DNA from: Mustelus asterias
Taxonomy: Eukaryota
Direction: 5' to 3'
Length of the DNA: 64,000 bases
NCBI RefSeq assembly: GCF_964213995.1
Contig: NC_135803.1
Coordinates: 126,728,001-126,792,000, forward strand
A model generated the notes under the pieces. It worked only from the letters and a program-made list of their open reading frames with translations. It did not search any database and had not been told where the DNA came from. This document shows positions 1 to 64,000 of the stretch, piece by piece. How positions within the stretch are numbered: the stretch's first letter is position 1; each line of letters starts with the position of its first letter. Position numbers and translations under genes: made by a program.

Positions 1-1139
1 GAGTTTTGACTGGCCACCAAATTCTCCGTTCTCATTGGCAGCGGTGGTGGGGCAAAAGAGATCGGAGAATCCCAGGCCTCTATCTACAGAATGGGAGGGG
101 GGAAGAGAAAAGGATGAGGAATTAAAATAAAATTTGACGGCTAATCATTCACTTTCTAATAATAGTCAGCCGTTTATGCAGACTAAAATCATGCTGGTGG
201 TGGCCGGACAGTGAAGAGTGTTCCCTTCTGCAGTGGATGGGAGCCTGCCTTTCCTAACTCCACAACAAATAATCTGTCAATCCAAATATGCTTTCTATTT
301 GCAGCACTGTGCAAATAGAAGCAATGGGCATCTTTCAGTGTTGCATAAACATGCTGTGAATATTTCTCATTCCTCTTTTACCCTTTTGTCCATTTTGTTG
401 CCTTTGTAACTAGTGCCCCTAAAAGGAAGCTGATCCCCCTCAGCTCACTGTTCTCCTCCAACTCTAATCTTGATGGTTTTAGAGCCGTGTTCAGCATCAT
501 GGCCAATATTATCAGCCCAGCCAGTTCCTTCAAACTGAGAAAACAAATCCTTCAAAGAACCTAATGACGTTCTTGCCATTACCCTTCAGGTTTATGCCTG
601 CAAATTTGAGATGCACAACGTTTTGAGAAAATAGTCTGCATAACCTATCACTCCCTTTCTGTTTTGACCATAGTTCTACACTGATCCTGCTGGTGACGTT
701 GCTGAGCTGCAAGTCAATTTTCAGTTGCACCATCAGCAGAAAGTTGATTGTAAAGGATGATAAAAGTTACAACATGGAGGGCAGCCATTCAGCCCATCAT
801 GCTTCTACTAGAGCTACATCTTCAACTGGCACTGACTATTCCAGCGCCATTTCCCTCACCCTTTCTTGCATCCTTTTTCAAATACTTAGCGATTAGGTGG
901 GAAACTGATCAGTGGCTTAAGTGCATCATTGGAAGAATGGTGTGGGAATATAAAATCAGAAGAACAAGAAGCTGGAGTGGGCCATTTGACAGTTCTAGTC
1001 TGCCTCGCCATTTGATAAGATCGTGGCTGCTGCTCTTATCCCTCAATTCCACTGGGAAAACTGGAGCTGTTCCACTGGGACAGACTCCACTTGAACCAGA
1101 CTTGTCCCAGTTTCCTGGTGAATTAACTAGGAAGGTAAA

Positions 1140-2488
1140 TAGAAACTAGCAGCAGGAGTAGGCCATTCAGCCCTTCGAGCCTGCTCCACCATTCATTTTG
1201 ATCATGGCTGATTATCGAATTTGATATCCTGATTTTTTTTTTCCCCCCTTCCTCCCCCATAATCCCTCGATCTCTTTAGCCCCAAGATCTATATCTAATT
1301 TCTTCTTGAAATCAGACAACGCTTTAGCCTCAACTACATTCTGTGGTAGTGAATTCCACACATTCACCACCCTCTGGTTAAAGAAATTTCTCCTCACCTC
1401 AGTTCTAAAACTCAAACTATGACCCCGAGTTCCGGACTCCCCCATCATTGGGAACATTCTTTTTGAATCTACCCTATCTAACCCTGTTAGAAGTTTGTAA
1501 GTTTCTATGAGATCCCCTGATACTCTTCTAAAGTCCAGTGAAAATAATCCTAACCGACTTTGTCTCTCCTCATATGACAGACCTGCCATCCCAGGAATCA
1601 GTCTGGTAAACCTTCGCTGTACTCCCTCTATAGCAAGGACATCCTTCCTCCAATAAGGACACCAAAACTGCACACAATACTCTAGGTATGGCCTCACCAA
1701 CACACTATACAATTGCAGCAAACATCCCGATCCCTATACTTAAATCCTCTTGCTATGAAGGCCAGCATACCATTTGCCTTCTTTACTGCCTGCTGTACCT
1801 GCGTGCTTACGTTCAGCAACTGATGCACATGGACACCAAAGTCTCGCTGAGTATCCACCTCTCTCAATTTACACCCCTTAAAGTAATAATCTGTCTTCCT
1901 ATTATTGCTACCAAAGTGGATAACCTCACATTTATCCACATTATACTGCAGATGCCCACACACTCTGTCCAAATCACGCTGAAGAATCTATGCATCTTCC
2001 TCACAGCTCATCTTCCCACCCACTTTTGTATCATTTGCAAATTTGGGGATGATACATTCAGTTCCCTCTTCCCTGCGGAACTCCACTAGTCACTGACTGC
2101 CAATCAGAAAAAGACCCATTTATGCCATCTCTTTGCTTCCTATCTGCTAACCAGCTTTCTATCCATCTAGGACGTTACCTGCAATCCCAAGTGCTTTAAC
2201 TTTACATAGTAGTGTGTTATGTGAGACCTTGTCAAAAGCCTTCTGAAAGTCTAAATAAACCACATCCACTGGTTCTCCTTGGTCAACTTTGCTCATTACA
2301 TCCTCAAAGAATTCCAATAGATTTATCAAGCATGATTTCCCTTTTATAAATCAATGCTGACTTTGTCTGATTATAGTCCAAATGCTGAGTTATGAAATCC
2401 TTGATAATGGACTTTAGCAACTTCCCCAGTAACAACATTAGACTCAGTGGTCTAAAGTTCCCTATTTTCTCTCTACCTCCCTTTTTTT
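1140..2488 (-). mobile_element. CR1 LINE, 5'-truncated and decayed (RT plus 3' UTR)
   Basis: ORFs 1212-1721 and 1694-1972 encode the CR1 ORF2 C-terminus (LVRPYLEYCVQFW, QRRFTRLIPG); CR1 3' tail at ~1140-1210. Confidence 0.9.
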
Positions 2489-2559
2489 AATGCCTCCACT
2501 TGGGGGAGCCCTTTCAGTCCTTGAGTGCGATGAGTCTGTTCTCTGGATTTGTAGTGTGA

Positions 2560-3170
2560 AGTGATCTCATTGAAATGTATAAAATTCTTAGTAGGCTTGA
2601 CTGGGTAGATGGTGAGAGATATTTCCCTTGGCTGGAGAACCTAGAACTAATAGTCAAAGACTTGGGAGAATGGGTAGGCAATTTAGATTTGAGATTAGGA
2701 GAAACCTCTTCACTGAGTGTTATGAAGCTTTGGAATTCTCCATATCAGAGGATTGTGGTTGCTCAGTTGGACTATATTTAAAATTGATATTGAGGTAGCA
2801 TGGCCCCTTTAATGGGCAATCCTTCGCAGGTCATATGACCAGGCCAGAACCAATGCAGCAAGGTCATACAAAGCTGGGCCTATTGGGAGAGAGGACGTGC
2901 ATCCCAGCGCCTGGGAGGCTGCAGTTGGAGTCAGGGTGTTGTTAGTAGACCTGTATAGTTGTGCTGTAAACCCTTTTGTTTTATATAGTTCTTCTCAATC
3001 GATAAATTCTTTAGTTTGTTACTTGCCACTTCGAGTGGCCTTGAGTTATTACGGATATCTATAGATTCTTGGGCATCAAGGGATAATGTGGGAAAGTGTA
3101 GCTGATACACGAGTTTAGTTATGATCTTATCTTCAATGGTGGAGCAAGCTCCTGTTTCCTTTCTGCTTAT
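2560..3170 (+). mobile_element. Old CR1 3' fragment interrupted by a solo LTR
   Basis: GDLIEMYKIL-type sequence and a CR1 3' UTR on both sides of 2791-3053. Confidence 0.65.
2791..3053 (+). mobile_element. Solo LTR-like insertion (263 bp)
   Basis: Starts TG, ends TTACG (CA end mutated), flanked by the 5-bp direct repeat GATAT (2786-2790, 3054-3058); interrupts an otherwise continuous CR1 3' end. Confidence 0.65.
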
Positions 3171-3849
3171 AAAAATGATCCCATTTCAGAATATATCCAT
3201 TAGCCTGAATGTTATGCTGCTGTTCTCCATTAAACATTGTTAATATTTTTAGGAGCCTTGTGCCCGATCCAGGTTACTTTCCTGAGTAGAGCTGGTTAAG
3301 CACGTCTTTGTCTTTGCCCCTGTTCATCGATCCATTTACAGGTTAATAAATCTCAAACATCGAGCAGGCTGATGTCCAAATTGGGGTGAAAGATTCAGCT
3401 GATGTTCAGTTGATAAAATACTGAATTAGTAACTGCGGACCTCTCTGGCAAATAAACAATACCCTGGCAGACCATGTAACTCTGACTGCAAAATACAAAA
3501 CAAGAAATAAAATTGGCAGAATTCAAATAATATCAAAGATAAGTATGGTCCGACTTGCAAAGTCTGTATTGAAAATAATGATTTCAAAACTTCTCATGGC
3601 TGGAAAACAAATTTGAGAAGAAAAGTCTGTGTAAAATTAGACAATGTTTCTATTTGCCTTAGTTTGGCAGCTGTATGGCAAAGCAGATATTTACTCAACG
3701 GACATTGATATGGGAATTTCATAATAGCCAAACTGGAACAAGGGCTGAACCAATATGATATCTTTACAATAGACAAAGTTGCAATCAGAACAGAAACTGA
3801 ACAGCAACACATGGGAGATCATTTTGGAAGAGGGCTTACTTTTCACAAA

Positions 3850-4178
3850 GATAAAAACATTGTAGATGCTGGAACTCTGAAATCAAGGCAGAAAGAAATG
3901 TTGGAAGTATTCAGCATGTCAAGGCAGTACATGTGGAGAGAAACATCGATTGAACGTTTCCAGGTTCTTTTTGTTTCAGCAGACTGGAAAAGGCTAGAGA
4001 GGTGATCAGATTTAAGCAAGTACAGAGGCAGGGAAAGTGGTGGTGGAGGGGTGGAAAGAACAAAAGAGGATTAGTAATAGATAAAGGCAAATTACTGTGG
4101 ATGCTGGAATCTGAAACAAAAACAGAAAATGCAGGAAAATCTCAGTGGACCTGACAACATCTGTAGAGAGAGAATAGA
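3850..4178 (-). mobile_element. Decayed Penelope-like family-2 terminal fragments
   Basis: Two copies of the GATGCTGGAATCTGAAACAAAAACAGAAAATGCTGG terminus also seen at ~5995-6095 and 30505-30632. The second copy continues at 4723-4790 after a family-1 insertion. Family assignment is by inference. Confidence 0.55.
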
Positions 4179-4722
4179 CATGATGTGGAGGTGCCGGCGT
4201 TGGACTGGGGTAAGCACAGTAAGAAGTCTCACAACACCAGGTTAAAGTCCAACAGGTTTATTTGGTAGCACAAGCCACAAGCTTTCGGAGCACTGCCCCT
4301 TCATCAGGTGAGTGGGAGTTGTGTTCACAAATAGGGCATATATAGACACAAACTCAATTTACAAGATAATGGTTGGAATGCAAGTCTTTACAGGTGATTA
4401 AGTCTTAAAGGTACAGACAATGTGAGTGCAGAGAGGGTTAAGCACAGGTTAAAGAGATGTGTATTGTCTCCAGCCAGGACAGTTAGTGAGATTTTGCAAG
4501 CCCAGGCAAGTCGTGGGGGTTACAGATAGTGTGACATGAACCCAAGATCCCGGTTGAGGCCGTCCTCGTGTGCGGAACTTGGCTATCAGTTTCTGCTCAG
4601 CGACTCTGCGTTGTCGTGTGTTGTGAAGGCCGCCTTGGAGAACGCTTACCCGAAGATCAGAGGCTGAATGCCTGTGACTGCTGAAGAGTTCCCCAACAGG
4701 AAGAGAACACTCCTGCCTGGTG
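4179..4722 (-). mobile_element. Penelope-like element (family 1) 3' fragment
   Basis: Homologous to the left arm at 25991-26439 (end of the GIY-YIG coding region plus 3' region); has the same terminal GATGTGGAG.TGCCGGCGTTGGACTGGGGT tail. Confidence 0.85.
4276..4310 (-). ncRNA. Minimal hammerhead ribozyme motif in Penelope-like element
   Basis: Minus strand reads CAC-CUGAUGA-A-GGGGC-AGU-GCUCC-GAAA-GCUU-GUG. Confidence 0.7.
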
Positions 4723-5994
4723 AATCGAGCCAGTGTTTCACATCAGGAAGACCCTTCACAGAGCTGCTGAAATTTTCCAGCATTTTCAGGATTAGTAATA
4801 GGGTGGAAAGCAGGTGGGATTAAATGCCAAAAAGAGGTGATGGTGAAAGGCAGAAGACTGTGCTAATTGGATAAGTTTTTTTAAAAAAATGGGTGTCGAG
4901 GAGATGTGAATAGCTGCAGCAAAATATCAGAAGAGGGAGAAGGTTTGGGAAGTCTGACGAGAGGAGAGGTCCCTGTGGCCTGGAACTGCGACAAATGAAA
5001 GGCCGGTGGATCCCAGGAGTGCCGCCCACCTTGCCAGCCATGTACTGATACGGAATTCCCACTCCTTTGCACCTGTTACTAGTGACTATGGTACAGCTAT
5101 TTCCATTGCCAGCACCTGCTATTCATGAGAAAGTAGGAAGCTTAGTGAAGGTTTAAGGTTGTTAAATTTGACTGTAAAGTACAGGGGATATAGTTTTTTC
5201 CCCAATAACTTTCCAAAGGTCCCCTGTTTTTTAGAAGTTATTAAATTCATACCAAGTTATTGTTCCACTCATGCAGACCGTTCTTCATTATTTTTGTCCA
5301 AGTAGATTTCCTTCATGTATGATTTGGGTACATAGACTATCAACAATTTCTATCAGAGACTTCACAACTGATAAATTGATTGGTGTCCTACAAATCTTGG
5401 TGTTTTCCATTCAATTGCAAGTACGGTAGTACAAATTAAACCTATTGGGACAGTCACCTACTCAATTTGTCCTTTATGTCAAGTTCATTCATCATTTGGG
5501 ATAATGGTGTTGGATATCTCCAATTAGCTTTAAGATGTTCCAAAGCAAGGGACAAGATCTGGACAAGGCTACTGCGTTTTACTATGTAGCAGAGGTCACA
5601 ACATAGCAATAATTTGCGAGGACATGGGGTAAGGATAGTTGCAGCATTGATGCAATGCACTCCCCATGTCAAATAGTCTCTTGACACAAAATCAGATAAC
5701 TTTGGAAAAGGTACCAGGCAAATATTGAGCATTACGGTTTTGTAGGTACTGCAGAGGATTAATCGTGGGGCCATTTGACATTTGGTGATATGAATATGCC
5801 ATTCAAATTGTAGTCATCCTTTGTTTCAGGTGCATGCATCAAAAATAATTCTGACAACCAGTCTCATTCTAAGTATAATAATCCTATGTAACACAAAATG
5901 CACATTTAAGTCAAAGTGGATACAAGACAATTGATAATTAACAATCTACATGGCATCAAAAGATATCACTTTGTGATTCCTAAACCACATTGGC

Positions 5995-6095
5995 TTTATT
6001 CCCTCTCCACAGATGCTGTCAGACCTGCTGAGATTTTCCGCCATTTTCTGTTTTTGTTTCAGCTTCCAGCATCCACAGTATTTTGCTTTTATCTA
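5995..6095 (+). mobile_element. Penelope-like family-2 terminal fragment
   Basis: Reverse complement of the 4081-4170 sequence. Confidence 0.55.
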
Positions 6096-6141
6096 CTAAA
6101 TATTGATCCTTTTCGGTAGCAAGCTTTACATTCCTGTTATA

Positions 6142-7304
6142 TAGAACATAGAACAGTACAGCACAGAACAGGCCCTTCGGCCCACGATGTTGTGCCGAGC
6201 TTTATCTGAAACCAAGATCAAGCTATCCCACTCCCTATCATCCTGGTGTGCTCCATGTGCCTATCCAATAACCGCTTAAATGTTCCTAAAGTGTCTGACT
6301 CCACTATCACTGCAGGCAGTCCATTTCACACCCCAACCACTCTCTGCGTAAAGAACCTACCTCTGATATCCTTCCTGTATCTCCCACCACGAACCCTATA
6401 GTTATGCCCCCTTGTAATAGCTCCATCCACCCGAGGAAATAGTCTTTGAACGTTCACTCTATCTATCCCCTTCATCATTTTATAAACCTCTATTAAGTCT
6501 CCCCTCAGCCTCCTCCGCTCCAGAGAGAACAGCCCTAGCTCCCTCAACCTTTCCTCATAAGACCTACCCTCCAAACCAGGCAGCATCCTGGTAAATCTCC
6601 TCTGCACTCTTTCCAGCGCTTCCACATCCTTCCTATAGTGAGGTGACCAGAACTGCACACAATACTCCAAATGTGGTCTCACCAAGGTCCTGTACAGTTG
6701 CAGCATAACCCCACGGCTCTTAAACTCCAACCCCCTGTTAATAAAAGCTAACACACTATAGGCCTTCTTCACAGCTCTATCCACTTGAGTGGCAACCTTT
6801 AGAGATCTGTGGATATGAACCCCAAGATCTCTCTGTTCCTCCACAGTCTTCAGAACCCTACCTTTGACCCTGTAATCCACATTTAAATTAGTCCTACCAA
6901 AATGAATCACCTCACATTTATCAGGATTAAACTCCATTTGCCATTTTTCAGCCCAGCTTTGCATCCTATCTATGTCTCTTTGCAGCCTACAACACCCCTC
7001 CACCTCATCCACTACTCCACCAATCTTGGTGTCATCAGCAAATTTACTGATCCACCCTTCAGCCCCCTCCTCTAAGTCATTAATAAAAATCACAAAGAGC
7101 AGAGGACCAAGCACTGATCCCTGCGGCACTCCGCTAGCAACCTGCCTCCAATCCGAAAATTTTCCATCGACCACCACCCTCTGTCTTCGATCAGACAGCC
7201 AGTTACCTATCCAATCGGCCAACTTTCCCTCTATCCCACACCTCCTCACTTTCATCATAAGCCGACCATGGGGGACCTTATCAAAGGCCTTACTAAAATC
7301 CATG
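6142..7304 (-). mobile_element. Young CR1 LINE, 5'-truncated
   Basis: Uninterrupted 325-aa RT ORF ([26 protein letters not shown]); ATAGAAC tail; TSD TGTTATA (6135-6141, 7316-7322). Confidence 0.95.
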
Positions 7305-7807
7305 GATACAGGCTATGTTATACAGGCTAAATAGTTTGTTAACAGCTGATTAAAGGAATTTCTGACTTACCACTGTCTGCCAGAGGTTTGTTCAAATGTT
7401 GCAGCATTTTAGCTTGTGTATTTTGTACTTCCCAGTGGTAGGGGGATGGCTCAATAGTGCCTGTGGTTGCACTGTTTCTGGATGAGGCAGTGGATGATCA
7501 TTTGTGTGTTTTCCTTCATGTGTTTGTAAGCCAAATCTAGATTAATTATAATTTAAGAATTTGTGATACATTAATTTTACTATACAAGTTGTGTAATCAT
7601 TATTTGAGCATCATCCCTCTGACTCTCACTCCCACCTGCACCATACATTTCTGCACTTAGGGGGATCTGGGACTCCAGATTCTCCACATGTGTAGCTAAC
7701 TCCTGCAAAAAGAATATACTGGGAGTGAAATTTGTCTTGACTTTCCATGGATAAAACCACTGGAGATTTGAGAGCTAATGTAATCTTTCCTTGTGTTTCT
7801 CTTGCAG

Positions 7808-7964
7808 TGGTGTGAGTTCTGAAAACAAGCCAGAACTACAACGAGTGCTGGAATACAGGCGGAGAGATCAGCTGATTCGACAAAGAAAGGAGGAAGAAGA
7901 GGCACGCAAAATGAAATCGCCTTTTGAACTTCAGCTCCTGAAAAGGCAGCAAAGATTAGAGCAG
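7808..7964 (+). CDS. FAM107A: FAM107A (DRR1/TU3A) penultimate coding exon
   Basis: Acceptor cttgcag| and donor CAG|gttaga. Translates [52 protein letters not shown], the FAM107 family ([11 protein letters not shown]) signature. A rather than B inferred from the neighbouring ACOX2, as in human 3p14. Confidence 0.88.
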
Positions 7965-8537
7965 GTTAGAATGAGCAGATGTTCTGGAGAATTTTGTTTG
8001 TTCAGTAATATCTGTTATCGCATGCTCATTCTCCAGACTGCTTGTTCAAAGTTAGGCTATGTGACTTTTTTTAAGCTGGAAAGCTGTATCAGTCTCATCA
8101 GGAAAACTAATTAATGTTATATTTCTGTGAGTAAATTGCATTGCTTTAGTATTACCCCAAGAAATCTAACTTGCCTAGTAATATATTGGCATGCCATGTT
8201 GATGGAACAGAATTGAATGTAAAAAATGATTTAGAAACTGTTTAAAACTAGCCAGATGGGCCACAAATGTTATTAATTGAACAAATCCAAAAAACTTGTT
8301 CAAAGACTTTTTTCCCCACCTACCCGACACTCTAGCCCCAGTCTTCACAATCCTCTGTCTTTCCTCCAAATTCTATTTGGTGCTCCTCTGCTCCAGGGCA
8401 GCACCTCCATCGCTACGATACAAGAGAAAGCAAAGGGGATAGAGACACAAGTGGAGAGACATATATTGGCACAGAGAGATTGGAGTGGGAGAGAAAAAAA
8501 ATGAAATAAAGAGCAAGAAAAAAGATCGCTAGCAAGT

Positions 8538-8795
8538 GAATTGAGGAGGAACTTCTTCACCCAAAAGGTTGTGAGTCTGTGGAATTTTCTGCCCAGTGAA
8601 GCTGTTGAGGCTACCTCGTTGAATGTTTTTAAGGCAAACATAGATTTTTGAACAGTAAGGAATTAAGGGTTTTTGTGAGTGGGTGGTTAAGTGGAGCTGA
8701 GTCCATGAAAAGATCTGCCATGATCTTATTGAATGGCAGAGCAGGCTCGAGGAGCCAGATGGCCTACTTCTGCTCCTAGTTTTTAACTTCTTATG
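8538..8795 (+). mobile_element. CR1 3' end fragment
   Basis: RNFFTQ.VV.LWN coding remnant plus 3' UTR; same subfamily as 53378-54186. Confidence 0.85.
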
Positions 8796-8836
8796 ATATG
8801 TTTGCCAATTCGAGTATTTAATTGTTTACATGCCTT

Positions 8837-8954
8837 GGGTGGAATTTTGTGATGGTGGGGGCAGGGCAGGAAATGTAATGATCCATTCAGAAGTCGCTTG
8901 ATTTTGGCAGGACATGAAGATCCTGCCGGTGGGAAGGTCTGTAAAATTCTGCCC
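8837..8954. mobile_element. Small MITE-like element
   Basis: Terminal inverted repeats GGGTGGAATTTT ... AAAATTCTGCCC; a similar terminus is present at positions 1-78. Confidence 0.5.
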
Positions 8955-9161
8955 AAAGACTCTAAAAGGATACAGGCACACAAGTTTCCCTGAGTTTTTA
9001 CAAAAAAAAAGTCTTTATTGGAATTAACCTGCCAACAATAATAAAAACATTCCAATTTTCATGCACGCACACACCCACTCAAAGCTCACATTCATATCAA
9101 TGTACAAATTAGGAGCAGGAATAGGTCACTCAGCCTTTGAGCCTACTCCACCATTGAGTAA

Positions 9162-9280
9162 TGATGTGGACATGCCTGTGTTGGACTGGTGTGGGCACAG
9201 TAAGAAGTTTCAATATCAGGTTAAAGTCCAACAGGTTTATTTGGAATTACGAGCTTTCGGAGCGCTGCTCCTTCTGTGAT
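9162..9280 (-). mobile_element. Penelope-like family-1 short 3' fragment
   Basis: Same tail and GGTTAAAGTCCAACAGGTTTATT segment; truncated inside the hammerhead; imperfect TSD CATTGAGTAA/CATTCAGTAA; inserted in an old CR1 tail. Confidence 0.8.
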
Positions 9281-10239
9281 CATTCAGTAAGATCATGATC
9301 GATTGGACGGTAACCCACCCCACATTCCTACCTATTCCCAGTAACGTTTCTCTGTCAAACAATAGGCAGGGCTCAAAACTTGCAAGTTGGATTGAAAGAG
9401 CGAGGGGGGACCCACACGGTCTTGCTTCTTCACCATCTGATTTGCTTGTGCGCTAGTCTGCAGAGAAAATAGGTATTTAAACACTTACGTCATTTTTAAT
9501 TAGTGGTTTCCAGCCAGTAAATTCATGACGTCATTTTTCTTTCTTGTGAAGCATGAAACCCCAGTATAAGTTGAGGAGTGGGGCAACCAGCAGGGACCAG
9601 GAAGTGCAGGTTGGCAGCAAGTAACAGCAGCCAGGATGATACATGCACCAATAATGCATATGCGGAATCTTTGTCCCAGTTCACCGGTAGGAGAACCTGG
9701 GAGACTGGAAACTCTTGACTCAATCCAAAAAGATTGCAATTCCAGTTTAATCAGTTGCAAAAGCTCATCCAGTCACTGCAGCTTTTGCAGGTTAGGTGCT
9801 TGCTTGAAAGAAAACATCAAGAGATTGTTGATATTTTTGGCAACTAGCCAAAAGTAGAAAATGCAACAAATACATTGATTAGAATGTTCATTAGCACCTT
9901 TTTTTCATGGATATTTTCAACTAAGTTTATTAAATTTGAAAAAATAGTCCATCTCCTAGAGATTGTTCATATTGGCGTTTGTTCCCCAGGTTGGCCTCGG
10001 TTGAAGGGTGTACTAGAATCATTCAACAGCTTTCATAATTGACTGCAACTTTTTAAATACCATATCCCATAGATATGGTCACGCCTAGTGCAGTGGCGTT
10101 TTAACAGTTCAAAAGTAGAATGAATTTGCCTTATAATGCAGTTCACAACCATGCTTTTTACAGTTGGCCATAATAGGACTCGAACTCTCAATTCAAATGC
10201 CTCATGCCCATAGTTTGAAAAAAATAGTTCTTCAGAAAA

Positions 10240-10595
10240 AGTGATCAAACGTTGATTTGATAGAGGTATTCAGATTCACGAGAGGTCTGAACAAAGTAGA
10301 TAGAAAGAAACCATTACCATTGGTGGAAAAATGCAAAACAGAATTGGCAAAAGAAGCAATGGCAACATGAGGAAAACCTTTGTCCACATGGCATAAGTTT
10401 AGGATCTGGAATGTACTGCCCGTGTATATGATCAATTGGGGCTATCAAAAGGGAATTGGATTGTTATCTGAACAGGGGAAAAAAAGCAGGGCTATGGGAG
10501 AAGGCTGGGGAGTGGCATTAGATATATTAACACTTCAAGGGCGAGCACAGACGCAATGGGACAAATGGCCTTCTTCCATGCTGTAATCAACCGTG
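10240..10595 (+). mobile_element. Old CR1 3' fragment
   Basis: Degenerate DLIEVF / IWN.LP coding remnant and a GGCCTTCTTCCATGCTGTAA tail. Confidence 0.6.
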
Positions 10596-10692
10596 ATCAA
10601 TTATTCTGATTTAGCAACAATATTCACTCCCTGAAATATTGGCCAAGGTATAAAATCATAAGCGTGGTGAAAATTAAAGAGGATTGTTACAG

Positions 10693-11001
10693 TTTAAAGT
10701 TTATTTATTAGTGTCACAAGTAGGCTTACATTAACACTGCAATGAAGTTACTGGGAAAATCCCCCAGTTGCCACACTCTGGCACCTGTTCAGGTACACTG
10801 AGGGAGAATTTAGCATAGCCAATGCACCTAACCAGCACGTCTTTCAAACTGTGGGAGGAAACTGGAGCACCCGGAGGAAACCCACACGGACACGGGGAGA
10901 ACGTGCAAACTCCACACGGACAGTGACCCAAGCCGGGAATCGAATCAGGTCCCTGGTGCTGTGAGGCAGCAGTGCTAACCACTGTGTCACCATGCCACCC
11001 C
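10693..11001 (-). mobile_element. tRNA-derived V-SINE, tail type B
   Basis: tRNA-like head (GGTGACACAGTGGTTAGCAC...GATTCGATTCC), V-domain GGGTTTCCTCCGGGTGCTCC.GTTTCCTCCCAC, tail ending GTAAGCCTACTTGTGACACTAATAAA. Confidence 0.85.
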
Positions 11002-11157
11002 AATTAAAATCAAATTAAATTGAAAGAATATTGAATATTTTTCATTTAAATTGCGGGGAAAAAATAAACTTGGTAGTTTTGGATTATGAGCAGGGGGTGA
11101 TGCAGTCTGTTCTGGGAAATTTTCCAGTGTTCCCAATGGGTTAATAATGTTTAAAGT

Positions 11158-13869
11158 GAACAAAGAACAATACAGCACGGGAACAGGCCCTTCAGCCCTT
11201 CAAGCCTGCGCCGCTCATGTGCCCAACTAGACCATTTGTTTGTATCCCTCTATTCCCAGTCTGTTCATGTGGCTATCTAGATAAGTCTTAAACGATCCCA
11301 GCGTGTCCGCCTCAATCACCTTGCTTGGCAGTGCATTCCAGGCCCCCACCACCCTCTGTGTAAAATACGTCCCCCTAACATCTGTGTTGAACCTTGCCCC
11401 CCTCACCTTGAACCCATGACCCCTTGTGATCGTCACCTCCAACCTGGGAAAAAGCTTCCCACTGTTCACCCTATCTATGACCTTCATAATTTTATACACC
11501 TCTATTAGGTTGCCCCTCATCCTCCAGGGAGAACAACCCCAGTTTACCCAATCTCTCCTCATAGCTAAGACCCTCCATACCAGGCAACATCCTGGTAAAC
11601 CTTTTCTGTACTCTCTCCAAAAGCCTCCACGTCCTCCTGGTAGTGTGGCGACCAGAACTGGATGCAGTATTCCAAATGTGGTCTGACCAACGTTCTATAC
11701 AGCTGCAACATCATATGCCAACTTTTATATTCAATGCCCCGTCCAATAAAGGCAAGCATGCCATATGCCTTCTTGACCACCCTCTCCACCTGTGCTGCCA
11801 CCTTTAAGGATTTGTAGACTTGTACACCCAGGTCCCTCTGTGTGTCTATACTCCTGATGGTTCTGCCATTTATTGTATAGCTCCCCCTTACATTAGATCT
11901 ACTGAAATGCATCACTTTGCATTTATCTGGATTAAATTCCATCTGCCATTTCTCCGCCCAATGTTCCAGCCTATCTATATCCTGCTGTATTCTCTGACAA
12001 TGTTCATCACTATCCGCAACTCCAGCAATCTTTGTGTCATCCGCAAACTTACTGATCACACCAGCTACATCTTCCTCCAAATCATTTATATATATCACAA
12101 ACAGCAGAGGTCCCAGTACAGAGCCCTGCGGAACACCGCTAGTCACAGACCTCCATCCGGAAAAAGACCCCTCCACTGTTACCCTCTGTCTTCTATGGCT
12201 AAGCCAGTTCTCCACCCATTTAGCTAGCTCACCTTTTATCCCTGTGAGATTTGACCTTTTGCACCAGCCTACCATGAGGGACCTTGTCAAACGCTTTACT
12301 AAAATCCATATAGACGACATCCACGGCCCTTCCCTCGTCAATCGTTTTTGTCACCTCCTCAAAAAACTCAACCAAATTTGTGAGGCATGACCTCCCTTGT
12401 ACAAAACCATGCTGTCTATCGCTAATGAGATTATTCAGTTCTAAATGTGCATATATCCTATCTCTAAGAATCTTCTCCAACAATTTCCCTACCATGGACG
12501 TCAAGCTCACCGGCCTATAATTACCCGGGTTATCCTTGCTACCCTTCTTAAATAACGGGACCACATTTGCTATCCTCCAATCCTCTGGGAGCTCACCTGT
12601 GTCCAGTGAAGAGACAAAGATTTCTGTTAGAGGCCCAGCAATTTCATCTCTTGCCTCCCTGAGGAGTCTAGGATAGATGCCATCTGGCCCTGGGGATTTG
12701 TCTGTCTTAATGTTTCCTAAAAACCCTAACACTTCCTCCCTTGTAATTGAGATTTTTTCTAATGGGTCAACACATCTCTCTGAGACACTACCAGTCAACA
12801 TGTCCCTCTCCTTTGTGAATACTGATGCAAAGTATTCGTTTAGGATCTCTCCTACTTCCTTTGGTTCTAAGCATAATTCCCCTCCTTTGTCCCTGAGAGG
12901 TCCGATTCTTTCCCTAACAACCCTCTTGTTCCTAGAATGTATAAAATGCCTTAGGATTCTCCTTAATCCTGTCTGCCAAGGACATTTCGTGACCCCTTTT
13001 TGCCCTTCTAACTCCCTGTTTGAGTTCTTTTCTACTTTCTCTGTATTCCTCCAGTGCTCCATCTGTTTTTAGCTGCCTGGACCTCATGTATGCCTCTTTT
13101 TTCTTTTTGATTAGACCCACAATTTCACTGGTTATCCACGGCTCCCGAATCCTACCTTTCCTATCCTTCCTCTTTACAGGCACATGCCTGTCCTGCAGTC
13201 CTATCAACTGCTCCTTAAAAGACTCCCACATGCCAGCTGTGGATTTACCCTCAAAGAGCCTCTCCCAATCAACAGCCACCAAATCCTGCCTAATCCGGCT
13301 GTAGTTAGCCTTTCCCCCCAATTCAGCACCTTACCCATAGGACAACACTCATCTTTTTCCATTACTATCCTAAAGTTTACAGAATTGTGGTCACTATTTG
13401 CCACATGTTCCCCTACTGAAACTTTGATGACCTGACCGGGCTCATTCCCCAGTACTAGGTCCAGTATAGTCCCCTCTCTAGTTGGACTGTCAGCATATTG
13501 TTCCAAAGAACCTTGCTGTACGCATTTTATAAATTCTTCCCCGTCCAGGCCCCCAGCCCTAAGCGATTTCCAGTCTATGTGAGGGAAATTAAAGTCTCCC
13601 ACTACAACAACCCTATTTTTTCTGCACCTGTCCAGAATCTCCTTACATATCCATTCCCGTGGGCTGTTGGGAGGTCTGTAGTATACCCCCAGCATAGTGA
13701 CTGCGCCCTTCCTGTTTCTGAGCTCCACCCACAGTGACTCGTTACCTGACCCTTCCAAATTGTCCACCCTCTGTACCGCTGTAATATGCTCCCTAACCAG
13801 CATTGCTACTCCCCCACCTCTCCTAGCCCCTTCTCTATCTTGCCTAAAATACTTATACCCCGGAATATT
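11158..13869 (-). mobile_element. CR1 LINE with most of ORF2 (APE endonuclease plus RT), frameshifted
   Basis: Consecutive ORFs 13204-13872 (GGGVA, VYYRPP, GDFN, SDH), 12932-13321, 12229-13062 ([16 protein letters not shown]), 11565-12341 (GVPQG, FADD) and 11227-11562. Confidence 0.95.
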
Positions 13870-13931
13870 CACTTATTTTTATTAGTGTCACAAGTAGGCT
13901 TACACTAATACTGCAATGATGTTACTGTGAA
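13870..13931 (-). mobile_element. V-SINE type-B tail fragment
   Basis: TTATTAGTGTCACAAGTAGGCTTAC...GTTACTGTGAAAAT matches the tail at 10700-10760. Confidence 0.8.
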
Positions 13932-14118
13932 AATAATGTCAGCAAATCATTAACAATCCATTAATTCCTGATTTGGTACTGGCACAGTCGTTAATCTGAC
14001 GTACAACTTTGGTACCAACTGTAATAACACTTTACAATTCCTGTGGTCCAATTGCAGCAAGTTCAAGCCAAGACATGCAAGAAAACCATAATAATTTTTA
14101 CACAATGTTGTCTTGCAG

Positions 14119-14235
14119 TTGGAACGAGAACAGGAGAGGAGTGGCGAGGAACAGGAGAATGCCCCTGAATTCATCAAAGTCAAAGAAAACTTGCGGCGAA
14201 CCTCTACTTTCAGTGCAGAAAAGAAAGCTGGGTAG
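14119..14235 (+). CDS. FAM107A: FAM107A last coding exon
   Basis: Acceptor tcttgcag|, phase 0 join to the previous exon. LEREQERSGEEQENAPEFIKVKENLRRTSTFSAEKKAG* contains the FAM107 APEFIKV.ENLRR motif; TAG at 14233-14235. Confidence 0.88.
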   Translation: MEREQERSGEEQENAPEFIKVKENLRRTSTFSAEKKAG

Positions 14236-16220
14236 TATTGAGCCCTCCTGTCCCAGCTGAATTTAACTGGTGGGTTAAACTTGGCACCAGTTCTACTTGA
14301 CTGATTTGCTATGCCATCGCTATAGAGTTCATTTAATGTTCTTGTCTTTCTTCAGAGAATAATGAAATATGAAATGTTATTCAGCTGTGAATGATGGCTA
14401 GTCTTTTCCTGACGTAAAGAATGTTTGTTCCATGGGCACCTGCCAAATCTGGTCATTTGGTGAAAACACAAAAGTGCTATTTTACAGTGAAGATGCCAGT
14501 TTGGAGAACGGCACGGATAATAGGAATCCTATGAAGCTGGAAGGTGACTTTACTAATAGCGGAGTGCAAGTGATCTATCAACACTGTAAATTCATTACTC
14601 CCTGCTAAAACTGCTGACGTGAGCTGCATTGAGTTAATTATATTCTTGCAAACATTGCATGTGATGATGCAATGCACATAAATAACGTTTCATAATTAGA
14701 GTTTTATGCAAAGGTTCATCCACCTAAATAACATCAACTGAGATTCTGCAGTCATGACACTTAACTATTTAATGAGAACACAACAAAATGTTCTCTTTAA
14801 CAGGATGAAATGGTGACATCGTCATGTTACGTTATTGGAGTTTGTCATCAAAACAAGCCTTTTGCCTGTCTTGTAGTTTGACCAGATTTTATGACTTGTA
14901 TGTCTTGGTTTCTTGGTACAACTATATTTGAATTAAAAATGTTGCTAATGGAAGATTACATCATTGTAAATGCTGCATATATATTTTAATATTAATCTTG
15001 AGCTCCAGATCAAAACAGTAAAATAAATGGTTCATTGTAGTATTTTATGGATATATCATTTGTATGGACACGCATACAGCCGTCAGCTAAATTAACGAGA
15101 ATCTGCCGGGAAGATTCGGAGCTGTGAGCTGCTAATTTTTAGAGATTGAGTTTAGAACAACACAATGTATTCTGGAAAAATATACCATGATTCTCAATGG
15201 AATAATCGTTACACGTGTATGGGTTAAAGTAATAAATAGGGTCTACACAATTATAACTTTTACAGTAAACAGAGAAACAACTGACCTACACACTTTGGAA
15301 ACATGTGTTTTCCTGACAACATATTTAACTTTAGACTAATTTTAATTCTGACATTACTATCATAAGTTATTATCTCCATAGATGTCATCAATGTTGTCTT
15401 AACATATTACGCCTTAGAAAATCACAGAAAATAGCCTTACAGAATGTACAGAATTCCATGGAGTTAGCACAAGAAATATATTAACTTTGACCTTAAACCA
15501 GTAATCATTAAAAATCAGTGCTCAAGTGATTAATTGGTGCAGCATTTTTATATTCATATCCCTATGTTATATTTCACAGTACTGATTTCATTTCTGGTAA
15601 GAAGTAGTGTCAGGTCATGGAAACTATACTTACTGTTTTAAAAAAAACTCATCAGTTGGTTATGAATGTAACCCTGAAATCCTTTTAAATATATCTGAGT
15701 TTGGGTCACTCTTCGCTTTGCTCTCTGTATTAGATTCACTGGGTAATAAATTGAAAGGATTTCTTGTATTTTACTTGAACAGAATTGTGAAAAAAAAGTT
15801 CAACTTAGCTTACACTGTTAATAGTTTGCATTGTTTATAATGGTAACAGCTATCTGTATATGTTTTGGGAATGTTGCCTTTGAGATGTTGCTGAATAGGT
15901 ATTGACTGTTGGGTAAGTTGTACCTATCACATCACTATATGAAACAATGGTTACATGTGTCTGATAGAATATGTCTCACAGCACTAACCTTGGAATGGAG
16001 TTTATTTTCTCTCACTGTTACTCATTTTTTGAGGAATTGTTACTTTTTTGTGTATATAAACATGCATATAAAATTCAAGTCAGTCTGTGATTATAAATAC
16101 CCAGTGTAATTATCAATAACAGGAAAAGGGGGTAATGTATTCCGCTGTACTTTTGCCATCATAGGTTTGTGTCATTGTAACTTATAACTTTGAAATAAAA
16201 CATACATATTTTACTTTGTG
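14236..16220 (+). other. FAM107A: Probable FAM107A 3' UTR
   Basis: ~2 kb AT-rich, transposon-free stretch after the stop codon, ending near an AATAAA. The end point is inferred. Confidence 0.55.
16194..16199 (+). terminator. Putative polyadenylation signal of FAM107A
   Basis: AATAAA preceded by TGTA elements and followed by T/GT-rich sequence; repeats resume shortly downstream. Alternative AATAAA at 15022 and 15231. Confidence 0.5.
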
Positions 16221-16429
16221 GAAAATTCTGGTACATAAATTGTGCAGGCTTTGCACTGTTTTTCAAATATTGCAATTACTGTATTGTTTGTGGAGGCTTA
16301 TATATTCCAAACAAATTGCTGTTTTCGATTACAAACACCTTATGAGATTTTACAGAACTTCGAGCTGATGAAGAAGATTTTCCATCATTCAGCACCTAAT
16401 CATATCCTGGGGTCAATCCAAATGATTTA

Positions 16430-16695
16430 ACAGCCAATGAATTACATTTTGAACTATAATAATTAATGCAATAGCCAGTATGCACACAGCAAGGTACCAA
16501 AAAAACAGCAAATAACCAATAAATCTATTTTTAAAGTTCTATGAGCAGTGCCATGCGAACTTTTACTATAGAGGCAGATGGCGCATTGACTTAAGTTCTT
16601 AACTGAAAGAAGGCACCCTGAGAATGCAGCATTCCCTCAGAACGGCATTAAGATTGTGCTGTAGTTCAACAGAGGAAGTGAAACTCAGTCTTCTA
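16430..16695 (-). mobile_element. Highly diverged DeuSINE-like element
   Basis: Similar to 58305-58650 (TGCACACAGCAA; CTGAAAGAAGGCACC...TGCAGCATTCCCTCAG). Confidence 0.5.
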
Positions 16696-17096
16696 ACTAT
16701 TTGTTTGTATATTTCAAAGCAATCTTATTGAAATCAATTTTAGCTCACTGAGCAATGTTACATTAATACAGGGCCACCTAACAAAGTTTAAAGTGAATTG
16801 TTTATAAATCATAATAGAATACTTTAAAGATGATACAAAATAGTTGATTTTGCTAATCTTGTATGCATTCCTTTTACTAAGTTGTCAGTTTTCCATTGGC
16901 AGTAAGTACAGAAATTACAGTCCAAACAGCAGCTGTTTGAAATAAATAAAGATTGTCTGGAAGATCGTCAGGGGATACTAGAGGTAATGGTGAGGGAACA
17001 GGAAGAGAAGCCATTGCAAGTAGTGTTTTGATTACAGTTAATTACATAAGACTAGAACCAGATGAGTGCACTCCTAGCCAGTTGGATAACATTCGA

Positions 17097-17275
17097 GGGA
17101 TGCAGTGGTTAACCATGTCAAAAACACTCAAGTTGTGTGGGTTAGGTTGATTGGCCATGCCAGAAGTGTCAGGGGGTTAGCGGGGTGAATATGTGGGAAT
17201 AGGGCCTGGCTGGGATTGTTGTACATGCTAGCTCGATAGGCCGAATGGCCTCCTGACGCACTGTATCATTCTGCA
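17097..17275 (+). mobile_element. HE1-like V-SINE with internal deletion
   Basis: Head remnant plus GGTTAGGTTGATTGGCCATG and the CR1-type tail GGCCGAATGGCCTCC. Confidence 0.7.
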
Positions 17276-17399
17276 TGAGATGGGTCCTAGGAAAAGGGCT
17301 GATAGTTTACCTTTTGTCAGTCACAAAGGATGTTGTTTGCTGATTTGGTACTGTGGCCGATGTTGAAAACTGATTAATTCGAGGGATTTGAGACGTGTT

Positions 17400-17716
17400 C
17401 ATAGAATCCCTACAGTACAGGAGGCCATTCGGCCCATCGAGTCTGTACCAACAACAATCCCACCGAGGCCCTATTCCTGTAACCCCACACATTTTACCCT
17501 GCTAATCCCCCTGACACTAGGGTCAATTTAGAATGGCCAATCAACCTAACCCGTACATCTTTGGACTGGGAGGAAACCGGAGCACCCGGAGGAAACCCAC
17601 GCAGACACGGGGAGAATGTGCAAACTCCACACAGCCAGTGAACCAAGGCCAGAATTGAACCCGGGTCCCTGGCGCTGTGAGCCAGCAGTGCTAACCATTG
17701 TGCCACCGTGCTGCCC
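17400..17716 (-). mobile_element. HE1-like V-SINE (tail type A)
   Basis: Full tRNA-like head, V-domain and CR1-like tail GGGCCGAATGGCCTCCTGTACTGTAGGGATTCTATG. Confidence 0.9.
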
Positions 17717-18050
17717 ATCTTTCGCACATTTCTGGCATAGCCTGTGTGAAACTCCGTGCTGGGAAGGGCACTTGTGTGGGCTTTTCATGTGTGCTCGAAG
17801 TATGCCTTCTTACCAGGTTATGACGTCAAATAGCTGTATTAACTTGGAACATGCAAATCCACTCGACATATTTGAATTTTGCTCACTAAAGAACAGTCCT
17901 ACGTTTGGCAGGAGAAATGCACCGTGGTCATTTAAACTGACCTCTGCTATTGCAAGCATTCTGGAAGTACTTTGGAGTGCTTTAGGAGGTGTTGTGGTGG
18001 ACGAGTTGCTGGATTTGTCAAGAATGTTGCTGCAAGCTTAGAGAGATAAG

Positions 18051-18391
18051 AATCATAGAAACCCTACAGTGCAGAAAGAGGCCATTGGGCCCATCGAGTC
18101 TGCACCGACCACAATCCCACCTCGGCCCTCCCCCCACATCCCCACATATTTACCTGCTAATCCCTCTAACCTATGCATCTCAGGACACTAAGGGGCAATT
18201 TTAGCATAGCCAATCGACCTAACCCGCACATCTTTGGACTGTGGGAGGAAACCGGAGCACCCAGAGGAAACCCACGCAGACACGAGGAGAATGTGCAAAC
18301 TCCACACAGACAGTGACCCAAGCCGGGAATCGAACCCAGGTCCCTGCGAGCTGTGAAGCAGCAGTGCTAACCACTGTGCTACCGTGCTGCC
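18051..18391 (-). mobile_element. HE1-like V-SINE (tail type A)
   Basis: Full-length copy, very similar to 63297-63643. Confidence 0.9.
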
Positions 18392-20207
18392 TCTCAGAGG
18401 ACAGAGGATATGATGATCTTTCTCCACCAAGACTGCAACAAATATGGGCCTGCAGTGACAGTCCATCTGGATCTGCTGTACTGCAGAGACGCAATGCCCA
18501 CCAAGTTGGAACCAGGCTCCTCTATGCTCCTTGACGGTTTGTCTGGCAGCACAGTTGGTTGCACCCTTATTCTCATGTTCTCCTGAATATCATTCCAACA
18601 AAGTCCTCATTTGATCCCACTGGAGCAGAACTTATCTGCGACCTTGCCCTCCTGCGATCAGCCATAGATTATCCTTTACCCCGCTTTGGTTGAAGTCCAC
18701 TTGTGTCCATGTGACTCACCATGTGCTGATCCCAACCCCAACCAGCCGAATGGTATGAGCAGTCCCAGTATCTGACTTGGTGGCTGAACAAGTCAGGCCA
18801 AGTGACGGGGTTGGGGGAGGGGATCAAAGGTTTATTTATTTAAAATCAACTTTCATCACAGCTAAGGGCTGAACTGGGGTAAAGTTTTAAAAATGATTAA
18901 AAATAGCAAAGTAGAACAACAATGAGCAGGGGTATCAGAAAGGGAAAGTTGGGATGTGTGGAAAGCAGCACTTTGATTGTCACACCAGCTGCAGCTTGTA
19001 CATCATGTCAGACACCAGGATGAGGGTGAGTTGGCAGTTGGGAAGAGGCATAAATCAAGATCATACAGTTATCTGCAATGTTCTCAGCATCGATGGGCTG
19101 TGGGCCAGCAGTGCAGAACCCAAGGAGTACCATCTCTCTCAGACTCAAATTGTCCCTCACTTGTTTTGCTCTGCTCATGGCTGTTATAGGTAACCTTATC
19201 CTGTTGGAGAGAGAGATTTGGATGATGTGCCTGGCATAGTAGGAGAGAAATCGTGGGCCCTGGTGCTTCTCTGGTTTCCAGCTTGTTTCCATTGGTAGAG
19301 TGACCCTTGTTTGAAATCTATGAGCAGAATCAGCTTCATAGTTAAAAGATTAGTCCCATTTTTGCCGAGCTTGAACCTGATGAAAACGTGAGATTGACTG
19401 TGCAAACACCTGCTCTTTCAGACACTTTATTAGCTGCCTAAAATCAAAATCAGTTTCTTTAGCAAAATGAAACAACACAATCAATCTGGCAGTCAAAAGC
19501 ACAGAAAAACAAAGGCGAGACAAGAGAACGAAGCTGAGCAAAAAGACAGTTTGTCATTTTATTTTTAGAAGTTCAAAGTTTTTATTAATCATCCAAAAGT
19601 ATGGGTGAATTATCTACTGACTTGACAATTTCCAGAGATACCACATTGACTGCAAAAGTTGAACAAGTGGACTCTGAAATTACAACGGAACTACAAGGTG
19701 TTACTGATTCTGTTGGGGAGGGAAGAAATCTACCCTGAAGACATTGCCTTATGGCCAAAATATGTCTCACTGGGTATGGTAAAACATTTTGTACTAAATA
19801 AACTGAAAACCATAGGTAATATGGAAAATTTGAGAAAAGAGATTTTGAAGTTGAAGGCTGAATGCAGGTTAGAAATCTTCATCAGTTCCATTCTCTGGGG
19901 GTGAAGAGAAATGGGATGACTGAAATTAGAAATTGGTTGATTTCTTTCGGAAAGCTCTAAGGCAGTCTGCTGTTGTTTGCAAATTATTCCCTGACCCTGA
20001 CCCTAGTAAAGGGAATCAAACATTCATCAACAAGGACTTCAATTGGAGAAATGGTTTAAGAGATTTTGCTGATACTAAACTTCCAAAGCGCATATTAAAG
20101 CTACGTGTGCATTCATTCAAAGATGTAAATTATCTGGAAGAATTGATTCTGCATTATCGGCTCAGTTTGAAAAAGAGTGTTCTTGTTGGAGGAAAATGCT
20201 GAGATGT

Positions 20208-20400
20208 GTTTTGATTTGTTTTATTATTGTCACATGTATTGGTATACAGTGAAAAGTATTGTTTCTTGCGCGCTATTCAGACAAAGCATACCATTCATAG
20301 AGAAGGAAAGGAGAGAGTGCAGAATGTGGTGTGACAATCATAACTAGGGTGTAGAGAAAGATCAACTTAGTGTGAGGTAGGTCCATTCAAAAATCTGATG
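20208..20400 (-). mobile_element. Rex1/Babar LINE 3' end
   Basis: Same 3' UTR and TGATT-type tail as 29490-29940; inserted in the hAT transposase. Confidence 0.8.
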
Positions 20401-21689
20401 TTGTTGATGATGTCTGTTGTTGCCATGATCAAACTGCTATCTTCTTTGGGACTACCTCTAAGAGCACATGATGAGTCATCATTGTCAAATCGAAAAGGTA
20501 ATATTTTTATCTTGCTTTGAATATCTCAGTGAATTTGATGAGCTTCTCAAAGAGCCTTTTGAAAAGTTGTCAATACTGTAGCTCAGGGAAGACCAACTTT
20601 TCAATCCACCAGACCTATGAATACTTTACTCTAATAGCAGAGTGGCTGAGAAACCAATTCATGAATGAAGTTAAAGATGCCAAATACTATTCCATAATAG
20701 TTGATTCAACACCAGCTGTGAGTCATGTGGAACAATTAACAGTAATTTTAACATATGTGATCAGCAGTGGTGAACTTGTAGAGCAACTTCTTTGTTTTGT
20801 CCAGCTAAAATCACACCTGCTGAATGTCTGAAGACAAATGTTTTAGAAATCATTGAAAATTTAGGTTTGAACATCAAAAATTGTTGTGGGCAGAGCTTCA
20901 ATAATGCAATAAATATGGCAGGAAAATATTCAGGTCTACAAGCAAGACTGAACAATGTAAGCCGCTGCGCATTATTCATCCCATGTTCCAGTCATTCCTT
21001 GAATTTAATCTGCAATGCTGCAGCCAAATCCTGTGAGGTGCTATACATTTTTTTGACTTTGTTCAAAGCCAAGTATGCCTTTCTTTCGTTTTCCACACAT
21101 CGGTGGAATATATTACAATCAAATGGAAAACATTTGACAGTGAAAAAAATTCATGACACCAGGTGGTCTGCTCGTGCAGATACTGTTTTGGCTTTGAAAA
21201 TGTCCTTCGATGATATAAAGGAAATCTTATTAGACATAGCCAAATCAAATTCAAAAAAACCATGTGTGAAACTAAAGCAACATCCTCAGGAGAGAAGTTT
21301 GAAAGGTGCAATATTGCTGTTTTTATTCTTTTGTTGAACCGTTTACTTCAAAGAATTAATGTCAGCAGACTGCTGCAAAATATTGATACAAATTTATTTA
21401 TTTAGTTAAAATTTTATCATGGAAGTTGAAAATGATTGCAGCTAGATGGAAGCAAAAGCACTAACGCTAACAACAAATATAGGCTCCTCTGATATCAGAT
21501 GAGAAGCGTATAAGACATAGGAAGTTATTTCTCAGTGAAACTAGAGACAATGAAATCATTTTAAAACAGGAAAGAGAAGATCATCATTGAGACTGTCAAC
21601 GCTATTTGTGACACTCTAATGGTGAAATTGCAGAGTAGAAGTGAATCTTTGAAGAAAACTGTTGATTTATTTTGTGTGCTTTTTGACAG

Positions 21690-22602
21690 AGTCATAGAGT
21701 CAGAGGTTTACAGCATGGAAACAGGCCCTTCGGCCCAACTTGTCCATGCTGCCCCTTTTTTTAGCCCCTAAGCTCGTCCCAATTGCCCGCGTTTGGCCCA
21801 TATCCCTCTATACCCATCTTACCCATGTAACTGTCTAAACACTTTTTATGAGACAAAATTGTACCCGCCTCTACTACTACCTCTGGCAGCTTGTTCCAGA
21901 TACTCACCACCCTCGGTGTGAAAATATTGCTCCTCTGGACACTTTTGTATCACTCCCCTATCACCTTAAACCTATGCCTTCTAGTTTCAGACTCCCCTAC
22001 CTTTGGGAAAAGATTGACTATCTAGCTGATCTATGCCCCTCATTACTTTATAGCCCTCTATAAGATCACCCCTAAGCCTCCTACACTCCAGAGAAAAAAG
22101 TCCCAGTCTATCCAGCCTCAAACCATCAAGTCCTGGTAGCATCCTAGTAAATCTTTTCTGCACTCTTTCTAGTTTAATAATATCATTTCTATGATAGGGT
22201 GACAAGAACTGTACACAGTATTCCAAGTGTGGCCTTACCAATGTCTAGCACAACTTCAATAAGACGTCCCAACTCCTGTATTCAATGTTCTGACCAATTA
22301 AATCAAGCATGCCAAAAACCTTCTTCACCACTCTGTCCACCTGTGACTCCACTTTCAAGGAGCTATGAACCTGTACCCCTGGATCTCTTAGTTCTGTAAC
22401 TCTCCCCAATGCCCTACCATTAACTGAGTAAGTCCTGCCCTGTTTCGATTGACCAAAATGCATCACCTCGCATTTATCTAAATTAAATTCCATCTGCCAT
22501 TCGTCAGCCCACTGCCAATTGATCAAGATCCTGTTGCAATCCTAGAAAACCTTCTTCACTGTCCACTATGCCACCAATCTTGGTGTCAAATGCAAACTTA
22601 CA
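21690..22602 (-). mobile_element. CR1 LINE 3' fragment inside the hAT transposase
   Basis: ORFs 21987-22241 and 22245-22526 ([20 protein letters not shown]); AGAGTCAT tail. Confidence 0.9.
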
Positions 22603-23989
22603 AACCCAGGTTGAGAGGTACGGATGAAAATGCTAAAAATCATTGCAGTAAGAACTTAAGTGAGTTCTACCAGGACATAGGCACAAATCTTTTTGAAGAT
22701 GAGGTGAAATGATTCATTCATTTTATCGTTAATGATGAACTCTGTGCTTCGTGATCACCAGCTGATTTGCACAGACTTGTATCTGATGGTTTGCAGGCAA
22801 TCCTTCTAATGTGGAAACCATTCTGAAAATACTTTTAACAATACCTGTCATAAATGTTTCCTTGAAAGTTCTTTATCTGTTTGAAAAGTTAAAAATTATT
22901 TGTGAAGTATGGTGACTCAGGAACATTTGACAAGTTCACAATATTGAGAATTGAAAGTGCGTCTTTACAAGATATTACCTATGATCGTGTAATTGATTAT
23001 TTTGTAAAGGAAAAGTGTAGAAAAAAAGCTATCTAAATTGCCATGTCAACAAGGGATGAAGTAAGGAAATCTTAAAAAGCTGTCCTTCTTCCATATTCTC
23101 TTGTTTAAATTCTGTTTTTCAAAATGACCATTGCTGAGGTGATATAATGGCTGAAGCTGGTCACATGCTGGTGGCTCTAGTCAACATCACTCTCAAGACT
23201 GGACTTCTTAAAGTCTCTCGGACAAATAACGGAATCCTGCCAGACAAAGCCACCTGATATTGGACTTGGACTAATTGGACTCCACTCACGTGAATTTATA
23301 ACAATAACTTTTTTGATTTTGTAAGAGGAAGTTCACTTTTATTTTTGGAGACTCTGTGAAATATACTGAACAGCAGTGTATGTATCTTGTTGATTGGAGT
23401 ATTTGCTCCTGCACTGGCTCATTCTGAAGAAATCCTAACTGTGATGCATGATTCCTTTTAAATAAAGAGTTGCTAGGCAATGTTTTTACTAGCTGTACTG
23501 CAGTGATGTTATTGGCTGATTTTTCCATCTCGTTGCTCATCAGCAAGTTTCACGTTTGCTTGTCTCAAATCTCATATCGCAATATTAACCATCTTTACCG
23601 TCATTCTGACAAGAGGTGGACTTGGATTTCAGCAAGGCAATTATTCGCACAGGCACGTTTTTGCAGGTGAAAAAGCAGCGATCAAATTATGTATTTTTGT
23701 GACTAGTGCTTTTGTGTTTTGCAGGGCAAGGGTGGGGAGCAGTGAGGTTGGGGATGAGGGTGCAGAAATTAAGGTGAGCACAAGGCCTCACTAATTGTAA
23801 ATCTGCCTATGGGTGTCTGTGTCAGATTCTGGGCATTGTGCTTTAAAGAGCATGGGAAGGTTTTAGAGAGGGGGCAGAATAGATTTATGGAAATGATGCC
23901 AGGGATGGGGGCTTCAGTTATGTGAATAGATTGGAGAAGTTGGGGTTGTTCTCTTGAGAGAAGAGTTGAGTGGCGATTTGACAGAGATG

Positions 23990-24335
23990 TTTATTGATTT
24001 GATTTATTTATTTGATTTTCACATATATTGGGATACAGTGAAAAGTATTATTTCTATAGACAAAGCATACTGTTCATAGAGTACATAGGGGAGAAGGAAA
24101 GGAGAGGGTGCAGAATATAGTGTTACAGTCACAGATAGGGTGTAGAGAAAGATCAGTTTAATATGTGGTAGGTCCATTCAAAAGCCTGATGGCAGCAGGG
24201 AAGAAGCTGTTCTTGAGTTGGTTGGTACGCGATCACAGGCTTTTGTATATTTTTCCCGACAAAAGAAAATATGTCCGGGATTCATGGGGTCCTTGATTAT
24301 GCTAGCTGTTTTTCCGAGGCAGTGGGAAGTGTAGT
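23990..24335 (-). mobile_element. Rex1/Babar LINE 3' fragment, inside an old + strand CR1 (~23815-24980)
   Basis: Homologous to 29490-29840. Confidence 0.8.
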
Positions 24336-24666
24336 AGAACATCGTTTTAGAAATAATCCAGCCACACTATTTTCATCTAACACCAACATTTGCTATGAGA
24401 GAGAAACACAAGGTTTGCATATTGGTCGTTAACTTGGCATCTTTTAATGGACAGCAGTTCAACACATGAGGTACCATTAAAAACAGCATGAAACTGTGAA
24501 AACAATTGATCTACCAACAAAATATTGATTACAACACAGGTCAATGCTCATGATCATGAACACTAGTCAATGACGAGAGGCTGTTCAAAAACAGATAGGA
24601 CGATACTGTTCCCATTGACTGAAGCGTTGAGAATCAGCAGCGACAGATTTAAGGTGAATGTCAATG

Positions 24667-24869
24667 ATGTGGAGATACCGGTGTTGGACTAGGGTTGTCA
24701 AGATGAGAGGCCAGATGGACCCCAGGTTATAGTCCAACAGGTTTATTTGAAATCACAAGCTTTCAGAGCGCTGCTCCTTCACCTGACGAAGAAACAGTGC
24801 TCAGAAAGCTTGCGATTTTAAATAAACCTGTTGGCCTATAACCTGGTGTCGTACGACGTTTCAACATCT
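24667..24869. mobile_element. Fold-back Penelope-like element (older subfamily)
   Basis: Arms 24722-24780 and 24788-24846 with a 7-nt loop, diverged outer arm, ~35-nt unpaired tail, TSD TCAATG; degenerate hammerhead at 24779-24815. Confidence 0.8.
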
Positions 24870-25189
24870 TCAATGGTGACAGGAGGGAAAAAAAACTTCT
24901 TTATACAGCCAGGGCTCAGGAACTGGAAATCACCACCCAACTGAGGACAAGATTCAATCCTGGCTTTCAAATGGGAATTTTACACAAGCATTTCCAATCA
25001 CTCCAACAGTAAAGAATGGTCATATTTACATTTTCCCTAAGATCAAAATTTATTATGACTTATGATTTGAAATGACAAAGTTGGCAGCGGGCTGTGCTGG
25101 AAAAGGTAAGGCGCACCTGGAATCCACATCTGGAAAAGGTAAGGCAGTACTAAGTCCAGAAGGGAAGGAGGCAACTTGTTAACACAGCA

Positions 25190-25320
25190 GCGGGCTCAGA
25201 TTGACAGCAGCCACAGCCAATCAGCACAGCGACAGTGGGAGCAGGCACCAATCAGCGGGCGGCAGGGGCGGGCTCTCAGCGTTGCCCGGGCCAGAGTTCC
25301 AAAGGGCAGCAGCGCGCGCG
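25190..25320 (+). promoter_or_regulatory. ACOX2 proximal promoter / CpG-rich region
   Basis: Two CCAATCAGC boxes (25217, 25248; 31 bp apart, NF-Y type), a GC box GGGGCGGG (25265-25272), and the only non-repeat CpG-dense patch in the window, directly before ATG 25321. Confidence 0.75.
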
Positions 25321-25468
25321 ATGGCGTCGTTAGCTTTCGACAGCGGCTCGCGCCCAACCGTTAACCCCGACATCGCGAGCGAGCGGGGGGATCCCACTTT
25401 CCCGCTCGAGAAACTGGTCAACCTGCTGGACGGCGGAGCGGGTCGCACCCGCACCAGGAGGGCTGTCG
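25321..25468 (+). CDS. ACOX2: ACOX2 coding exon 1
   Basis: gcgATGG Kozak-like start. MASLAFDSGSRPTVNPDIASERGDPTFPLEKLVNLLDGGAGRTRTRRAV is an ACOX N-terminus (NPDI..ER...F....L...LDGG). Donor G|gtgagt. Confidence 0.9.
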
Positions 25469-25490
25469 GTGAGTCCCGATCAGGGAACGT

Positions 25491-25700
25491 CCGCGGTCAA
25501 ACCGACAGTTGCATGGCCAGAGTGTGTCCGTTTAAACCGGGGGCTGCGTGGCCAGAGTGTGTCCGGTCAAACCAGGGGCTGCATGGTCAGAGTGTCCGGT
25601 TAAACCGGGGCTGCATGGTCAGAGAGTGTCCGGTCAAACCAGGGGTTGCATGGTCAGAGTGTGTCCGGTCAAACCGGGGGCTGCATGGTCAGAGAGTGCC
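25491..25700. repeat. GC-rich minisatellite, ~6 x 33-37 bp
   Basis: Unit CCGGTCAAACCRGGGGCTGCATGGTCAGAGTGTGT, starting ~22 nt into ACOX2 intron 1. Confidence 0.9.
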
Positions 25701-26051
25701 AATTTCACAATTACAGGATTTAATCCAAAACACTGAATAGACCTGAACTTTTCAGTTAAAGCCTCTAATTTGCCAGCTTGTCCCAAATCCAGTCTGGCAA
25801 AAACTCCCTTAACTAGATATTGGGAAGATTGACACAGTTGTCCTCTGTCCCCTCACTCCTGTCCCCTCGTCACCTCTCTCTGGAAGCTGTCTGCAATCTA
25901 ACCAAATTGCTCCTAACCTTTATAGCCCTATTTAACCGCAACATGATAAGACCGCCTATTTTACTGGTTCCCAAACTGGGGTCCATGAACCAGTAAGACG
26001 TTTAACAACACCAGGTTAAAGTCCAACAGGTTTATTTGGTAGCAAAAGCCA

Positions 26052-26088
26052 CACAAGCTTTCGGAGCTCTTAGCCCCTTCTTCAGGTG
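26052..26088 (-). ncRNA. Minimal hammerhead ribozyme motif (left arm)
   Basis: Mirror image of 26818-26854. Confidence 0.7.
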
Positions 26089-26817
26089 AGTGGGAATTCT
26101 GTTCACAAACAGAGCTTATAAAGACACAGACTCAAATTACATGAATAATGCTTGGAATGCGAATACTTACAACTAATCAAGTCTTTAAGAAACGAAACAA
26201 TGTGAGTGGAGAGAGCATCAAGACAGGCTAAAAAGATGTGTATTGTCTCCAGACAAGACAGCCAGTGAAACTCTGCAGGTCCACGCAACTGTGGGAGTTA
26301 CAAATAGTGTGACATGAACCCAATATCCCGGTTGAGGCCGTCCTCGTGTGTGCGGAACTTGGCTATCAGTTTCTGCTCAGCGACTCTGCGCTGTCGTGTG
26401 TCGCGAAGGCCGCCTTGGAGAACGCTTACCCGAATATCAGAGGCCGAATGCCCATGACCGCTGAAGTGATATTCGGGTAAGCGTTCTCCAAGGCGGCCTT
26501 CGCGACACACGACAGCGCAGAGTCGCTGAGCAGAAACTGATAGCCAAGTTCCGCACACACGAGGACGGCCTCAACCGGGATATTGGGTTCATGTCACACT
26601 ATTTGTAACTCCCACAGTTGCGTGGACCTGCAGAGTTTCACTGGCTGTCTTGTCTGGAGACAATACACATCTTTTTAGCCTGTCTTGATGCTCTCTCCAC
26701 TCACATTGTTTCGTTTCTTAAAGACTTGATTAGTTGTAAGTATTCGCATTCCAAGCATTATTCATGTAATTTGAGTCTGTGTCTTTATAAGCTCTGTTTG
26801 TGAACAGAATTCCCACT

Positions 26818-26854
26818 CACCTGAAGAAGGGGCTAAGAGCTCCGAAAGCTTGTG
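26818..26854 (+). ncRNA. Minimal hammerhead ribozyme motif (right arm)
   Basis: CAC-CUGAAGA-A-GGGGC-UAAGA-GCUCC-GAAA-GCUU-GUG: CUGANGA/GAAA core, helix II hairpin, helix I CAC/GUG, and a palindromic AAGCUU in place of helix III. Confidence 0.72.
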
Positions 26855-27029
26855 TGGCTTTTGCTACCAAATAAACCTGTTGGACTTTAACCTGGTGTTG
26901 TTAAACGTCTTACTGTGTTTACCCCAGTCCAACGCCGGCATCTCCACATCATGACGTCCATGAACCACCCAGGTGCCGTGGTCAACAGTAAGGGAGTGAA
27001 TGACAGCTGCAGGTGTGGCCCGCACAGCT

Positions 27030-27073
27030 TGTGCTCTTGTTCCCTGTGCTCTTGTTCCCTGTGCTCTGTTCTC
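27030..27073. repeat. 15-bp tandem repeat x3
   Basis: TGTGCTCTTGTTCCC repeated about three times. Confidence 0.8.
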
Positions 27074-27080
27074 CAGGCTT

Positions 27081-27164
27081 GATGTGGAGATGCCGGCGTT
27101 GGACTGGGGTAAACACAGTAAGAAGTCTCACAACACCAGGTTAAAGTCCAACAGGTTTATCTGT
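27081..27164 (-). mobile_element. Penelope-like family-1 80-bp 3' stub
   Basis: Tail plus GGTTAAAGTCCAACAGGTTTAT; TSD CAGGCTT(GA) at 27074 and 27165. Confidence 0.85.
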
Positions 27165-27313
27165 CAGGCTTGAAAGCAGGCATTTGTATCTTGCTGATAT
27201 TTGTGAAACTCTATATGCAGCACCTTCGTATGATGACTACTATATAGTATAACTTAGATTGGGAAGGGAGTCTGTGATTATCAATCCATTTGAAAAGGGT
27301 TCGTTCAATTAAA

Positions 27314-27786
27314 CATAGAAACTAGGAGTAGCAGGAGTAGGCTATTTGGCCCTTCGAGCCTGCTCCGTCATCTTTATCATGGCTGATCATCGAATTCAAT
27401 ATCCTGATCCCCTCTTCCTGCCATATGCCTGCTGTGATAGTGGAATCGGACACTTTAGGAACTTTCAAGCGGTTATTGGATAGGCACATGGAGCACACTA
27501 GAATGATAGGGAGTGGGATAGCTTGATCTTGGTTTCGGAAAAGGTTTGGCACAACATCGTGGGCCGAAGAGCCTGTACTGTGCTGTACTGTTCTATGAAT
27601 CTATGAATCCCTGATCCCTTTAGCCCCAAGAGCTATATCTAATTTCTTGAAATCACTCAACGTTTTGGCCTCAACTACATTCTGTGGTAGTGAATTCCAC
27701 ACATTCACCACCCTCTGGGTGAAGAAATTTCCCCTCGCCTCAGTTCTAAAAGGTTTACCCCTTATCCTCAAACTATGACCCCTATG
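27314..27786 (-). mobile_element. CR1 3' fragment containing a second CR1 3' fragment (27427-27606, + strand)
   Basis: Outer copy matches 1140-1425 and has TSD ATTAAA; inner copy matches the reverse complement of 6142-6320. Confidence 0.85.
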
Positions 27787-29187
27787 ATTAAAGTTTGAGA
27801 ACCACTGGCCTATTTCAATCTCCATAACATCCACCGACCTTGCTAAATCACTCATCAATACCTTTGCTAATTCCCAACTTGATTGTTCCAGTTTTAAAAA
27901 ATATTTTTTACTCCATCCTTAAAATTACAAAGCCAATGCTCAGAGTGGAGCAGGCAAATCCAAATCCATCCCTTGCTTGCTCCAAAAACCAAATTCAAAT
28001 TAAATCCACTCGAGGTTTCTTCAAGAGACAAACAAGATCCAAGCTGTCTGACCAGTCTTCCATATTCTTCTGTCTGTAAGCCTGAGTCATCCAAAGTTTT
28101 GCTGTCCCTTTGTTAATCACACCATTAACTCATGTTAACTATGTTAATTGTGTTTCACTGAAGTTATGAGCATTTGCGGACTGAAAAATGTGCATTATAA
28201 GCAAACGATTCCTCAACTGCTGAGCACACTTCCATGTCTCCAAGTGGCAGGGATTGCAATCTAGGTAAAATGATGTTAATAAGGTTATTCTACAGACCAT
28301 CTATTAAGGGAAGTGGAGGAAAACTCTGTAAGCTATCTTAACTACCCCCAAACAACTGGCATAAAGAGGGATAAGAGTTTTTACAATGTATTCAGGACAC
28401 CTTTCATAGCCAGTATATAAGGAGCACAAGAAATGAATCAGATGAACACAAGAAATTGGAACAGGAGTGAACCATATGCTCTGCTATTCAGTACAACCAT
28501 GGCTGATCTCAGTCAGCTCCACTTTTCTGCCCGCACCCTGTGATCCTTTTGTTCCCTAATGACCAACTATCCTTCTGTTTAGCTGGTGGAACTAATAATG
28601 GGAAATGAATCAGAACAAATAACGGATTGAAGCTTAACAGAACATACAAAATTTTAATTGGCAATGCAAGTTGAAGATAAAGGTTGGAAAAACATAAGTA
28701 AGGCAAAAAATGTAGTCGATTAGGGGAAAGAAGCAGATTTTGAGGAGACGAGAACAAAACTAGGGCCAAGAAATGGGAAAAAGATTGAAAAACAATCAGT
28801 GGGAACTATTTTTGTTTAAAGTGATCAACAAATTTTAGGAGAAATACATTCCACTAAAAAGCCAAAGAGCAAACTAGCCAATAATGAAACACCATGGATG
28901 AATAAAATGGTAGGGACAGAATTGAATCTAAAGAAGGCATACACTGAAAACATGGACAATAAAGGAGGAAATGGCAAAGGGAATACAAAGAGGTTAGGAA
29001 ATAAATAAAATGAACAAATAGGAAGACAGAGAAACTACAAAATTATGTTATGAAGTATTATGAAAAGAAATAGTGAAATATCCTACAGGTGCATAAATAG
29101 CAGAAGGTAAAGCAGGATAGGGATGGGCCACTAAATGATGTACAAGATAAACTCACCAGTAATGGGGCAAAATGACAAAAGTATTAG

Positions 29188-29435
29188 AACCATTGAATCC
29201 CTACAATGCAGAAATAGGCCCAGCAAGCTTGCAGCAACTCTGAAAGAACATCCCACCCAGGCCCTCCCCTCTGTTCCATCTCCGTAACCCCACACGTTTA
29301 CTACGGCTAATCCACCAAACCTACATGTCTTTGGACTGTGGGAGGAAACCGACGCAGGCACAGGGAGAATGTGCAAATTCCACACAGCCAGCCACCCAAG
29401 TCCAGAATTGAAACCAGGTCCCTGGCGCCATGAGG
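29188..29435 (-). mobile_element. HE1-like V-SINE, partial
   Basis: V-domain and type A tail, with an internal deletion. Confidence 0.8.
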
Positions 29436-29489
29436 TATTAGATCATTACTTTTCCTCTATTTTTATCAGGGAGACTAACAAGGTGGACA

Positions 29490-29940
29490 TTTTTGATTTG
29501 ATTTGATTTATTATTGTCACATGTATTAACATACAGTGAAAAATATTGTTTCTTGCGCTATACAGACAAAATATACCGTTCATAGAGAAGGAAATGAGAG
29601 AGTGCAGAATGTAGTGTTACAGTCATAGCTAGGGTGTAGAGAAAGATCAACTTAATGCAAGGTAAGTCCATTCAAAAGTCTGACAGCAGCAGGAAAGAAG
29701 CTGTTCTTGAGTCGGTTGGTACATGACCTCAGACTTTTGTATCTTTTTCCCGAAGGAAGAAGGTGGAAGAGAGAATGTCCGGGGTGCATGGGGTTCTTAA
29801 TTATGCTGGCTGCTTTGCTGAGGCAGCGGGAAGTATAGACAGAGTCAATGGATGGGAGGCTGGTTTGCGTGATGGATTGTGCTACATTCACAACCTTTTG
29901 TAGTTCCTTGCGGTCTTGGGCAGAGCAGGAGTCATACCAA
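29490..29940 (-). mobile_element. Rex1/Babar LINE 3' fragment
   Basis: ORF 29652-29966: WY..CSAQDRKELQKVV..AQ.I....LPS...HPGHSLFHLLPSGKRY....RLKNSFFPAAVRLLN, the typical Rex1/Babar C-terminus; (AATCA)n tail. Confidence 0.9.
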
Positions 29941-30129
29941 GACATGACTTTAGGAGAAGAAATCATAAAAGATACAAGGACGTTTAAAATAGAAAGGGGA
30001 ATATAATTGATATATTAATAAAAACCTAGAGACAGTGAAGCCCAGGGTCTGAGTGGATTATATCCAGGCATACTAAAAGAGGCCGGGGAACAGATAGTAG
30101 CATTACTATTGTATTTCATCCTGCAAAGC

Positions 30130-30437
30130 TATAGAATCCTACACTGCAGGAGGTCATTTGTCCTATTGAGTCAGCACCGACCACAGCCCCACCCAAGCCC
30201 TATCCCCATGCATTTACTCTGTTTAGTACCCCTGACATTAAGGGGCAATTTAGCATAGCCAATCAACCTAACCTGCAAACGTTGGACTATGGGAGGAAAC
30301 TGGAGCACCCGGAGGAAACCCATGCAGACACAGGGAGAATGTGCAAACTCCACACAGACAGTGACCCAAGGCTGGAATTGAACCCGGGTTCCCGGCGTGT
30401 GAGGCAGCAGTGTTAACCACTGTGCCACCATGCCGCC
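30130..30437 (-). mobile_element. HE1-like V-SINE (tail type A)
   Basis: Full head, V-domain and tail. Confidence 0.88.
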
Positions 30438-30504
30438 AGGACAGCATGTTAAGTCTTTCTAGCAGTTGATAACTTTACCAACATATAAGCTAAATAAACA
30501 ACTT

Positions 30505-30632
30505 AATAAACAAAAGTAAGCAAAATGCTGTGGATGCTGGAATCTGAAACAAACCGGAGAATGCTGGAAAAGGTCAGCAGGACAGATGCTGCCAGATTTG
30601 CTGAGCTTTTCCAGCATTCTCTGTTTTGTTTC
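30505..30632. mobile_element. Fold-back element, Penelope-like family 2
   Basis: Arms TGAAACAAACCGGAGAATGCTGGAAAAGGTCAGCA and TGCTGAGCTTTTCCAGCATTCTCTGTTTTGTTTCA, ~40-nt unpaired tail, exact 13-bp TSD AAATAAACAACTT (30492-30504, 30633-30645). Confidence 0.75.
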
Positions 30633-31277
30633 AAATAAACAACTTGTCCTTTAGAACAGACTTTAGTAACTGGCATAGTCTTCTGCATTTATTCTGGTCC
30701 TCTGTTAAAAGTACAATTGCCAATCAGAACATCCTCCAGTTGTTTTTAGAGGCATCTACCTATTTGACTGTTTATGTATAATATTGAATACTTTCCTGCT
30801 CCTGCTCAAATGACCAGTATGCCCAGGCTGAAATTACCTGAAGGTGCAGGCACATTGGTTAATGAAGCTTTAATTTTGTTTGAGAAGTGAAAGCTGCAAG
30901 ATTAATCAAGTTTAGTCAGAATACTTCATCTCCTGATTGGAAACAATATTACACAATTTCTTTTGCTTATTTAAGTATGGAATGTTATTATAGATGAGAA
31001 AAAATAACTTGTTTTCAATTTTTGTTTAAAGTTCGGAAAAGTATGAGGTTTCAATTCTTGGAGTATGGGAACTGCTTGAGCTAAACAGCTGCTGGAGGAG
31101 TGGAGGCTAGGGAAGAAAGGGAGGAGGGTGCAATAAACAATATAAAATATATTCCACAATTTTGGGGCTTTATGTATAATGAGTAATTCAGTATCCGTTT
31201 TGAACTTTACAGGAATTGATATGTTAATCAAAAATTTAAATATATTTTACTTACAATATTTTTCTTTGTTTTGTCAG

Positions 31278-31440
31278 ACCATCTTGTCAATTCTGATGCT
31301 GTTTTCAACGAAGAAAATGTGTATTTCTTGACGCAGACTGAGCGATATGAAGCAGCTGTAAAAAGAGCTGTGCATCTTCGGCAGAAGATGAAGAAATTGG
31401 GCTGGACTGATGATGGGCCGGAGATAGAGTTTGCTTTTAG
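31278..31440 (+). CDS. ACOX2: ACOX2 coding exon 2
   Basis: ttgtcag| ... AG|gtattg; DHLVNSDAVFNEENVYFLTQTERYEAAVKRAVHLRQKMKKLGWTDDGPEIEFAFR; phase-compatible. Confidence 0.92.
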
Positions 31441-32109
31441 GTATTGCTTTTAAACAAAAAATGCCAATGTGTTCTTTGTAAGAGCCCTTTTACAGAAATT
31501 GTACTTTTCTCCTTCCCCAAGTGTATCACCCACAGTAAGAAATCTACTATCAGGCCTGCACAAGCTATGCATTGAAACAGGCCCACGGGAAGTACATGAG
31601 GTATTTGGACCCAAATATTCATATCTCGCTGTGGAAAAATTCCAGTCAGACACTGCTGAATAGAATCATAGCTAATATCAAAAATAAACCATATGGTAGA
31701 GTCTACAAGTTCAAAGACATTTATCAACACATTGAAGCATAGTTGCCATTCAATTTAAGGTCGAAGTGAGAATGTTGCTTAAAATATAAATGTATTCTTT
31801 TTAAGAACACTAAACCAATGGTGTATGGCAAGGTTCCATTTACTGAAAGACAGACCATAAAAGAATCAAGCTGTTTGACACTCAGTAATAGGCTACAATC
31901 TCAAGCCCTTATCTGCAGAGCGTGATGCTAGAGTCAACAGGTGGGAGTTATTGAGCTGGTTTAGCATCCGGGTCTTACTGAGGTCATTCATAAAGCAGGT
32001 CTTCATATATATACACTCAGGCATCCACTTTCATCTCTTCAGTTTATACACATCAGGTAATGGGCAACTTGATAATTTCTTTAAACACAGTTTCAGATGA
32101 GTCTGGTGT

Positions 32110-32376
32110 TTCTTTTATTCATTCGTGGGACATGGGCATCGCTGGCTGGCCAGCATTTATTGCCCACCCCTAGTTGCCCTTCGAGGGCAGTTGAGAGTCA
32201 ACCACATTGCTGTGGGTCTGGGGTCACATGGAGGCCAGACCGGGTAAGGACGGCAGATTTCCTTCTCTAAAGGACATTAGTGAACCAGATGGGTTTTCTG
32301 ACAATCGACAATGGTTTCACAGTCATCAGTAGATTCTTAATTCCAAATATTTTTTTGTTTTATTGAATTCAAATTC
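32110..32376 (-). mobile_element. tRNA-headed SINE family 3, head truncated
   Basis: Homologous to 59830-60085; its 3' tail matches the 3' end of the LINE at 63650-63735. Confidence 0.85.
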
Positions 32377-32389
32377 TATCTGTCTTTAG

Positions 32390-32544
32390 GGCCCTAGGAG
32401 GAAATGTGGCCTTTGGAGTCCACAATGGAGTCTTTATACCAACAATCACAGAACTGGGAACAGATGCACAGATTGCAAAGTGGGTTCCACTGGCTAAGGA
32501 TTACCAGATTATTGGAACTTACGCTCAAACGGAGCTAGGCCATG
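32390..32544 (+). CDS. ACOX2: ACOX2 coding exon 3 (GC donor)
   Basis: tctttag| ... CATG|gcaagt; ALGGNVAFGVHNGVFIPTITELGTDAQIAKWVPLAKDYQIIGTYAQTELGH, containing the conserved YAQTELGHG motif. Confidence 0.92.
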
Positions 32545-33193
32545 GCAAGTGGACAATTTGATATACTTGAACACTGTTTACCAACACAATTTTATATTGC
32601 ACCTTTGATTTAAGCTTTATAATTTTACAAAATCAAATTGCAGGGCACTTCACTGTTAAAATTTTAGTAAAAAAGTCAGCTGCTAAGTGAAACTTTGGGC
32701 TTCAGCATACTATGATTCAAAGCAGAGGTAGCAGTTTCTATTGTGAATTCCACACTATGAATTCTGATCTTGATTATGCAAGCAATTAATTACATTCACA
32801 TTGGCTCCTTTTTGAAAGTGATGATTAACAAACAGATTGAAATTAAATTGTAAATTCATTAATTAGTAGTCTGCACCAGTAGCTGGTATCTAGCTGGTTC
32901 ATAAATATTCATTATAATTGAGGTAGTTGGATATTATTCCGTTTCAATTGGATAAACATAGCTTTCAGTTCAGGATATTTAGTATGATCAGCACCTCTGT
33001 TGAGCAGTGTAACAAGCTTTACTGAACTCAGCAGTGCTGCTGAACCTGAGACAAGCATATTAACTGAACCTGAAATTTGTCTGTTTAAGTGATAACAACC
33101 AATAAGACTTTATGACAGTAAGGTAGTCAACCTTTTGTTTCCGACTGTGATCTCTTAAACTTTCCACATCATGTACCTGCTGTTTATTTTAAG

Positions 33194-33301
33194 GCACGTA
33201 CCTTCGTGGACTAGAGACAACGGCAACCTTTGACGCTTTCAGCCAGGATTTCATCCTCAACACACCAGAAACATCCTCGATAAAATGGTGGCCTGGTGAC
33301 T
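33194..33301 (+). CDS. ACOX2: ACOX2 coding exon 4
   Basis: ttttaag| ... T|gtaagc; [36 protein letters not shown](L). KWWPGDLG is the ACOX2-type motif (ACOX1 has KWWPGGLG). Confidence 0.93.
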
Positions 33302-33796
33302 GTAAGCCTCTGAGATATCAATCTCACTAGACTTATAAGTTATTTATTTCTACCTATTTTTATACTTGACCATCGAATTACTTCGAGTAGAAACTTTAAG
33401 AAAATTAACATACATTGTACTCCAATAATTTTTTACATGAATGGGTTGTGAGATATTCCATGTTTTACAGCCTTACAGGTGCTACATAATTGCAAGATGT
33501 TGATATATGATAGGCTGGACCTTGTTGGAGCGGGGTGTCTCTCAATGCACGCTCTTAAATTAGATCTTTTTCTGCACACTTTATCATAATAGAATTTTAC
33601 ATCATTATTTGCTGAAAGTGCAAACTGATAATGGTGAGATGATGGAAAGAGGGTCTCTTGGAGCTTAGTGAATGACAGAATCAGTAGTGCATTTAACCAG
33701 TAAGATTTAAGTATTAAGAAAGGAATAATGAAGGAGAGTGAAATGGAATCAAATCTGGTACAGAAGAGAAAAAGGGTGGATTCAGAGAGAGAATAG

Positions 33797-34679
33797 AACC
33801 ATAGAAAATTACAGCTCAGAAACGGGCCTTTTGGCCCTTCTTGTCTGTGCCGAACCATTTTATGCCTAGTCCCACTGACCTGCACTTGGACCATATCCCT
33901 CCACACCCCTCTCATCCATGAACCCGTCCAAGTTTTTCTTAAATGTTAAAAGTGACCCCGCATTTACCACTTTATCCGGCAGCTCATTCCACACTCCCGC
34001 CACTCTCTGCATGAAGAAGCCCCCCCCTAATATTCCCTTTAAACTTTTCTCCTTTCACCCTTAACCCATGCCCTCTGGTTTTTTTCTCCCCTAGCCTCAG
34101 TGGAAAAAGCCTGCTTGCATTCACTCTATCTATACCCATCAAAATCTTATACACCTCTATCAAATCTCCCCTCAATCTTCTACGCTCCAGGGAATAAAGT
34201 CCCAACCTATTCAATCTCTCTCTGTAACTCAGCTTCTCAAGTCCCGGCAACATCCTTGTGAACCTTCTCTGCACTCTTTCAATCTTATTTACATCCTTCC
34301 TGTAACTAGGTGACCAAAACTGTACACAATACTCCAAACTCGGCCTCACCAATGCCTTATATAACCTTACCATAACACTCCAACTTTTATACTCGATACT
34401 CTGATTTATAAAGGCCAATGTACCAAAGGCACTCTTTACGACCCTATCCACCTGTGACGCCACTTTTAGGGAATTCTGTACCTGTATTTCCAGATCCCTC
34501 TGTTCAACTGCACTCTTCAAAGTCCTACCATTTACCCTGTACGTTCTTCTTTGGTTTGTCCTTCCAAAGTGCAATATCTCACACTTGTCTGCGTTAAATT
34601 CCATTTGCCATTTTTCAGCCCATTTTTCTAGTTGGTCCAAATCCCTCTGCAAGCTTTGAAAACCTTCCTCACTGTCCCT
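33797..34679 (-). mobile_element. Young CR1 LINE 3' fragment
   Basis: ORF 33984-34736 (WQMEFNADKC, LVRPSLEYCVQFWSP); TSD AGAATAG. Confidence 0.92.
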
Positions 34680-35013
34680 AGAATAGGTAGGAAAAATAAG
34701 AGAAAAAATGAATCTCTCAGCAACAATTTCAAACACAAGGACGCATTAAATTGTTCTCTTTCTGGGCCAGAGAAATTGGCATTATCTGTTATCAACCTTA
34801 GTTAAAAGAATATTTATGCTTTAACTAGTGGACACAACTTTCCATGGTGAGAGTAATGGTCAATTGATGGGTAAATACAGCAAGTTCTTAAAAGGAACAG
34901 GAAAGCTCAGGGTGAAGCAAACCATGTTGAGCAAATTGACCAGTTTGGAGGATAAATATCAATGATCTATTCATTTGAAAAGTCTTCATGCAGTCTGTGT
35001 TTTCTACTCTCAG

Positions 35014-35133
35014 TGGGTAGGTCAGCGAATCATGCTGTGGTCTTGGCTCAGCTATATATCCAAGGAATGTGCCATGGAATGCATGCATTTATCGTTCAGA
35101 TTCGCAGTCTGGTGGACCATTCTGCTTTGCCAG
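35014..35133 (+). CDS. ACOX2: ACOX2 coding exon 5
   Basis: ctctcag| ... CAG|gtaata; GRSANHAVVLAQLYIQGMCHGMHAFIVQIRSLVDHSALP. Confidence 0.93.
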
Positions 35134-36859
35134 GTAATATGCTGCAGGTTTTAATTTCCTTTTAAAAGGCTCTTCAGCAATAAAGCCTGTTGTTTTGTTC
35201 TGAGAAGGGTGGGTTATAATGAACACTATTGTGATTGTTATGCTGATATGTATGGAACCATATAACATGCATACCACTTAAAATTTGTATAAGTAGGGGA
35301 CACAGGCACAAAGTTGTGTACTCCTTGTTCCATGCCCAATACTGCGGTTGATATTTTGAATTAAACAAGAATATTGCTGCTCCTTGATTGTGATGTGGGA
35401 AATTCTTTTAGGTGGCCTGATTAATTTAAATTCTTTTCATTAAACATTTCATTTCACAAGGGCAAAAAAAAGTTTATTCAGTTCAATGAAATTCTTCAAT
35501 TAAACTAGTTTTTATTAAAACATTGAAATGTTAGAATCAAAAGCATTACAAATTAACAATATTCAAGCAAACATACAATTAGGACAAGGCAAATGGGAGA
35601 TCAGTGGTACTACCTACACAGTTAATGAGCTGGCAGGCTTTCACAAAAGATCTCAGATTTCATGCCAAAGAGCAGAATTGGTTATAGTTTTCGTTATCAG
35701 ATTATACAGCCCAGCACTTAATTAAGAGCAATTTCATTCATTCACTGTTCCGTCAATCTAACAATGGCATGTCCTTCAATTAATCATATTTTGACACCTT
35801 CAAATATTGATCTGTCATTCGTCTGCCCGTTTTATGGAAGTTCTCTCCCAAAAATGGCTTCTTAGATTCAGCATTTCTCTAACTAGTTTAAGCTCTAATA
35901 CCAAAAGACACCTTTATCTTTTGGTATTATCACCTGGCCTGGGTAATTTACTTTGTTGCATAATTTGTGCCTGACTTGTGCTGGTATCTTTCATGAATAC
36001 ATCTTTCATTTTACTGGCATGTTACAAATTCATTTCTTAGAGACATTATTAAGATGTTACTTAAATATTTTGTATTATTTTCAAACCATATATTAAAACA
36101 TTAGCTGCTAATTATCCTCATGTTGGGTATTTAGAATTAATCAGAATTCTCAACTACAATAGGAAGTGCTTGTTGGACCAAATGAGGCCATTTTCTCATC
36201 AGCACAGCTGCATATTTGAGTGTAAACAAAATAAATCTGAATACTTATTAAAATTTGGTTGGTGAGAACAAACATTGTTCTAAATCTATGACTAAAATAG
36301 CCCCTTAACGTGCACAGAATTTTAACTGCCAAGGAGATTTGAGTGCGAGTGGGGAAGAGGGGTTAAAACCCCAAAATAATGGCATCAGGTTGGGAACCCG
36401 ACTTATCCCACTCACTTCCGGGTTTAACCTGGTTGGTTTGCAAACGAGCAGGAAATCCCTGGTGATCTGTCAGGTAAATAATAAAAATATGTAAATTCCC
36501 AATTAACTCAGGATTTAACTCATAATTCTGGCTTTAACAGCCAGCATGTCGATTTCTGGAGTGGTGTGGAAATTTGCCAGGGTCAAGGCAAAGTGGAGTT
36601 GAGGGGTGGGGGGAGTCACGCTCTCTTTATATGCACCAGTTGCCAAAAGGTAAGTTTAAAATTCCAGTTTGTGTGTTAGGTACGTTGCTGAGGTCATGGG
36701 GAGAATTAGGTTCAGTGAACGTGTGAATACCCAACCTGATTCTCCCTATGACCTCAGCAACCACAACCACCTCTCCCCCAACCCCCCCCAACCGATATAC
36801 TATTTTACCCACCTACCCACTTTCCTACCTGAAATGGCCTAGCAATCTATTTGGCTGCA

Positions 36860-36970
36860 TTGTGTTCAAGAAGGTGGATGGACCACAACTTTCACAAGGA
36901 CAGTTAGGACTGAGCAATAAATGCTGGCCTTGCCAACAATGTCCATGCCCCACAAATGTTTAAAAATAAA
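36860..36970 (+). mobile_element. LINE/SINE-3 shared 3' tail fragment
   Basis: TTCAAGAAGG...GCAATAAATGCTGGCC...CCCAC..ATG, as at 55800-55900 and 63650-63735. Confidence 0.6.
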
Positions 36971-37014
36971 TAAACACATGCTATGGCTAATGTATTATTA
37001 AAATTTGGTTCCAG

Positions 37015-37130
37015 GTGTCAAAATTGGAGACATTGGTCCAAAGATGGCATTTGAACATGTTGACAATGGATATTTAATGTTGCAAAATGTTCACATTCCC
37101 AGGGAGAACATGCTAAGCAGATACAGTGAG
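37015..37130 (+). CDS. ACOX2: ACOX2 coding exon 6
   Basis: ttccag| ... GAG|gtaaac; GVKIGDIGPKMAFEHVDNGYLMLQNVHIPRENMLSRYSE (GDIGPK, DNG, IPRENML motifs). Confidence 0.93.
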
Positions 37131-37681
37131 GTAAACAATTAAAGTTCTTAGCATAATTCTTAATTGGAGTTCTCTGTTTTTTAAAAACATTTGTATGTGG
37201 GATGTGATTGTTATTGGCAAGACCAGCATTTATAACTCATCTCTAATTGCCCTTGGAAGGTGGTGGTAAGTCACTTTCTGGAATTGCTGCATTACATATG
37301 GTGTGGGCACACCCATGGTGCTATTGGGAAAAGGTTTCTTCATACTTAAAAGTCTACATTATTAATTATCTTTCTAAAAATAAAAATGTGTAATGTATTC
37401 CTGTAAGAGCAGATTATTCTGCAAATATATTTCTTAAAAACAAAGTAAAATGAACAATTTATATATTTACAAAATGAATTACAGGCTATCTAGGTAGAAG
37501 GAAAATCCATGAATGCAGAAAATCTCCAAATAAAAATGGAAAATACTTTAGAAGAAACCTTGGCAAGTGGGTGCAATGCATCTTGAATATAGGACACACT
37601 ACCACCATGGTGTGAAGGGTGTGCATGCTTAAGGTGGCTAATGGGCTGCTAATTAAGTTGACTGATTTGTTCTGGACCGGG

Positions 37682-37976
37682 TTAAGTTAAAGTTTATTTA
37701 TTAGTGTCACAAGTAGGCTTACATTAACATGGAAATGAAGTTACTATGAAAATCCCCTAGTCGCCACACTGGCACCTGTTCAGGTAAACCCAGGGAGAAT
37801 TTAGCATGACCAATGCACTTAACCACCTTATCTTTCGGACTGTGGGAGGAAACCAGAACACCCGGAGGAAACCCACGCAGACATGGGGAAAACTTGCAGA
37901 TTCCACACAGACAGTGACCCAAACTGGGGTCGAACCCGGGTCCCTGGCGCTGTGAGGCAGCAGTGCTAACCACTGA
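37682..37976 (-). mobile_element. V-SINE, tail type B
   Basis: Same structure as 10693-11001. Confidence 0.87.
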
Positions 37977-38390
37977 ATGTTGTAGCTGCGTCTCTTCAGG
38001 CAAGTCGAGGTTATGCCACCCCTACTCCTGACTTGTGCCTGGAGGTGAACCAATCTCCTCAATATCCAGCCTCTGACCTCCCCTACTAACCAAAGCACTG
38101 ATGTGGGTCGTCCATTTGAGTTTCAGGTCATTGTAGCAACCCAGCATATTGATGTAGGGAGATTTCACATTGCTATAGAATGCCATGGGAGAGTTGGTTA
38201 GACTGTTTTCTTGTGAGAAGTGAATGATAGAGTGCTATTCTTCTGAACCTGCAGAAATAGTAAGGTCATCAATTCATGCTCTGCACATGATAAAAACAGC
38301 TTTACCTTTCAGTTCCACATGAAATACCAGTCCTGTCTTGCAGAATGTAAATAACTCGTAGGTTTCATCTTGCAGTATAATGTTCTCTAT

Positions 38391-39256
38391 AGTTATAATT
38401 CAGGTCAGAAACTCAAGCGTTTTATGAAGCTCACCTGGATCATAAGTTTTGCAATTTGTTTTTGGCTAGGGTGAGCATGAGATGTTTCACTTCAGGTATG
38501 ATTCAACTGACCCACTAGGGAGCTTTTATCAAACAAAGTTTATTTAAGAGTATAGCTAACATGTATATAAAGAAAATTAGCAATAACTTTTACAAACAAG
38601 AAAAAAAGCATGATATTGTATAACCCTTGACAAATATATGAAATGTTCCAATCAAACAAACTTTCTGATTCAAAACCCTTGCCACAGGTTTAGCACAGAA
38701 AATACGAATGCTCACTTGATGCTGGAACTTAGTCCTTTGGTTGCATGCTGCAGTTCTCTTGAGACACAGGCACACAAGCTTGAAGTCACAACAACTTCCC
38801 AAAACACCAGGGAGAGAGAGAGAAGCTATAGGTACTACCTAGTAAACCACCAACAGCAGAATTTTCACTCCAGGAAGGCAAGAAGCCTTGCTTCCAGCTA
38901 ACAGCAGAATTTCCACTATCAGAGAGAGAGAGAAACACTGCTTTTCAGTGTGATGTCCACCCCCTTCTAAAGTAAAACTACAGCCAACAGCTAAACTGAA
39001 AATGAAACCTTGAATTCATGAGGAAAAAATACTGTCCAAAACACATGACCTGCCAACCAGTCTCCCTCCTAACAATGCAGGGTAATAAAAGAAATGCCAG
39101 AGTAAAAAGTAACAAAATCTCATTTAAACCATTGAAGTAGCAATAAAAAGGCTTCCAGCAGATAGCCTAGCAACAATGAAACCAAAAGGCCTACTTACAA
39201 CTGCAGAGAACATAATGATTTTTAAAAAAAATTCTTAAAGGTACACTAATGTCACA
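38391..39256 (-). mobile_element. Solo LTR (Gypsy-like), ~866 bp
   Basis: On the minus strand it starts TGTGACA and ends TTATAAC(T). 4-bp TSD CTAT (38387-38390, 39257-39260); minus-strand AATAAA at 38539-38544; internal short duplications. Confidence 0.6.
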
Positions 39257-39326
39257 CTATTGATTGTTCCTTGTGCTTACTGAATTAGAAATATCAGCTT
39301 TGCATTAATGCCTGTTGCCATTCTAG

Positions 39327-39499
39327 GTTACTTCAGACGGCAGCTATATTAAACAAGGATCTGACAGAATCAATTACATCTCTATGGTGCTTACTCGAGT
39401 GAGGATAATATCAAGAGCAATTGTGCCTAATCTTTCTAAAGCCTGTGTTATTGCTATCCGATACTCTGCGGTGAGACGTCAATCAAAATTAAAGGCTGG
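39327..39499 (+). CDS. ACOX2: ACOX2 coding exon 7
   Basis: ttctag| ... GG|gtacgt; VTSDGSYIKQGSDRINYISMVLTRVRIISRAIVPNLSKACVIAIRYSAVRRQSKLKA. Confidence 0.93.
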
Positions 39500-39629
39500 G
39501 TACGTCCAGAGACAGAATGTGGTGTGATTTAATAAATATTGTGATGTGGGTTTACTGATATGTTGATTGTTAAAATGTTTTTGCTGCTGCTGATTTTACT
39601 TCCAAACTAAAAGTAGCATTACTATAGCA

Positions 39630-41215
39630 ACATGGGCAAATTTTTGACCTGATAGTTATTTTGAATGAACATACAGGGTAAGTGATGGTGTGAGGGGGAG
39701 GGTTTCAGATTCATGGGACATTATGACCAGTTCTGGGGGAGGTGGGACCAGTACAGACTGGATGGGTTGCACCTGGGCAAGACCGGAACTGATGTTCTAG
39801 GAGGGAGTATTTGCTAGAGTGGTTGGGGAGGATTTAAACTAATATGGCAGGGGGGTGGGAACCATGCATGGAGTCGGAGAGGGAATCAAGGAACAGAACA
39901 AAAGACAGGGGAATAGGAAAAGTATGAGAGTAAACTTGCAGGAAACATCAAAACTTTTACAGTCGGTTTTTAGTTATGTGAAGAGAAAAAGATTGGTGAA
40001 GACAAATATAGGTCCCTTACAGTCAGAATTAGGGGAATTTATAATGGGGACCGAAGAAAGTGGCTGACCAACTAAATACATACTTTGGTTCTGTCTTCAC
40101 AAAGGAGGACACAAATAACATATCAGAAATGTTGGGGAACATGGTTTAGTGAGAGAGAGGAACTGAAGGAAATCAATATTAGTAGGGAAATGATATTGGG
40201 GAAATTGATGGGATTGAAGGCCAATAAATCCCCAGGGCCTGATAATCTAATCTAAGAGCACCTAAGGAAGTGGCCTCAGAAATAGTGGATGCATTGGTGG
40301 TCACCTGAGATTCTATAGACTCGGGAACAGTTCCGATAGATTGGAGAGTAGCTAATGCAATTCCACTATTTAAAAAAGGGAGGTGGAGAGAAAGCAGGGA
40401 ATTGTAGACCAGTAAGCCTGACATTGGTAGCGGGGAAAATTCTAGACTCCCTTATCAAAGATTTTATAGCACAGCACTTGGAAAATGGTAGAATTGGACA
40501 AAGTCAGCATGGACTTAAGAAAGGGAAATAATGCTTGACGAATCTACTGGAATTCTTTGAGGATGTAACTAGTAGAGTTGATGAGGGGAAGCCAGTGGAT
40601 GTGGGTTATTTGGACTTTCAAAAGGCTGTCAAAAGTTCCACATAAGAGATTAACATGTAAAATTAAAGCACATGGGATTGGGGTAATGTATTGAGATGGA
40701 TAGAAACTATTTGGCAGACAGGAAACAAAGAGTAGGAATAAATGAGTCTTTTTCTGAATGGCAAGCAATAACTTGTGGTGTACCATAGGGAATGGTGCTA
40801 GGACCCCAGCTATTCACTATCTATTAATCATTTAGATGATGGAAATAAATGTAATATCAAAGTTTTCAGATGACACAAAGCTGGGTGGGAGGATGAGCTG
40901 TGAGGAGGATGCAGTGATGTTTCATTGTGATTTGGACAAGCTGAATGGGCAAATACGTGGCAGATGCAGTGTAACATGGATAAAAGTGAGGTCATCCACT
41001 TTTGTAGCAAAAACAGAACAGCAGATTATTATATGAATAGCTATAACTTGAGGGGAATGTGCAATGAGACCTGGGTATCCTTGTACACCAGTTGTTGAAG
41101 GTAAGTATGAAGGCAGTAAGAAAGGCAAAAGGTATGTTGGTCTTCCTGCAGTTATACAGGGTCTTGGTGAGTCCACACCTGGAATATTGTGTGTAGTTTG
41201 AGTCTCCTTATTATC
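39630..41215 (+). mobile_element. Old CR1 LINE, resumes at 44432-44750
   Basis: Degenerate end of ORF1 plus ORF2 (KSPGPD, DW..ANA.PLFKKG, SKFSDDTKLGG, HLEYCV); its 3' end lies after the nested block. Confidence 0.85.
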
Positions 41216-41219
41216 TGAG

Positions 41220-42065
41220 GCAATATGACCTATGGAGATCCATCAAAGATGCCAAAAGACAGTACTGGACCAAGCTAGAGTCCCAGGCTAGCCACACAGA
41301 CTCCCACCAACTATGGCAAAGTCAGCAAGACCTAACAGGCTATAAGATGAAGGCATGTAGAATCGCCAGCAGCAATGCACCCCTCCTGATGAGCTCAACA
41401 CATTCTATGCCCGTTTGAGCAAGAGGTCAGCGAGAGCACGCCCTCCACCCAGGAAGCCTCAGCCGAACCCGTATTTGAGGTCACCTTCACAGATGTCAGA
41501 CCAGCCTTCTCAAAAGTCAACCCATGGAAAGCAACTGGCCCAATGGGGTACCTGGATGAGCGTGGACCAGCTGGCAGGGGTATTCTCCGACATCTTTAAC
41601 CCCTCTTTGCACCAATTTGAGGTCCCTTTCTGCTTCAAAAAGATGACCATCATCCCTGTACCAAAGAAAAGCCAGGTAGCGTGTCTTAATGACTATCCGG
41701 TGACTCTGATATACATCATTATGAAGTGCTTCGAAAGGTTAGTCATGCCACGAATCAATTCCGGCCTCCCAGATTACCTGGATCCACTACAGTTTGCCTA
41801 TTGCCGCAACAGGTCCGCAGCAGACACCATCTCCCTGGCCTTACACTCAACCCTGGAACACCTGGATAACAAAGCCACCTATGTCAGACTCCTATTTATA
41901 GACTACACTCAACCTTCAACAACATTATTGGGACAAAATTCCTCTCCAAACTCTGTGGCCTAGGGCTTGGCTCTCCCTCTGCGACTGGATCCTAACTAGA
42001 CTTCCTAACCCACAGACCGCAATCAGGAAGGATAGGCAGCAACACCACCTCCATGATCATCCTCA
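41220..42065 (+). mobile_element. Rex1/Babar LINE RT fragment
   Basis: ORF 41415-41963: [49 protein letters not shown]. Confidence 0.9.
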
Positions 42066-44050
42066 GATGCGTACAGAGTGGCCAAAAATAGTGGAGAATT
42101 AGTGGATTGGGAAAGCTTTAAAGAAAAACAAAGAACGACTAAGAAAGCGATTAAGAAAGGAAAGATAGATTATGAAACTAAACTAGCCCAAAATATAAAA
42201 AATGATAGTAAAAGTTTTTACAAGTATATAAAAAGGAATAGAGTGGCTAGAGTGAATGTTGAACCCTTGGAAGATGAGAGGGGGGATTTAATAGTGGAAA
42301 ACGAGGAAATGGCTGAGACTTTAAATAAGTTCTTTGTGTCGGTCTTCACGGTGGAAGACACAAATAGTTTGCCGAATATTAGAGATCGAGAGTTGGTGGG
42401 AGGGGAGGTCCTTAATACAATTACTGTTACTAAGGAGGTGGTGCTTGGTAGACTAATAGGACTGAAGGTAGACAAGTCCCCGGGCCCGGATGGAATGCAT
42501 CCCAGGGTGCTGAAAGAAATGGCTGAGGTAATAGCAGATGCGTTAGTAGTAATTTATCAAAATTCGCTGGACTCTGGGGTAGTGCCGGCTGACTGGAAAA
42601 CAGCTACTGTTACGCCGCTGTTTAAAAAAGGAAGTAGACAAAAGGCGGGTAACTACAGGCCGGTTAGCTTAACGTCCGTAGTTGGGAAGATGCTAGAGTC
42701 CATTATTAAAGAGGAAATAACAGAACACCTGAATAAGAATGGTTCGATCAAGCAGACGCAGCATGGATTCATGAAGGGAAAGTCGTGTTTGACGAATCTA
42801 CTGGACTTTTATGAAGATGTCACTAGTGCGGTTGACAGAGGGGAACCGGTGGATGTGGTGTTTTTAGATTTCCAGAAGGCGTTCGATAAGGTGCCTCACA
42901 AAAGGTTGCTGCAGAAGATTGGGGTACACGGAGTTAGGGGTAAGGTGTTGGCGTGGATTGGGGATTGGCTATCTAACAGGAAGCAGAGAGTTGGGATAAA
43001 TGGGTGCTTTTCTGGTTGGCAGTTGGTGACCAGTGGCGTGCCGCAGGGATCGGTGCTGGGGCCTCAATTGTTTACCATTTACATAGATGATCTGGAGGAG
43101 GGGACTGAATCTAGGGTATTCTAGTTTGCTGATGACACGAAGGTGAGTGGGAAAGCGAATTGCGTGGAGGACGTGGAAAGTCTGCAGAGAGATTTGGATA
43201 GGCTGAGCGAGTGGGCGAGGATCTGGCAGATGGAATATAACGTTAGCAAATGTGAGGTTATCCACTTTGGAAGAAATAATAGTAAATTGGAATATTATTT
43301 AAATGGAGAAAAATTACATCGTGCGACTGTGCAGAGGGACCCTGGGGGTCCTTGTGCACGAATCGCAAAAGCTCAGTCTGCAGGTGCAGCAGGTGATCAA
43401 GAAGGCGAATGGAATGTTGGCCTTTATCGCGAGGGGGATAGAATATAAAAGCAGGGAGGTCTTGCTGCAACTGTACAAGGCACTGGTGAGGCCGCAACTG
43501 GAGTACTGTGTGCAGTTTTGGTCCCCTTATTTGCGAAAGGATATATTGGCCTTGGAGGGAGTGCAGAGAAGGTTCACCAGGTTGATACCGGAGATGAGGG
43601 GTGTAGCTTATGAGGAGAGATTAAACAGATTGGGTCTGTACTCGTTGGAGTTTAGAAGGATGAGGGGTGATCTTATAGAGACATATAAGATAATGAAGGG
43701 GCTGGATAGGGTAGAGGTGGAGAGATTCTTTCCACTTAGAAGGGAAACCAGAACTAGAGGGCACAGCCTCAAAATAAGGGGGGGCCGGTTCAGAACAGAG
43801 TTGAGGGGGAACTTCTTCTCTCAGAGGGTAGTGAATCTCTGGAATTCTCTGCCCATTGAAGTGGTGGAGGCTTCCTCGTTGAATATGTTTAAATCACGGG
43901 TAGATAGTTTTCTGATCGATAAGGGAATTAGGGGTTATGGGGAGCAGGCGGGTAAGTGGAACTGATTCGCTTCAGATCAGCCATGATCTTGTTGAATGGC
44001 GGGGCAGGCTCGAAGGGCCAGATGGCCTACTCCTGCTCCTATTTCTTATG
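42066..44050 (+). mobile_element. Young CR1 LINE, 5'-truncated
   Basis: 348-aa ORF 42078-43124, one nonsense change, one frameshift, then ORF 43303-43965; CpG-rich; TTCTTATG tail. Confidence 0.95.
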
Positions 44051-44057
44051 TTATGTC

Positions 44058-44430
44058 CTGATTCCTCCAGGACAAGTTGGTGATCTGGACATCTAGAAAC
44101 TTGAAACTCTTGACCACTTCCACTTCATCCCCATTACTGTGGCCAGGGGCATGTCCTCCACTACGCTTCCTGAAGTCAATGACTATCTGTTTCATTTTGT
44201 TGACATTGAGGTAGAGATTATTGTCGTCCCACCATTTCACCAGATTCGCTATCTCCTTCCTGTACTCTCATCATTGTTTGAGATCCGACCTACTATGGTG
44301 GTGTCGTCAGCAAACTTGAAAATCGAATTGGAGGGGAATTTGACCAAACAATCATGGGTGTATAAGGGGTATAGTAAGGGGCTGAGGTCACAACTTTGTG
44401 GGACACCAATGTTGAGGATAATCGTGGAGG
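44058..44430 (-). mobile_element. Rex1/Babar RT fragment, inverted relative to 41220-42065
   Basis: KFADDTT.VG, LNVNK.KQIVIDFRK and VKSFKFL on the minus strand; continues where the + piece stops. Confidence 0.85.
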
Positions 44431-44431
44431 A

Positions 44432-44750
44432 CTAGACAGGGTAGATGCAGGAAGAATGTTCCCAATGGTGGGGGAGTCCAGAACCAAGGATCGTAGTCTA
44501 AGAATATGGGGTTAACCTTTTAGGACTGAGATGAGAAATTTATTCAACCTGAGAGTAGTAAGCCTGTGGAATTCACTAGCAAAGAAAGTAATTGAGGCCA
44601 AAACATTGTATGTTCTCAAGAAGAAGTTAGGTATGGCACTTGGTGTGAAGGAGATCAAAGGACATGGGGGAAAGGCAGGATCAGGTGATTAAGTTGGATG
44701 ATCATAATGAATGGCAGAGCTGTCTTGAATGGCCTACTCCCCTTATTTTC
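44432..44750 (+). mobile_element. 3' end of the old CR1 that starts at 39630
   Basis: LDRVDAGRMFP..GESRT.. remnant plus a CR1 3' UTR. Confidence 0.8.
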
Positions 44751-45559
44751 AATGTAAGTCTCTTTACAGAAGTGTTGATCACACCTGAAGAAAGTAAGAA
44801 TTTTTAAGACCAGAAAAAGTCATGACGTTCAACAAATTCATTATTTGGCTGATTGATCAACCCACTTACATGCTTTCTCAATATATCCCTTCATCGCTTC
44901 TTTCCTGAAATGCATGTAACTGTCTTGATGCCAGTTACTGTATGCTTTTTCCTTAAAAACTTTTTTCTGGTACCATGCTACCCACCAAGTGGAAAACAAT
45001 TCACCTGGCATTCTTTCTTGCTCCTAATTTCTTTATTTTGATCTAGGGTGCTCTTGCATTTGAAACATTATCGGAAATGAACACTATGGCTAAATCATTT
45101 TCACCTGTCATTTCTGTAATATAGAGAGCTTTAATTACAATTACACTCATTCTCTTTTTCCAAAAGGAAATAAATACAATTTTTGTAACCATTCCTAATA
45201 TCTCATATTCCTAATGCAGTTTTCTTGGTTAGCCCATCTTTATACCATTTCATAGGCTGTAAAACCCTCCAATTTCAAATGAAACCTGGATACTACACCA
45301 GATGTGGTGAGACCAATATCTTATAGTAGTCTGTCTACACTGCTCCATCTCTGCTAATACTTGTACTTTTTTTTTTCCTCGTTGCAGCCAAGTTAAATAA
45401 TGTTCACATTAGCAATACAACGACAAACTGAATTGTCACACTATTATGCTTAAAGGGAATTTGTTCAAGTGAGGGTAACATCTAACAAAAATCAAGCTAA
45501 GTCAAACATAAACCAGTTAAAATGGCAGATAATATCGGGACTGATTCTATTTTCTGTTT

Positions 45560-45700
45560 CTATAGCTCTTGGGGCTAAAGGGATATGGAGGAAATGTGGG
45601 ATCAGGGTATTGAATTTGATGATCAGCCATGATCAAAATGAATGGTGGAGCAGGCTCAAAGGGATGAATGGCCTACTCCTGCTTCTATTATCTATATTTC
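45560..45700 (+). mobile_element. CR1 3' tail fragment
   Basis: Reverse complement of the 1140-1290 type tail. Confidence 0.75.
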
Positions 45701-45754
45701 TAACTTGTGTATTAACATTTCAGCTTTGATTTTGAAGTTGTGATCTGTCCTTAG

Positions 45755-45920
45755 TGAAATGGAAGCAAAGATTTTAGACTACCTGACCCAGCAACAGAAA
45801 CTTCTACCTCAACTAGCAACAGCTTTTGCCTTTCATTTCATGTCCTCATCCTTGGAAACCTTTTGCAACCAAGTAAAAGTACAGATCAAAACCAAGGGAG
45901 ATGTCTCTTTGCTGCCTGAG
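45755..45920 (+). CDS. ACOX2: ACOX2 coding exon 8
   Basis: ccttag| ... GAG|gtaaga; EMEAKILDYLTQQQKLLPQLATAFAFHFMSSSLETFCNQVKVQIKTKGDVSLLPE. Confidence 0.92.
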
Positions 45921-46392
45921 GTAAGATAATTTGTCTTGTTGCTCTACAGGCCGAGCAGCGTTTTCTCTGAACAATAAAGTGAATTGAAACAATTGCATCT
46001 GTAATACTGCCATTTAAAATAATTGGTTAAAAAATTACAAGCTATGCCACAATTTATCTTCTGCTGTACATATTATCTGTGGTGATTTCCTAAGAAATTG
46101 CTCATGGTGTGTCTGCTGCAGATGTGCTGTTTTATGTCATGTAATACAAACATACAAGTTCTGAGCAGGGATAGGCCATTGCTGCGTGATTTGATCGTGA
46201 CTGAGATGATTGTCAGCCATGCCAAATGGCTGACATTTGTCATTCTATTTTTCTGTCTCACCCCTATAACCTTCGACCCCCCCCCTCCCCATTTTTAATA
46301 AAGAACCTATCAAATTCAACCTTTAAAATAATCAAGAACGCTACCTCCATTGCTTTCTGGGGAAAATGATTCTATACATAAATGATCCTGTG

Positions 46393-46866
46393 AGAAGGTT
46401 CACCAGGTTGATACCGGGGATGAGGGGTATAGATTATGAGGAGAGATTGAGCAGATTAGGTTTAGAAGGCTGAGGGGTGATCTTATAGAGGCATATAAGA
46501 TAATGAAGGGGCTGGATAGGGTAGAAGTGGAGAGATTCTTTCCACTTAGAAAGGAAACCAGAACTAGAGGGCACAGCCTCAAAATAAAGGGGGGTCAGTT
46601 TAGGACAGAGTTGAGGAGGAACTTCTTCTCTCAGAGGGTGGTGAATCTCTGGAATTCTCTGCCCACTGAAGTGGTGGAGGCTACCTCGTTGAATATGTTT
46701 AAGTCACGGATAGATGGATTTCTGATCGGTAGGGGAATTAAGGGTTATGGGGAGCAGGCGGGTAAGTGGAACTGATTCACTTCAGATCAGCCATGATCTT
46801 ATTGAATGGCGGGGCAGACTCGAGGGGCTAGATGGCCTACTCCTGCTCCTATTTCTTATGTTCTTA
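46393..46866 (+). mobile_element. Young CR1 3' fragment inside an older minus-strand CR1 (~46150-47035)
   Basis: Highly similar to 43565-44050 apart from a short internal deletion. Confidence 0.92.
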
Positions 46867-48304
46867 AAATGTCTCCCCATCTCAGCCTTAATTGGGAGAC
46901 CCTTTTCTTTAAAACTGTGTCTTCTAGTCCTAGTCTCTCCCAGAAGGGGAAACACCTCTGTGTCCGCCCTGTCAAGCTCACTCAGAATCTTGTATGTTTT
47001 AATAAAATCATTCTCATTCTTCTAAACTCCAATGGTTACGGCATACAATATATCACCAGTGTTTGTGGCTTATGGTGACTCGAAATATGTGAAATAGCAA
47101 TTTTGCTCCAACTAATATGGGAGGGTTGGTGGTGCTTTAATATAACACAAAAAACTTCAAAGTGGATTGTGTGCTCAAGTCCTGGAATGGAACTTGAAAT
47201 CTGCGACTTTCCGATTTGGAGGATGGAATTATTGCACTGAACCCAAACGGACATTAGTAATAAAAGTTTTGGAGAATATTTGAAAAGAATACATAATGCA
47301 TTCATTTCAACATGTTAACAGCATTTCTGGGTAAAGTAAAACAGGCTTAAATTTGCTGTGATGTGTCAAGCAGCTCAATTTTGCTTGTTAGAGAAATTAT
47401 GTTTTTTTTCAGATACATGATTGGAACTTCACAAAGTTGAAATCATTTCAGTTTAGTGGTTTAGGCTCAGTTCCCTAAAGGACACATCATTGACCACACA
47501 GAAAAGGTGAAAGCTTAATGTTTGGAAGTGTTTAATTGTATCAGTCTTCATCTCCCAATGTGATGGACAGGATGCAGAGACTAGCTGATCAACTGATTCC
47601 TTTGGAAATTCATATGAAATTCTGTAGGTAGTTTAATTAAGAAACTTGCAATATTATAAATTCAAGATCTGGAAAGATCACCAGTAACTTTAATTTCAGA
47701 ATGTTATGATGTACAGATCTAATCTGGCTCACTTTTTATTTATTTGTCCTTTTTTTTCCTTTTGACTGCATCTCAGAGTCTTTGACCTTTTCCTTGAGAT
47801 TTAATTAAAAACAAAACTTGAATATTTTAAGAGTTCTCGGATGGGCTTTGGCTCATATGATTTTAGTTGTGTTCTCAATATCATGGGCAAAAAACCTCCT
47901 ATATCTTAAAATCTGCTGAGGCAGTTAAGTTGTGTCAGAAGTTGAATCACCTCTTTCTGTCTAATTTGCAGTATTCCAGACTGAACTATTTCTTTCTTGG
48001 ATTTAAGATTACCATTTGTAAAATGATTGTTCTTAATCTGAACGTATAATCCAGTGTGTAACGAAAACACAGAAAGATACCTTTTCATTTAAATTCATTT
48101 ATTACATTTCAGATGTGGTAATTAAGATGGCAACTGCAGCAGTGAATTTGCCGTGTGTTTCTGAAAGACATTGATCATGAGAGAAAACCTTAAATGAGCA
48201 TTTCATGTTTAAATGCAGAAAAATATTGATTTCCATTAACACATCTGCCAGTAAATCTAATATTGCTCACGATCTCATTCTAGAATATCTGAGACTTGCA
48301 GTAA

Positions 48305-48680
48305 AAATGCTAGAGATGTTCAAAATCATGAAGAGTTTAGACAGGTTAGATGGAGGGAAACTCTTCCCATTTGTGGAAGGGTCGAGAAACAGAAGATACC
48401 AATTTTGGATGCAGGCAAAAGAAGTAAAGATGACATGAGGAAAGACTTGCACAGTGTAATTAGGATCTGGAATGCGCTGCCTGAGAGTGTGATGGAGGCA
48501 TTTCTAAATGTGGCTTTCGAAAGGCAATTGAATAATTATCTGAGGAGAAAAAGTTTGCAGGGCTCCGCGGAAAGTGGGGGGAGGCATGGGACTATTCAAG
48601 TTTCCCTTGCAGAGAGCTGACACAGACACGACAGGCTGAATGACATCCTTCTGTGCTGTAACCATTCTGTAATTCTAAAT
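48305..48680 (+). mobile_element. Old CR1 3' fragment
   Basis: EMFKIMKSLDRLDGGKLFP, IWNALPE and a tail. Confidence 0.75.
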
Positions 48681-48834
48681 ACTGTCCATATGTAGAATCA
48701 GTGCTCAAATTAAGGAGGATCCTAAGCTTTTAGTAACAACTATCCTGTCAGACTAGCATAGGAAGAAGTTAAAGTGATGTCCTGCAGGGGTCAGTACTTG
48801 TTTGTAAACTAGTTCTGCTTTATAGGAATGACAT

Positions 48835-49790
48835 AGAGACTCAGAGACAAAATGGCACAAAAGGAGCCCATTCTGGCCCTCTGTAGAACAATCCAGTCAA
48901 TCCTATTCCTTCACTATCTCCATAGCTCTGCAGGTTCATTTCCCTTAAATGCGCATTCAATTTCACTTTGAAATTATTGATCATTTCTGCTTCCAACGTC
49001 CACGTAGACACCAAGTTCCGGGTCATTACTACTCACGGGACTAGCTTAGGGGTTAAAATAAAGGGGCGGCATGGACAAGTTGGGCCGAAGGGCCTGTTTC
49101 CATGCTGTAAACCTCTATGACTTTAAGCTCTTCCACATTTCCCTGCTGCACCACTTGCCATAACCTTAAATTCCTTGTCCTTTTACCATCAGCTTTATTT
49201 TTGTCTACCTTATTTAAACTTGTCATAATTTTGTACCATGTATCAACTCAAATTTGTTTTTTTAAAATTAATGTCACAAGTAGGCTTACATTAACATTCA
49301 ATCTTTAACACACCCCTCAATCTGTTGTGCTCCGGGAACAGCTCCAGCTTCTCCAACCTAACATGTAACTAAAATCCCTCATTCCTTGAACCTTCCTGCT
49401 GAATCTACTCTGCACCATCTGATAGACCCTCACATCATTCCTAAAGGGTAATGATCAGATCTGGACACAGTGCTCTAGTTGTGGCCTAACCAGAGCTTTA
49501 TAAAGGTTCAGCATAACTTCCCTCCTTTTACTCGGTAAGAAGTCTCACAACACCAGGTTAAAGTCCAACAGGTTTATTTGAAACCAATTAGTGATTCCAA
49601 ATAAACCTGTTGGATTTTAACCTGGTGTTGTGAGACTTCTTAGAGTTCTGACCCCAGTCCAACGCCGGCATCTCCACCTCATGGCCTTTTATACTCAACA
49701 CCCATATTTATGAAGCCCAAAATTCCATATGGTTTGCTAACCACACAGTCAAATGTCCTGCCGCATTCATGATCTATGCATATGGACCTC
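48835..49790 (-). mobile_element. Old CR1 fragment with several nested insertions
   Basis: Degenerate CR1 3' half, interrupted by a + strand CR1 tail (~49040-49122), a SINE tail (~49260-49296) and a fold-back Penelope. Confidence 0.7.
49533..49684. mobile_element. Mini fold-back Penelope-like element
   Basis: Arms 49536-49580 and 49598-49642, ~40-nt tail, TSD CCTTTTA. Confidence 0.85.
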
Positions 49791-50504
49791 CAGCGATTAG
49801 AACTCTGATGCAGAAACAAATTAAACGTTACTTTTTTGGTACTTTTTTGCAAATTTGTACAAATGAGAGAGGATGCAGTTAAGTCTTTTCAGAAGGATTT
49901 GAGTCAGTAATGCAATTGGCCAGACAAATGATAAATTCAAGTTTCTAATATTGCAGCATAAAGTCTTACTAATGGAAGTAGGTGCCATGTAAATATAATG
50001 GAAATTGAAAGACAATTAGGAGATGGAGATTTGGAAGGTGATCTAGGAGTAATAATAGATCAAGCACTTCTGAATTGAATTGAAACAAATGTTGGGATAG
50101 AAAGACAGAACATGACTATAAAACATATGATGATGCACTGGTCAAACTGCGTGCTTCCATTCTGGTCACCATCCTACAAAAAGGATGCATGCCATTGGGA
50201 GAAGATAGAGGGTACAATATGTGATCATTTTAATATGTCTGTTATGAAATTAAACCTGTGTCCTCATACATACCATATGATTAACAGTTATCTCTTTGTT
50301 ATAACATGGGAGCTGAAATGCTTAAGACATTACTCTGAAAGGATGAAAACCCCATGACACTAGGCTAGTGTATACTCAATACACTAATAATCAGATTACT
50401 TGCTGCTAAAATTATATGCAAAAAAGAGACACAGCCAAACACGCAGAACAACAATGAAAATAACTTGGGATTTACATGCTGTCTTCACTGTACAACAATA
50501 AACA

Positions 50505-50807
50505 GGCAGCATGGTGGCACAATGGTTAGCACTGCTGCTTCACAGCACCAGGGACCTGGGGTCAATTCCCAGCTTGGGTCACTGTCTGTGTGGAGTCTGC
50601 ATGTTCGCCCCGTGTCAGCATGGGTTTCCTCTGGGTGCTCCGGTTTCCTCCCACAGTCCAAAGACGTGCTGGTTAGGTGCATTGGCCATGCTAAATTCTC
50701 CCTCAGTGTACCCAAACAGGTGCCGAGTGTGGCGACTAGGGAATTTTCACAGTAACTTCATTGCAGTATTACTGTAAGCCTACTTGTAACACTAATAAAT
50801 AAACTTT
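50505..50807 (+). mobile_element. V-SINE, tail type B
   Basis: Full head, V-domain and type B tail. Confidence 0.88.
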
Positions 50808-51528
50808 ATCCCAGATAAATGGAAATTAGTTGAGGTGGCTGAATGTCTTAAAAGCGGAGACAGGGTGGGGAAGTTTAATGTGCATTGCAGTACCTAAGAC
50901 CCATACAGCTAAAGGGACTGCTGTCAGAGTCTGACAGAAGGAGAATACACCATAGTAGTCCAAGTTCCTGAGGGTTGTAGCCTGTAGGTTAGGGAGGAGT
51001 GAGGCACGAGAGGGAATTAGACACGAGCATGAAAATTAAAAACTGGAGCTCATCAGGGACATGAGCCAATGCAAATCAGTAAGGTCAGTGTTAGACCTGG
51101 TACAGGATACGATATAAGCAGCAGCGTTTGGTTGAACTATGCAGTGGAGAATGAGATACCAGCCAGTCGAGTTTTATGAACAGTTGAGTTTGGAGGGGAT
51201 AAAGAAATCGGTGAGGTTTTCGACAGCATGTGGTCTGAGACAGGGGCAGAGGTGGATGATATAAACTGAAAGTGGTCTATCCTGAACAACTTGTCTCTCA
51301 AATATCGTCATTAAAACAAATGATTTGGTCACTAATCTTTGTTCCTGGGATTTTATTTTACATAAATTGGCTGCTGCATTTCCTTATATTACTGTACTTT
51401 AAGTAATCCATGGTCTGTGACCCATTGGCTGAGAGATTAAATATTGGCCAAAAAAATACTTTCATGGGAAATGAAAACTGCTAATGTGGAATCCACCAAC
51501 ACTTGTCCAACTCTTAATTTCTCTGCAG

Positions 51529-51719
51529 CTCCATGCCTTGTCTGCAGGCCTGAAAGCAATCATCTCCGACAACTGCAGTGCTGGAGTCGAGCTGTGTCGC
51601 AGGGCTTGTGGTGGCCATGGTTACTCAATGCTGAGTGGTTTACCCTCTCTTTACACTCTGGTGGTAGCTTCCTGTACGTACGAAGGAGAAAACACTGTAA
51701 TGCAATTGCAAACTGCAAG
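51529..51719 (+). CDS. ACOX2: ACOX2 coding exon 9 (catalytic Glu)
   Basis: ctctgcag| ... AG|gtatga; [10 protein letters not shown]...[17 protein letters not shown]...[17 protein letters not shown], with the CGGHGY motif and the catalytic YEGEN. Confidence 0.95.
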
Positions 51720-51775
51720 GTATGAGTGGAAACCGACTGTAAATATTTTGAGATTACTCTATAAGTCTGTGTCAA

Positions 51776-51929
51776 ATAGAATCCCTACAGTACAGAAGGA
51801 GGCCATCCGGCCCATTGAATCTGCACCGACCACAGTCCCAATCAGACCCTATTCTTGTAACCCCACACATTTACCTTGCTAATCCCCCTGACACTTGGGT
51901 CAATTTAGCATGGCCAATCAACCTAATCT
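51776..51929 (-). mobile_element. HE1-like SINE 3' half
   Basis: Matches 17400-17550; lies ~55 nt downstream of ACOX2 exon 9. Confidence 0.85.
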
Positions 51930-52180
51930 AGTATCTATTTATGTTGTGTCTGAAAGCATACAAATCTATAGAGAAATATATTAAATATTTAACAGCACAA
52001 CTGTTGTAATTTGGAAGATTAGGTACCTTTGACATTCCAACCCACTGCATTTACAGTGTGCTGTACCATAGTTGGCCATATATATATCATGTAGAGATGC
52101 CGGCGTTGGACTGGGGTAAACACAGTAAGAGTTTTAACAACACCAGGTTAAAGTCCAACAGGTTTATTTGGTAGCAAAAG

Positions 52181-52217
52181 CCATTAGCTTTCGGAGCGCT
52201 GCTCCTTCGTCAGATGG
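52181..52217 (-). ncRNA. Minimal hammerhead ribozyme motif
   Basis: Minus strand reads CCAU-CUGACGA-A-GGAGC-AGC-GCUCC-GAAA-GCUA-AUGG. Confidence 0.75.
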
Positions 52218-52260
52218 AGTGGAAATCTTTTCACTGGATCCACTGGAGTGGATTTCCACT

Positions 52261-52297
52261 CCATCTGACGAAGGAGCAGCGCTCTGAAAGCTAATGG
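52261..52297 (+). ncRNA. Minimal hammerhead ribozyme motif
   Basis: CCAU-CUGACGA-A-GGAGC-AGC-GCUCU-GAAA-GCUA-AUGG. Confidence 0.72.
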
Positions 52298-53377
52298 CAT
52301 TTGCTACCAAATAAACCTGTTGGACTTTAACCTAGTGTTGTTAAAACTCTTACTGCATATATACATCACCCAGAGGAATAAACTTGCATCAACCCTTCAG
52401 TTCTTTATTCCATAAATTCTGGGTCAAATTATTCTGCAGTTGCAGCTCCAATCTATGCACAAGATTTCCTGCTTGCTTCTGCATCAGACTAGCATTCAGG
52501 ATACTCTTCACTCCTCAGAACCTGCTGTTGAAATCTCGGTAACAGTCCAAACTCCAAGATTCCCTCTATTGACACCACAATCTCGGCCCAGTTCCAAGAT
52601 CAGTGCCTTCAATCCAATCTTAGCTGTTGACAAGTTAGATTTTTGAGTCTGGCTTGGCCCCCACAGAAACCAAATAAAATTATAGGAAATGATGGACTTT
52701 CCAAATTGCTGTCTAGTAATGCTCAATTTCTGCTAGTGCAAATCTTAATGTTGACAGTAATTTATAAACTACAGTAAATCAAATACTGTCTCTGGTAGTG
52801 TAGTATTTGTGATTTCTTTTAACTTGAATGGATGAGGGCCTTAAATAGATTTCTCAAGTGGAGTTAGCTGTTTAAACATCTTAGCTATGTAATGCAAATA
52901 GTTAAAGCTAACTATTGTTGAAAGAATTTATGCAACTACCAGAGTATTTGTTAAATTTTATTCTCCTATTTTGGACCATAAAGAACTTGCAATACAATAA
53001 TAACAAAAATCTGGGCACCAGAGATAAATTAACTTTGGAAATATATTTAATATACAAATTATTATAAGCATGCAAATACATTTGTTATACTCGCAATTAG
53101 GATAGCCATTTGGGACTAAGAGCTATACCGTCAATGATAGTTTATGATGAAGCAAAGAACACATGACTCCATCTTATATATTTTATTGAGATATGCCTAT
53201 TTTGGTTGCAGAATATGATGCAATCATAGCACAATATGATATTCTTTTGTCTAAGCCTGAAAAAACAATTCACTGAAGTTTTGCATTTTGAATGGCCTGT
53301 CCTTGGTGTAAAATTATTGTTATCATGCACCATTGCTTCTCATTTTATCTAGCCTCAGTACTTTTCCATCAAACAAC

Positions 53378-54186
53378 TAAATGTGAGGTCATCCATTTTG
53401 GTAGGAATAACAGCAAAATGGACTATTATTTCAATGATAAAAAATTGCAGCATGCTGTTGTGCAGAGGGATCTGGTTGTCCTTGTGCAGGAATCTCAAGG
53501 AGTTGGTTTGCAGGTACAGCAGGTAATTAAGAAGGCAAATGGAATTTTGTCCTTCATTGCTAGAGGGATGGAGTTTAAAAACAGCGAGGTTATGTTGCAG
53601 TTGTATAAGGTGCTGGTGAGGCCACACCTGAAGTACTGTGTACAATTTTGGTCTCCTTACTTGAGTAAGGATATACTGGCACTGGAGGGGGTGCAGAGGA
53701 GATTCACTAGGTTGATTCTGGAATTGAGAGGGTTGGCTTATGAGGAGAGACTGAGTACACTGGGACTGTACTCATTGGAATTCAGAAGAATGAGGGAGAT
53801 CTTATAGAAACATATAAGATTATGAAAGGAATGGATAAGATAGAAGCAGGGAAGTTGTTTCCACTGGCGGGTGAAACTAGAACTAGGGGGCATAGCCTCA
53901 AAATAAGGGGGAGCAGATTTAGGACTATGTTGAGGAGGAACTTCATTCACACAAAGGGTTGTGAATCTGGAATTCCCTGCCCAGTGAAGCAGTTGAGGCT
54001 ACCTCATTGAATGTTTTTAAGACAAGAATAGATAAATTTTTGAACAGTAAAGGAATTAAGGGTTATGGTGAGTGGGAGGGTAAGTGGAGCTGAGTCCACA
54101 AAAAGATCAGCCATGATCTTATTGAATGGCGGAGCAGGCTCGAGGGGCCAGATGGCCTACTCCTGCTCCTAGTTCTTATGTTCTTA
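53378..54186 (+). mobile_element. CR1 LINE 3' fragment
   Basis: KCEVIHFG...LVRPHLKYCVQFWSP...; TTCTTATG tail. Confidence 0.92.
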
Positions 54187-54786
54187 ACTATATTAATCCT
54201 AACTACCCTAATTTCCTCCTCTAGGCATTTTACAAGCTTTACAGATAGTAACATATGCTAACTATCCCATAGTACTCTAGATATGTCAAGTTGTCAACTT
54301 ATCATGTTTTATGTTTCCTCATGCTCTGGTGGTGGGGCACAGATTGATGGAGGAATGCTAAGTAAAGATCAGGAACAGGGAAGAAGAGAAATCAGCTGAG
54401 CCATTGCTTTTTTAGTAGTGGAATTCCACATTGTGGAATTTTGGAGACATAGAATTAGGTTACCTCTCCAACCTGTCAGCTATAGAATGGTGACCAGAAG
54501 AAAGTACAGAGGAATTTCAAAGGGGTATAATTATTTTAAAGCTTTTTCTAAATAAACTGCTGAAGTAAAATCTATTAAATAAGGGAAGATATTACAACAT
54601 AACAGTAACTGTTAAGAACTCTAGACCAAATGGCTCCTGTGCCAGTACTCTATAACTAAATTCACAAGTTTAATACAGCCTTTGGGTGGCACTCCTCTTT
54701 TTCAACCTGGACTTATGAAATCACCCCTAAGTGGAAGGTTGATTTTTGACATGCTGGAACTGATGTAATTTTTCTTCTCTACTTAG

Positions 54787-54948
54787 GTTTCTAATGAAGT
54801 GCCTTACTAGAGTAGATTGTGGTCAGCCTTTGCCCCAGTCTGTCTCTTATCTGTCTGAACCCATCACTCTTCATTGTTCTGCGAAGGAGAAAAGTGATTT
54901 CCTCAAGCCATTCATGTATGTAGAGTCATACAAACGGAGGGCACACAG
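54787..54948 (+). CDS. ACOX2: ACOX2 coding exon 10
   Basis: acttag| ... AG|gtcagt; FLMKCLTRVDCGQPLPQSVSYLSEPITLHCSAKEKSDFLKPFMYVESYKRRAH. Confidence 0.88.
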
Positions 54949-55129
54949 GTCAGTAATAATGCTGTTGTGTGACTGAAATTCCTCCATGAAAAACCCCAGA
55001 AATTACAGAGTAGAAAGTGGATTCGGGGAAACAACCTTAACCAAGCTAGAAAATTGTAACACAAACTTTCTAAAATGATTTTTTGAACATAAATTTCTTT
55101 AAAGATGGATTCTGCAAGTATCTAAAAAA

Positions 55130-55900
55130 AATTCCACAAATGTTACAAGGAAGTAACATTCATTCCACACAAGTACCATGCAAAGACCATCATCGACATG
55201 AGAGAATCTCACCATCTCCCCAAGACATTCAAAACATTACCACCCTCATTATCAACATCCTTGGGTTTATCGTTGACCGGAAACTTAACTGGACTAGCCA
55301 TATAAATACTCTGGCTACAAGAGCGAGTCAGAGCTAAAAATTATACGGCAAGTAGCTTACCTTACTCCACAAAGTCTATTTACCACCTAAAAGGCAAGAA
55401 TCAAGAGCATAATAGAATACTGTTCACTTGCTTGGATGAGTGCGGCTCCAACAAGACTTGAGAAGATTGACACTATCCAGGATAAAGCAGCCTTTTTGTA
55501 ATCAGCACCCCATCCACCACCTTAAACATTCACTTCCTCCACCACAAATATACAATTGTTCATTGTGTGCCATATAGAAAATGCACTTTAGCAACTTATC
55601 AAGGTTCCTTCAACAGCACTTTTCCAAATCCATGACCTCTGCCATCTAGATAGACAAGAATAGCAGAAGCATGTGAATACTTCAGCAAGCTCTCTTTAAG
55701 CCACACTATTCTTGGAATGGTGACTTGGAATGATATCATCATTCCTTGGCCGTCTTCCTAATAGCATTATAGATGTACCCACACCTGATGAACTGCAGCA
55801 GTGAATGTGGCTCACCACCACTTTTTCGAGGACAGTTGGGAACGAGCAACAAATGCTGACCTTGCAAGCAACACTTGCATCCCATGAAAGAATTATTAAA
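55130..55900 (+). mobile_element. Old copy of the CR1/L2-group LINE seen at 61775
   Basis: ILGFIVDRKLNWTSHINTLATRA matches the 62580-62660 translation; shared 3' end. Confidence 0.8.
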
Positions 55901-58304
55901 AACTAGAAACTCTTGTTCTTTCTGCTGCCAAAGGCTTAAAGTGCTCATATGGCATTATTTTGTCCAATATTTTAGCCATTTTATTTCCCAGTATAGTAAT
56001 TAAATATTCAGGTGACCTTCAGGTCTACATTGGGAGGCAGAAATCTTTGCACATCAGCAATCCTGAAGAACATCAGGAAAGATAAAGTTGTGTGGCCATT
56101 TAAATTTAAGTGATTCCACTTTGGGGCATACATTTGTTTGTTGGTTTAGTAATCAGCAAAACCCAATAACTGGTAAGAAACTGGCCAAATGGACAGTGCA
56201 ACATTACACCCAAACCTTATGTTTGATAACAATTGCATAAGGTTGCTTCAGGGAAGTTGGCTTACTTGCTATTCTGAATACTCCCCAAGGTAACAGTGTA
56301 ATTTCCTTGTAGGAGATTGTGACAAAAGGAGGAGGAAGAGTTAGTATCAAAGAGTTCTAGGCATTAGAGCACATGCTGGACATTTATACATGTATTTTAC
56401 GGACACAGCCTGCAGTGCCAGGTCCTCGTGTTGTAGTGTAATTCAGACTGCAGTCTGACTACACCTATGGATTTCAGCAGAAACTTGTATTTTATCTTGT
56501 ATTCTTTCATCCATGAAATTGGACACTTCAAAACCAATCCTCATCACTAATATGAAATAGATTTGCTGATCGATAGGAACTTGTCATGAGGTGTCTTATC
56601 ATATACGTTATTAAGCGCCTGTGAATGTTTTACAACCTTTTTTGAAACTTTTCTCAGCTATTCCTGCTTTGTTAAAAGCCTTAAATGCTTTATGTAAAGC
56701 TGTTTTTTTTCTGATGTAGCAGATAATACTTGACTAATTTGCTTTTGGAAAAATGAAAAAAAAACTGAAGAAAAATATTTCAAACATAAATTAATAATCA
56801 ATATTGAAACATATTTAAAAACAAAAGAAAGAATTACAAAATGTTCCTCTAAGAGCTCCATCAATCATAGTTTCCCTTATTCCATATTCCAAAGTAAATA
56901 AGTGAACTTCAAGTTCTCTTCTGACCAAGTTGGATGCAAAATCTAAATATTATAATATATAAATGAAGTTACGACTCAGTTTGGCAAGACTTTAAGTGGA
57001 TCTGAAGGGCCTTGTGGTTAACCGCAATTGGCATAGATCTAGTTGCATGAATCTTAGCCATAATTTATTTAGTCTCCCAATGCCTGCTTTAGTCCTGTTG
57101 ACAGATCCTTGGATCTGAAAAATGATCTTATGTGGAATGTAGAAAGCCATTGACAACAAACGAGTAGCTGAAAACACTAATTGGGAAAGCTGGATGTTGT
57201 TTTCAACACAAAAGGCAGCATTGTGGTGACCTCTGTGAATTAAGTATGAAGGTTAAGGAGAATTTGAGGAGTGATTCAGTTGGAACAGGGAGCAAGAAGG
57301 CCAAGCCACATCAAGGAGAAATGACAATGATGGACCATTCTCAGTCAGAATTGCAAAATAAACAAAATAGTGATTGTGATTGGGCAGTGATTAACAGAAA
57401 ACAAACTAACCCACTGTGATAGAACACATGCCAGATACTATGGATAGTGAAAACAGATATACAGTGTTGAGGGACAATGGTGGCACTTTACTAATGATTC
57501 ATTAGATTATAGACTGACCAAATAAAGGTGTCTTCTGAGATCTACAAAATCTAATGACTTATTGAAAATATTCATAATTCAGCACAATTAATGTAATCCC
57601 AGGATCAGGTACCTTATCCAATTGAAGTGTCCATAATCTACTTAATACTTTTGTTATGACAAAACTTTCCAAGCAGCTATCCTGAAAGATCCAAATTATT
57701 CTATCAATTGGTCAAATTTGCAGATGTTAAGACAGAAGTCAATGAAGTATACAAATAATTCCAAAAGACCTTGTAACATTTTCTATAGGGTGGAAATTTT
57801 CTGATGAAATTGAATACATATAAAAGTAAGATGCATTCACATAGATTTTCTACTATTCTCCCAGTGCAATTTGGGAAATGGTTGTTCATGATTTTCTGTC
57901 CATTACAGTAAAATAGAAAATCTACTTAAACTTGATGAATGGCGTTGAACTAGCCAGGAAACAGCTTTATAACATCAGGCAGTGATAATAAGATCAGTAC
58001 AGGCAACATCTAATTATTGCAAAGCAGTAATTATCAAAGTAAACAGAATAATAAATTATATTGCCAATACAAGTCGGATGCAATTGTGCTGAAACTGTAC
58101 AAGGCTCCAGTCAAGCCCAGTGCTGAATCATGCATTTATTTCTAATTACCAGGACATAAGATAAAGTTTTGAGGCCTGGAGGAGGCACAGAAGAATGATC
58201 TGAAAATATTTGCACAATATAAAGATCCCACCCACTCAACTTTTACAATTTATTATTACAGCTGGGAGTTTTAATTTTCAGAGTATTGCTCACCATCGGG
58301 AAAG

Positions 58305-58650
58305 AAAAAAGGCTTGAATTTATATAACAACTTTCACAACCTCAGGATGTCCCAAAGTGCTTTACCACGAATGAATCACTTTTGAAGTGTTGTCACTGTT
58401 ACAGCCGCCAATTTGCACACAGCAATATGATAATGAACAGATAATCTGTTTAGTAATGTTAGTGGAGAAATAACAATTGGCCAGGACACCAGGAGAGTTC
58501 CTCTGCTTAACCTGATAAGGCCTCAGTTTTAACATCTCACTCAAAAGATGACACTGCCAACAGTGCATCACTCTGTTGATACTGCACTGGAGTTTTAGCT
58601 CATACTATGTTGTAAAAGTTTCTGGAGTGAGATCAACGACTTTCTGTCTG
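58305..58650 (-). mobile_element. DeuSINE-like element (SacSINE1/AmnSINE1 type)
   Basis: Minus strand has GTGATGCACTGTTGGCAGTGTCATCTTTTGAGTGAGATGTTAAAACTGAGGCC, resembling the Deu domain as I recall it, plus an L2-type tail. Confidence 0.65.
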
Positions 58651-59079
58651 AGCCAGAGATGACAATGAAGTGAGTTTCCAATTATGGACATGATAGTGAC
58701 GACACCCTATGTGAATCCCTTCTTAGGACACCCATACTATAAATTAGAATTCATGTTATTGGAATTAAATCTTCATTCGGCTAATAGGGGATAACATGAA
58801 TCCTCATATTCTAGGCTAACGTGAAGGGAACATGTTTGGAATTTCTTCTTCTGAAGAAAATCAACTCTGAGCTACTATATTGTAGGCATAATTAACTTTT
58901 GAATTAGTTTTTATTATAAAATGCTAGTCCATCTATTTTTTCATGTCTACATTTTATCCCATTTGTTTAATTGTGATATAAGGCACATCTATTTAATGTT
59001 ATTCAGGGTGCTAGGCACTCAGAATCCTTCCCTAAATAATTTAAATAAATGCAATAACTTGAATGTCAATATCGTAAAA

Positions 59080-59440
59080 CCAGCCTCCCATCCGTTGACT
59101 CTGTCTACACTTCCCGCTGCCTCGGCAAAACAGCCAGCATAATTAAGGATCCCACACACCCCAGACATTTTCTCTTCCATCTTCTTCTGTCGGGAAAAAG
59201 ATACAAAAGTCTGAGGTCACATACCAACTGACTCAAGAACAGCTTCTTCTCTGCTGCCATCAGACTTTTGAATGGACCTATCTTGCATTAAGTTGATCTT
59301 TTTCTACCGCCTAGCTATGACTGTAACACTACATTCTGCACTCTCTCGTTTCCTTCTCTATGAATGGTATGCTTGTCTGTATAGCATGCAAGAAACAATA
59401 CTTTTCACTATGTTAATACATATGACAAAAATCAAATCGT
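59080..59440 (+). mobile_element. Rex1/Babar LINE 3' fragment
   Basis: Reverse complement of 29490-29865. Confidence 0.88.
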
Positions 59441-59581
59441 ATTTAGTAGAGCAGAAATCACTTCTTTGATGTAATGAATCCATACCCTCCACAATACACT
59501 TTAAATAATATCTCGTGAAGAATCAATTTGTATCTTAATTAAGCTGCTTTTCAGCTTACTTTTGTGATCTATCTCTTTCAG

Positions 59582-59687
59582 GCTGATTAAGGATGCCGGG
59601 ATCAAGTTGCAGTCTCTCCTTCAGTCTGGAGTTGAGCAATATGTTGCCTGGAATAGCACTTCTGTGCAGCTTGCAAGGGCTGCTGTT
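59582..59687 (+). CDS. ACOX2: ACOX2 coding exon 11
   Basis: ctttcag| ... GTT|gtaaga; LIKDAGIKLQSLLQSGVEQYVAWNSTSVQLARAAV. Confidence 0.9.
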
Positions 59688-59829
59688 GTAAGATTATAGT
59701 TTAGATGTTCTCATTTCCTTGTTCAAGAAATAGACATTAATTCATCCATAATTATCTTGCAGTTAGATTTCCTTTTGAATCACTTATTTTTCTTGCATAA
59801 TAATGGAATAATAAATTTTCTTTTCTACT

Positions 59830-60178
59830 TGTTGGATGCTGATGTCTCTAGCTAGGCCAGCATTATTGCCCATCATTAATTGCGCTTGAACTAAGTGCAT
59901 TTCAGAGGGCATTTTTGAGAGTCAACTGCATTACTATAGATCTGGAGTCACATGTAGGCTAGACCAGGTAAGGATGACCGATTCCATTCCCTAAAAGGAC
60001 ATTTGTGAACCAGATGGGTCTTTACAGCAATGGTTTCCATCTTTAGACTTTTAATTCCAGATTTTTTTTTGAATTCAAATTTCACCATCTGTTGTGGTGA
60101 GATTTGAACCCAGGTCCCCAGAGCATTACCCTGGGTTTCTGATTTAGTCCAGCAACAATACCACTGTGCCACTACCAG
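59830..60178 (-). mobile_element. tRNA-headed SINE family 3, full length
   Basis: Head GGTAGTGGCACAGTGGTA...GGGTTCAAATCTC (A/B boxes); core CCCATCTGGTTCAC.AATGTCCTTT.AGGGAA; tail shared with the LINE at 61775-63735. Confidence 0.82.
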
Positions 60179-60933
60179 CAACAGCTTTATTTATGACACT
60201 TGTATCACAAATTGATTTCACATGGCAGAATAAGAGAACTTTAAAAAAAACGTGTTGGAGTATGAGAGGGAAAATCACCAATAATCAGAACCTTGATTTG
60301 TTCAGCAAAAAGAAATGTACATTTCGATTTCATGCATGGGATGATCCCATTGATGACACTGGAGGAAATTCCCGAAGCAGATTAATTGATGCATGAAGTT
60401 TCAAAAAATGTATGAATGGTTTACTTCCTGATAACATGGGTAGTTTAGATTTGGACTACAAATAACCAAATCAATGCTGTTTTGCTACATAGCATCATAT
60501 TATACCATCAAGCTTCATAATTTTTTCAACTTAAGATTCCACATCAGTGTCTTCTCATTTCTGTTTTTACATTTTGTGTTGATTTTATATCAGTATGAGG
60601 AGGCATTGAAGAAAAACATATAGCTTGGAACAAGAAAATTAATTCAGCTCAACAAACTTGTCTAGCACGAGATGCATCCAAAGAATTCTCTTTCTTTCTG
60701 TCAAACTTGATATTCCTTTATTGAAAATTCCTGCTTTTCAACTGGATCTTCCAGCACTTTCCTGGTAAAATGATTTTTTGTACACAAATCCCCTGGATCT
60801 ATGCATTAGCAAAGGAATGAACTGCAATAGAACTAGTTCACCCAACCCTTTGTAGGGAGGAAATATATAATCCATTTTCAGGGTTCAGGGGCTCTGTTTT
60901 ATCTATACGTGTTTTCTTTGATTTTTTTTTCAG

Positions 60934-61151
60934 GCTCACTGCCATTATATAGTTGTGAAGAACTTTGTTGAGAAAATGGAAGGATTAAAGTTTGAGCCTG
61001 AAATTCAGCAAGTGATCAAAATGTTGTGCGATCTTTACGCGTTGACTGGCATTCTGGATAATGCTGGAGATTTCTTATATGATGGTTTTATGACTGGAAA
61101 ACAGCTAGACTTGGTGACCGCCTGTCAACTGGATCTTCTAGCTCTTGTCCG
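60934..61151 (+). CDS. ACOX2: ACOX2 coding exon 12
   Basis: tttttcag| ... CG|gtaaaa; AHCHYIVVKNFVEKMEGLKFEPEIQQVIKMLCDLYALTGILDNAGDFLYDGFMTGKQLDLVTACQLDLLALVR. Confidence 0.92.
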
Positions 61152-62833
61152 GTAAAATGATTTCTTGTGCACAAAGAATTTAAATGAGGAAAAATATTTG
61201 ATTGCATCTGGTGCATTGTGCAATCTTCAATTAATAAGAATGAAAGATGAAGCAAAAAGTTGCTAACAATTGCAGAGCAGATTTTGTTATCGTAAACTAC
61301 AATCATCTGTTTTTGAATGCGAATGATCAGATCTATTTTTCAGAACAATATGCAGAATATACCTTTTGCATCATCTCCTGTCTTAGAGCATGCTCAACAA
61401 ATTGCTGCTAACTTAGTACTGCTGCAAGTACGATCAACGATTTCGTTCTGATGCATGCTTTATATTTGATAATTGAAAATGTTTAATGAATATTGCAAGA
61501 TACAAAAATGTTATAAAAACAGTTCAGTATATGAGTTTAAAAATTTCTAGACAGTCCACTTGAAAACTGTTTGATCCAAAGCCTAAATTAGCTGGAATCT
61601 TATTAGTTGTATGTACAGTAGTAAAGTTTATTGGAAAAGCCAAGGATTTTAGCTTCAGTTTAATTTCATGTCTAACACTGCAAGTTACATTCACTTTCTA
61701 GAACAGATCTCTAGGTCAGAAAATCAAAATGTTGGCAAACTCACTTTGGAAAGAAAATAGTAGCACAAGCAGAACTTCTGCTCCCCTAGCCAAACTCTTC
61801 CAGTACAGTTAGAACACTGGCATCTACCCAACAATGTGGAAAATTGCCCAGGTATGTCCTGTACACACAAAGCAGGACAAATCCAACCCGGCCAATTACC
61901 ACCCAATCAGTCTACTCTCGATCACCAGTAAAGTAATGGAAGGGGTTATCAACAGTGCTGTCAAGCAGTACCTGCTCAGCAATAATCTGCTCAGTGATGC
62001 CCAGTTTGGGTTTCGCCAGGGTCACTCAGCTCCTGACCTCATTACAGCCTGGGTTCAAACATGGACAAAAGAGCTGAATTCCAGAGGTGAGGTGAGAGTG
62101 ACAGCCCTTGACATCAAGGCCGCATTCGACTGAGTGTGGCATCAAGGAGCCCTAGCGAAACTGGAATCAGTGAGTATCAGAGGGCAAATTCTCTGCTGGT
62201 TGGAGTCATACCTGGCACATAGGAAGACAGTTGTGGTTGTGGAGGGTCAGTCATCTCAGCCCCACGACATCTCCGCAGGAGTCCCTCAGGGTAGTGTCCT
62301 AGGCCCAACAATCTTCAGCTGCTTCATCAATGATCTTCCCTCCATCATAAGGTCAGAAGTGGGGATGTTCGCCGATGATTGTGCAATGTTCACCACCATT
62401 CGCGATTCCTCAGATAATGAAGCAGTCCATGTTCAACTGCAACAAGATTTGGACAGTATCCAGGCTTGGGCTGACAAGTGGCAAATAACATTCGTGCCAC
62501 ACAAATGCCAGGCAATGACCATCACCAATAAGAGACACTCTAACCACCGCCCCTTAACATTCAATGGTGTAACCATCACTGTCAACATCGTTGGGGTTAC
62601 TATTGACCAGAAACTCAACTGGACTCACCACATAAACACAGTGGCTACAAGAGCAGGTCAGAGGCTAGGAATACTGCGGCGAGTAACTCACCTCCTGACT
62701 CCCCAGAGCCTATCCACCATCTACAAGGCACAAGTCAGGAGTGTAATGGAATACTCCCCACTTGCCTGGATGGGTGCAGCTCCAACAACACTCAAGAAGC
62801 TTGACACCATCCAGGACAAAGCAGCCCACTTGA

Positions 62834-63107
62834 CTGGCACCACATCTACAAACATTCAATCCCTCCACCACTGACACTCAGTAGCAGCAGTGTGTACTAT
62901 CTACAAGATGCACTGCAGCAATTCACCAAATTCCTTAGACAGCACCTTCCAAACCCATGACCGCTTCCATCTGGCACCACATCTACAAACATTCAATCCC
63001 TCCACCACTGACACTCAGTAGCAGCAGTGTGTACTATCTACAAGATGCACTGCAGCAATTCACCAAATTCCTTAGACAGCACCTTCCAAACCCATGACCG
63101 CTTCCAT
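62834..63107. repeat. 137-bp tandem duplication
   Basis: 62834-62970 is repeated at 62971-63107 with no differences seen. Confidence 0.92.
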
Positions 63108-63296
63108 CTAGAAGGATAAGGGCAGCAGATAAATGGGAACACCACCACCTGCAAGTTCCCCTCCCAGCCACTCACCATTCTGACTTGGAAATAGATCGCC
63201 ATTCCTTCGTAGTCACTGGATCAAAATCCTGGAATTCCCTCCCTGACGGCATTGTGGGTCAACCCACGAACATAGACTGCAGCAATTCAAGAAGGA

Positions 63297-63643
63297 AATC
63301 ATAGAAACCCTACAGTACAGAAAGAGGCCATTCGGCCCATCGAGTCTGCACCGACCACAATCCCACCTAGGCCCTACTCCCATATCCCTACATATTTAAC
63401 CAACTAATCCCTCTAACCTATGCATCTCAGGACACTAAGGGCAATTTTTTTTTTAGCATGGCCAATCAACCTAACCCGCACATCTTTGGACTGTGGGAGG
63501 AAACCGGAGCACCCGGAGGAAACCCACGCAGACACGAGGAGAATGTGCAAACTCCACACAGACAGTGACCCAAGCCGGGAATCGAACCCAGGTCCCTGGA
63601 GCTGTGAAGCAGCAGTGCTAACCACTGTGCTACTGTGCCGCCC
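63297..63643 (-). mobile_element. HE1-like V-SINE nested in the LINE 3' end
   Basis: Full length; TSD GAAGGA (63291-63296, 63644-63649). Confidence 0.92.
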
Positions 63644-63893
63644 GAAGGAGCTCACCAGCACCTTCTCAAGGGCAACGAGGGCATCGTCGGCTGGCCATCA
63701 TTTATTGCCCATCCCATGTCCCACGAATGCATAAAAAGAAAAGTTAAGTTGTTGTATTATAGCTTATAGTAAGCCACAGAAATGGAATTCCAGACCTCAG
63801 ACTGTAGTGAGCAATACCAATTGACAAGCTGTATTCCTAATATACATACAATGAATATATACAACTGTTTCTTACAAAAAATACTGTCTTTAG

Positions 63894-64000
63894 GAAGAAT
63901 GCTGTCTCAATAACGGATGCGTTTGATTATCCTGACAAACAGCTGAATTCTGCTATTGGCAACTATGATGGCTATGTTTACGAACGCCTCTACGAATGGG
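63894..64000 (+). CDS. ACOX2: ACOX2 coding exon 13 (cut by window end)
   Basis: tctttag|; KNAVSITDAFDYPDKQLNSAIGNYDGYVYERLYEW is the ACOX C-terminal DAFD..D..LNS.G.YDG.VY motif. Confidence 0.9.

Follow-up and report, generated by a model that had tools for sequence, protein, structure and literature searches.

We identified four fold-back insertions of one repeat family (family 1, copies A to D) in the window, the 64,000-nucleotide stretch of DNA analysed here, at the positions given in the initial annotation (Table 1). The three stubs of the same family that had been noted at 4179, 9162 and 27081 are also present, as are two fold-backs and one simple copy of a second family (family 2). Copies B, C and D are probably located in introns of an acyl-CoA oxidase gene, for which the first exon match is weak. 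Among the 23 sequencing runs listed as matching part of positions 49700-52070, two contain half the words or more, and none of those listed is an RNA run.

Table 1. Fold-back and simple insertions in the window (TSD, target-site duplication)
Feature	Position	Strand	Remarks
Copy A, left TSD candidate	24661..24666		6 nt, weak; second copy 24870-24875; 3 of 6 nt could be element end
Copy A, tail-bearing arm	24667..24782	-	tail ~24667-24700; inward end in hammerhead stem II
Copy A, short arm	24781..24869	+	decayed hammerhead core at 24783; joint microhomology 2 nt
Copy B, TSD	25981..25992 and 26956..26967		12/12; last 2 nt of left copy overlap arm start
Copy B, short (tail-less) arm	25991..26468	-	GIY-YIG C-terminal codons 26468-26301, 3' UTR/pLTR, hammerhead core at 26085
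Copy B, tail-side arm	26467..26915	+	hammerhead core at 26821; first 2 nt common to both arms
Copy B, one-sided tail	26916..26955	+	40 nt, right side
Copy C, TSD	49524..49533 and 49685..49696		match only with 2-nt deletion allowed
Copy C, short arm	49533..49590	-	good pairing over 45 nt from 49536; ~10 nt at inner end degenerate or filler
Copy C, tail-side arm	49589..49684	+	tail 49646-49684 (39 nt, right); without hammerhead core
Copy D, TSD	52077..52089 and 52356..52368		12/13
Copy D, tail and tail-side arm	52090..52234	-	tail 52090-52122 (33 nt, left); hammerhead core at 52213
Copy D, junction filler	52235..52250		16 nt; 52244-52250 is inverted copy of adjoining short-arm end
Copy D, short arm	52251..52355	+	end at TCTTACTG; hammerhead core at 52265
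Simple 5'-truncated family-1 copy	4179..4724	-	546 nt; 38-nt tail; codes for C-terminal part of GIY-YIG; hammerhead core at 4307; lies inside family-2 fold-back
Simple tailed family-1 stub	9162..9274	-	TSD 9/10 at 9152-9161 and 9281-9290
Simple tailed family-1 stub	27083..27160	-	TSD 9/9 at 27074-27082 and 27165-27173
Family-2 fold-back	4081..4787		left tail 43-44 nt; TSD 14/14 (4067-4080, 4788-4801); interrupted by 4179 copy
Family-2 fold-back	30505..30633		left tail up to 40 nt; TSD 12/12 (30493-30504, 30634-30645); short arm 15 nt longer inward
Simple tailed family-2 copy	5997..6092	+	

The family-1 hairpins are 152-965 nt long. Copy B (25991-26955) has 449-nt arms with no mismatches, 26467-26915 being identical to 25991-26439; the 27 nt previously described as its loop (26440-26466) are further element sequence of the left arm and not a spacer. 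The 105-nt arms of copy D differ at three sites, and its tail-side arm reaches 7 nt further inward than the short arm. Copy C has 45-nt paired arms with one mismatch, and its tail-side arm starts at, or up to 2 nt away from, the predicted hammerhead cleavage site. Copy A is decayed (84% over the core at 24718-24850), with a tail of ~34 nt on the left side, arms that diverge close to their outer end, and ~7-9 nt more 5' extent in the short arm than in the tail arm. The same subfamily variants are found on both arms in B, C and D.

The short arms of B and D end exactly at TCTTACTG, that of C ends 0-3 nt inside this site and that of A at about +3/+4 by alignment, placing all four about -3 to +4 nt from one site. 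If ends were spread uniformly over ranges of 100 to 40 nt, four of them would share a 7-nt span with a probability of 0.001-0.015; with A at +4 the span is 8 nt. Tails of 33-40 nt, on one side only, occur in 4/4 family-1 hairpins, each pairing a tailed end with a short one; 3/3 simple family-1 copies are also tailed. All six hairpins within the 64 kb, from both families, have this tail-plus-short form. An independent choice of start by each primer gives a best likelihood of 0.012, which becomes 0.026 if A is omitted and 0.0016 if family 2 is included. The short-arm ends in this window are confined to a span of ~7-8 nt. The fixed outer boundary claimed in the initial annotation needs correction for the tail end, which spreads over ~8 nt (33-40) with no single fixed base. 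The two family-2 short ends differ by 13 nt, indicating that the proximal site is not fixed in family 2. Five pLTR/tail stretches fold no better than their shuffles (tail region z -0.6 to +0.7), and we therefore claim no start-site stem-loop.

To evaluate the TSDs we drew 3000 random pairs of flanks as a null, counting only matches that adjoin the boundaries. Scores of at least 6 occurred in 2.2% of pairs, at least 7 in 0.5%, at least 9 in 0.07% and at least 10 in 0/3000. Given these null scores, the TSDs of B and D are far beyond chance; that of C, with an ungapped score of 7, is modest, and that of A is weak. Lengths range from 6 to 13 nt among the four family-1 hairpins. The proposal that every hairpin has its own TSD is therefore sound for two copies, B (12/12) and D (12/13). 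The TSD of C is imperfect, and for A the proposal is weak, the candidate being 6 nt long. We found no TSD at the flanks of the 4179..4724 copy. In each hairpin both element 3' ends point outward and adjoin the TSD.

By homology, the hairpins almost certainly derive from a Penelope-like retroelement (PLE) of the Neptune/Nematis type that carries an endonuclease and has inserted in a shark-like genome. A Penelope identity had been suggested previously, and it agrees with homology to the GIY-YIG C-terminus, the hammerhead and the published inverted-plus-tail pattern (PMC3846280, PMC8557442). Specifically, an arm of copy B encodes 55 aa that are 85% identical to the C-terminus of a shark RT-EN protein, P0004. 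This protein contains RVT_1, and its relative P0002 contains GIY-YIG above the Pfam cut-off; the window copies hold only the last 55-66 aa, and the RT/GIY-YIG assignment is made through these relatives. Pfam identified no families in two window protein fragments. Neptune and Nematis elements are marked by a CX2-5CxxC linker and by two Cys in the GIY-YIG core (PMC8557442). A linker of the form C-x4-C-x2-C is present between RT and EN in P0004, P0005, P0009 and P0011. The CCHH motif of EN+ PLEs, with two Cys separating GIY from YIG, was recognised by eye in P0002, P0004, P0005 and P0009, in a stretch that is upstream of the window's copies and was read in the relatives. These marks point to Neptune or Nematis, without a choice between them. 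The Penelope/Poseidon clade, distinguished by the absence of the linker, was rejected as the relatives contain it. Among the 23 cluster members listed, the longest (697 aa) bears the name of a host-gene model. The pLTR core, sought as an exact pattern, gave no hits in viral, metagenome or prokaryote genome contigs, and a profile scan of metagenomes retained one locus (L001) from 199 candidates, a 44% relative without a fold-back.

The pLTR carries a predicted minimal type I hammerhead. The window contains six hammerhead cores, with palindromic helix III, versus 0.16 per shuffled window. Five of the six have a 3-bp stem I, with a compensatory change from CAC/GTG to CAT/ATG; Rfam gave no matches at the gathering score. 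The family-1 tail ends at a candidate ATG. For family 2 in the window there was no coding match and no hammerhead core passed the scan, and this family fits among the PLEs by architecture alone.

The inner junctions, tabulated per arm for the hairpins of this one window, are all different in 4/4 family-1 hairpins, as are their lengths. Thus, the identical internal junctions that might have been expected of units moving whole were not found among the four, which belong to different subfamilies and give little power for this comparison. Microhomology at the joint is 2 nt long in B and A. The joint of D has a filler of 16 nt that includes an inverted copy of the arm end; that of C is ambiguous. 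The tail-less arm is longer inward by 27 nt in B, by 7-9 nt in A and by 15 nt in the 30505 hairpin of family 2, that is, in 3/5 resolvable hairpins from two families, which disfavours simple snap-back and favours twin priming. The surplus lies on the tail arm in D and in the family-2 hairpin at 4081.

The inverted, tailed and TSD-flanked architecture is already known for PLEs, and the junction anatomy is a modest addition. Complex insertions of EN+ PLEs include an inverted 5'-truncated pLTR, a 30-40 bp tail and a TSD (PMC3846280; PMC8557442 Fig. 2 legend); Pen2a_Av, for example, has a 31-bp tail and a 9-bp TSD (PMC3846280). The window hairpins share with them the head-to-head inverted truncated copy, the tail at one end, the single enclosing TSD and the pLTR hammerhead, but both halves are cut to a hairpin of 150-965 nt without an intact ORF, and the host is shark-like. 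How such features form in the PLE cycle is still undefined (PMC8557442). One study describes the tail as bounded by a pair of RT start sites, and reports that Poseidon_Ac (PAc) of Anolis carolinensis, a predicted dimer, cuts and extends both strands in vitro (PMC11167929, in excerpt). Family 1 resembles PAc in its two proposed start sites, which bound the tail, and in a start spread of ~8 nt; both target strands are cut and extended in PAc. Unlike family 1, PAc belongs to the Penelope/Poseidon clade, has no CX2-5CxxC linker and has its start sites inside the ORF (PMC11167929, in excerpt). In LINE-1 twin priming both nicks prime one RNA, microcomplementarity joins the cDNAs and a TSD surrounds the inverted product, with duplication when the first cDNA runs beyond the second primer (10.1101/2024.08.27.596794, in excerpt). 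The L1 second primer site, as described there, is variable, set by chance pairing and usually far from the 3' end, whereas the second site proposed for family 1 lies at a set distance of 33-40 nt from the first and nearly the whole insert is duplicated as a result.

We propose that the hairpins probably arose by twin priming, in which each of the two target nicks primes cDNA synthesis at its own fixed site on the RNA and the truncated cDNAs are then joined. The RT-GIY-YIG protein would nick both target strands ~9-14 nt apart, generating the TSD, and both nick 3' ends would prime cDNA on the element RNA. One primer would start at the distal site (the tail end, with a spread of ~8 nt) and the other 33-40 nt upstream, at the fixed site that forms the TCTTACTG end. 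The two cDNAs may then copy the same 3' region and terminate early at independent points, and their end-joining, through microhomology of ~2 nt or with a short filler copied from a template, would produce a head-to-head hairpin with a one-sided tail; priming at the distal site alone would leave a simple tailed stub. Formally, this would be L1-style twin priming with internal duplication and a fixed second start site. The outward-facing 3' ends beside the TSD support twin priming, as this is the geometry expected if both nicks prime. The mechanism is drawn from four family-1 and two family-2 hairpins in one 64-kb window, and the four family-1 hairpins are most likely separate, dead-on-arrival, 5'-truncated insertions. 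Against twin priming, copy D shows local self-priming and an inward surplus on the tail arm. For one RNA stretch to be copied twice, either the first cDNA would have to be displaced or a second RNA supplied. The anole element showed no strand difference in start sites in vitro (PMC11167929, in excerpt); unlike those data, the ordered tail-plus-short pattern implies such a difference here. If the junction rules (tail plus short, either arm longer inward, microhomology) hold genome-wide, sequence alone would separate twin priming from self-priming with endonuclease resolution, and two in vitro start sites would be tied to inverted products.

MITEs are short, non-coding, TSD-flanked elements with strong fold-back, and hairpins such as these can be mis-annotated as MITEs. 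Within the window they differ in being retroelement-derived, in their asymmetric ends, in their variable length and TSD length, and in having no repeated unit. We rejected a MITE assignment since symmetric terminal inverted repeats are absent, with an unpaired 33-40 nt tail at one end in 4/4. The initial annotation inferred that a two-primer mechanism creates MITE-like hairpins; the first part fits the anole in vitro data (PMC11167929, in excerpt) and the junction anatomy, but the likeness is one of shape only, given lengths of 152-965 nt, asymmetric ends and TSDs of 6-13 nt.

Alternatively, and with a smaller though appreciable chance of being correct, a single priming event may have been followed by self-priming, through cDNA snap-back or an antisense template (PMC3846280), with the short end representing an element endonuclease cut that resolves a hairpin intermediate 33-40 nt inside the end; a tail from EN-mediated resolution has been considered before (PMC8557442). 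This would directly account for the variants shared between arms and for the constant tail-plus-short form. In the joint of D, 7 nt are copied back in inverted orientation around a 2-nt loop, the arms of C may meet at a 4-nt palindrome, and a D. virilis endonuclease needed tail sequence for recognition (PMC11167929, in excerpt). However, copying from the tail arm cannot yield an arm that is longer 5' than its template, as seen in B, A and 30505, and extra trimming would be needed; in vitro, moreover, RT starts at both tail boundaries (PMC11167929, in excerpt).

Returning to twin priming, we regard as rather doubtful the further proposal that the hairpins are a programmed product of the family (4/7 insertions), in which a dimeric RT-endonuclease, with one RNA held by two fixed start sites, would act on a roughly symmetric, tail-like target and prime the nicks in fixed order. 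If this were true, shark genomes would be a dense natural record of Penelope inverted repeat and tail formation, and long perfect double-stranded RNA hairpins would continue to be seeded in introns. Copy B, in its probable intron, would form a perfect double-stranded RNA of 449 bp.

Formation after or apart from one integration, by double insertion, later inversion or gene conversion, or an assembly artefact in the case of B, is very unlikely. The B arms are 100% identical, the A arms differ near the outer end, and nesting does occur in the window (4179 inside family 2). Nevertheless, B, D and the two family-2 hairpins each have a single TSD around the whole pair of arms (0/3000 random pairs at such scores), the flanks show no mirroring, the D arms differ at 3/105 sites, and the common form of six hairpins in 64 kb also argues against it.

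Most improbable is the suggestion that some hairpins are non-autonomous MITE- or retrozyme-like units, transcribed and re-inserted whole: despite intact-looking hammerhead cores in B and D, the low power noted above, and PLE-derived non-autonomous retrozymes in vertebrates, including the single sampled chondrichthyan genome (10.64898/2026.07.22.740005), it finds no support in the 4/4 differing junctions and lengths, B and D have one core per strand, which gives no doubly cleaved monomer, and C has none. Non-LTR retrozymes are derived from the PLE pLTR, non-coding and equipped with a type I hammerhead (10.64898/2026.07.22.740005; PMC6155905). They are head-to-tail tandems with at least two consecutive hammerheads, whereas family-1 hairpins have a head-to-head arrangement and at most one core on each strand; no head-to-tail array with complete hammerheads, and no tandem array of family 1, was present among the six TRF rows of the window, the cores being on opposite strands. 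By analogy, the anole template must run to +172, past the main start region at +111-118 (PMC11167929, in excerpt), whereas the hairpins appear to end at start sites.

Complementarity between target and tail was considered as a general rule and rejected, as among the six hairpins it exceeds chance only in B (8 nt, P 0.0035; others P 0.17-0.98). As for the roughly symmetric, tail-like target of the programmed-product proposal, the motif CCCAG lies directly outside the TSD on 3/4 flanks of the closely related young copies B and D.

The four fold-backs described in the initial annotation are all present as real structures (hairpins A to D; see table) and are a shark example of an insertion pattern already described for Penelope-like elements (PLEs). 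Judged by homology, the family 1 repeat that forms them is itself a PLE. The window is vertebrate DNA rich in repeats (GC 41%); of the 11 family 1 segments in it, eight are arms of hairpins and the other three simple copies. The arms of B and the 4179 copy encode the terminal 55-66 residues of a protein, with 85% identity to the C-terminus of P0004, a shark protein with a reverse transcriptase (RT) domain; in the relative P0002, a GIY-YIG domain scores higher than the Pfam cut-off. Named relatives of this coding piece are from the sharks Mustelus, Heptranchias and Scyliorhinus (23 matches among 33 candidates), which points to a shark-like host. A metagenome contig (L001) holds, at 166-702, a remote endonuclease region of PLE type (44%) with short direct repeats after it. 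A minimal hammerhead is predicted 3' of the coding piece, with six cores in the window versus 0.16 expected per shuffled window, a 3-bp stem I in five of the six, and a compensatory change that distinguishes subfamilies. These features agree with those given in PMC4209133; an Rfam search of the window returned no hammerheads.

Subfamily variants are common to both arms in B, C and D. The fold of D (-203 kcal/mol, z -27) merely restates its palindrome. Each hairpin had been assigned its own target-site duplication (TSD), and this holds for B and D, for C only with a gap, and poorly for A, because a score of 6 arises in 2.2% of 3000 random flank pairs (7 in 0.5%, 10 in 0/3000). The outer boundary, claimed to be fixed, is so only in part: short (tail-less) arms end at or near the TCTTACTG site, a clustering for which uniform models give a probability of 0.001-0.015, but the tail end is spread over ~8 nt. 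Tails of the simple copies measure 33, 36 and 38 nt. An ATG, a candidate ORF start of a next tandem unit, lies at the extreme end of three of seven tails (26950-26955, 49680-49684, 4179-4183). A conserved 8-bp inverted repeat (26879-26886 and 26926-26933, plus other copies) allows the arm to pair with the tail, with the short-end site between its halves; folding of this region was overall no better than that of shuffles.

Fold-back insertions, simple copies and other features of the window
Feature	Position	Arms	TSD	Tail	Remark
Family 1, hairpin A	24667-24869	decayed	6 nt	~34 nt	short arm ends ~3-4 nt beyond TCTTACTG site
Family 1, hairpin B	25991-26955	449 nt, 0 mismatches	12/12	40 nt	short arm ends at TCTTACTG site
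Family 1, hairpin C	49533-49684	45 nt, 1 mismatch	10 vs 12 nt, needs 2-nt gap	39 nt	short arm ends 0-3 nt inside TCTTACTG site
Family 1, hairpin D	52088-52355	105 nt, 3 mismatches	12/13	33 nt	short arm ends at TCTTACTG site
Family 1, simple copy	4179-4724
Family 1, simple copy	9162-9274
Family 1, simple copy	~27081-27160
Family 2, fold-back	4081-4787		14/14	43-44 nt
Family 2, fold-back	30505-30633		12/12	up to 40 nt
Family 2, simple tailed copy	5997-6092
Exon, DUF1151 match	7779-8111
Two overlapping frames	20502-21337				similar to a decayed hAT-type transposase
Acyl-CoA oxidase, putative first coding exon	~25321-25470				+ strand; weak match, E 0.07
35-bp tandem array	25494-25698				5.9 copies; right after putative first exon
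Imperfect hairpin (77%)	36684-36761				single copy; not related to family 1 or 2
Acyl-CoA oxidase exon	51547-51720				+ strand; strong match
Perfect 137-bp tandem duplication	62834-63109				recent event or assembly artefact

In the hairpins both element 3' ends point outward and abut the TSD, the geometry that cDNA priming from the two staggered nicks would produce. A tail is paired with a short end in all four family 1 hairpins, and all three simple copies are tailed; under independent choice of start sites the best likelihood of this is 0.012 (leaving out A raises it to 0.026, and including family 2 lowers it to 0.0016), so the start sites look ordered. The simplest model, and one we consider reasonably probable, combines twin priming with end-joining. 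Both staggered target nicks would prime cDNA, at two fixed sites on the RNA and perhaps in a set order, and the two cDNAs, each truncated independently, would then be end-joined; one RNA stretch would need to be copied twice. The outward geometry, TSDs and junction anatomy of the hairpins are in keeping with the two-primer mechanism of the initial annotation, but the ordered pattern is accounted for equally well by the main rival, self-priming (snap-back) of the cDNA with endonuclease resolution, which we regard as rather unlikely. In simple snap-back from the tail the second arm cannot outreach the first 5', and this form is disfavoured because the tail-less arm reaches further 5' in some hairpins; a trimming step could rescue it.

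The surplus lies on the tail-less arm in three of the five resolvable hairpins of both families. The 27-nt 'loop' of B is no spacer: it carries the left (tail-less) arm on with further element sequence. The alignment of the 4179 copy runs through it, and the P0004 match begins at residue 588 on that arm versus 597 on the other. The arms of B have 2 nt in common at the joint, as do those of A, where the tail-less arm extends 7-9 nt further 5'; the extension is 15 nt in the family 2 hairpin at 30505. The tail arm is the longer one in D (by 7 nt) and in the family 2 hairpin at 4081. D also has a 16-nt junction filler, 7 nt of which repeat the end of the short arm in inverted orientation; fillers of this kind look like templated end-joining scars. 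The joint of C is ambiguous: its arms may meet at a 4-nt palindrome located at the hammerhead cut site, or via filler. Its tail arm starts (49589-49591) at most 2 nt from the predicted cut, as if from cleaved RNA; with 11 inner ends in all, this single case may be coincidence. The tail arm of A (24782) and the 9162 stub (9274) share their inner end point, a base within hammerhead stem II.

Nothing supports the suggestion that the hairpins are mobile, non-autonomous MITE- or retrozyme-like units: a search for shared inner junctions found all four to differ (a weak test with four copies), no tandem array of family 1 was found in the window, and hammerhead cores number one per strand, with none in C. 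Retrozymes (background in PMC6155905) are defined as tandem units in 10.64898/2026.07.22.740005.

Family 2, a second repeat whose fold-backs likewise carry a tail on one side, is probably another PLE end, as its architecture suggests; it has no coding match and no intact hammerhead within the window. The short ends of its two hairpins lie 13 nt apart, which disfavours a strictly fixed proximal site. The 4179-4724 copy of family 1 is nested in a family 2 hairpin, at an apparent decayed hammerhead, and no TSD was found around it.

The inverted-plus-tail pattern invoked in the initial annotation is indeed known for Penelope. The inverted pseudo-LTRs described in PMC3846280 are mostly head-to-head, have a tail of 31 bp and are flanked by TSDs of 8-10 bp; the authors suggest that an antisense template was used for self-priming. 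PMC8557442 regards an inverted copy with a one-sided 30-40 bp tail as typical and attributes the tail to endonuclease resolution. According to PMC11167929, for an anole PLE in vitro both target strands are cut and extended, the tail is bounded by two RT start sites, a dimer is predicted, and template is required to +172. Twin priming with internal duplication is described for L1 in 10.1101/2024.08.27.596794. Our literature search, with Repbase, Dfam and most subscription papers outside its scope, listed neither a paper applying twin priming to PLE inversions nor a description of these shark hairpins. The junction rules, drawn from one window, add a little to the still debated question of mechanism and lend themselves to testing.

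The motif CCCAG lies immediately outside the TSD in three of four flanks, both of B (25971-25980, 26968-26972) and the right one of D (52369-52373), and is present in the tail too. The pattern was picked post hoc; the probability that some 5-mer recurs in three of 16 flanks is 0.001 when its position is fixed and 0.11 when five positions of slack are allowed. The short-side flank of B has 8 nt in common with the tail (P 0.0035), and flank-tail sharing above chance is absent in five of the six hairpins. The B target is pseudo-palindromic. Given the two exon matches to acyl-CoA oxidase, of which the first is weak, B, C and D are probably intronic in that gene.

Follow-up and report, generated by a model that had tools for sequence, protein, structure and literature searches.

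A perfect head-to-head palindrome of Penelope-like element 3′ ends downstream of the first coding exon of a shark ACOX2-like gene

A 64-kb stretch of Mustelus asterias DNA, referred to here in its whole length as the window, contains in an ACOX2-like gene an insert made of two perfectly complementary arms. It is very probable (about 0.9) that this insert is a non-autonomous, 5′-truncated copy of a very abundant shark Penelope-like retroelement (PLE), which integrated in a single event and in the head-to-head layout usual for its family. The palindrome is real and, within that family, ordinary.

Structure and identity of the insert

An inverted-repeat search of the window shows that positions 25991-26439 match the reverse complement of 26467-26915 at 449 of 449 nt, with a gap of 27 nt between the two arms, just as the first-pass annotation had described. 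The pair is the longest among 114 inverted pairs in the window and far exceeds what chance would produce. The 40-nt tail reported earlier is indeed present on the right arm only. An exact duplication of the target (TSD), with the sequence GTCCATGAAC(CA), encloses the insert; its length had been given as 10-11 bp and is better stated as 10-12 bp, since the final 2 nt can be assigned either to the arm or to the target. The features of the locus are as follows:

25321..25468 (+), first coding exon of the ACOX2-like gene, from protein matches, collinear exon blocks and a donor
25981..25992 (+), left TSD, 10 bp to 25990 or 12 bp counting the 2 shared nt
25991..26439 (−), inverted tail-less copy of the element 3′ end, stopping at the family's inner end point CTTACTG
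26083-26091 (ACOX2 strand, +), consensus-like splice donor in the antisense arm
26298..26468 (−), open 56-aa C-terminal fragment of a PLE polyprotein (GIY-YIG endonuclease end), from protein matches
26440..26466 (−), loop of 27 nt, native element sequence, contiguous in the copy at 4179-4686
26465-26608 (+), mirror of the PLE fragment, 47 aa
26467..26915 (+), direct tail-bearing copy of the element 3′ end, reverse-complement match to the left arm
26813..26862 (+), minimal type-I hammerhead motif from a motif scan, its mirror starting at 26093 on the minus strand
26870-26875 (ACOX2 strand, +), AATAAA in the sense arm
26916..26955 (+), one-sided PLE tail, 38 nt matching the end common to other copies plus 2 extra nt
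26956..26967 (+), right TSD, exact match to the left TSD

Each arm corresponds to the 3′ end of a PLE and comprises the GIY-YIG C-terminus, the 3′ UTR and a minimal hammerhead. The 56-aa peptide, encoded on the minus strand by the loop and the left arm, matches 23 of 25 candidate proteins with 63-93% identity, mostly at their C-termini. It is 86% identical to the C-terminus of shark protein P0004, which carries RVT_1, DKG and YIDD, and 91% identical to shark protein P0002, whose GIY-YIG scores above cut-off. The association of RT with a GIY-YIG at the C-terminus in one ORF, proper to EN+ PLEs, is found through these relatives, the RT being absent from the stump at the locus. Five of the seven relatives examined contain a cysteine pair in the GIY-YIG core (VYLIRCxKGCPxAWYIG), a region that is cut off at the locus itself, and four of the seven contain a CX2-5CxxC linker between RT and EN (CHSNLCKTC or CHGNLCKTC). 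This linker marks Neptune and Nematis and is missing in Penelope/Poseidon, as far as the excerpts of PMC8557442 go; together with the vertebrate host, it suggests a Neptune label for the shark family. The 56-aa fragment alone matched no Pfam family, and a Pfam search with two window peptides returned 0 families each. No autonomous or full-length PLE copy was found within the 64-kb window, and DNA motif scans of metagenome contigs and of viral contigs gave 0 matches each.

Two other candidate interpretations of the arms were rejected. The mirrored 61-aa open reading frames noticed previously do exist, with a TTG start (26103-26288 on the minus strand and 26618-26803 on the plus strand), and palindrome symmetry alone produces them; being a trivial product of this symmetry and sitting behind the element's stop codon, they were discarded as coding evidence. 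A MITE or TIR DNA transposon was likewise discarded, given that the one-sided tail makes the termini differ and that the arms encode the PLE endonuclease end. Separately, exonisation or annotation read-in is suggested by the occurrence of the PLE endonuclease C-terminus inside the annotated shark proteins P0003, P0007, P0017, P0020 and P0022 (XRCC5, FAM210B, septin 5a, FAM204A isoforms and a PYRIN-domain model).

Family copies were searched for across the window using the last 166 nt of the element as a query. This search gave 11 matches in 7 loci, 4 of which hold head-to-head palindromes; the ACOX2 palindrome is not singular, and its layout is a habit of the family. The palindrome near 24.7 kb (24664-24869; 55 of 63 positions match, 8/63 are mismatched, 7-nt centre) is older and diverged, and precedes the ACOX2 start codon by about 450 bp. 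The palindromes at 49530-49684 (52 matches, 3 mismatches or 3/55, and 2 gaps) and 52087-52355 (102/105 matches, 3 mismatches) are both located in ACOX2 introns, and the 23-nt centre of the latter is mostly non-native filler. Candidate TSDs of 7-13 bp, with 0-1 mismatch, are present at all seven family loci, those at 4 kb and 49 kb being weak. Family ends are of two classes, spaced about 38 nt from each other: those of tail-bearing copies lie at CATCATG or close to it, and those of the tail-less arms in the 26- and 52-kb palindromes lie at CTTACTG, 38 nt before the tail-bearing end. Judged by eye, the longer arm is the tail-less one at 24 and 26 kb and the tail-bearing one at 49 and 52 kb.

Public sequencing data clearly show a family of very high abundance. 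Contigs of 4 of 24 listed runs were placed on 25700-26510, a segment that runs from the left flank through the left arm and the loop to 44 nt into the right arm. In run X1 the summed depth reaches 1.3-21.7 million over the arm against 24.6 over the flank, a figure that is not a copy number.

Formation of the inverted arm

For the formation of the inverted copy, we tentatively favour two-ended priming, at odds a little short of even. The PLE endonuclease would nick both target strands 10-12 nt apart; one nicked end would prime reverse transcription at an outer start site, yielding an arm with its tail, and the other would prime at an inner start site, yielding an arm without it. The two cDNAs, stopping 27 nt apart, would then be joined through a 2-nt microhomology. 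The loop is the extra 5′ length of the tail-less left arm and meets the right arm via about 2 nt of microhomology, a value that follows from native-like contigs (records 16 and 32), which stop matching at 26468. In the available portion of PMC11167929, the Poseidon enzyme of Anolis acts on both strands, cutting and extending each, and has two start sites that bracket the tail; the two end-point classes of the shark family match these two reverse-transcription start sites.

Both arms carry the same minority letters of the family (G at 26194, which accounts for 2-13% of family depth, and the letter at 26071, which accounts for 21-42%) and therefore descend from one source lineage. These shared variants, along with the TSD, support the single insertion event proposed in the first-pass annotation. 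Arms made in one event would be identical at birth and decay slowly thereafter.

A second mechanism, which involves the same element and the same event and which we regard as possible though doubtful, is a self-primed hairpin: antisense RNA or free cDNA would fold back and be copied, one tail then being clipped or left uncopied. Self-priming is proposed for head-to-head PLE repeats in PMC3846280 (in the part available), and the plus-strand order of antisense arm, antisense loop, sense arm and tail is that of a hairpin minus its 5′ tail. The minority letters common to both arms are also what a single copied template predicts. However, in the simplest version, in which a tail-primed cDNA folds back onto itself, the loop should continue the tail-bearing arm; the observed loop continues the tail-less arm, which rules this version out. 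Moreover, two-strand, two-site priming, as seen in vitro, explains a one-sided tail without any clipping (PMC11167929, in part). The distribution of the longer arm over the four palindromes fits either mechanism, and two-ended priming and the self-primed hairpin are inseparable from one locus alone. The formation of PLE inverted copies is still called undefined in the text seen of PMC8557442.

An 8-nt stretch (ACTGGGGT) just outside the left TSD, at 25975-25982, also occurs in the antisense tail, in a register shifted by 3 nt. This post hoc match is equalled by 97 of 24,442 control windows (0.4%), and the other three palindromes show 3-5 nt; such target-tail similarity may have helped to prime the tail-less arm.

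Host gene and predicted hairpin

The 49 codons at 25321-25467 match three shark acyl-CoA oxidases among the 25 candidates, two of which are named acyl-CoA oxidase 2-like, and two acyl-CoA oxidase matches map as 13 collinear blocks on the plus strand from 25360 to the window end. The exon-1 splice donor is located at 25468/25469, and the left arm starts 522 bp after it, in agreement with the distance of about 520 bp estimated earlier. A CpG island (o/e 1.01) lies at the first coding exon, with two CCAAT and two GC boxes just upstream, which makes it likely that the palindrome resides in ACOX2 intron 1; the first coding exon would then be the first transcribed exon. A 35-bp minisatellite of 5.9 copies (25494-25698) begins 25 bp past the exon-1 donor.

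The insert probably forms a hairpin in the ACOX2 pre-mRNA. The dsRNA of about 450 bp anticipated from the letters is recovered in the predicted fold, which pairs 449 of 449 positions at −915 kcal/mol. Nuclear intronic dsRNA is seldom diced in vertebrate soma, and the modelled hairpin would be expected to leave with the intron and to have no selected function. It may be edited by ADAR, by analogy with lizard Penelope elements, for which the excerpts of PMC5625713 give >40,000 edited sites. At the DNA level, the extrusion of a cruciform next to the promoter, also put forward in the first-pass annotation, is disfavoured by the 27-nt spacer: for yeast inverted Alu repeats, a 9-bp spacer cut breaks by 80% and abolished fork arrest (PMC8053094, in part), and the argument is made by analogy with them. 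An 84-nt antisense family copy with a tail and a 9-bp TSD is found at 27080-27164, 128 nt past its right-arm match, and could pair with the tail left free by the main hairpin.

Each arm contains one hammerhead motif, made of CUGAAGA, an extra A, a 6-bp helix II and GAAA-GC-UU, and helix II folds in RNA folding. Compared with the minimal PLE hammerhead features taken from the accessible part of PMC4209133, the motif has the CUGANGA and GAAA core, the extra nucleotide between 9 and 10.1, the G10.1-C11.1 pair and a palindromic 15.2-16.2. Rfam at gathering score gave 0 matches across the whole window, hammerhead families included. Folded alone, the region has a z value of −0.32, with 73 of 200 shuffles equally good, and folding energy therefore gives the hammerhead no support. 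The idea that the hairpin masks its own hammerhead holds in so far as burial is predicted in the fold, but the consequence is probably small, because cleavage by a single minimal PLE hammerhead was not detectable in vitro (PMC4209133, in part).

A bolder reading, and a long shot, is that the palindrome is a young, maybe segregating allele acting on ACOX2, whose inverted arm was primed via the 8-nt target-tail complementarity. The hairpin would in that case hide a cryptic splice donor and poly(A) signal or, alternatively, the outward-facing arm would fire antisense into the promoter. If this were true, the family's many shark palindromes would make up a class of intronic dsRNA alleles across the genome as well as a natural record for settling how PLE inverted copies form.

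It is quite improbable that the palindrome is a functional or selected ACOX2 cis-element, serving as an editing substrate, a small-RNA source or a mask for cryptic signals. Its closeness to the exon-1 donor (522 bp) and to the CpG island, the complete pairing of the predicted fold, the presence in the arms of the consensus-like splice donor (26083) and AATAAA (26870), both on the plus strand, and the editing of lizard Penelope elements speak for such a role. Yet other ACOX2 introns hold two older palindromes of the family, and a further one is located upstream, which indicates that the layout arises without selection; the arms of these palindromes have drifted apart. Repeat editing is, in addition, a genome-wide background, with 200,171 edited sites in elephant shark brain (PMC5625713, in part).

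Sequencing contigs, age and known systems

Consistent with a genuine insertion, one contig of run X1, at single-copy depth (24.6), spans the left flank and 29 nt of the inverted arm, a length below the 31-nt bridging rule, in a run that may be the assembled sample. Contigs of runs X3, X4 and X18 stop short of covering the left junction. All 4 runs have loose ends at 25991 that carry the tail, and the 24 loose ends listed of 456 include none from an empty site. In 7 of the 14 joints listed, the antisense arm is connected, at other positions, with the beginning of the sense arm; every one of these joints occurs in a single contig, at depth 10-43, with sides of only 20-28 nt and, for 5 of the 7, unknown letters between, and they are consistent with other head-to-head copies. 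Outside the palindrome, at 25775, X1 and X3 show an A>G difference, the simplest explanation of which is an allele.

An assembly or library fold-back artefact is very improbable. It would accord with the 100% identity of the arms and with the central junction, which is absent from the 32 contig pieces listed of 54,338. Against it, the flanks differ and carry the exact TSD, the contig reaches the inverted arm from the unique left flank, and the inner end point of this arm is that of the diverged 52-kb palindrome.

The palindrome had been described as very young or homogenised. It is relatively young, being the youngest of the four (0/449 mismatches against 3/105 at 52 kb, P ~3e-6 at equal age), but its absolute age is bounded only from above, and homogenisation is not required because the arms were identical at insertion. 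With 0 changes in 898 sites and a rate of 7e-10 per generation, measured in another species, the epaulette shark (PMC10587355, in part), the age is at most about 4.8 million generations (95% bound). Two separate insertions, or an old palindrome held identical by gene conversion, are scarcely credible: arm identity by itself permits conversion, but one TSD encloses both arms, the open reading frame and 17 CpGs per arm are still present, and the other window palindromes carry mismatches (3/105, 3/55 with 2 gaps, and 8/63), so that arms are not kept identical.

The ACOX2 palindrome is a fresh instance of a published PLE insertion layout. Typically, a PLE has next to its 5′ end an inverted 5′-truncated copy, and one of its ends carries a tail of 30-40 bp (PMC8557442, in part). 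Rotifer examples comprise inverted pLTRs, a 31-bp tail and 8-10-bp TSDs, head-to-head being the most frequent PLE arrangement (PMC3846280, in part), and a repeat curation guide gives the same traits (PMC8969392, in part). The inverted 5′-truncated copy, the one-sided tail in the 30-40-bp range and the TSD are all found at the locus. No publication on the shark PLE family or the ACOX2 locus, and none linking ACOX2 with Penelope, was found in a literature search that covered few subscription papers and not Repbase. As a clean example of a published layout, the single locus matters little, and its value is that of a pointer: the abundant shark family could supply thousands of junctions bearing on two-ended priming versus self-priming, and PLE palindromes are likely to supply sharks with intronic dsRNA on a large scale.

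The locus shares with EN+ PLEs (Penelope/Poseidon, Neptune and Nematis; PMC8557442 and PMC3846280, both in part) the head-to-head truncated copies, the tail at one end, the TSD, the hammerhead in the repeat and the GIY-YIG at the C-terminus. It differs from them in that nothing but the element's last 0.5 kb is present, and consequently the whole insert is palindromic, with no ORF between repeats. With Anolis carolinensis Poseidon (PAc; PMC11167929, in part) it has in common the two end points that bracket the tail and the hammerhead in the repeat. However, the shark relatives carry the CX2-5CxxC linker that Penelope/Poseidon lack in the excerpts of PMC8557442, the shark target is not AT-rich, and the shark family is known here from sequence alone. 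Finally, like the ADAR-edited repeats described in part of PMC5625713 (lizard Penelope and frog palindromic Harbinger), the insert is self-complementary and would form dsRNA without a partner copy; editing is observed in those repeats, whereas the dsRNA of the shark locus comes from fold prediction.

Follow-up and report, generated by a model that had tools for sequence, protein, structure and literature searches.

The window, a 64,000-nucleotide stretch of the Mustelus asterias genome, carries five copies of a small RNA motif that were confirmed, by sequence and structural descriptor, as minimal type I hammerheads, which a Neptune-like Penelope retroelement carries at its 3′ end. Truncated copies of this element pile up at the predicted hammerhead cut, and we consider it likely that minimal type I hammerheads in the 3′ pseudo-LTR (pLTR) cut part of the element RNA in the germ line and that the pile-up reflects this cutting. 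With somewhat less assurance, we favour the view that thousands of insertions record self-cleavage in vivo to the nucleotide, and that the share of such starts, which varies between subfamilies, would serve as an assay of hammerhead variant and dimer context readable from the genome.

When the window sequence was checked, the five motifs were found at the positions and on the strands given by a first-pass annotation, which had described all five as intact; this held for four of them, and the fifth (52261-52297) has lost C11.1. The motifs and the features belonging to them were as follows:

26818..26854, plus strand: minimal type I hammerhead motif in coding intron 1 of ACOX2
26052..26088, minus strand: hammerhead motif identical to 26818..26854, in the opposite arm of the same insertion
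4275..4311, minus strand: hammerhead motif with N7=U and loop AGU, in the single-armed insertion ~4180-4722
52181..52217, minus strand: hammerhead motif with helix I CCAU/AUGG, N7=C and H17=A
52261..52297, plus strand: hammerhead motif with C11.1 changed to U, in the right arm of a 105-bp inverted repeat within ACOX2 intron 9
24779..24815, plus strand: old motif copy with intact core and broken helix II, ~500 nt 5′ of the ACOX2 ATG
9245..9272, minus strand: 5′-truncated arm without CUGANGA, starting 24 nt before the cut
25991..26950, no strand assigned: two-armed, head-to-head, 5′-truncated Penelope-like insertion
26468..26608, plus strand: C-terminal ORF fragment of the element (end of the GIY-YIG region)
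26852..26950, plus strand: segment from the predicted cut to the element tail
49591..49680, plus strand: old-subfamily arm whose first base is +1 of the predicted cut; the inverted partner to which it is joined lies at 49535-49581

The motif at 26818..26854 combines a CAC/GUG helix I with N7=A, an extra A, a 5-bp helix II and GAAA-GC-UU, and the core C3U4G5A6N7G8A9, G12A13A14A15.1 and U16.1H17 is present in all five window copies. Helix I of the copy at 52181..52217 carries a compensatory U-A pair at 2.1:1.1, and the change of C11.1 to U in 52261..52297 results in a G10.1-U11.1 pair. The predicted cuts fall after 26851 and 52293, as had been proposed. Two further sites had been listed as decayed copies; 24779-24815 is indeed one, its core kept and its helix II broken, and 9245-9272 is instead a truncated arm from which CUGANGA is missing.

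The annotated number of three insertions was upheld, namely 25991-26950, ~52089-52355 and the single arm ~4180-4722, with target-site duplications (TSDs) on the first two. Since the two inverted pairs are the arms of single insertions, the window holds three independent motif sequences. The arms of 25991-26950 are 449 bp each and 100% complementary, with a 35-nt tail on the right arm only and a 12-bp TSD at 25981 and 26956; those of ~52089-52355 are 105 bp long and 97% complementary, with the TSD at 52077/52356, and the target duplications of both pairs measure 12-13 bp. A short extra arm of the focal element, which begins after the cut, lies at 27081-27163 on the minus strand, 130 nt past the focal insertion. 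The window also contains an ORF fragment at 20774-21337 on the plus strand, which we take to resemble a hAT-type transposase.

The RNA motif-descriptor check suggested by the first-pass annotation was run with a descriptor of helix I (at least 3 bp), CUGANGA, an optional bulge, helix II, GAAA, 0-6 nt and UH. It matched exactly the five motifs in the window and nothing in 40 first-order Markov simulations, and a 1.414-Mb genome sample gave 51 matches versus 0 when reversed. A loose CTGANGA...GAAA pattern was matched 14 times in the window versus 4.8 expected. The suggested Rfam search of the window returned 14 matches up to E 10 with no hammerhead family among them, presumably because the motif lacks helix III. 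Genome-wide, exact-core matches numbered 114,438 (80,492 + 33,946 for two patterns; 0 for the reversed patterns), a density at which one match is expected per ~32 kb. The 1.414-Mb sample also held a single hammerhead-like match of a third sequence type (plus strand), with a 6-bp helix II and an AGUU/AACU helix I.

Long genomic copies of the element encode a reverse transcriptase (RT), a CX4CxxC linker and a GIY-YIG domain in one ORF. RVT_1 (E 4e-8) and GIY-YIG (E 6e-4, just under the curated cut-off) were matched in one long copy, the DKG motif was found in another, and the CX2-5CxxC linker, as described for the Neptune/Nematis type, was present in four. The assignment as Neptune-like and not Nematis would follow from this linker together with the host group, which we take as a pointer to the former. 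The peptide of the ORF fragment at 26468..26608 is also encoded by long copies elsewhere in the genome, and its stop precedes the hammerhead core by 212 nt, the placement of the motif in the element being ~210 nt past the ORF stop and ~100 nt ahead of the tail. Element copies show an inverted, 5′-truncated partner and a one-sided tail. Among 86 distinct tails, the following letters were A in 65, T in 64 and G in 49, and 3 of the 86 continue in the same frame into the same ATG-started sequence, with no full tandem among the sampled stretches. As the letters past the tail spell ATG and three tails run on in frame, the element tail likely ends at the ORF start. A non-LTR retrozyme was considered and rejected: the window shows no non-coding tandem array whose units each carry a hammerhead, its copies being arms, either alone or in inverted pairs, with remnants of the ORF. 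One long Penelope copy elsewhere in the genome is adjoined by ORFs of an LTR retroelement, presumably Gypsy-like to judge from their motifs.

The identification as minimal type I hammerheads of a Penelope-like element (PLE), with covariation, was supported by pair counts as well as by the domains of the long copies. The 1.414-Mb sample was taken without regard to the core, and its 80 parseable arms were reduced to 55 insertions by a parse that allowed one mismatch per core block and was thus partly core-conditioned. The extra A was present in 55/55 insertions; N7 was U in 21, C in 20, A in 13 and G in 1, and H17 was U in 26, A in 17 and C in 12. Pair 2.1:1.1 was CG in 36 insertions, UA in 14 and other in 5, pair 10.1:11.1 was GC in 46, GU in 8 and GA in 1, and the palindromic 15.2-16.2 pair, which has no loop III, was GC in 53/55 and CG in a second family. 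Between 89 and 92% of cells pair, and changes on both sides were seen in 6 and 4 of 9 pairs in two tests. Pairing and covariation scores exceeded 500/500 shuffles and all slid registers, and the number of covarying pairs was not above the shuffles (153/500 and 50/500). Each compensatory change is probably a single event, so that the covarying cells would reflect few events on the tree.

The second family keeps the core and the extra A, and its pairs 2.2:1.2, 2.3:1.3, 2.4:1.4, 10.4:11.4 and 15.2:16.2 are changed on both sides, the last from GC in the focal family to CG. This repeat family (GAAA-CG-UU, helix I AGCY/GGCU; 3,548 exact matches, 10 in the control) consists of short copies that start just 5′ of the motif. 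The ~4180-4722 insertion sits inside a decayed copy of it (4727-4763 and ~4075-4180, both on the minus strand), a few bases past the predicted cut of that copy, and a second-family body without a recognisable core lies at 5985-6098 on the plus strand. The first-pass annotation had further called the motifs selected self-cleaving RNAs; selection is tenable for the master lineages of the element and does not extend to the dead copies in the window.

Five arms in the 1.414-Mb sample start at the predicted cut. Truncated arms were listed across the genome, requiring mismatches upstream and leaving the nine positions ahead of +1 free, and their starts were tallied by eye from the first 100 listed arms of each subfamily in contig order. 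The focal GCUU^GUGUGG subfamily (first 100 listed of 1,718 arms) gave 36 starts at +1, 16 at -1 and 13 at -2, with 5, 3, 6, 1, 10, 5 and 5 at -3 to -9 (mean 5.0). Thus, 52 of the 100 listed truncated arms of this young subfamily begin at +1/-1 over a background of 5 per position, in a tally that includes 10 row pairs that are twin arms and a few mutated intact copies, and from which the filter hides a perfect AAGCTT palindrome join. A script tally of the first 30 focal rows agreed with the count by eye. In the GCUA^GUGGCG subfamily, which is also young (first 100 listed of 196 arms, ~14 of them not true truncations), +1, -1 and -2 held 19, 32 and 3 starts and -3 to -9 held 11, 6, 1, 4, 9, 7 and 8 (mean 6.6), with 51 of the 100 at +1/-1. 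The old GUGAUU subfamily (100 listed of 316 arms) was flat and showed no peak, 8 of 44 true truncations lying at +1/-1 after 56 rows were dropped as mutated or internally deleted copies, even though its core is identical and its helix I has 4 bp. The AUGGUA subfamily (100 listed; search pattern with one N too many) gave ~27 starts at +5 and ~23 at -1 to +2, and was taken as ambiguous and not as support because microhomology joins dominate.

By pattern count, 1,128 arms begin at +1 behind three mismatched bases; after correction for the filter, we estimate ~2,800 arms at +1 versus ~310-335 per background position. The control at +7 gave 601 arms, of which ~310 remain once the partners of arms ending at +1 (77/100 listed) are set aside; the background upstream of the cut amounts to ~335 per position, and in a wider listing (100 listed of 9,302 arms) +4 to +9 hold ~1-3 rows each. 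The joins of 31 +1 arms were inspected: 18 lead to an inverted partner via untemplated bases, 3 are direct without microhomology, 2 have 2 nt of microhomology and the remaining 8 lack a partner within 25 nt, and most of the 31 arms show 10-15 bp TSDs. Pairs of arms that each stop at +1, separated by a spacer of 1-3 nt, were recurrent. No 3′ end at the cut was found in 100 listed rows, a test resting on 3 true breaks since most rows belonged to another subfamily. Most arms retain the whole motif. A DNA-transposon hot spot at the cut triplet was not supported for the focal subfamily, as its +1 arms abut their own partner arm or target DNA and there were no 3′ ends at -1.

A broad second cluster of starts was seen at -27 to -45, where helix I has its outer edge; it covers CCACTC, which we take to be initiator-like by consensus. 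In the old subfamily, 24/34 arms begin in this stretch, 27-45 nt before the cut, and the cluster may mark the transcript start. A look for a cap-dependent extra G before one candidate start upstream of the motif (100 rows) gave 11 G, 2 T and 1 A; most of the G's are bases of the partner arm, and roughly a quarter of the rows were GAATTC palindrome joins.

The starts at the cut would be explained as follows. The RT of the element would initiate at the tail and copy to the 5′ end of its template; on cut RNA the cDNA would run off at +1 and be joined to the target or to another cDNA, usually with a few untemplated bases in between, and uncut RNA, the large majority, would yield a copy with the whole motif. 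We infer run-off on cut RNA from a sharp start that tracks H17 across subfamilies of differing downstream spacing, does not depend on microhomology and is without a 3′ counterpart. The retention of the whole motif by most arms implies that such cleavage would be partial, which is consistent with the Anolis data discussed below. Cutting would probably require a second hammerhead in the same tandem transcript (AGCU pairing) and/or an element protein, and either requirement would account for a flat old subfamily of mostly short, one-motif copies: this subfamily resembles a short one-motif unit, and it would be expected to lack the peak if it has no partner for a dimer. The same flatness also counts against cleavage. 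Nor does a clean cut predict the focal excess at -1/-2 or the GCUA counts, which are higher at -1 than at +1; the -1/-2 excess and the palindrome joins hidden by the filter stand as caveats without an explanation. By computation, the AGCU/AAGCUU duplex has low stability (-2.5/-4.3 kcal/mol), helix I was mostly unformed in 3/4 intact copies folded in isolation, and cofolding of motif copies did not yield the dimer fold. The young subfamilies have a 7-9 nt segment at +4 to +12, absent in the old subfamily, that can pair with the core AAAGC and is a predicted competitor of the active fold.

The main rival, which we hold to be unlikely though a serious candidate, accepts the structured motif and attributes the +1 pile-up to stalling of the RT at the base of a structure, or to nicking of a cDNA hairpin, and not to RNA cleavage; the structure would be the AAGCUU/AGCU palindrome paired in a dimer, or a bound protein. 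The -1 excess of the GCUA subfamily is what a stall immediately 3′ of AGCU would produce, some subfamilies have an AAAGC/GCUUU hairpin across the cut, and the flat old subfamily lacks the 7-9 nt segment past helix I. However, a duplex of 4-6 bp has far less stability than helix II, and no peak of similar size is seen at the 3′ base of helix II (-9); the peak remains in GUGGCGUUU copies, where the AAAGC/GCUUU hairpin is interrupted; and the recurrent arm pairs with both arms stopping at +1 speak against stalling as well. It is also conceivable, and in our judgement improbable, that the motif is a silent passenger kept for protein binding or as part of the internal promoter, the clusters being due to transcript starts, microhomology or later insertions at the cut triplet. 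The broad separate cluster just 5′ of the motif and the whole motif in most arms would suit a passenger, as would the Naiad PLEs, which in the available text of PMC8557442 proliferate without canonical hammerheads. Yet the +1 peak is distinct from the -27 to -45 cluster and mostly microhomology-free, later breaks or insertions would give 3′ ends at -1, of which none was seen (3 true breaks, 100 listed rows), and N7 and H17 vary exactly within the limits of hammerhead chemistry.

The remaining alternative, that the two sense copies cut ACOX2 pre-mRNA and were co-opted by the host, was judged highly implausible. A search with an ACOX2 exon gave three matches, all to shark proteins, as would suit a cartilaginous fish. 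Fourteen coding exons of ACOX2 were mapped on the plus strand:

25321..25467, plus strand: first coding exon of ACOX2
31277, 32385, 33193, 35010, 37008, 39327 and 45753, plus strand: further ACOX2 exons
51526, 54785, 59580, 60934, 63886 and one past the window end, plus strand: further ACOX2 exons

As annotated, two motifs are sense to the gene, the one at 26818 (coding intron 1) and the one at 52261 (intron 9), and this placement is what favours co-option. However, both lie in the downstream arm of their own inverted repeat (449 bp and 105 bp), and when 1,010 and 300 nt were folded, all bases of each motif were predicted to pair outside it, with the upstream antisense arm, at a probability of 1.0 in both. 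One of the two copies has lost C11.1, no free sense partner lies nearby, and with >114,000 copies an exact-core match every ~32 kb is expected anyway. The relevance to ACOX2 implied by the first-pass annotation is therefore unsupported, the sense copies being predicted to be locked in long hairpins whose antisense arm is transcribed earlier. The intron copies are predicted to be dead passengers base-paired to their own antisense arms, an effect of cleavage on ACOX2 is unlikely in these models, and a host function there was rejected on the predicted folding. Directly after ACOX2 exon 1, a 35-nt tandem array occupies 25475-25732, through which the exon frame stays open to 25740.

The motif itself is not new. 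The min-HHR class of metazoan PLEs was described by Cervera and de la Peña (2014; PMC4209133), who name among its features a palindromic 15.2-16.2 pair and an unpaired additional nucleotide between 9 and 10.1, so that the extra A pointed out by the first-pass annotation is present and already belongs to the type. The window motifs share with this class the type I core without loop III, G10.1-C11.1 and a short helix I, together with single or opposite-strand copies from truncated elements and compensatory families; they differ in a helix II of 5 bp with a loop of 3-5 nt. The copy number here is >114,000 compared with ~9,000 in the richest genome named in that study, obtained by another search. 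The text portions and supplement files of PMC4209133 that were searched mention neither sharks nor rays. The same portions give low dimer activity in vitro and no in vivo evidence, whereas here genomic 5′ ends mark the cut.

In Poseidon_Ac of Anolis carolinensis (Frangieh et al., 2024; PMC11167929), the hammerhead cleaves in vitro with assistance from protein, RT initiates internally at the tail and uncut RNA is the main template. The element studied here resembles Poseidon_Ac in a pLTR hammerhead near the ORF start, a tail at one end and uncut RNA as template, and differs in its Cys-rich linker (Neptune/Nematis type) and in a motif placed ~100 nt upstream of the likely ATG. For Anolis, the available text reports no RNA-seq reads that end at the cut, whereas ~2,800 arms by our estimate, of one subfamily, start there in Mustelus. 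With EN+ PLEs of the Neptune clade (Craig et al., 2021; PMC8557442), it has in common a C-terminal GIY-YIG, the CX2-5CxxC linker, 5′ truncation, an adjoining inverted copy and a 30-40 bp tail at one end; the function of PLE hammerheads is called unclear in that work. As with the 5′ HDV-like ribozymes of R2/L1Tc (reviewed in PMC6765202), a ribozyme cut would set the 5′ end of some insertions; the present element differs in that its motif lies at the 3′ end and that starts at the cut are confined to a minority of copies. A 2026 bioRxiv preprint on tandem retrozymes includes one chondrichthyan. Our literature search, which covered few subscription papers, found no report of insertion starts piling up at a hammerhead cut.

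The motif and its location in ACOX2 introns are themselves ordinary. What is added here is the pile-up of insertion starts at the predicted cut, likely a record of cleavage in vivo. Whether minimal Penelope hammerheads cleave in cells is the question that this pile-up addresses, as sharp and largely microhomology-free starts at the scissile bond are the footprint expected of cleavage. Since the pile-up can be measured per subfamily in any PLE-rich genome, it would become possible to test whether a dimer is required and what part cleavage plays in transposition.
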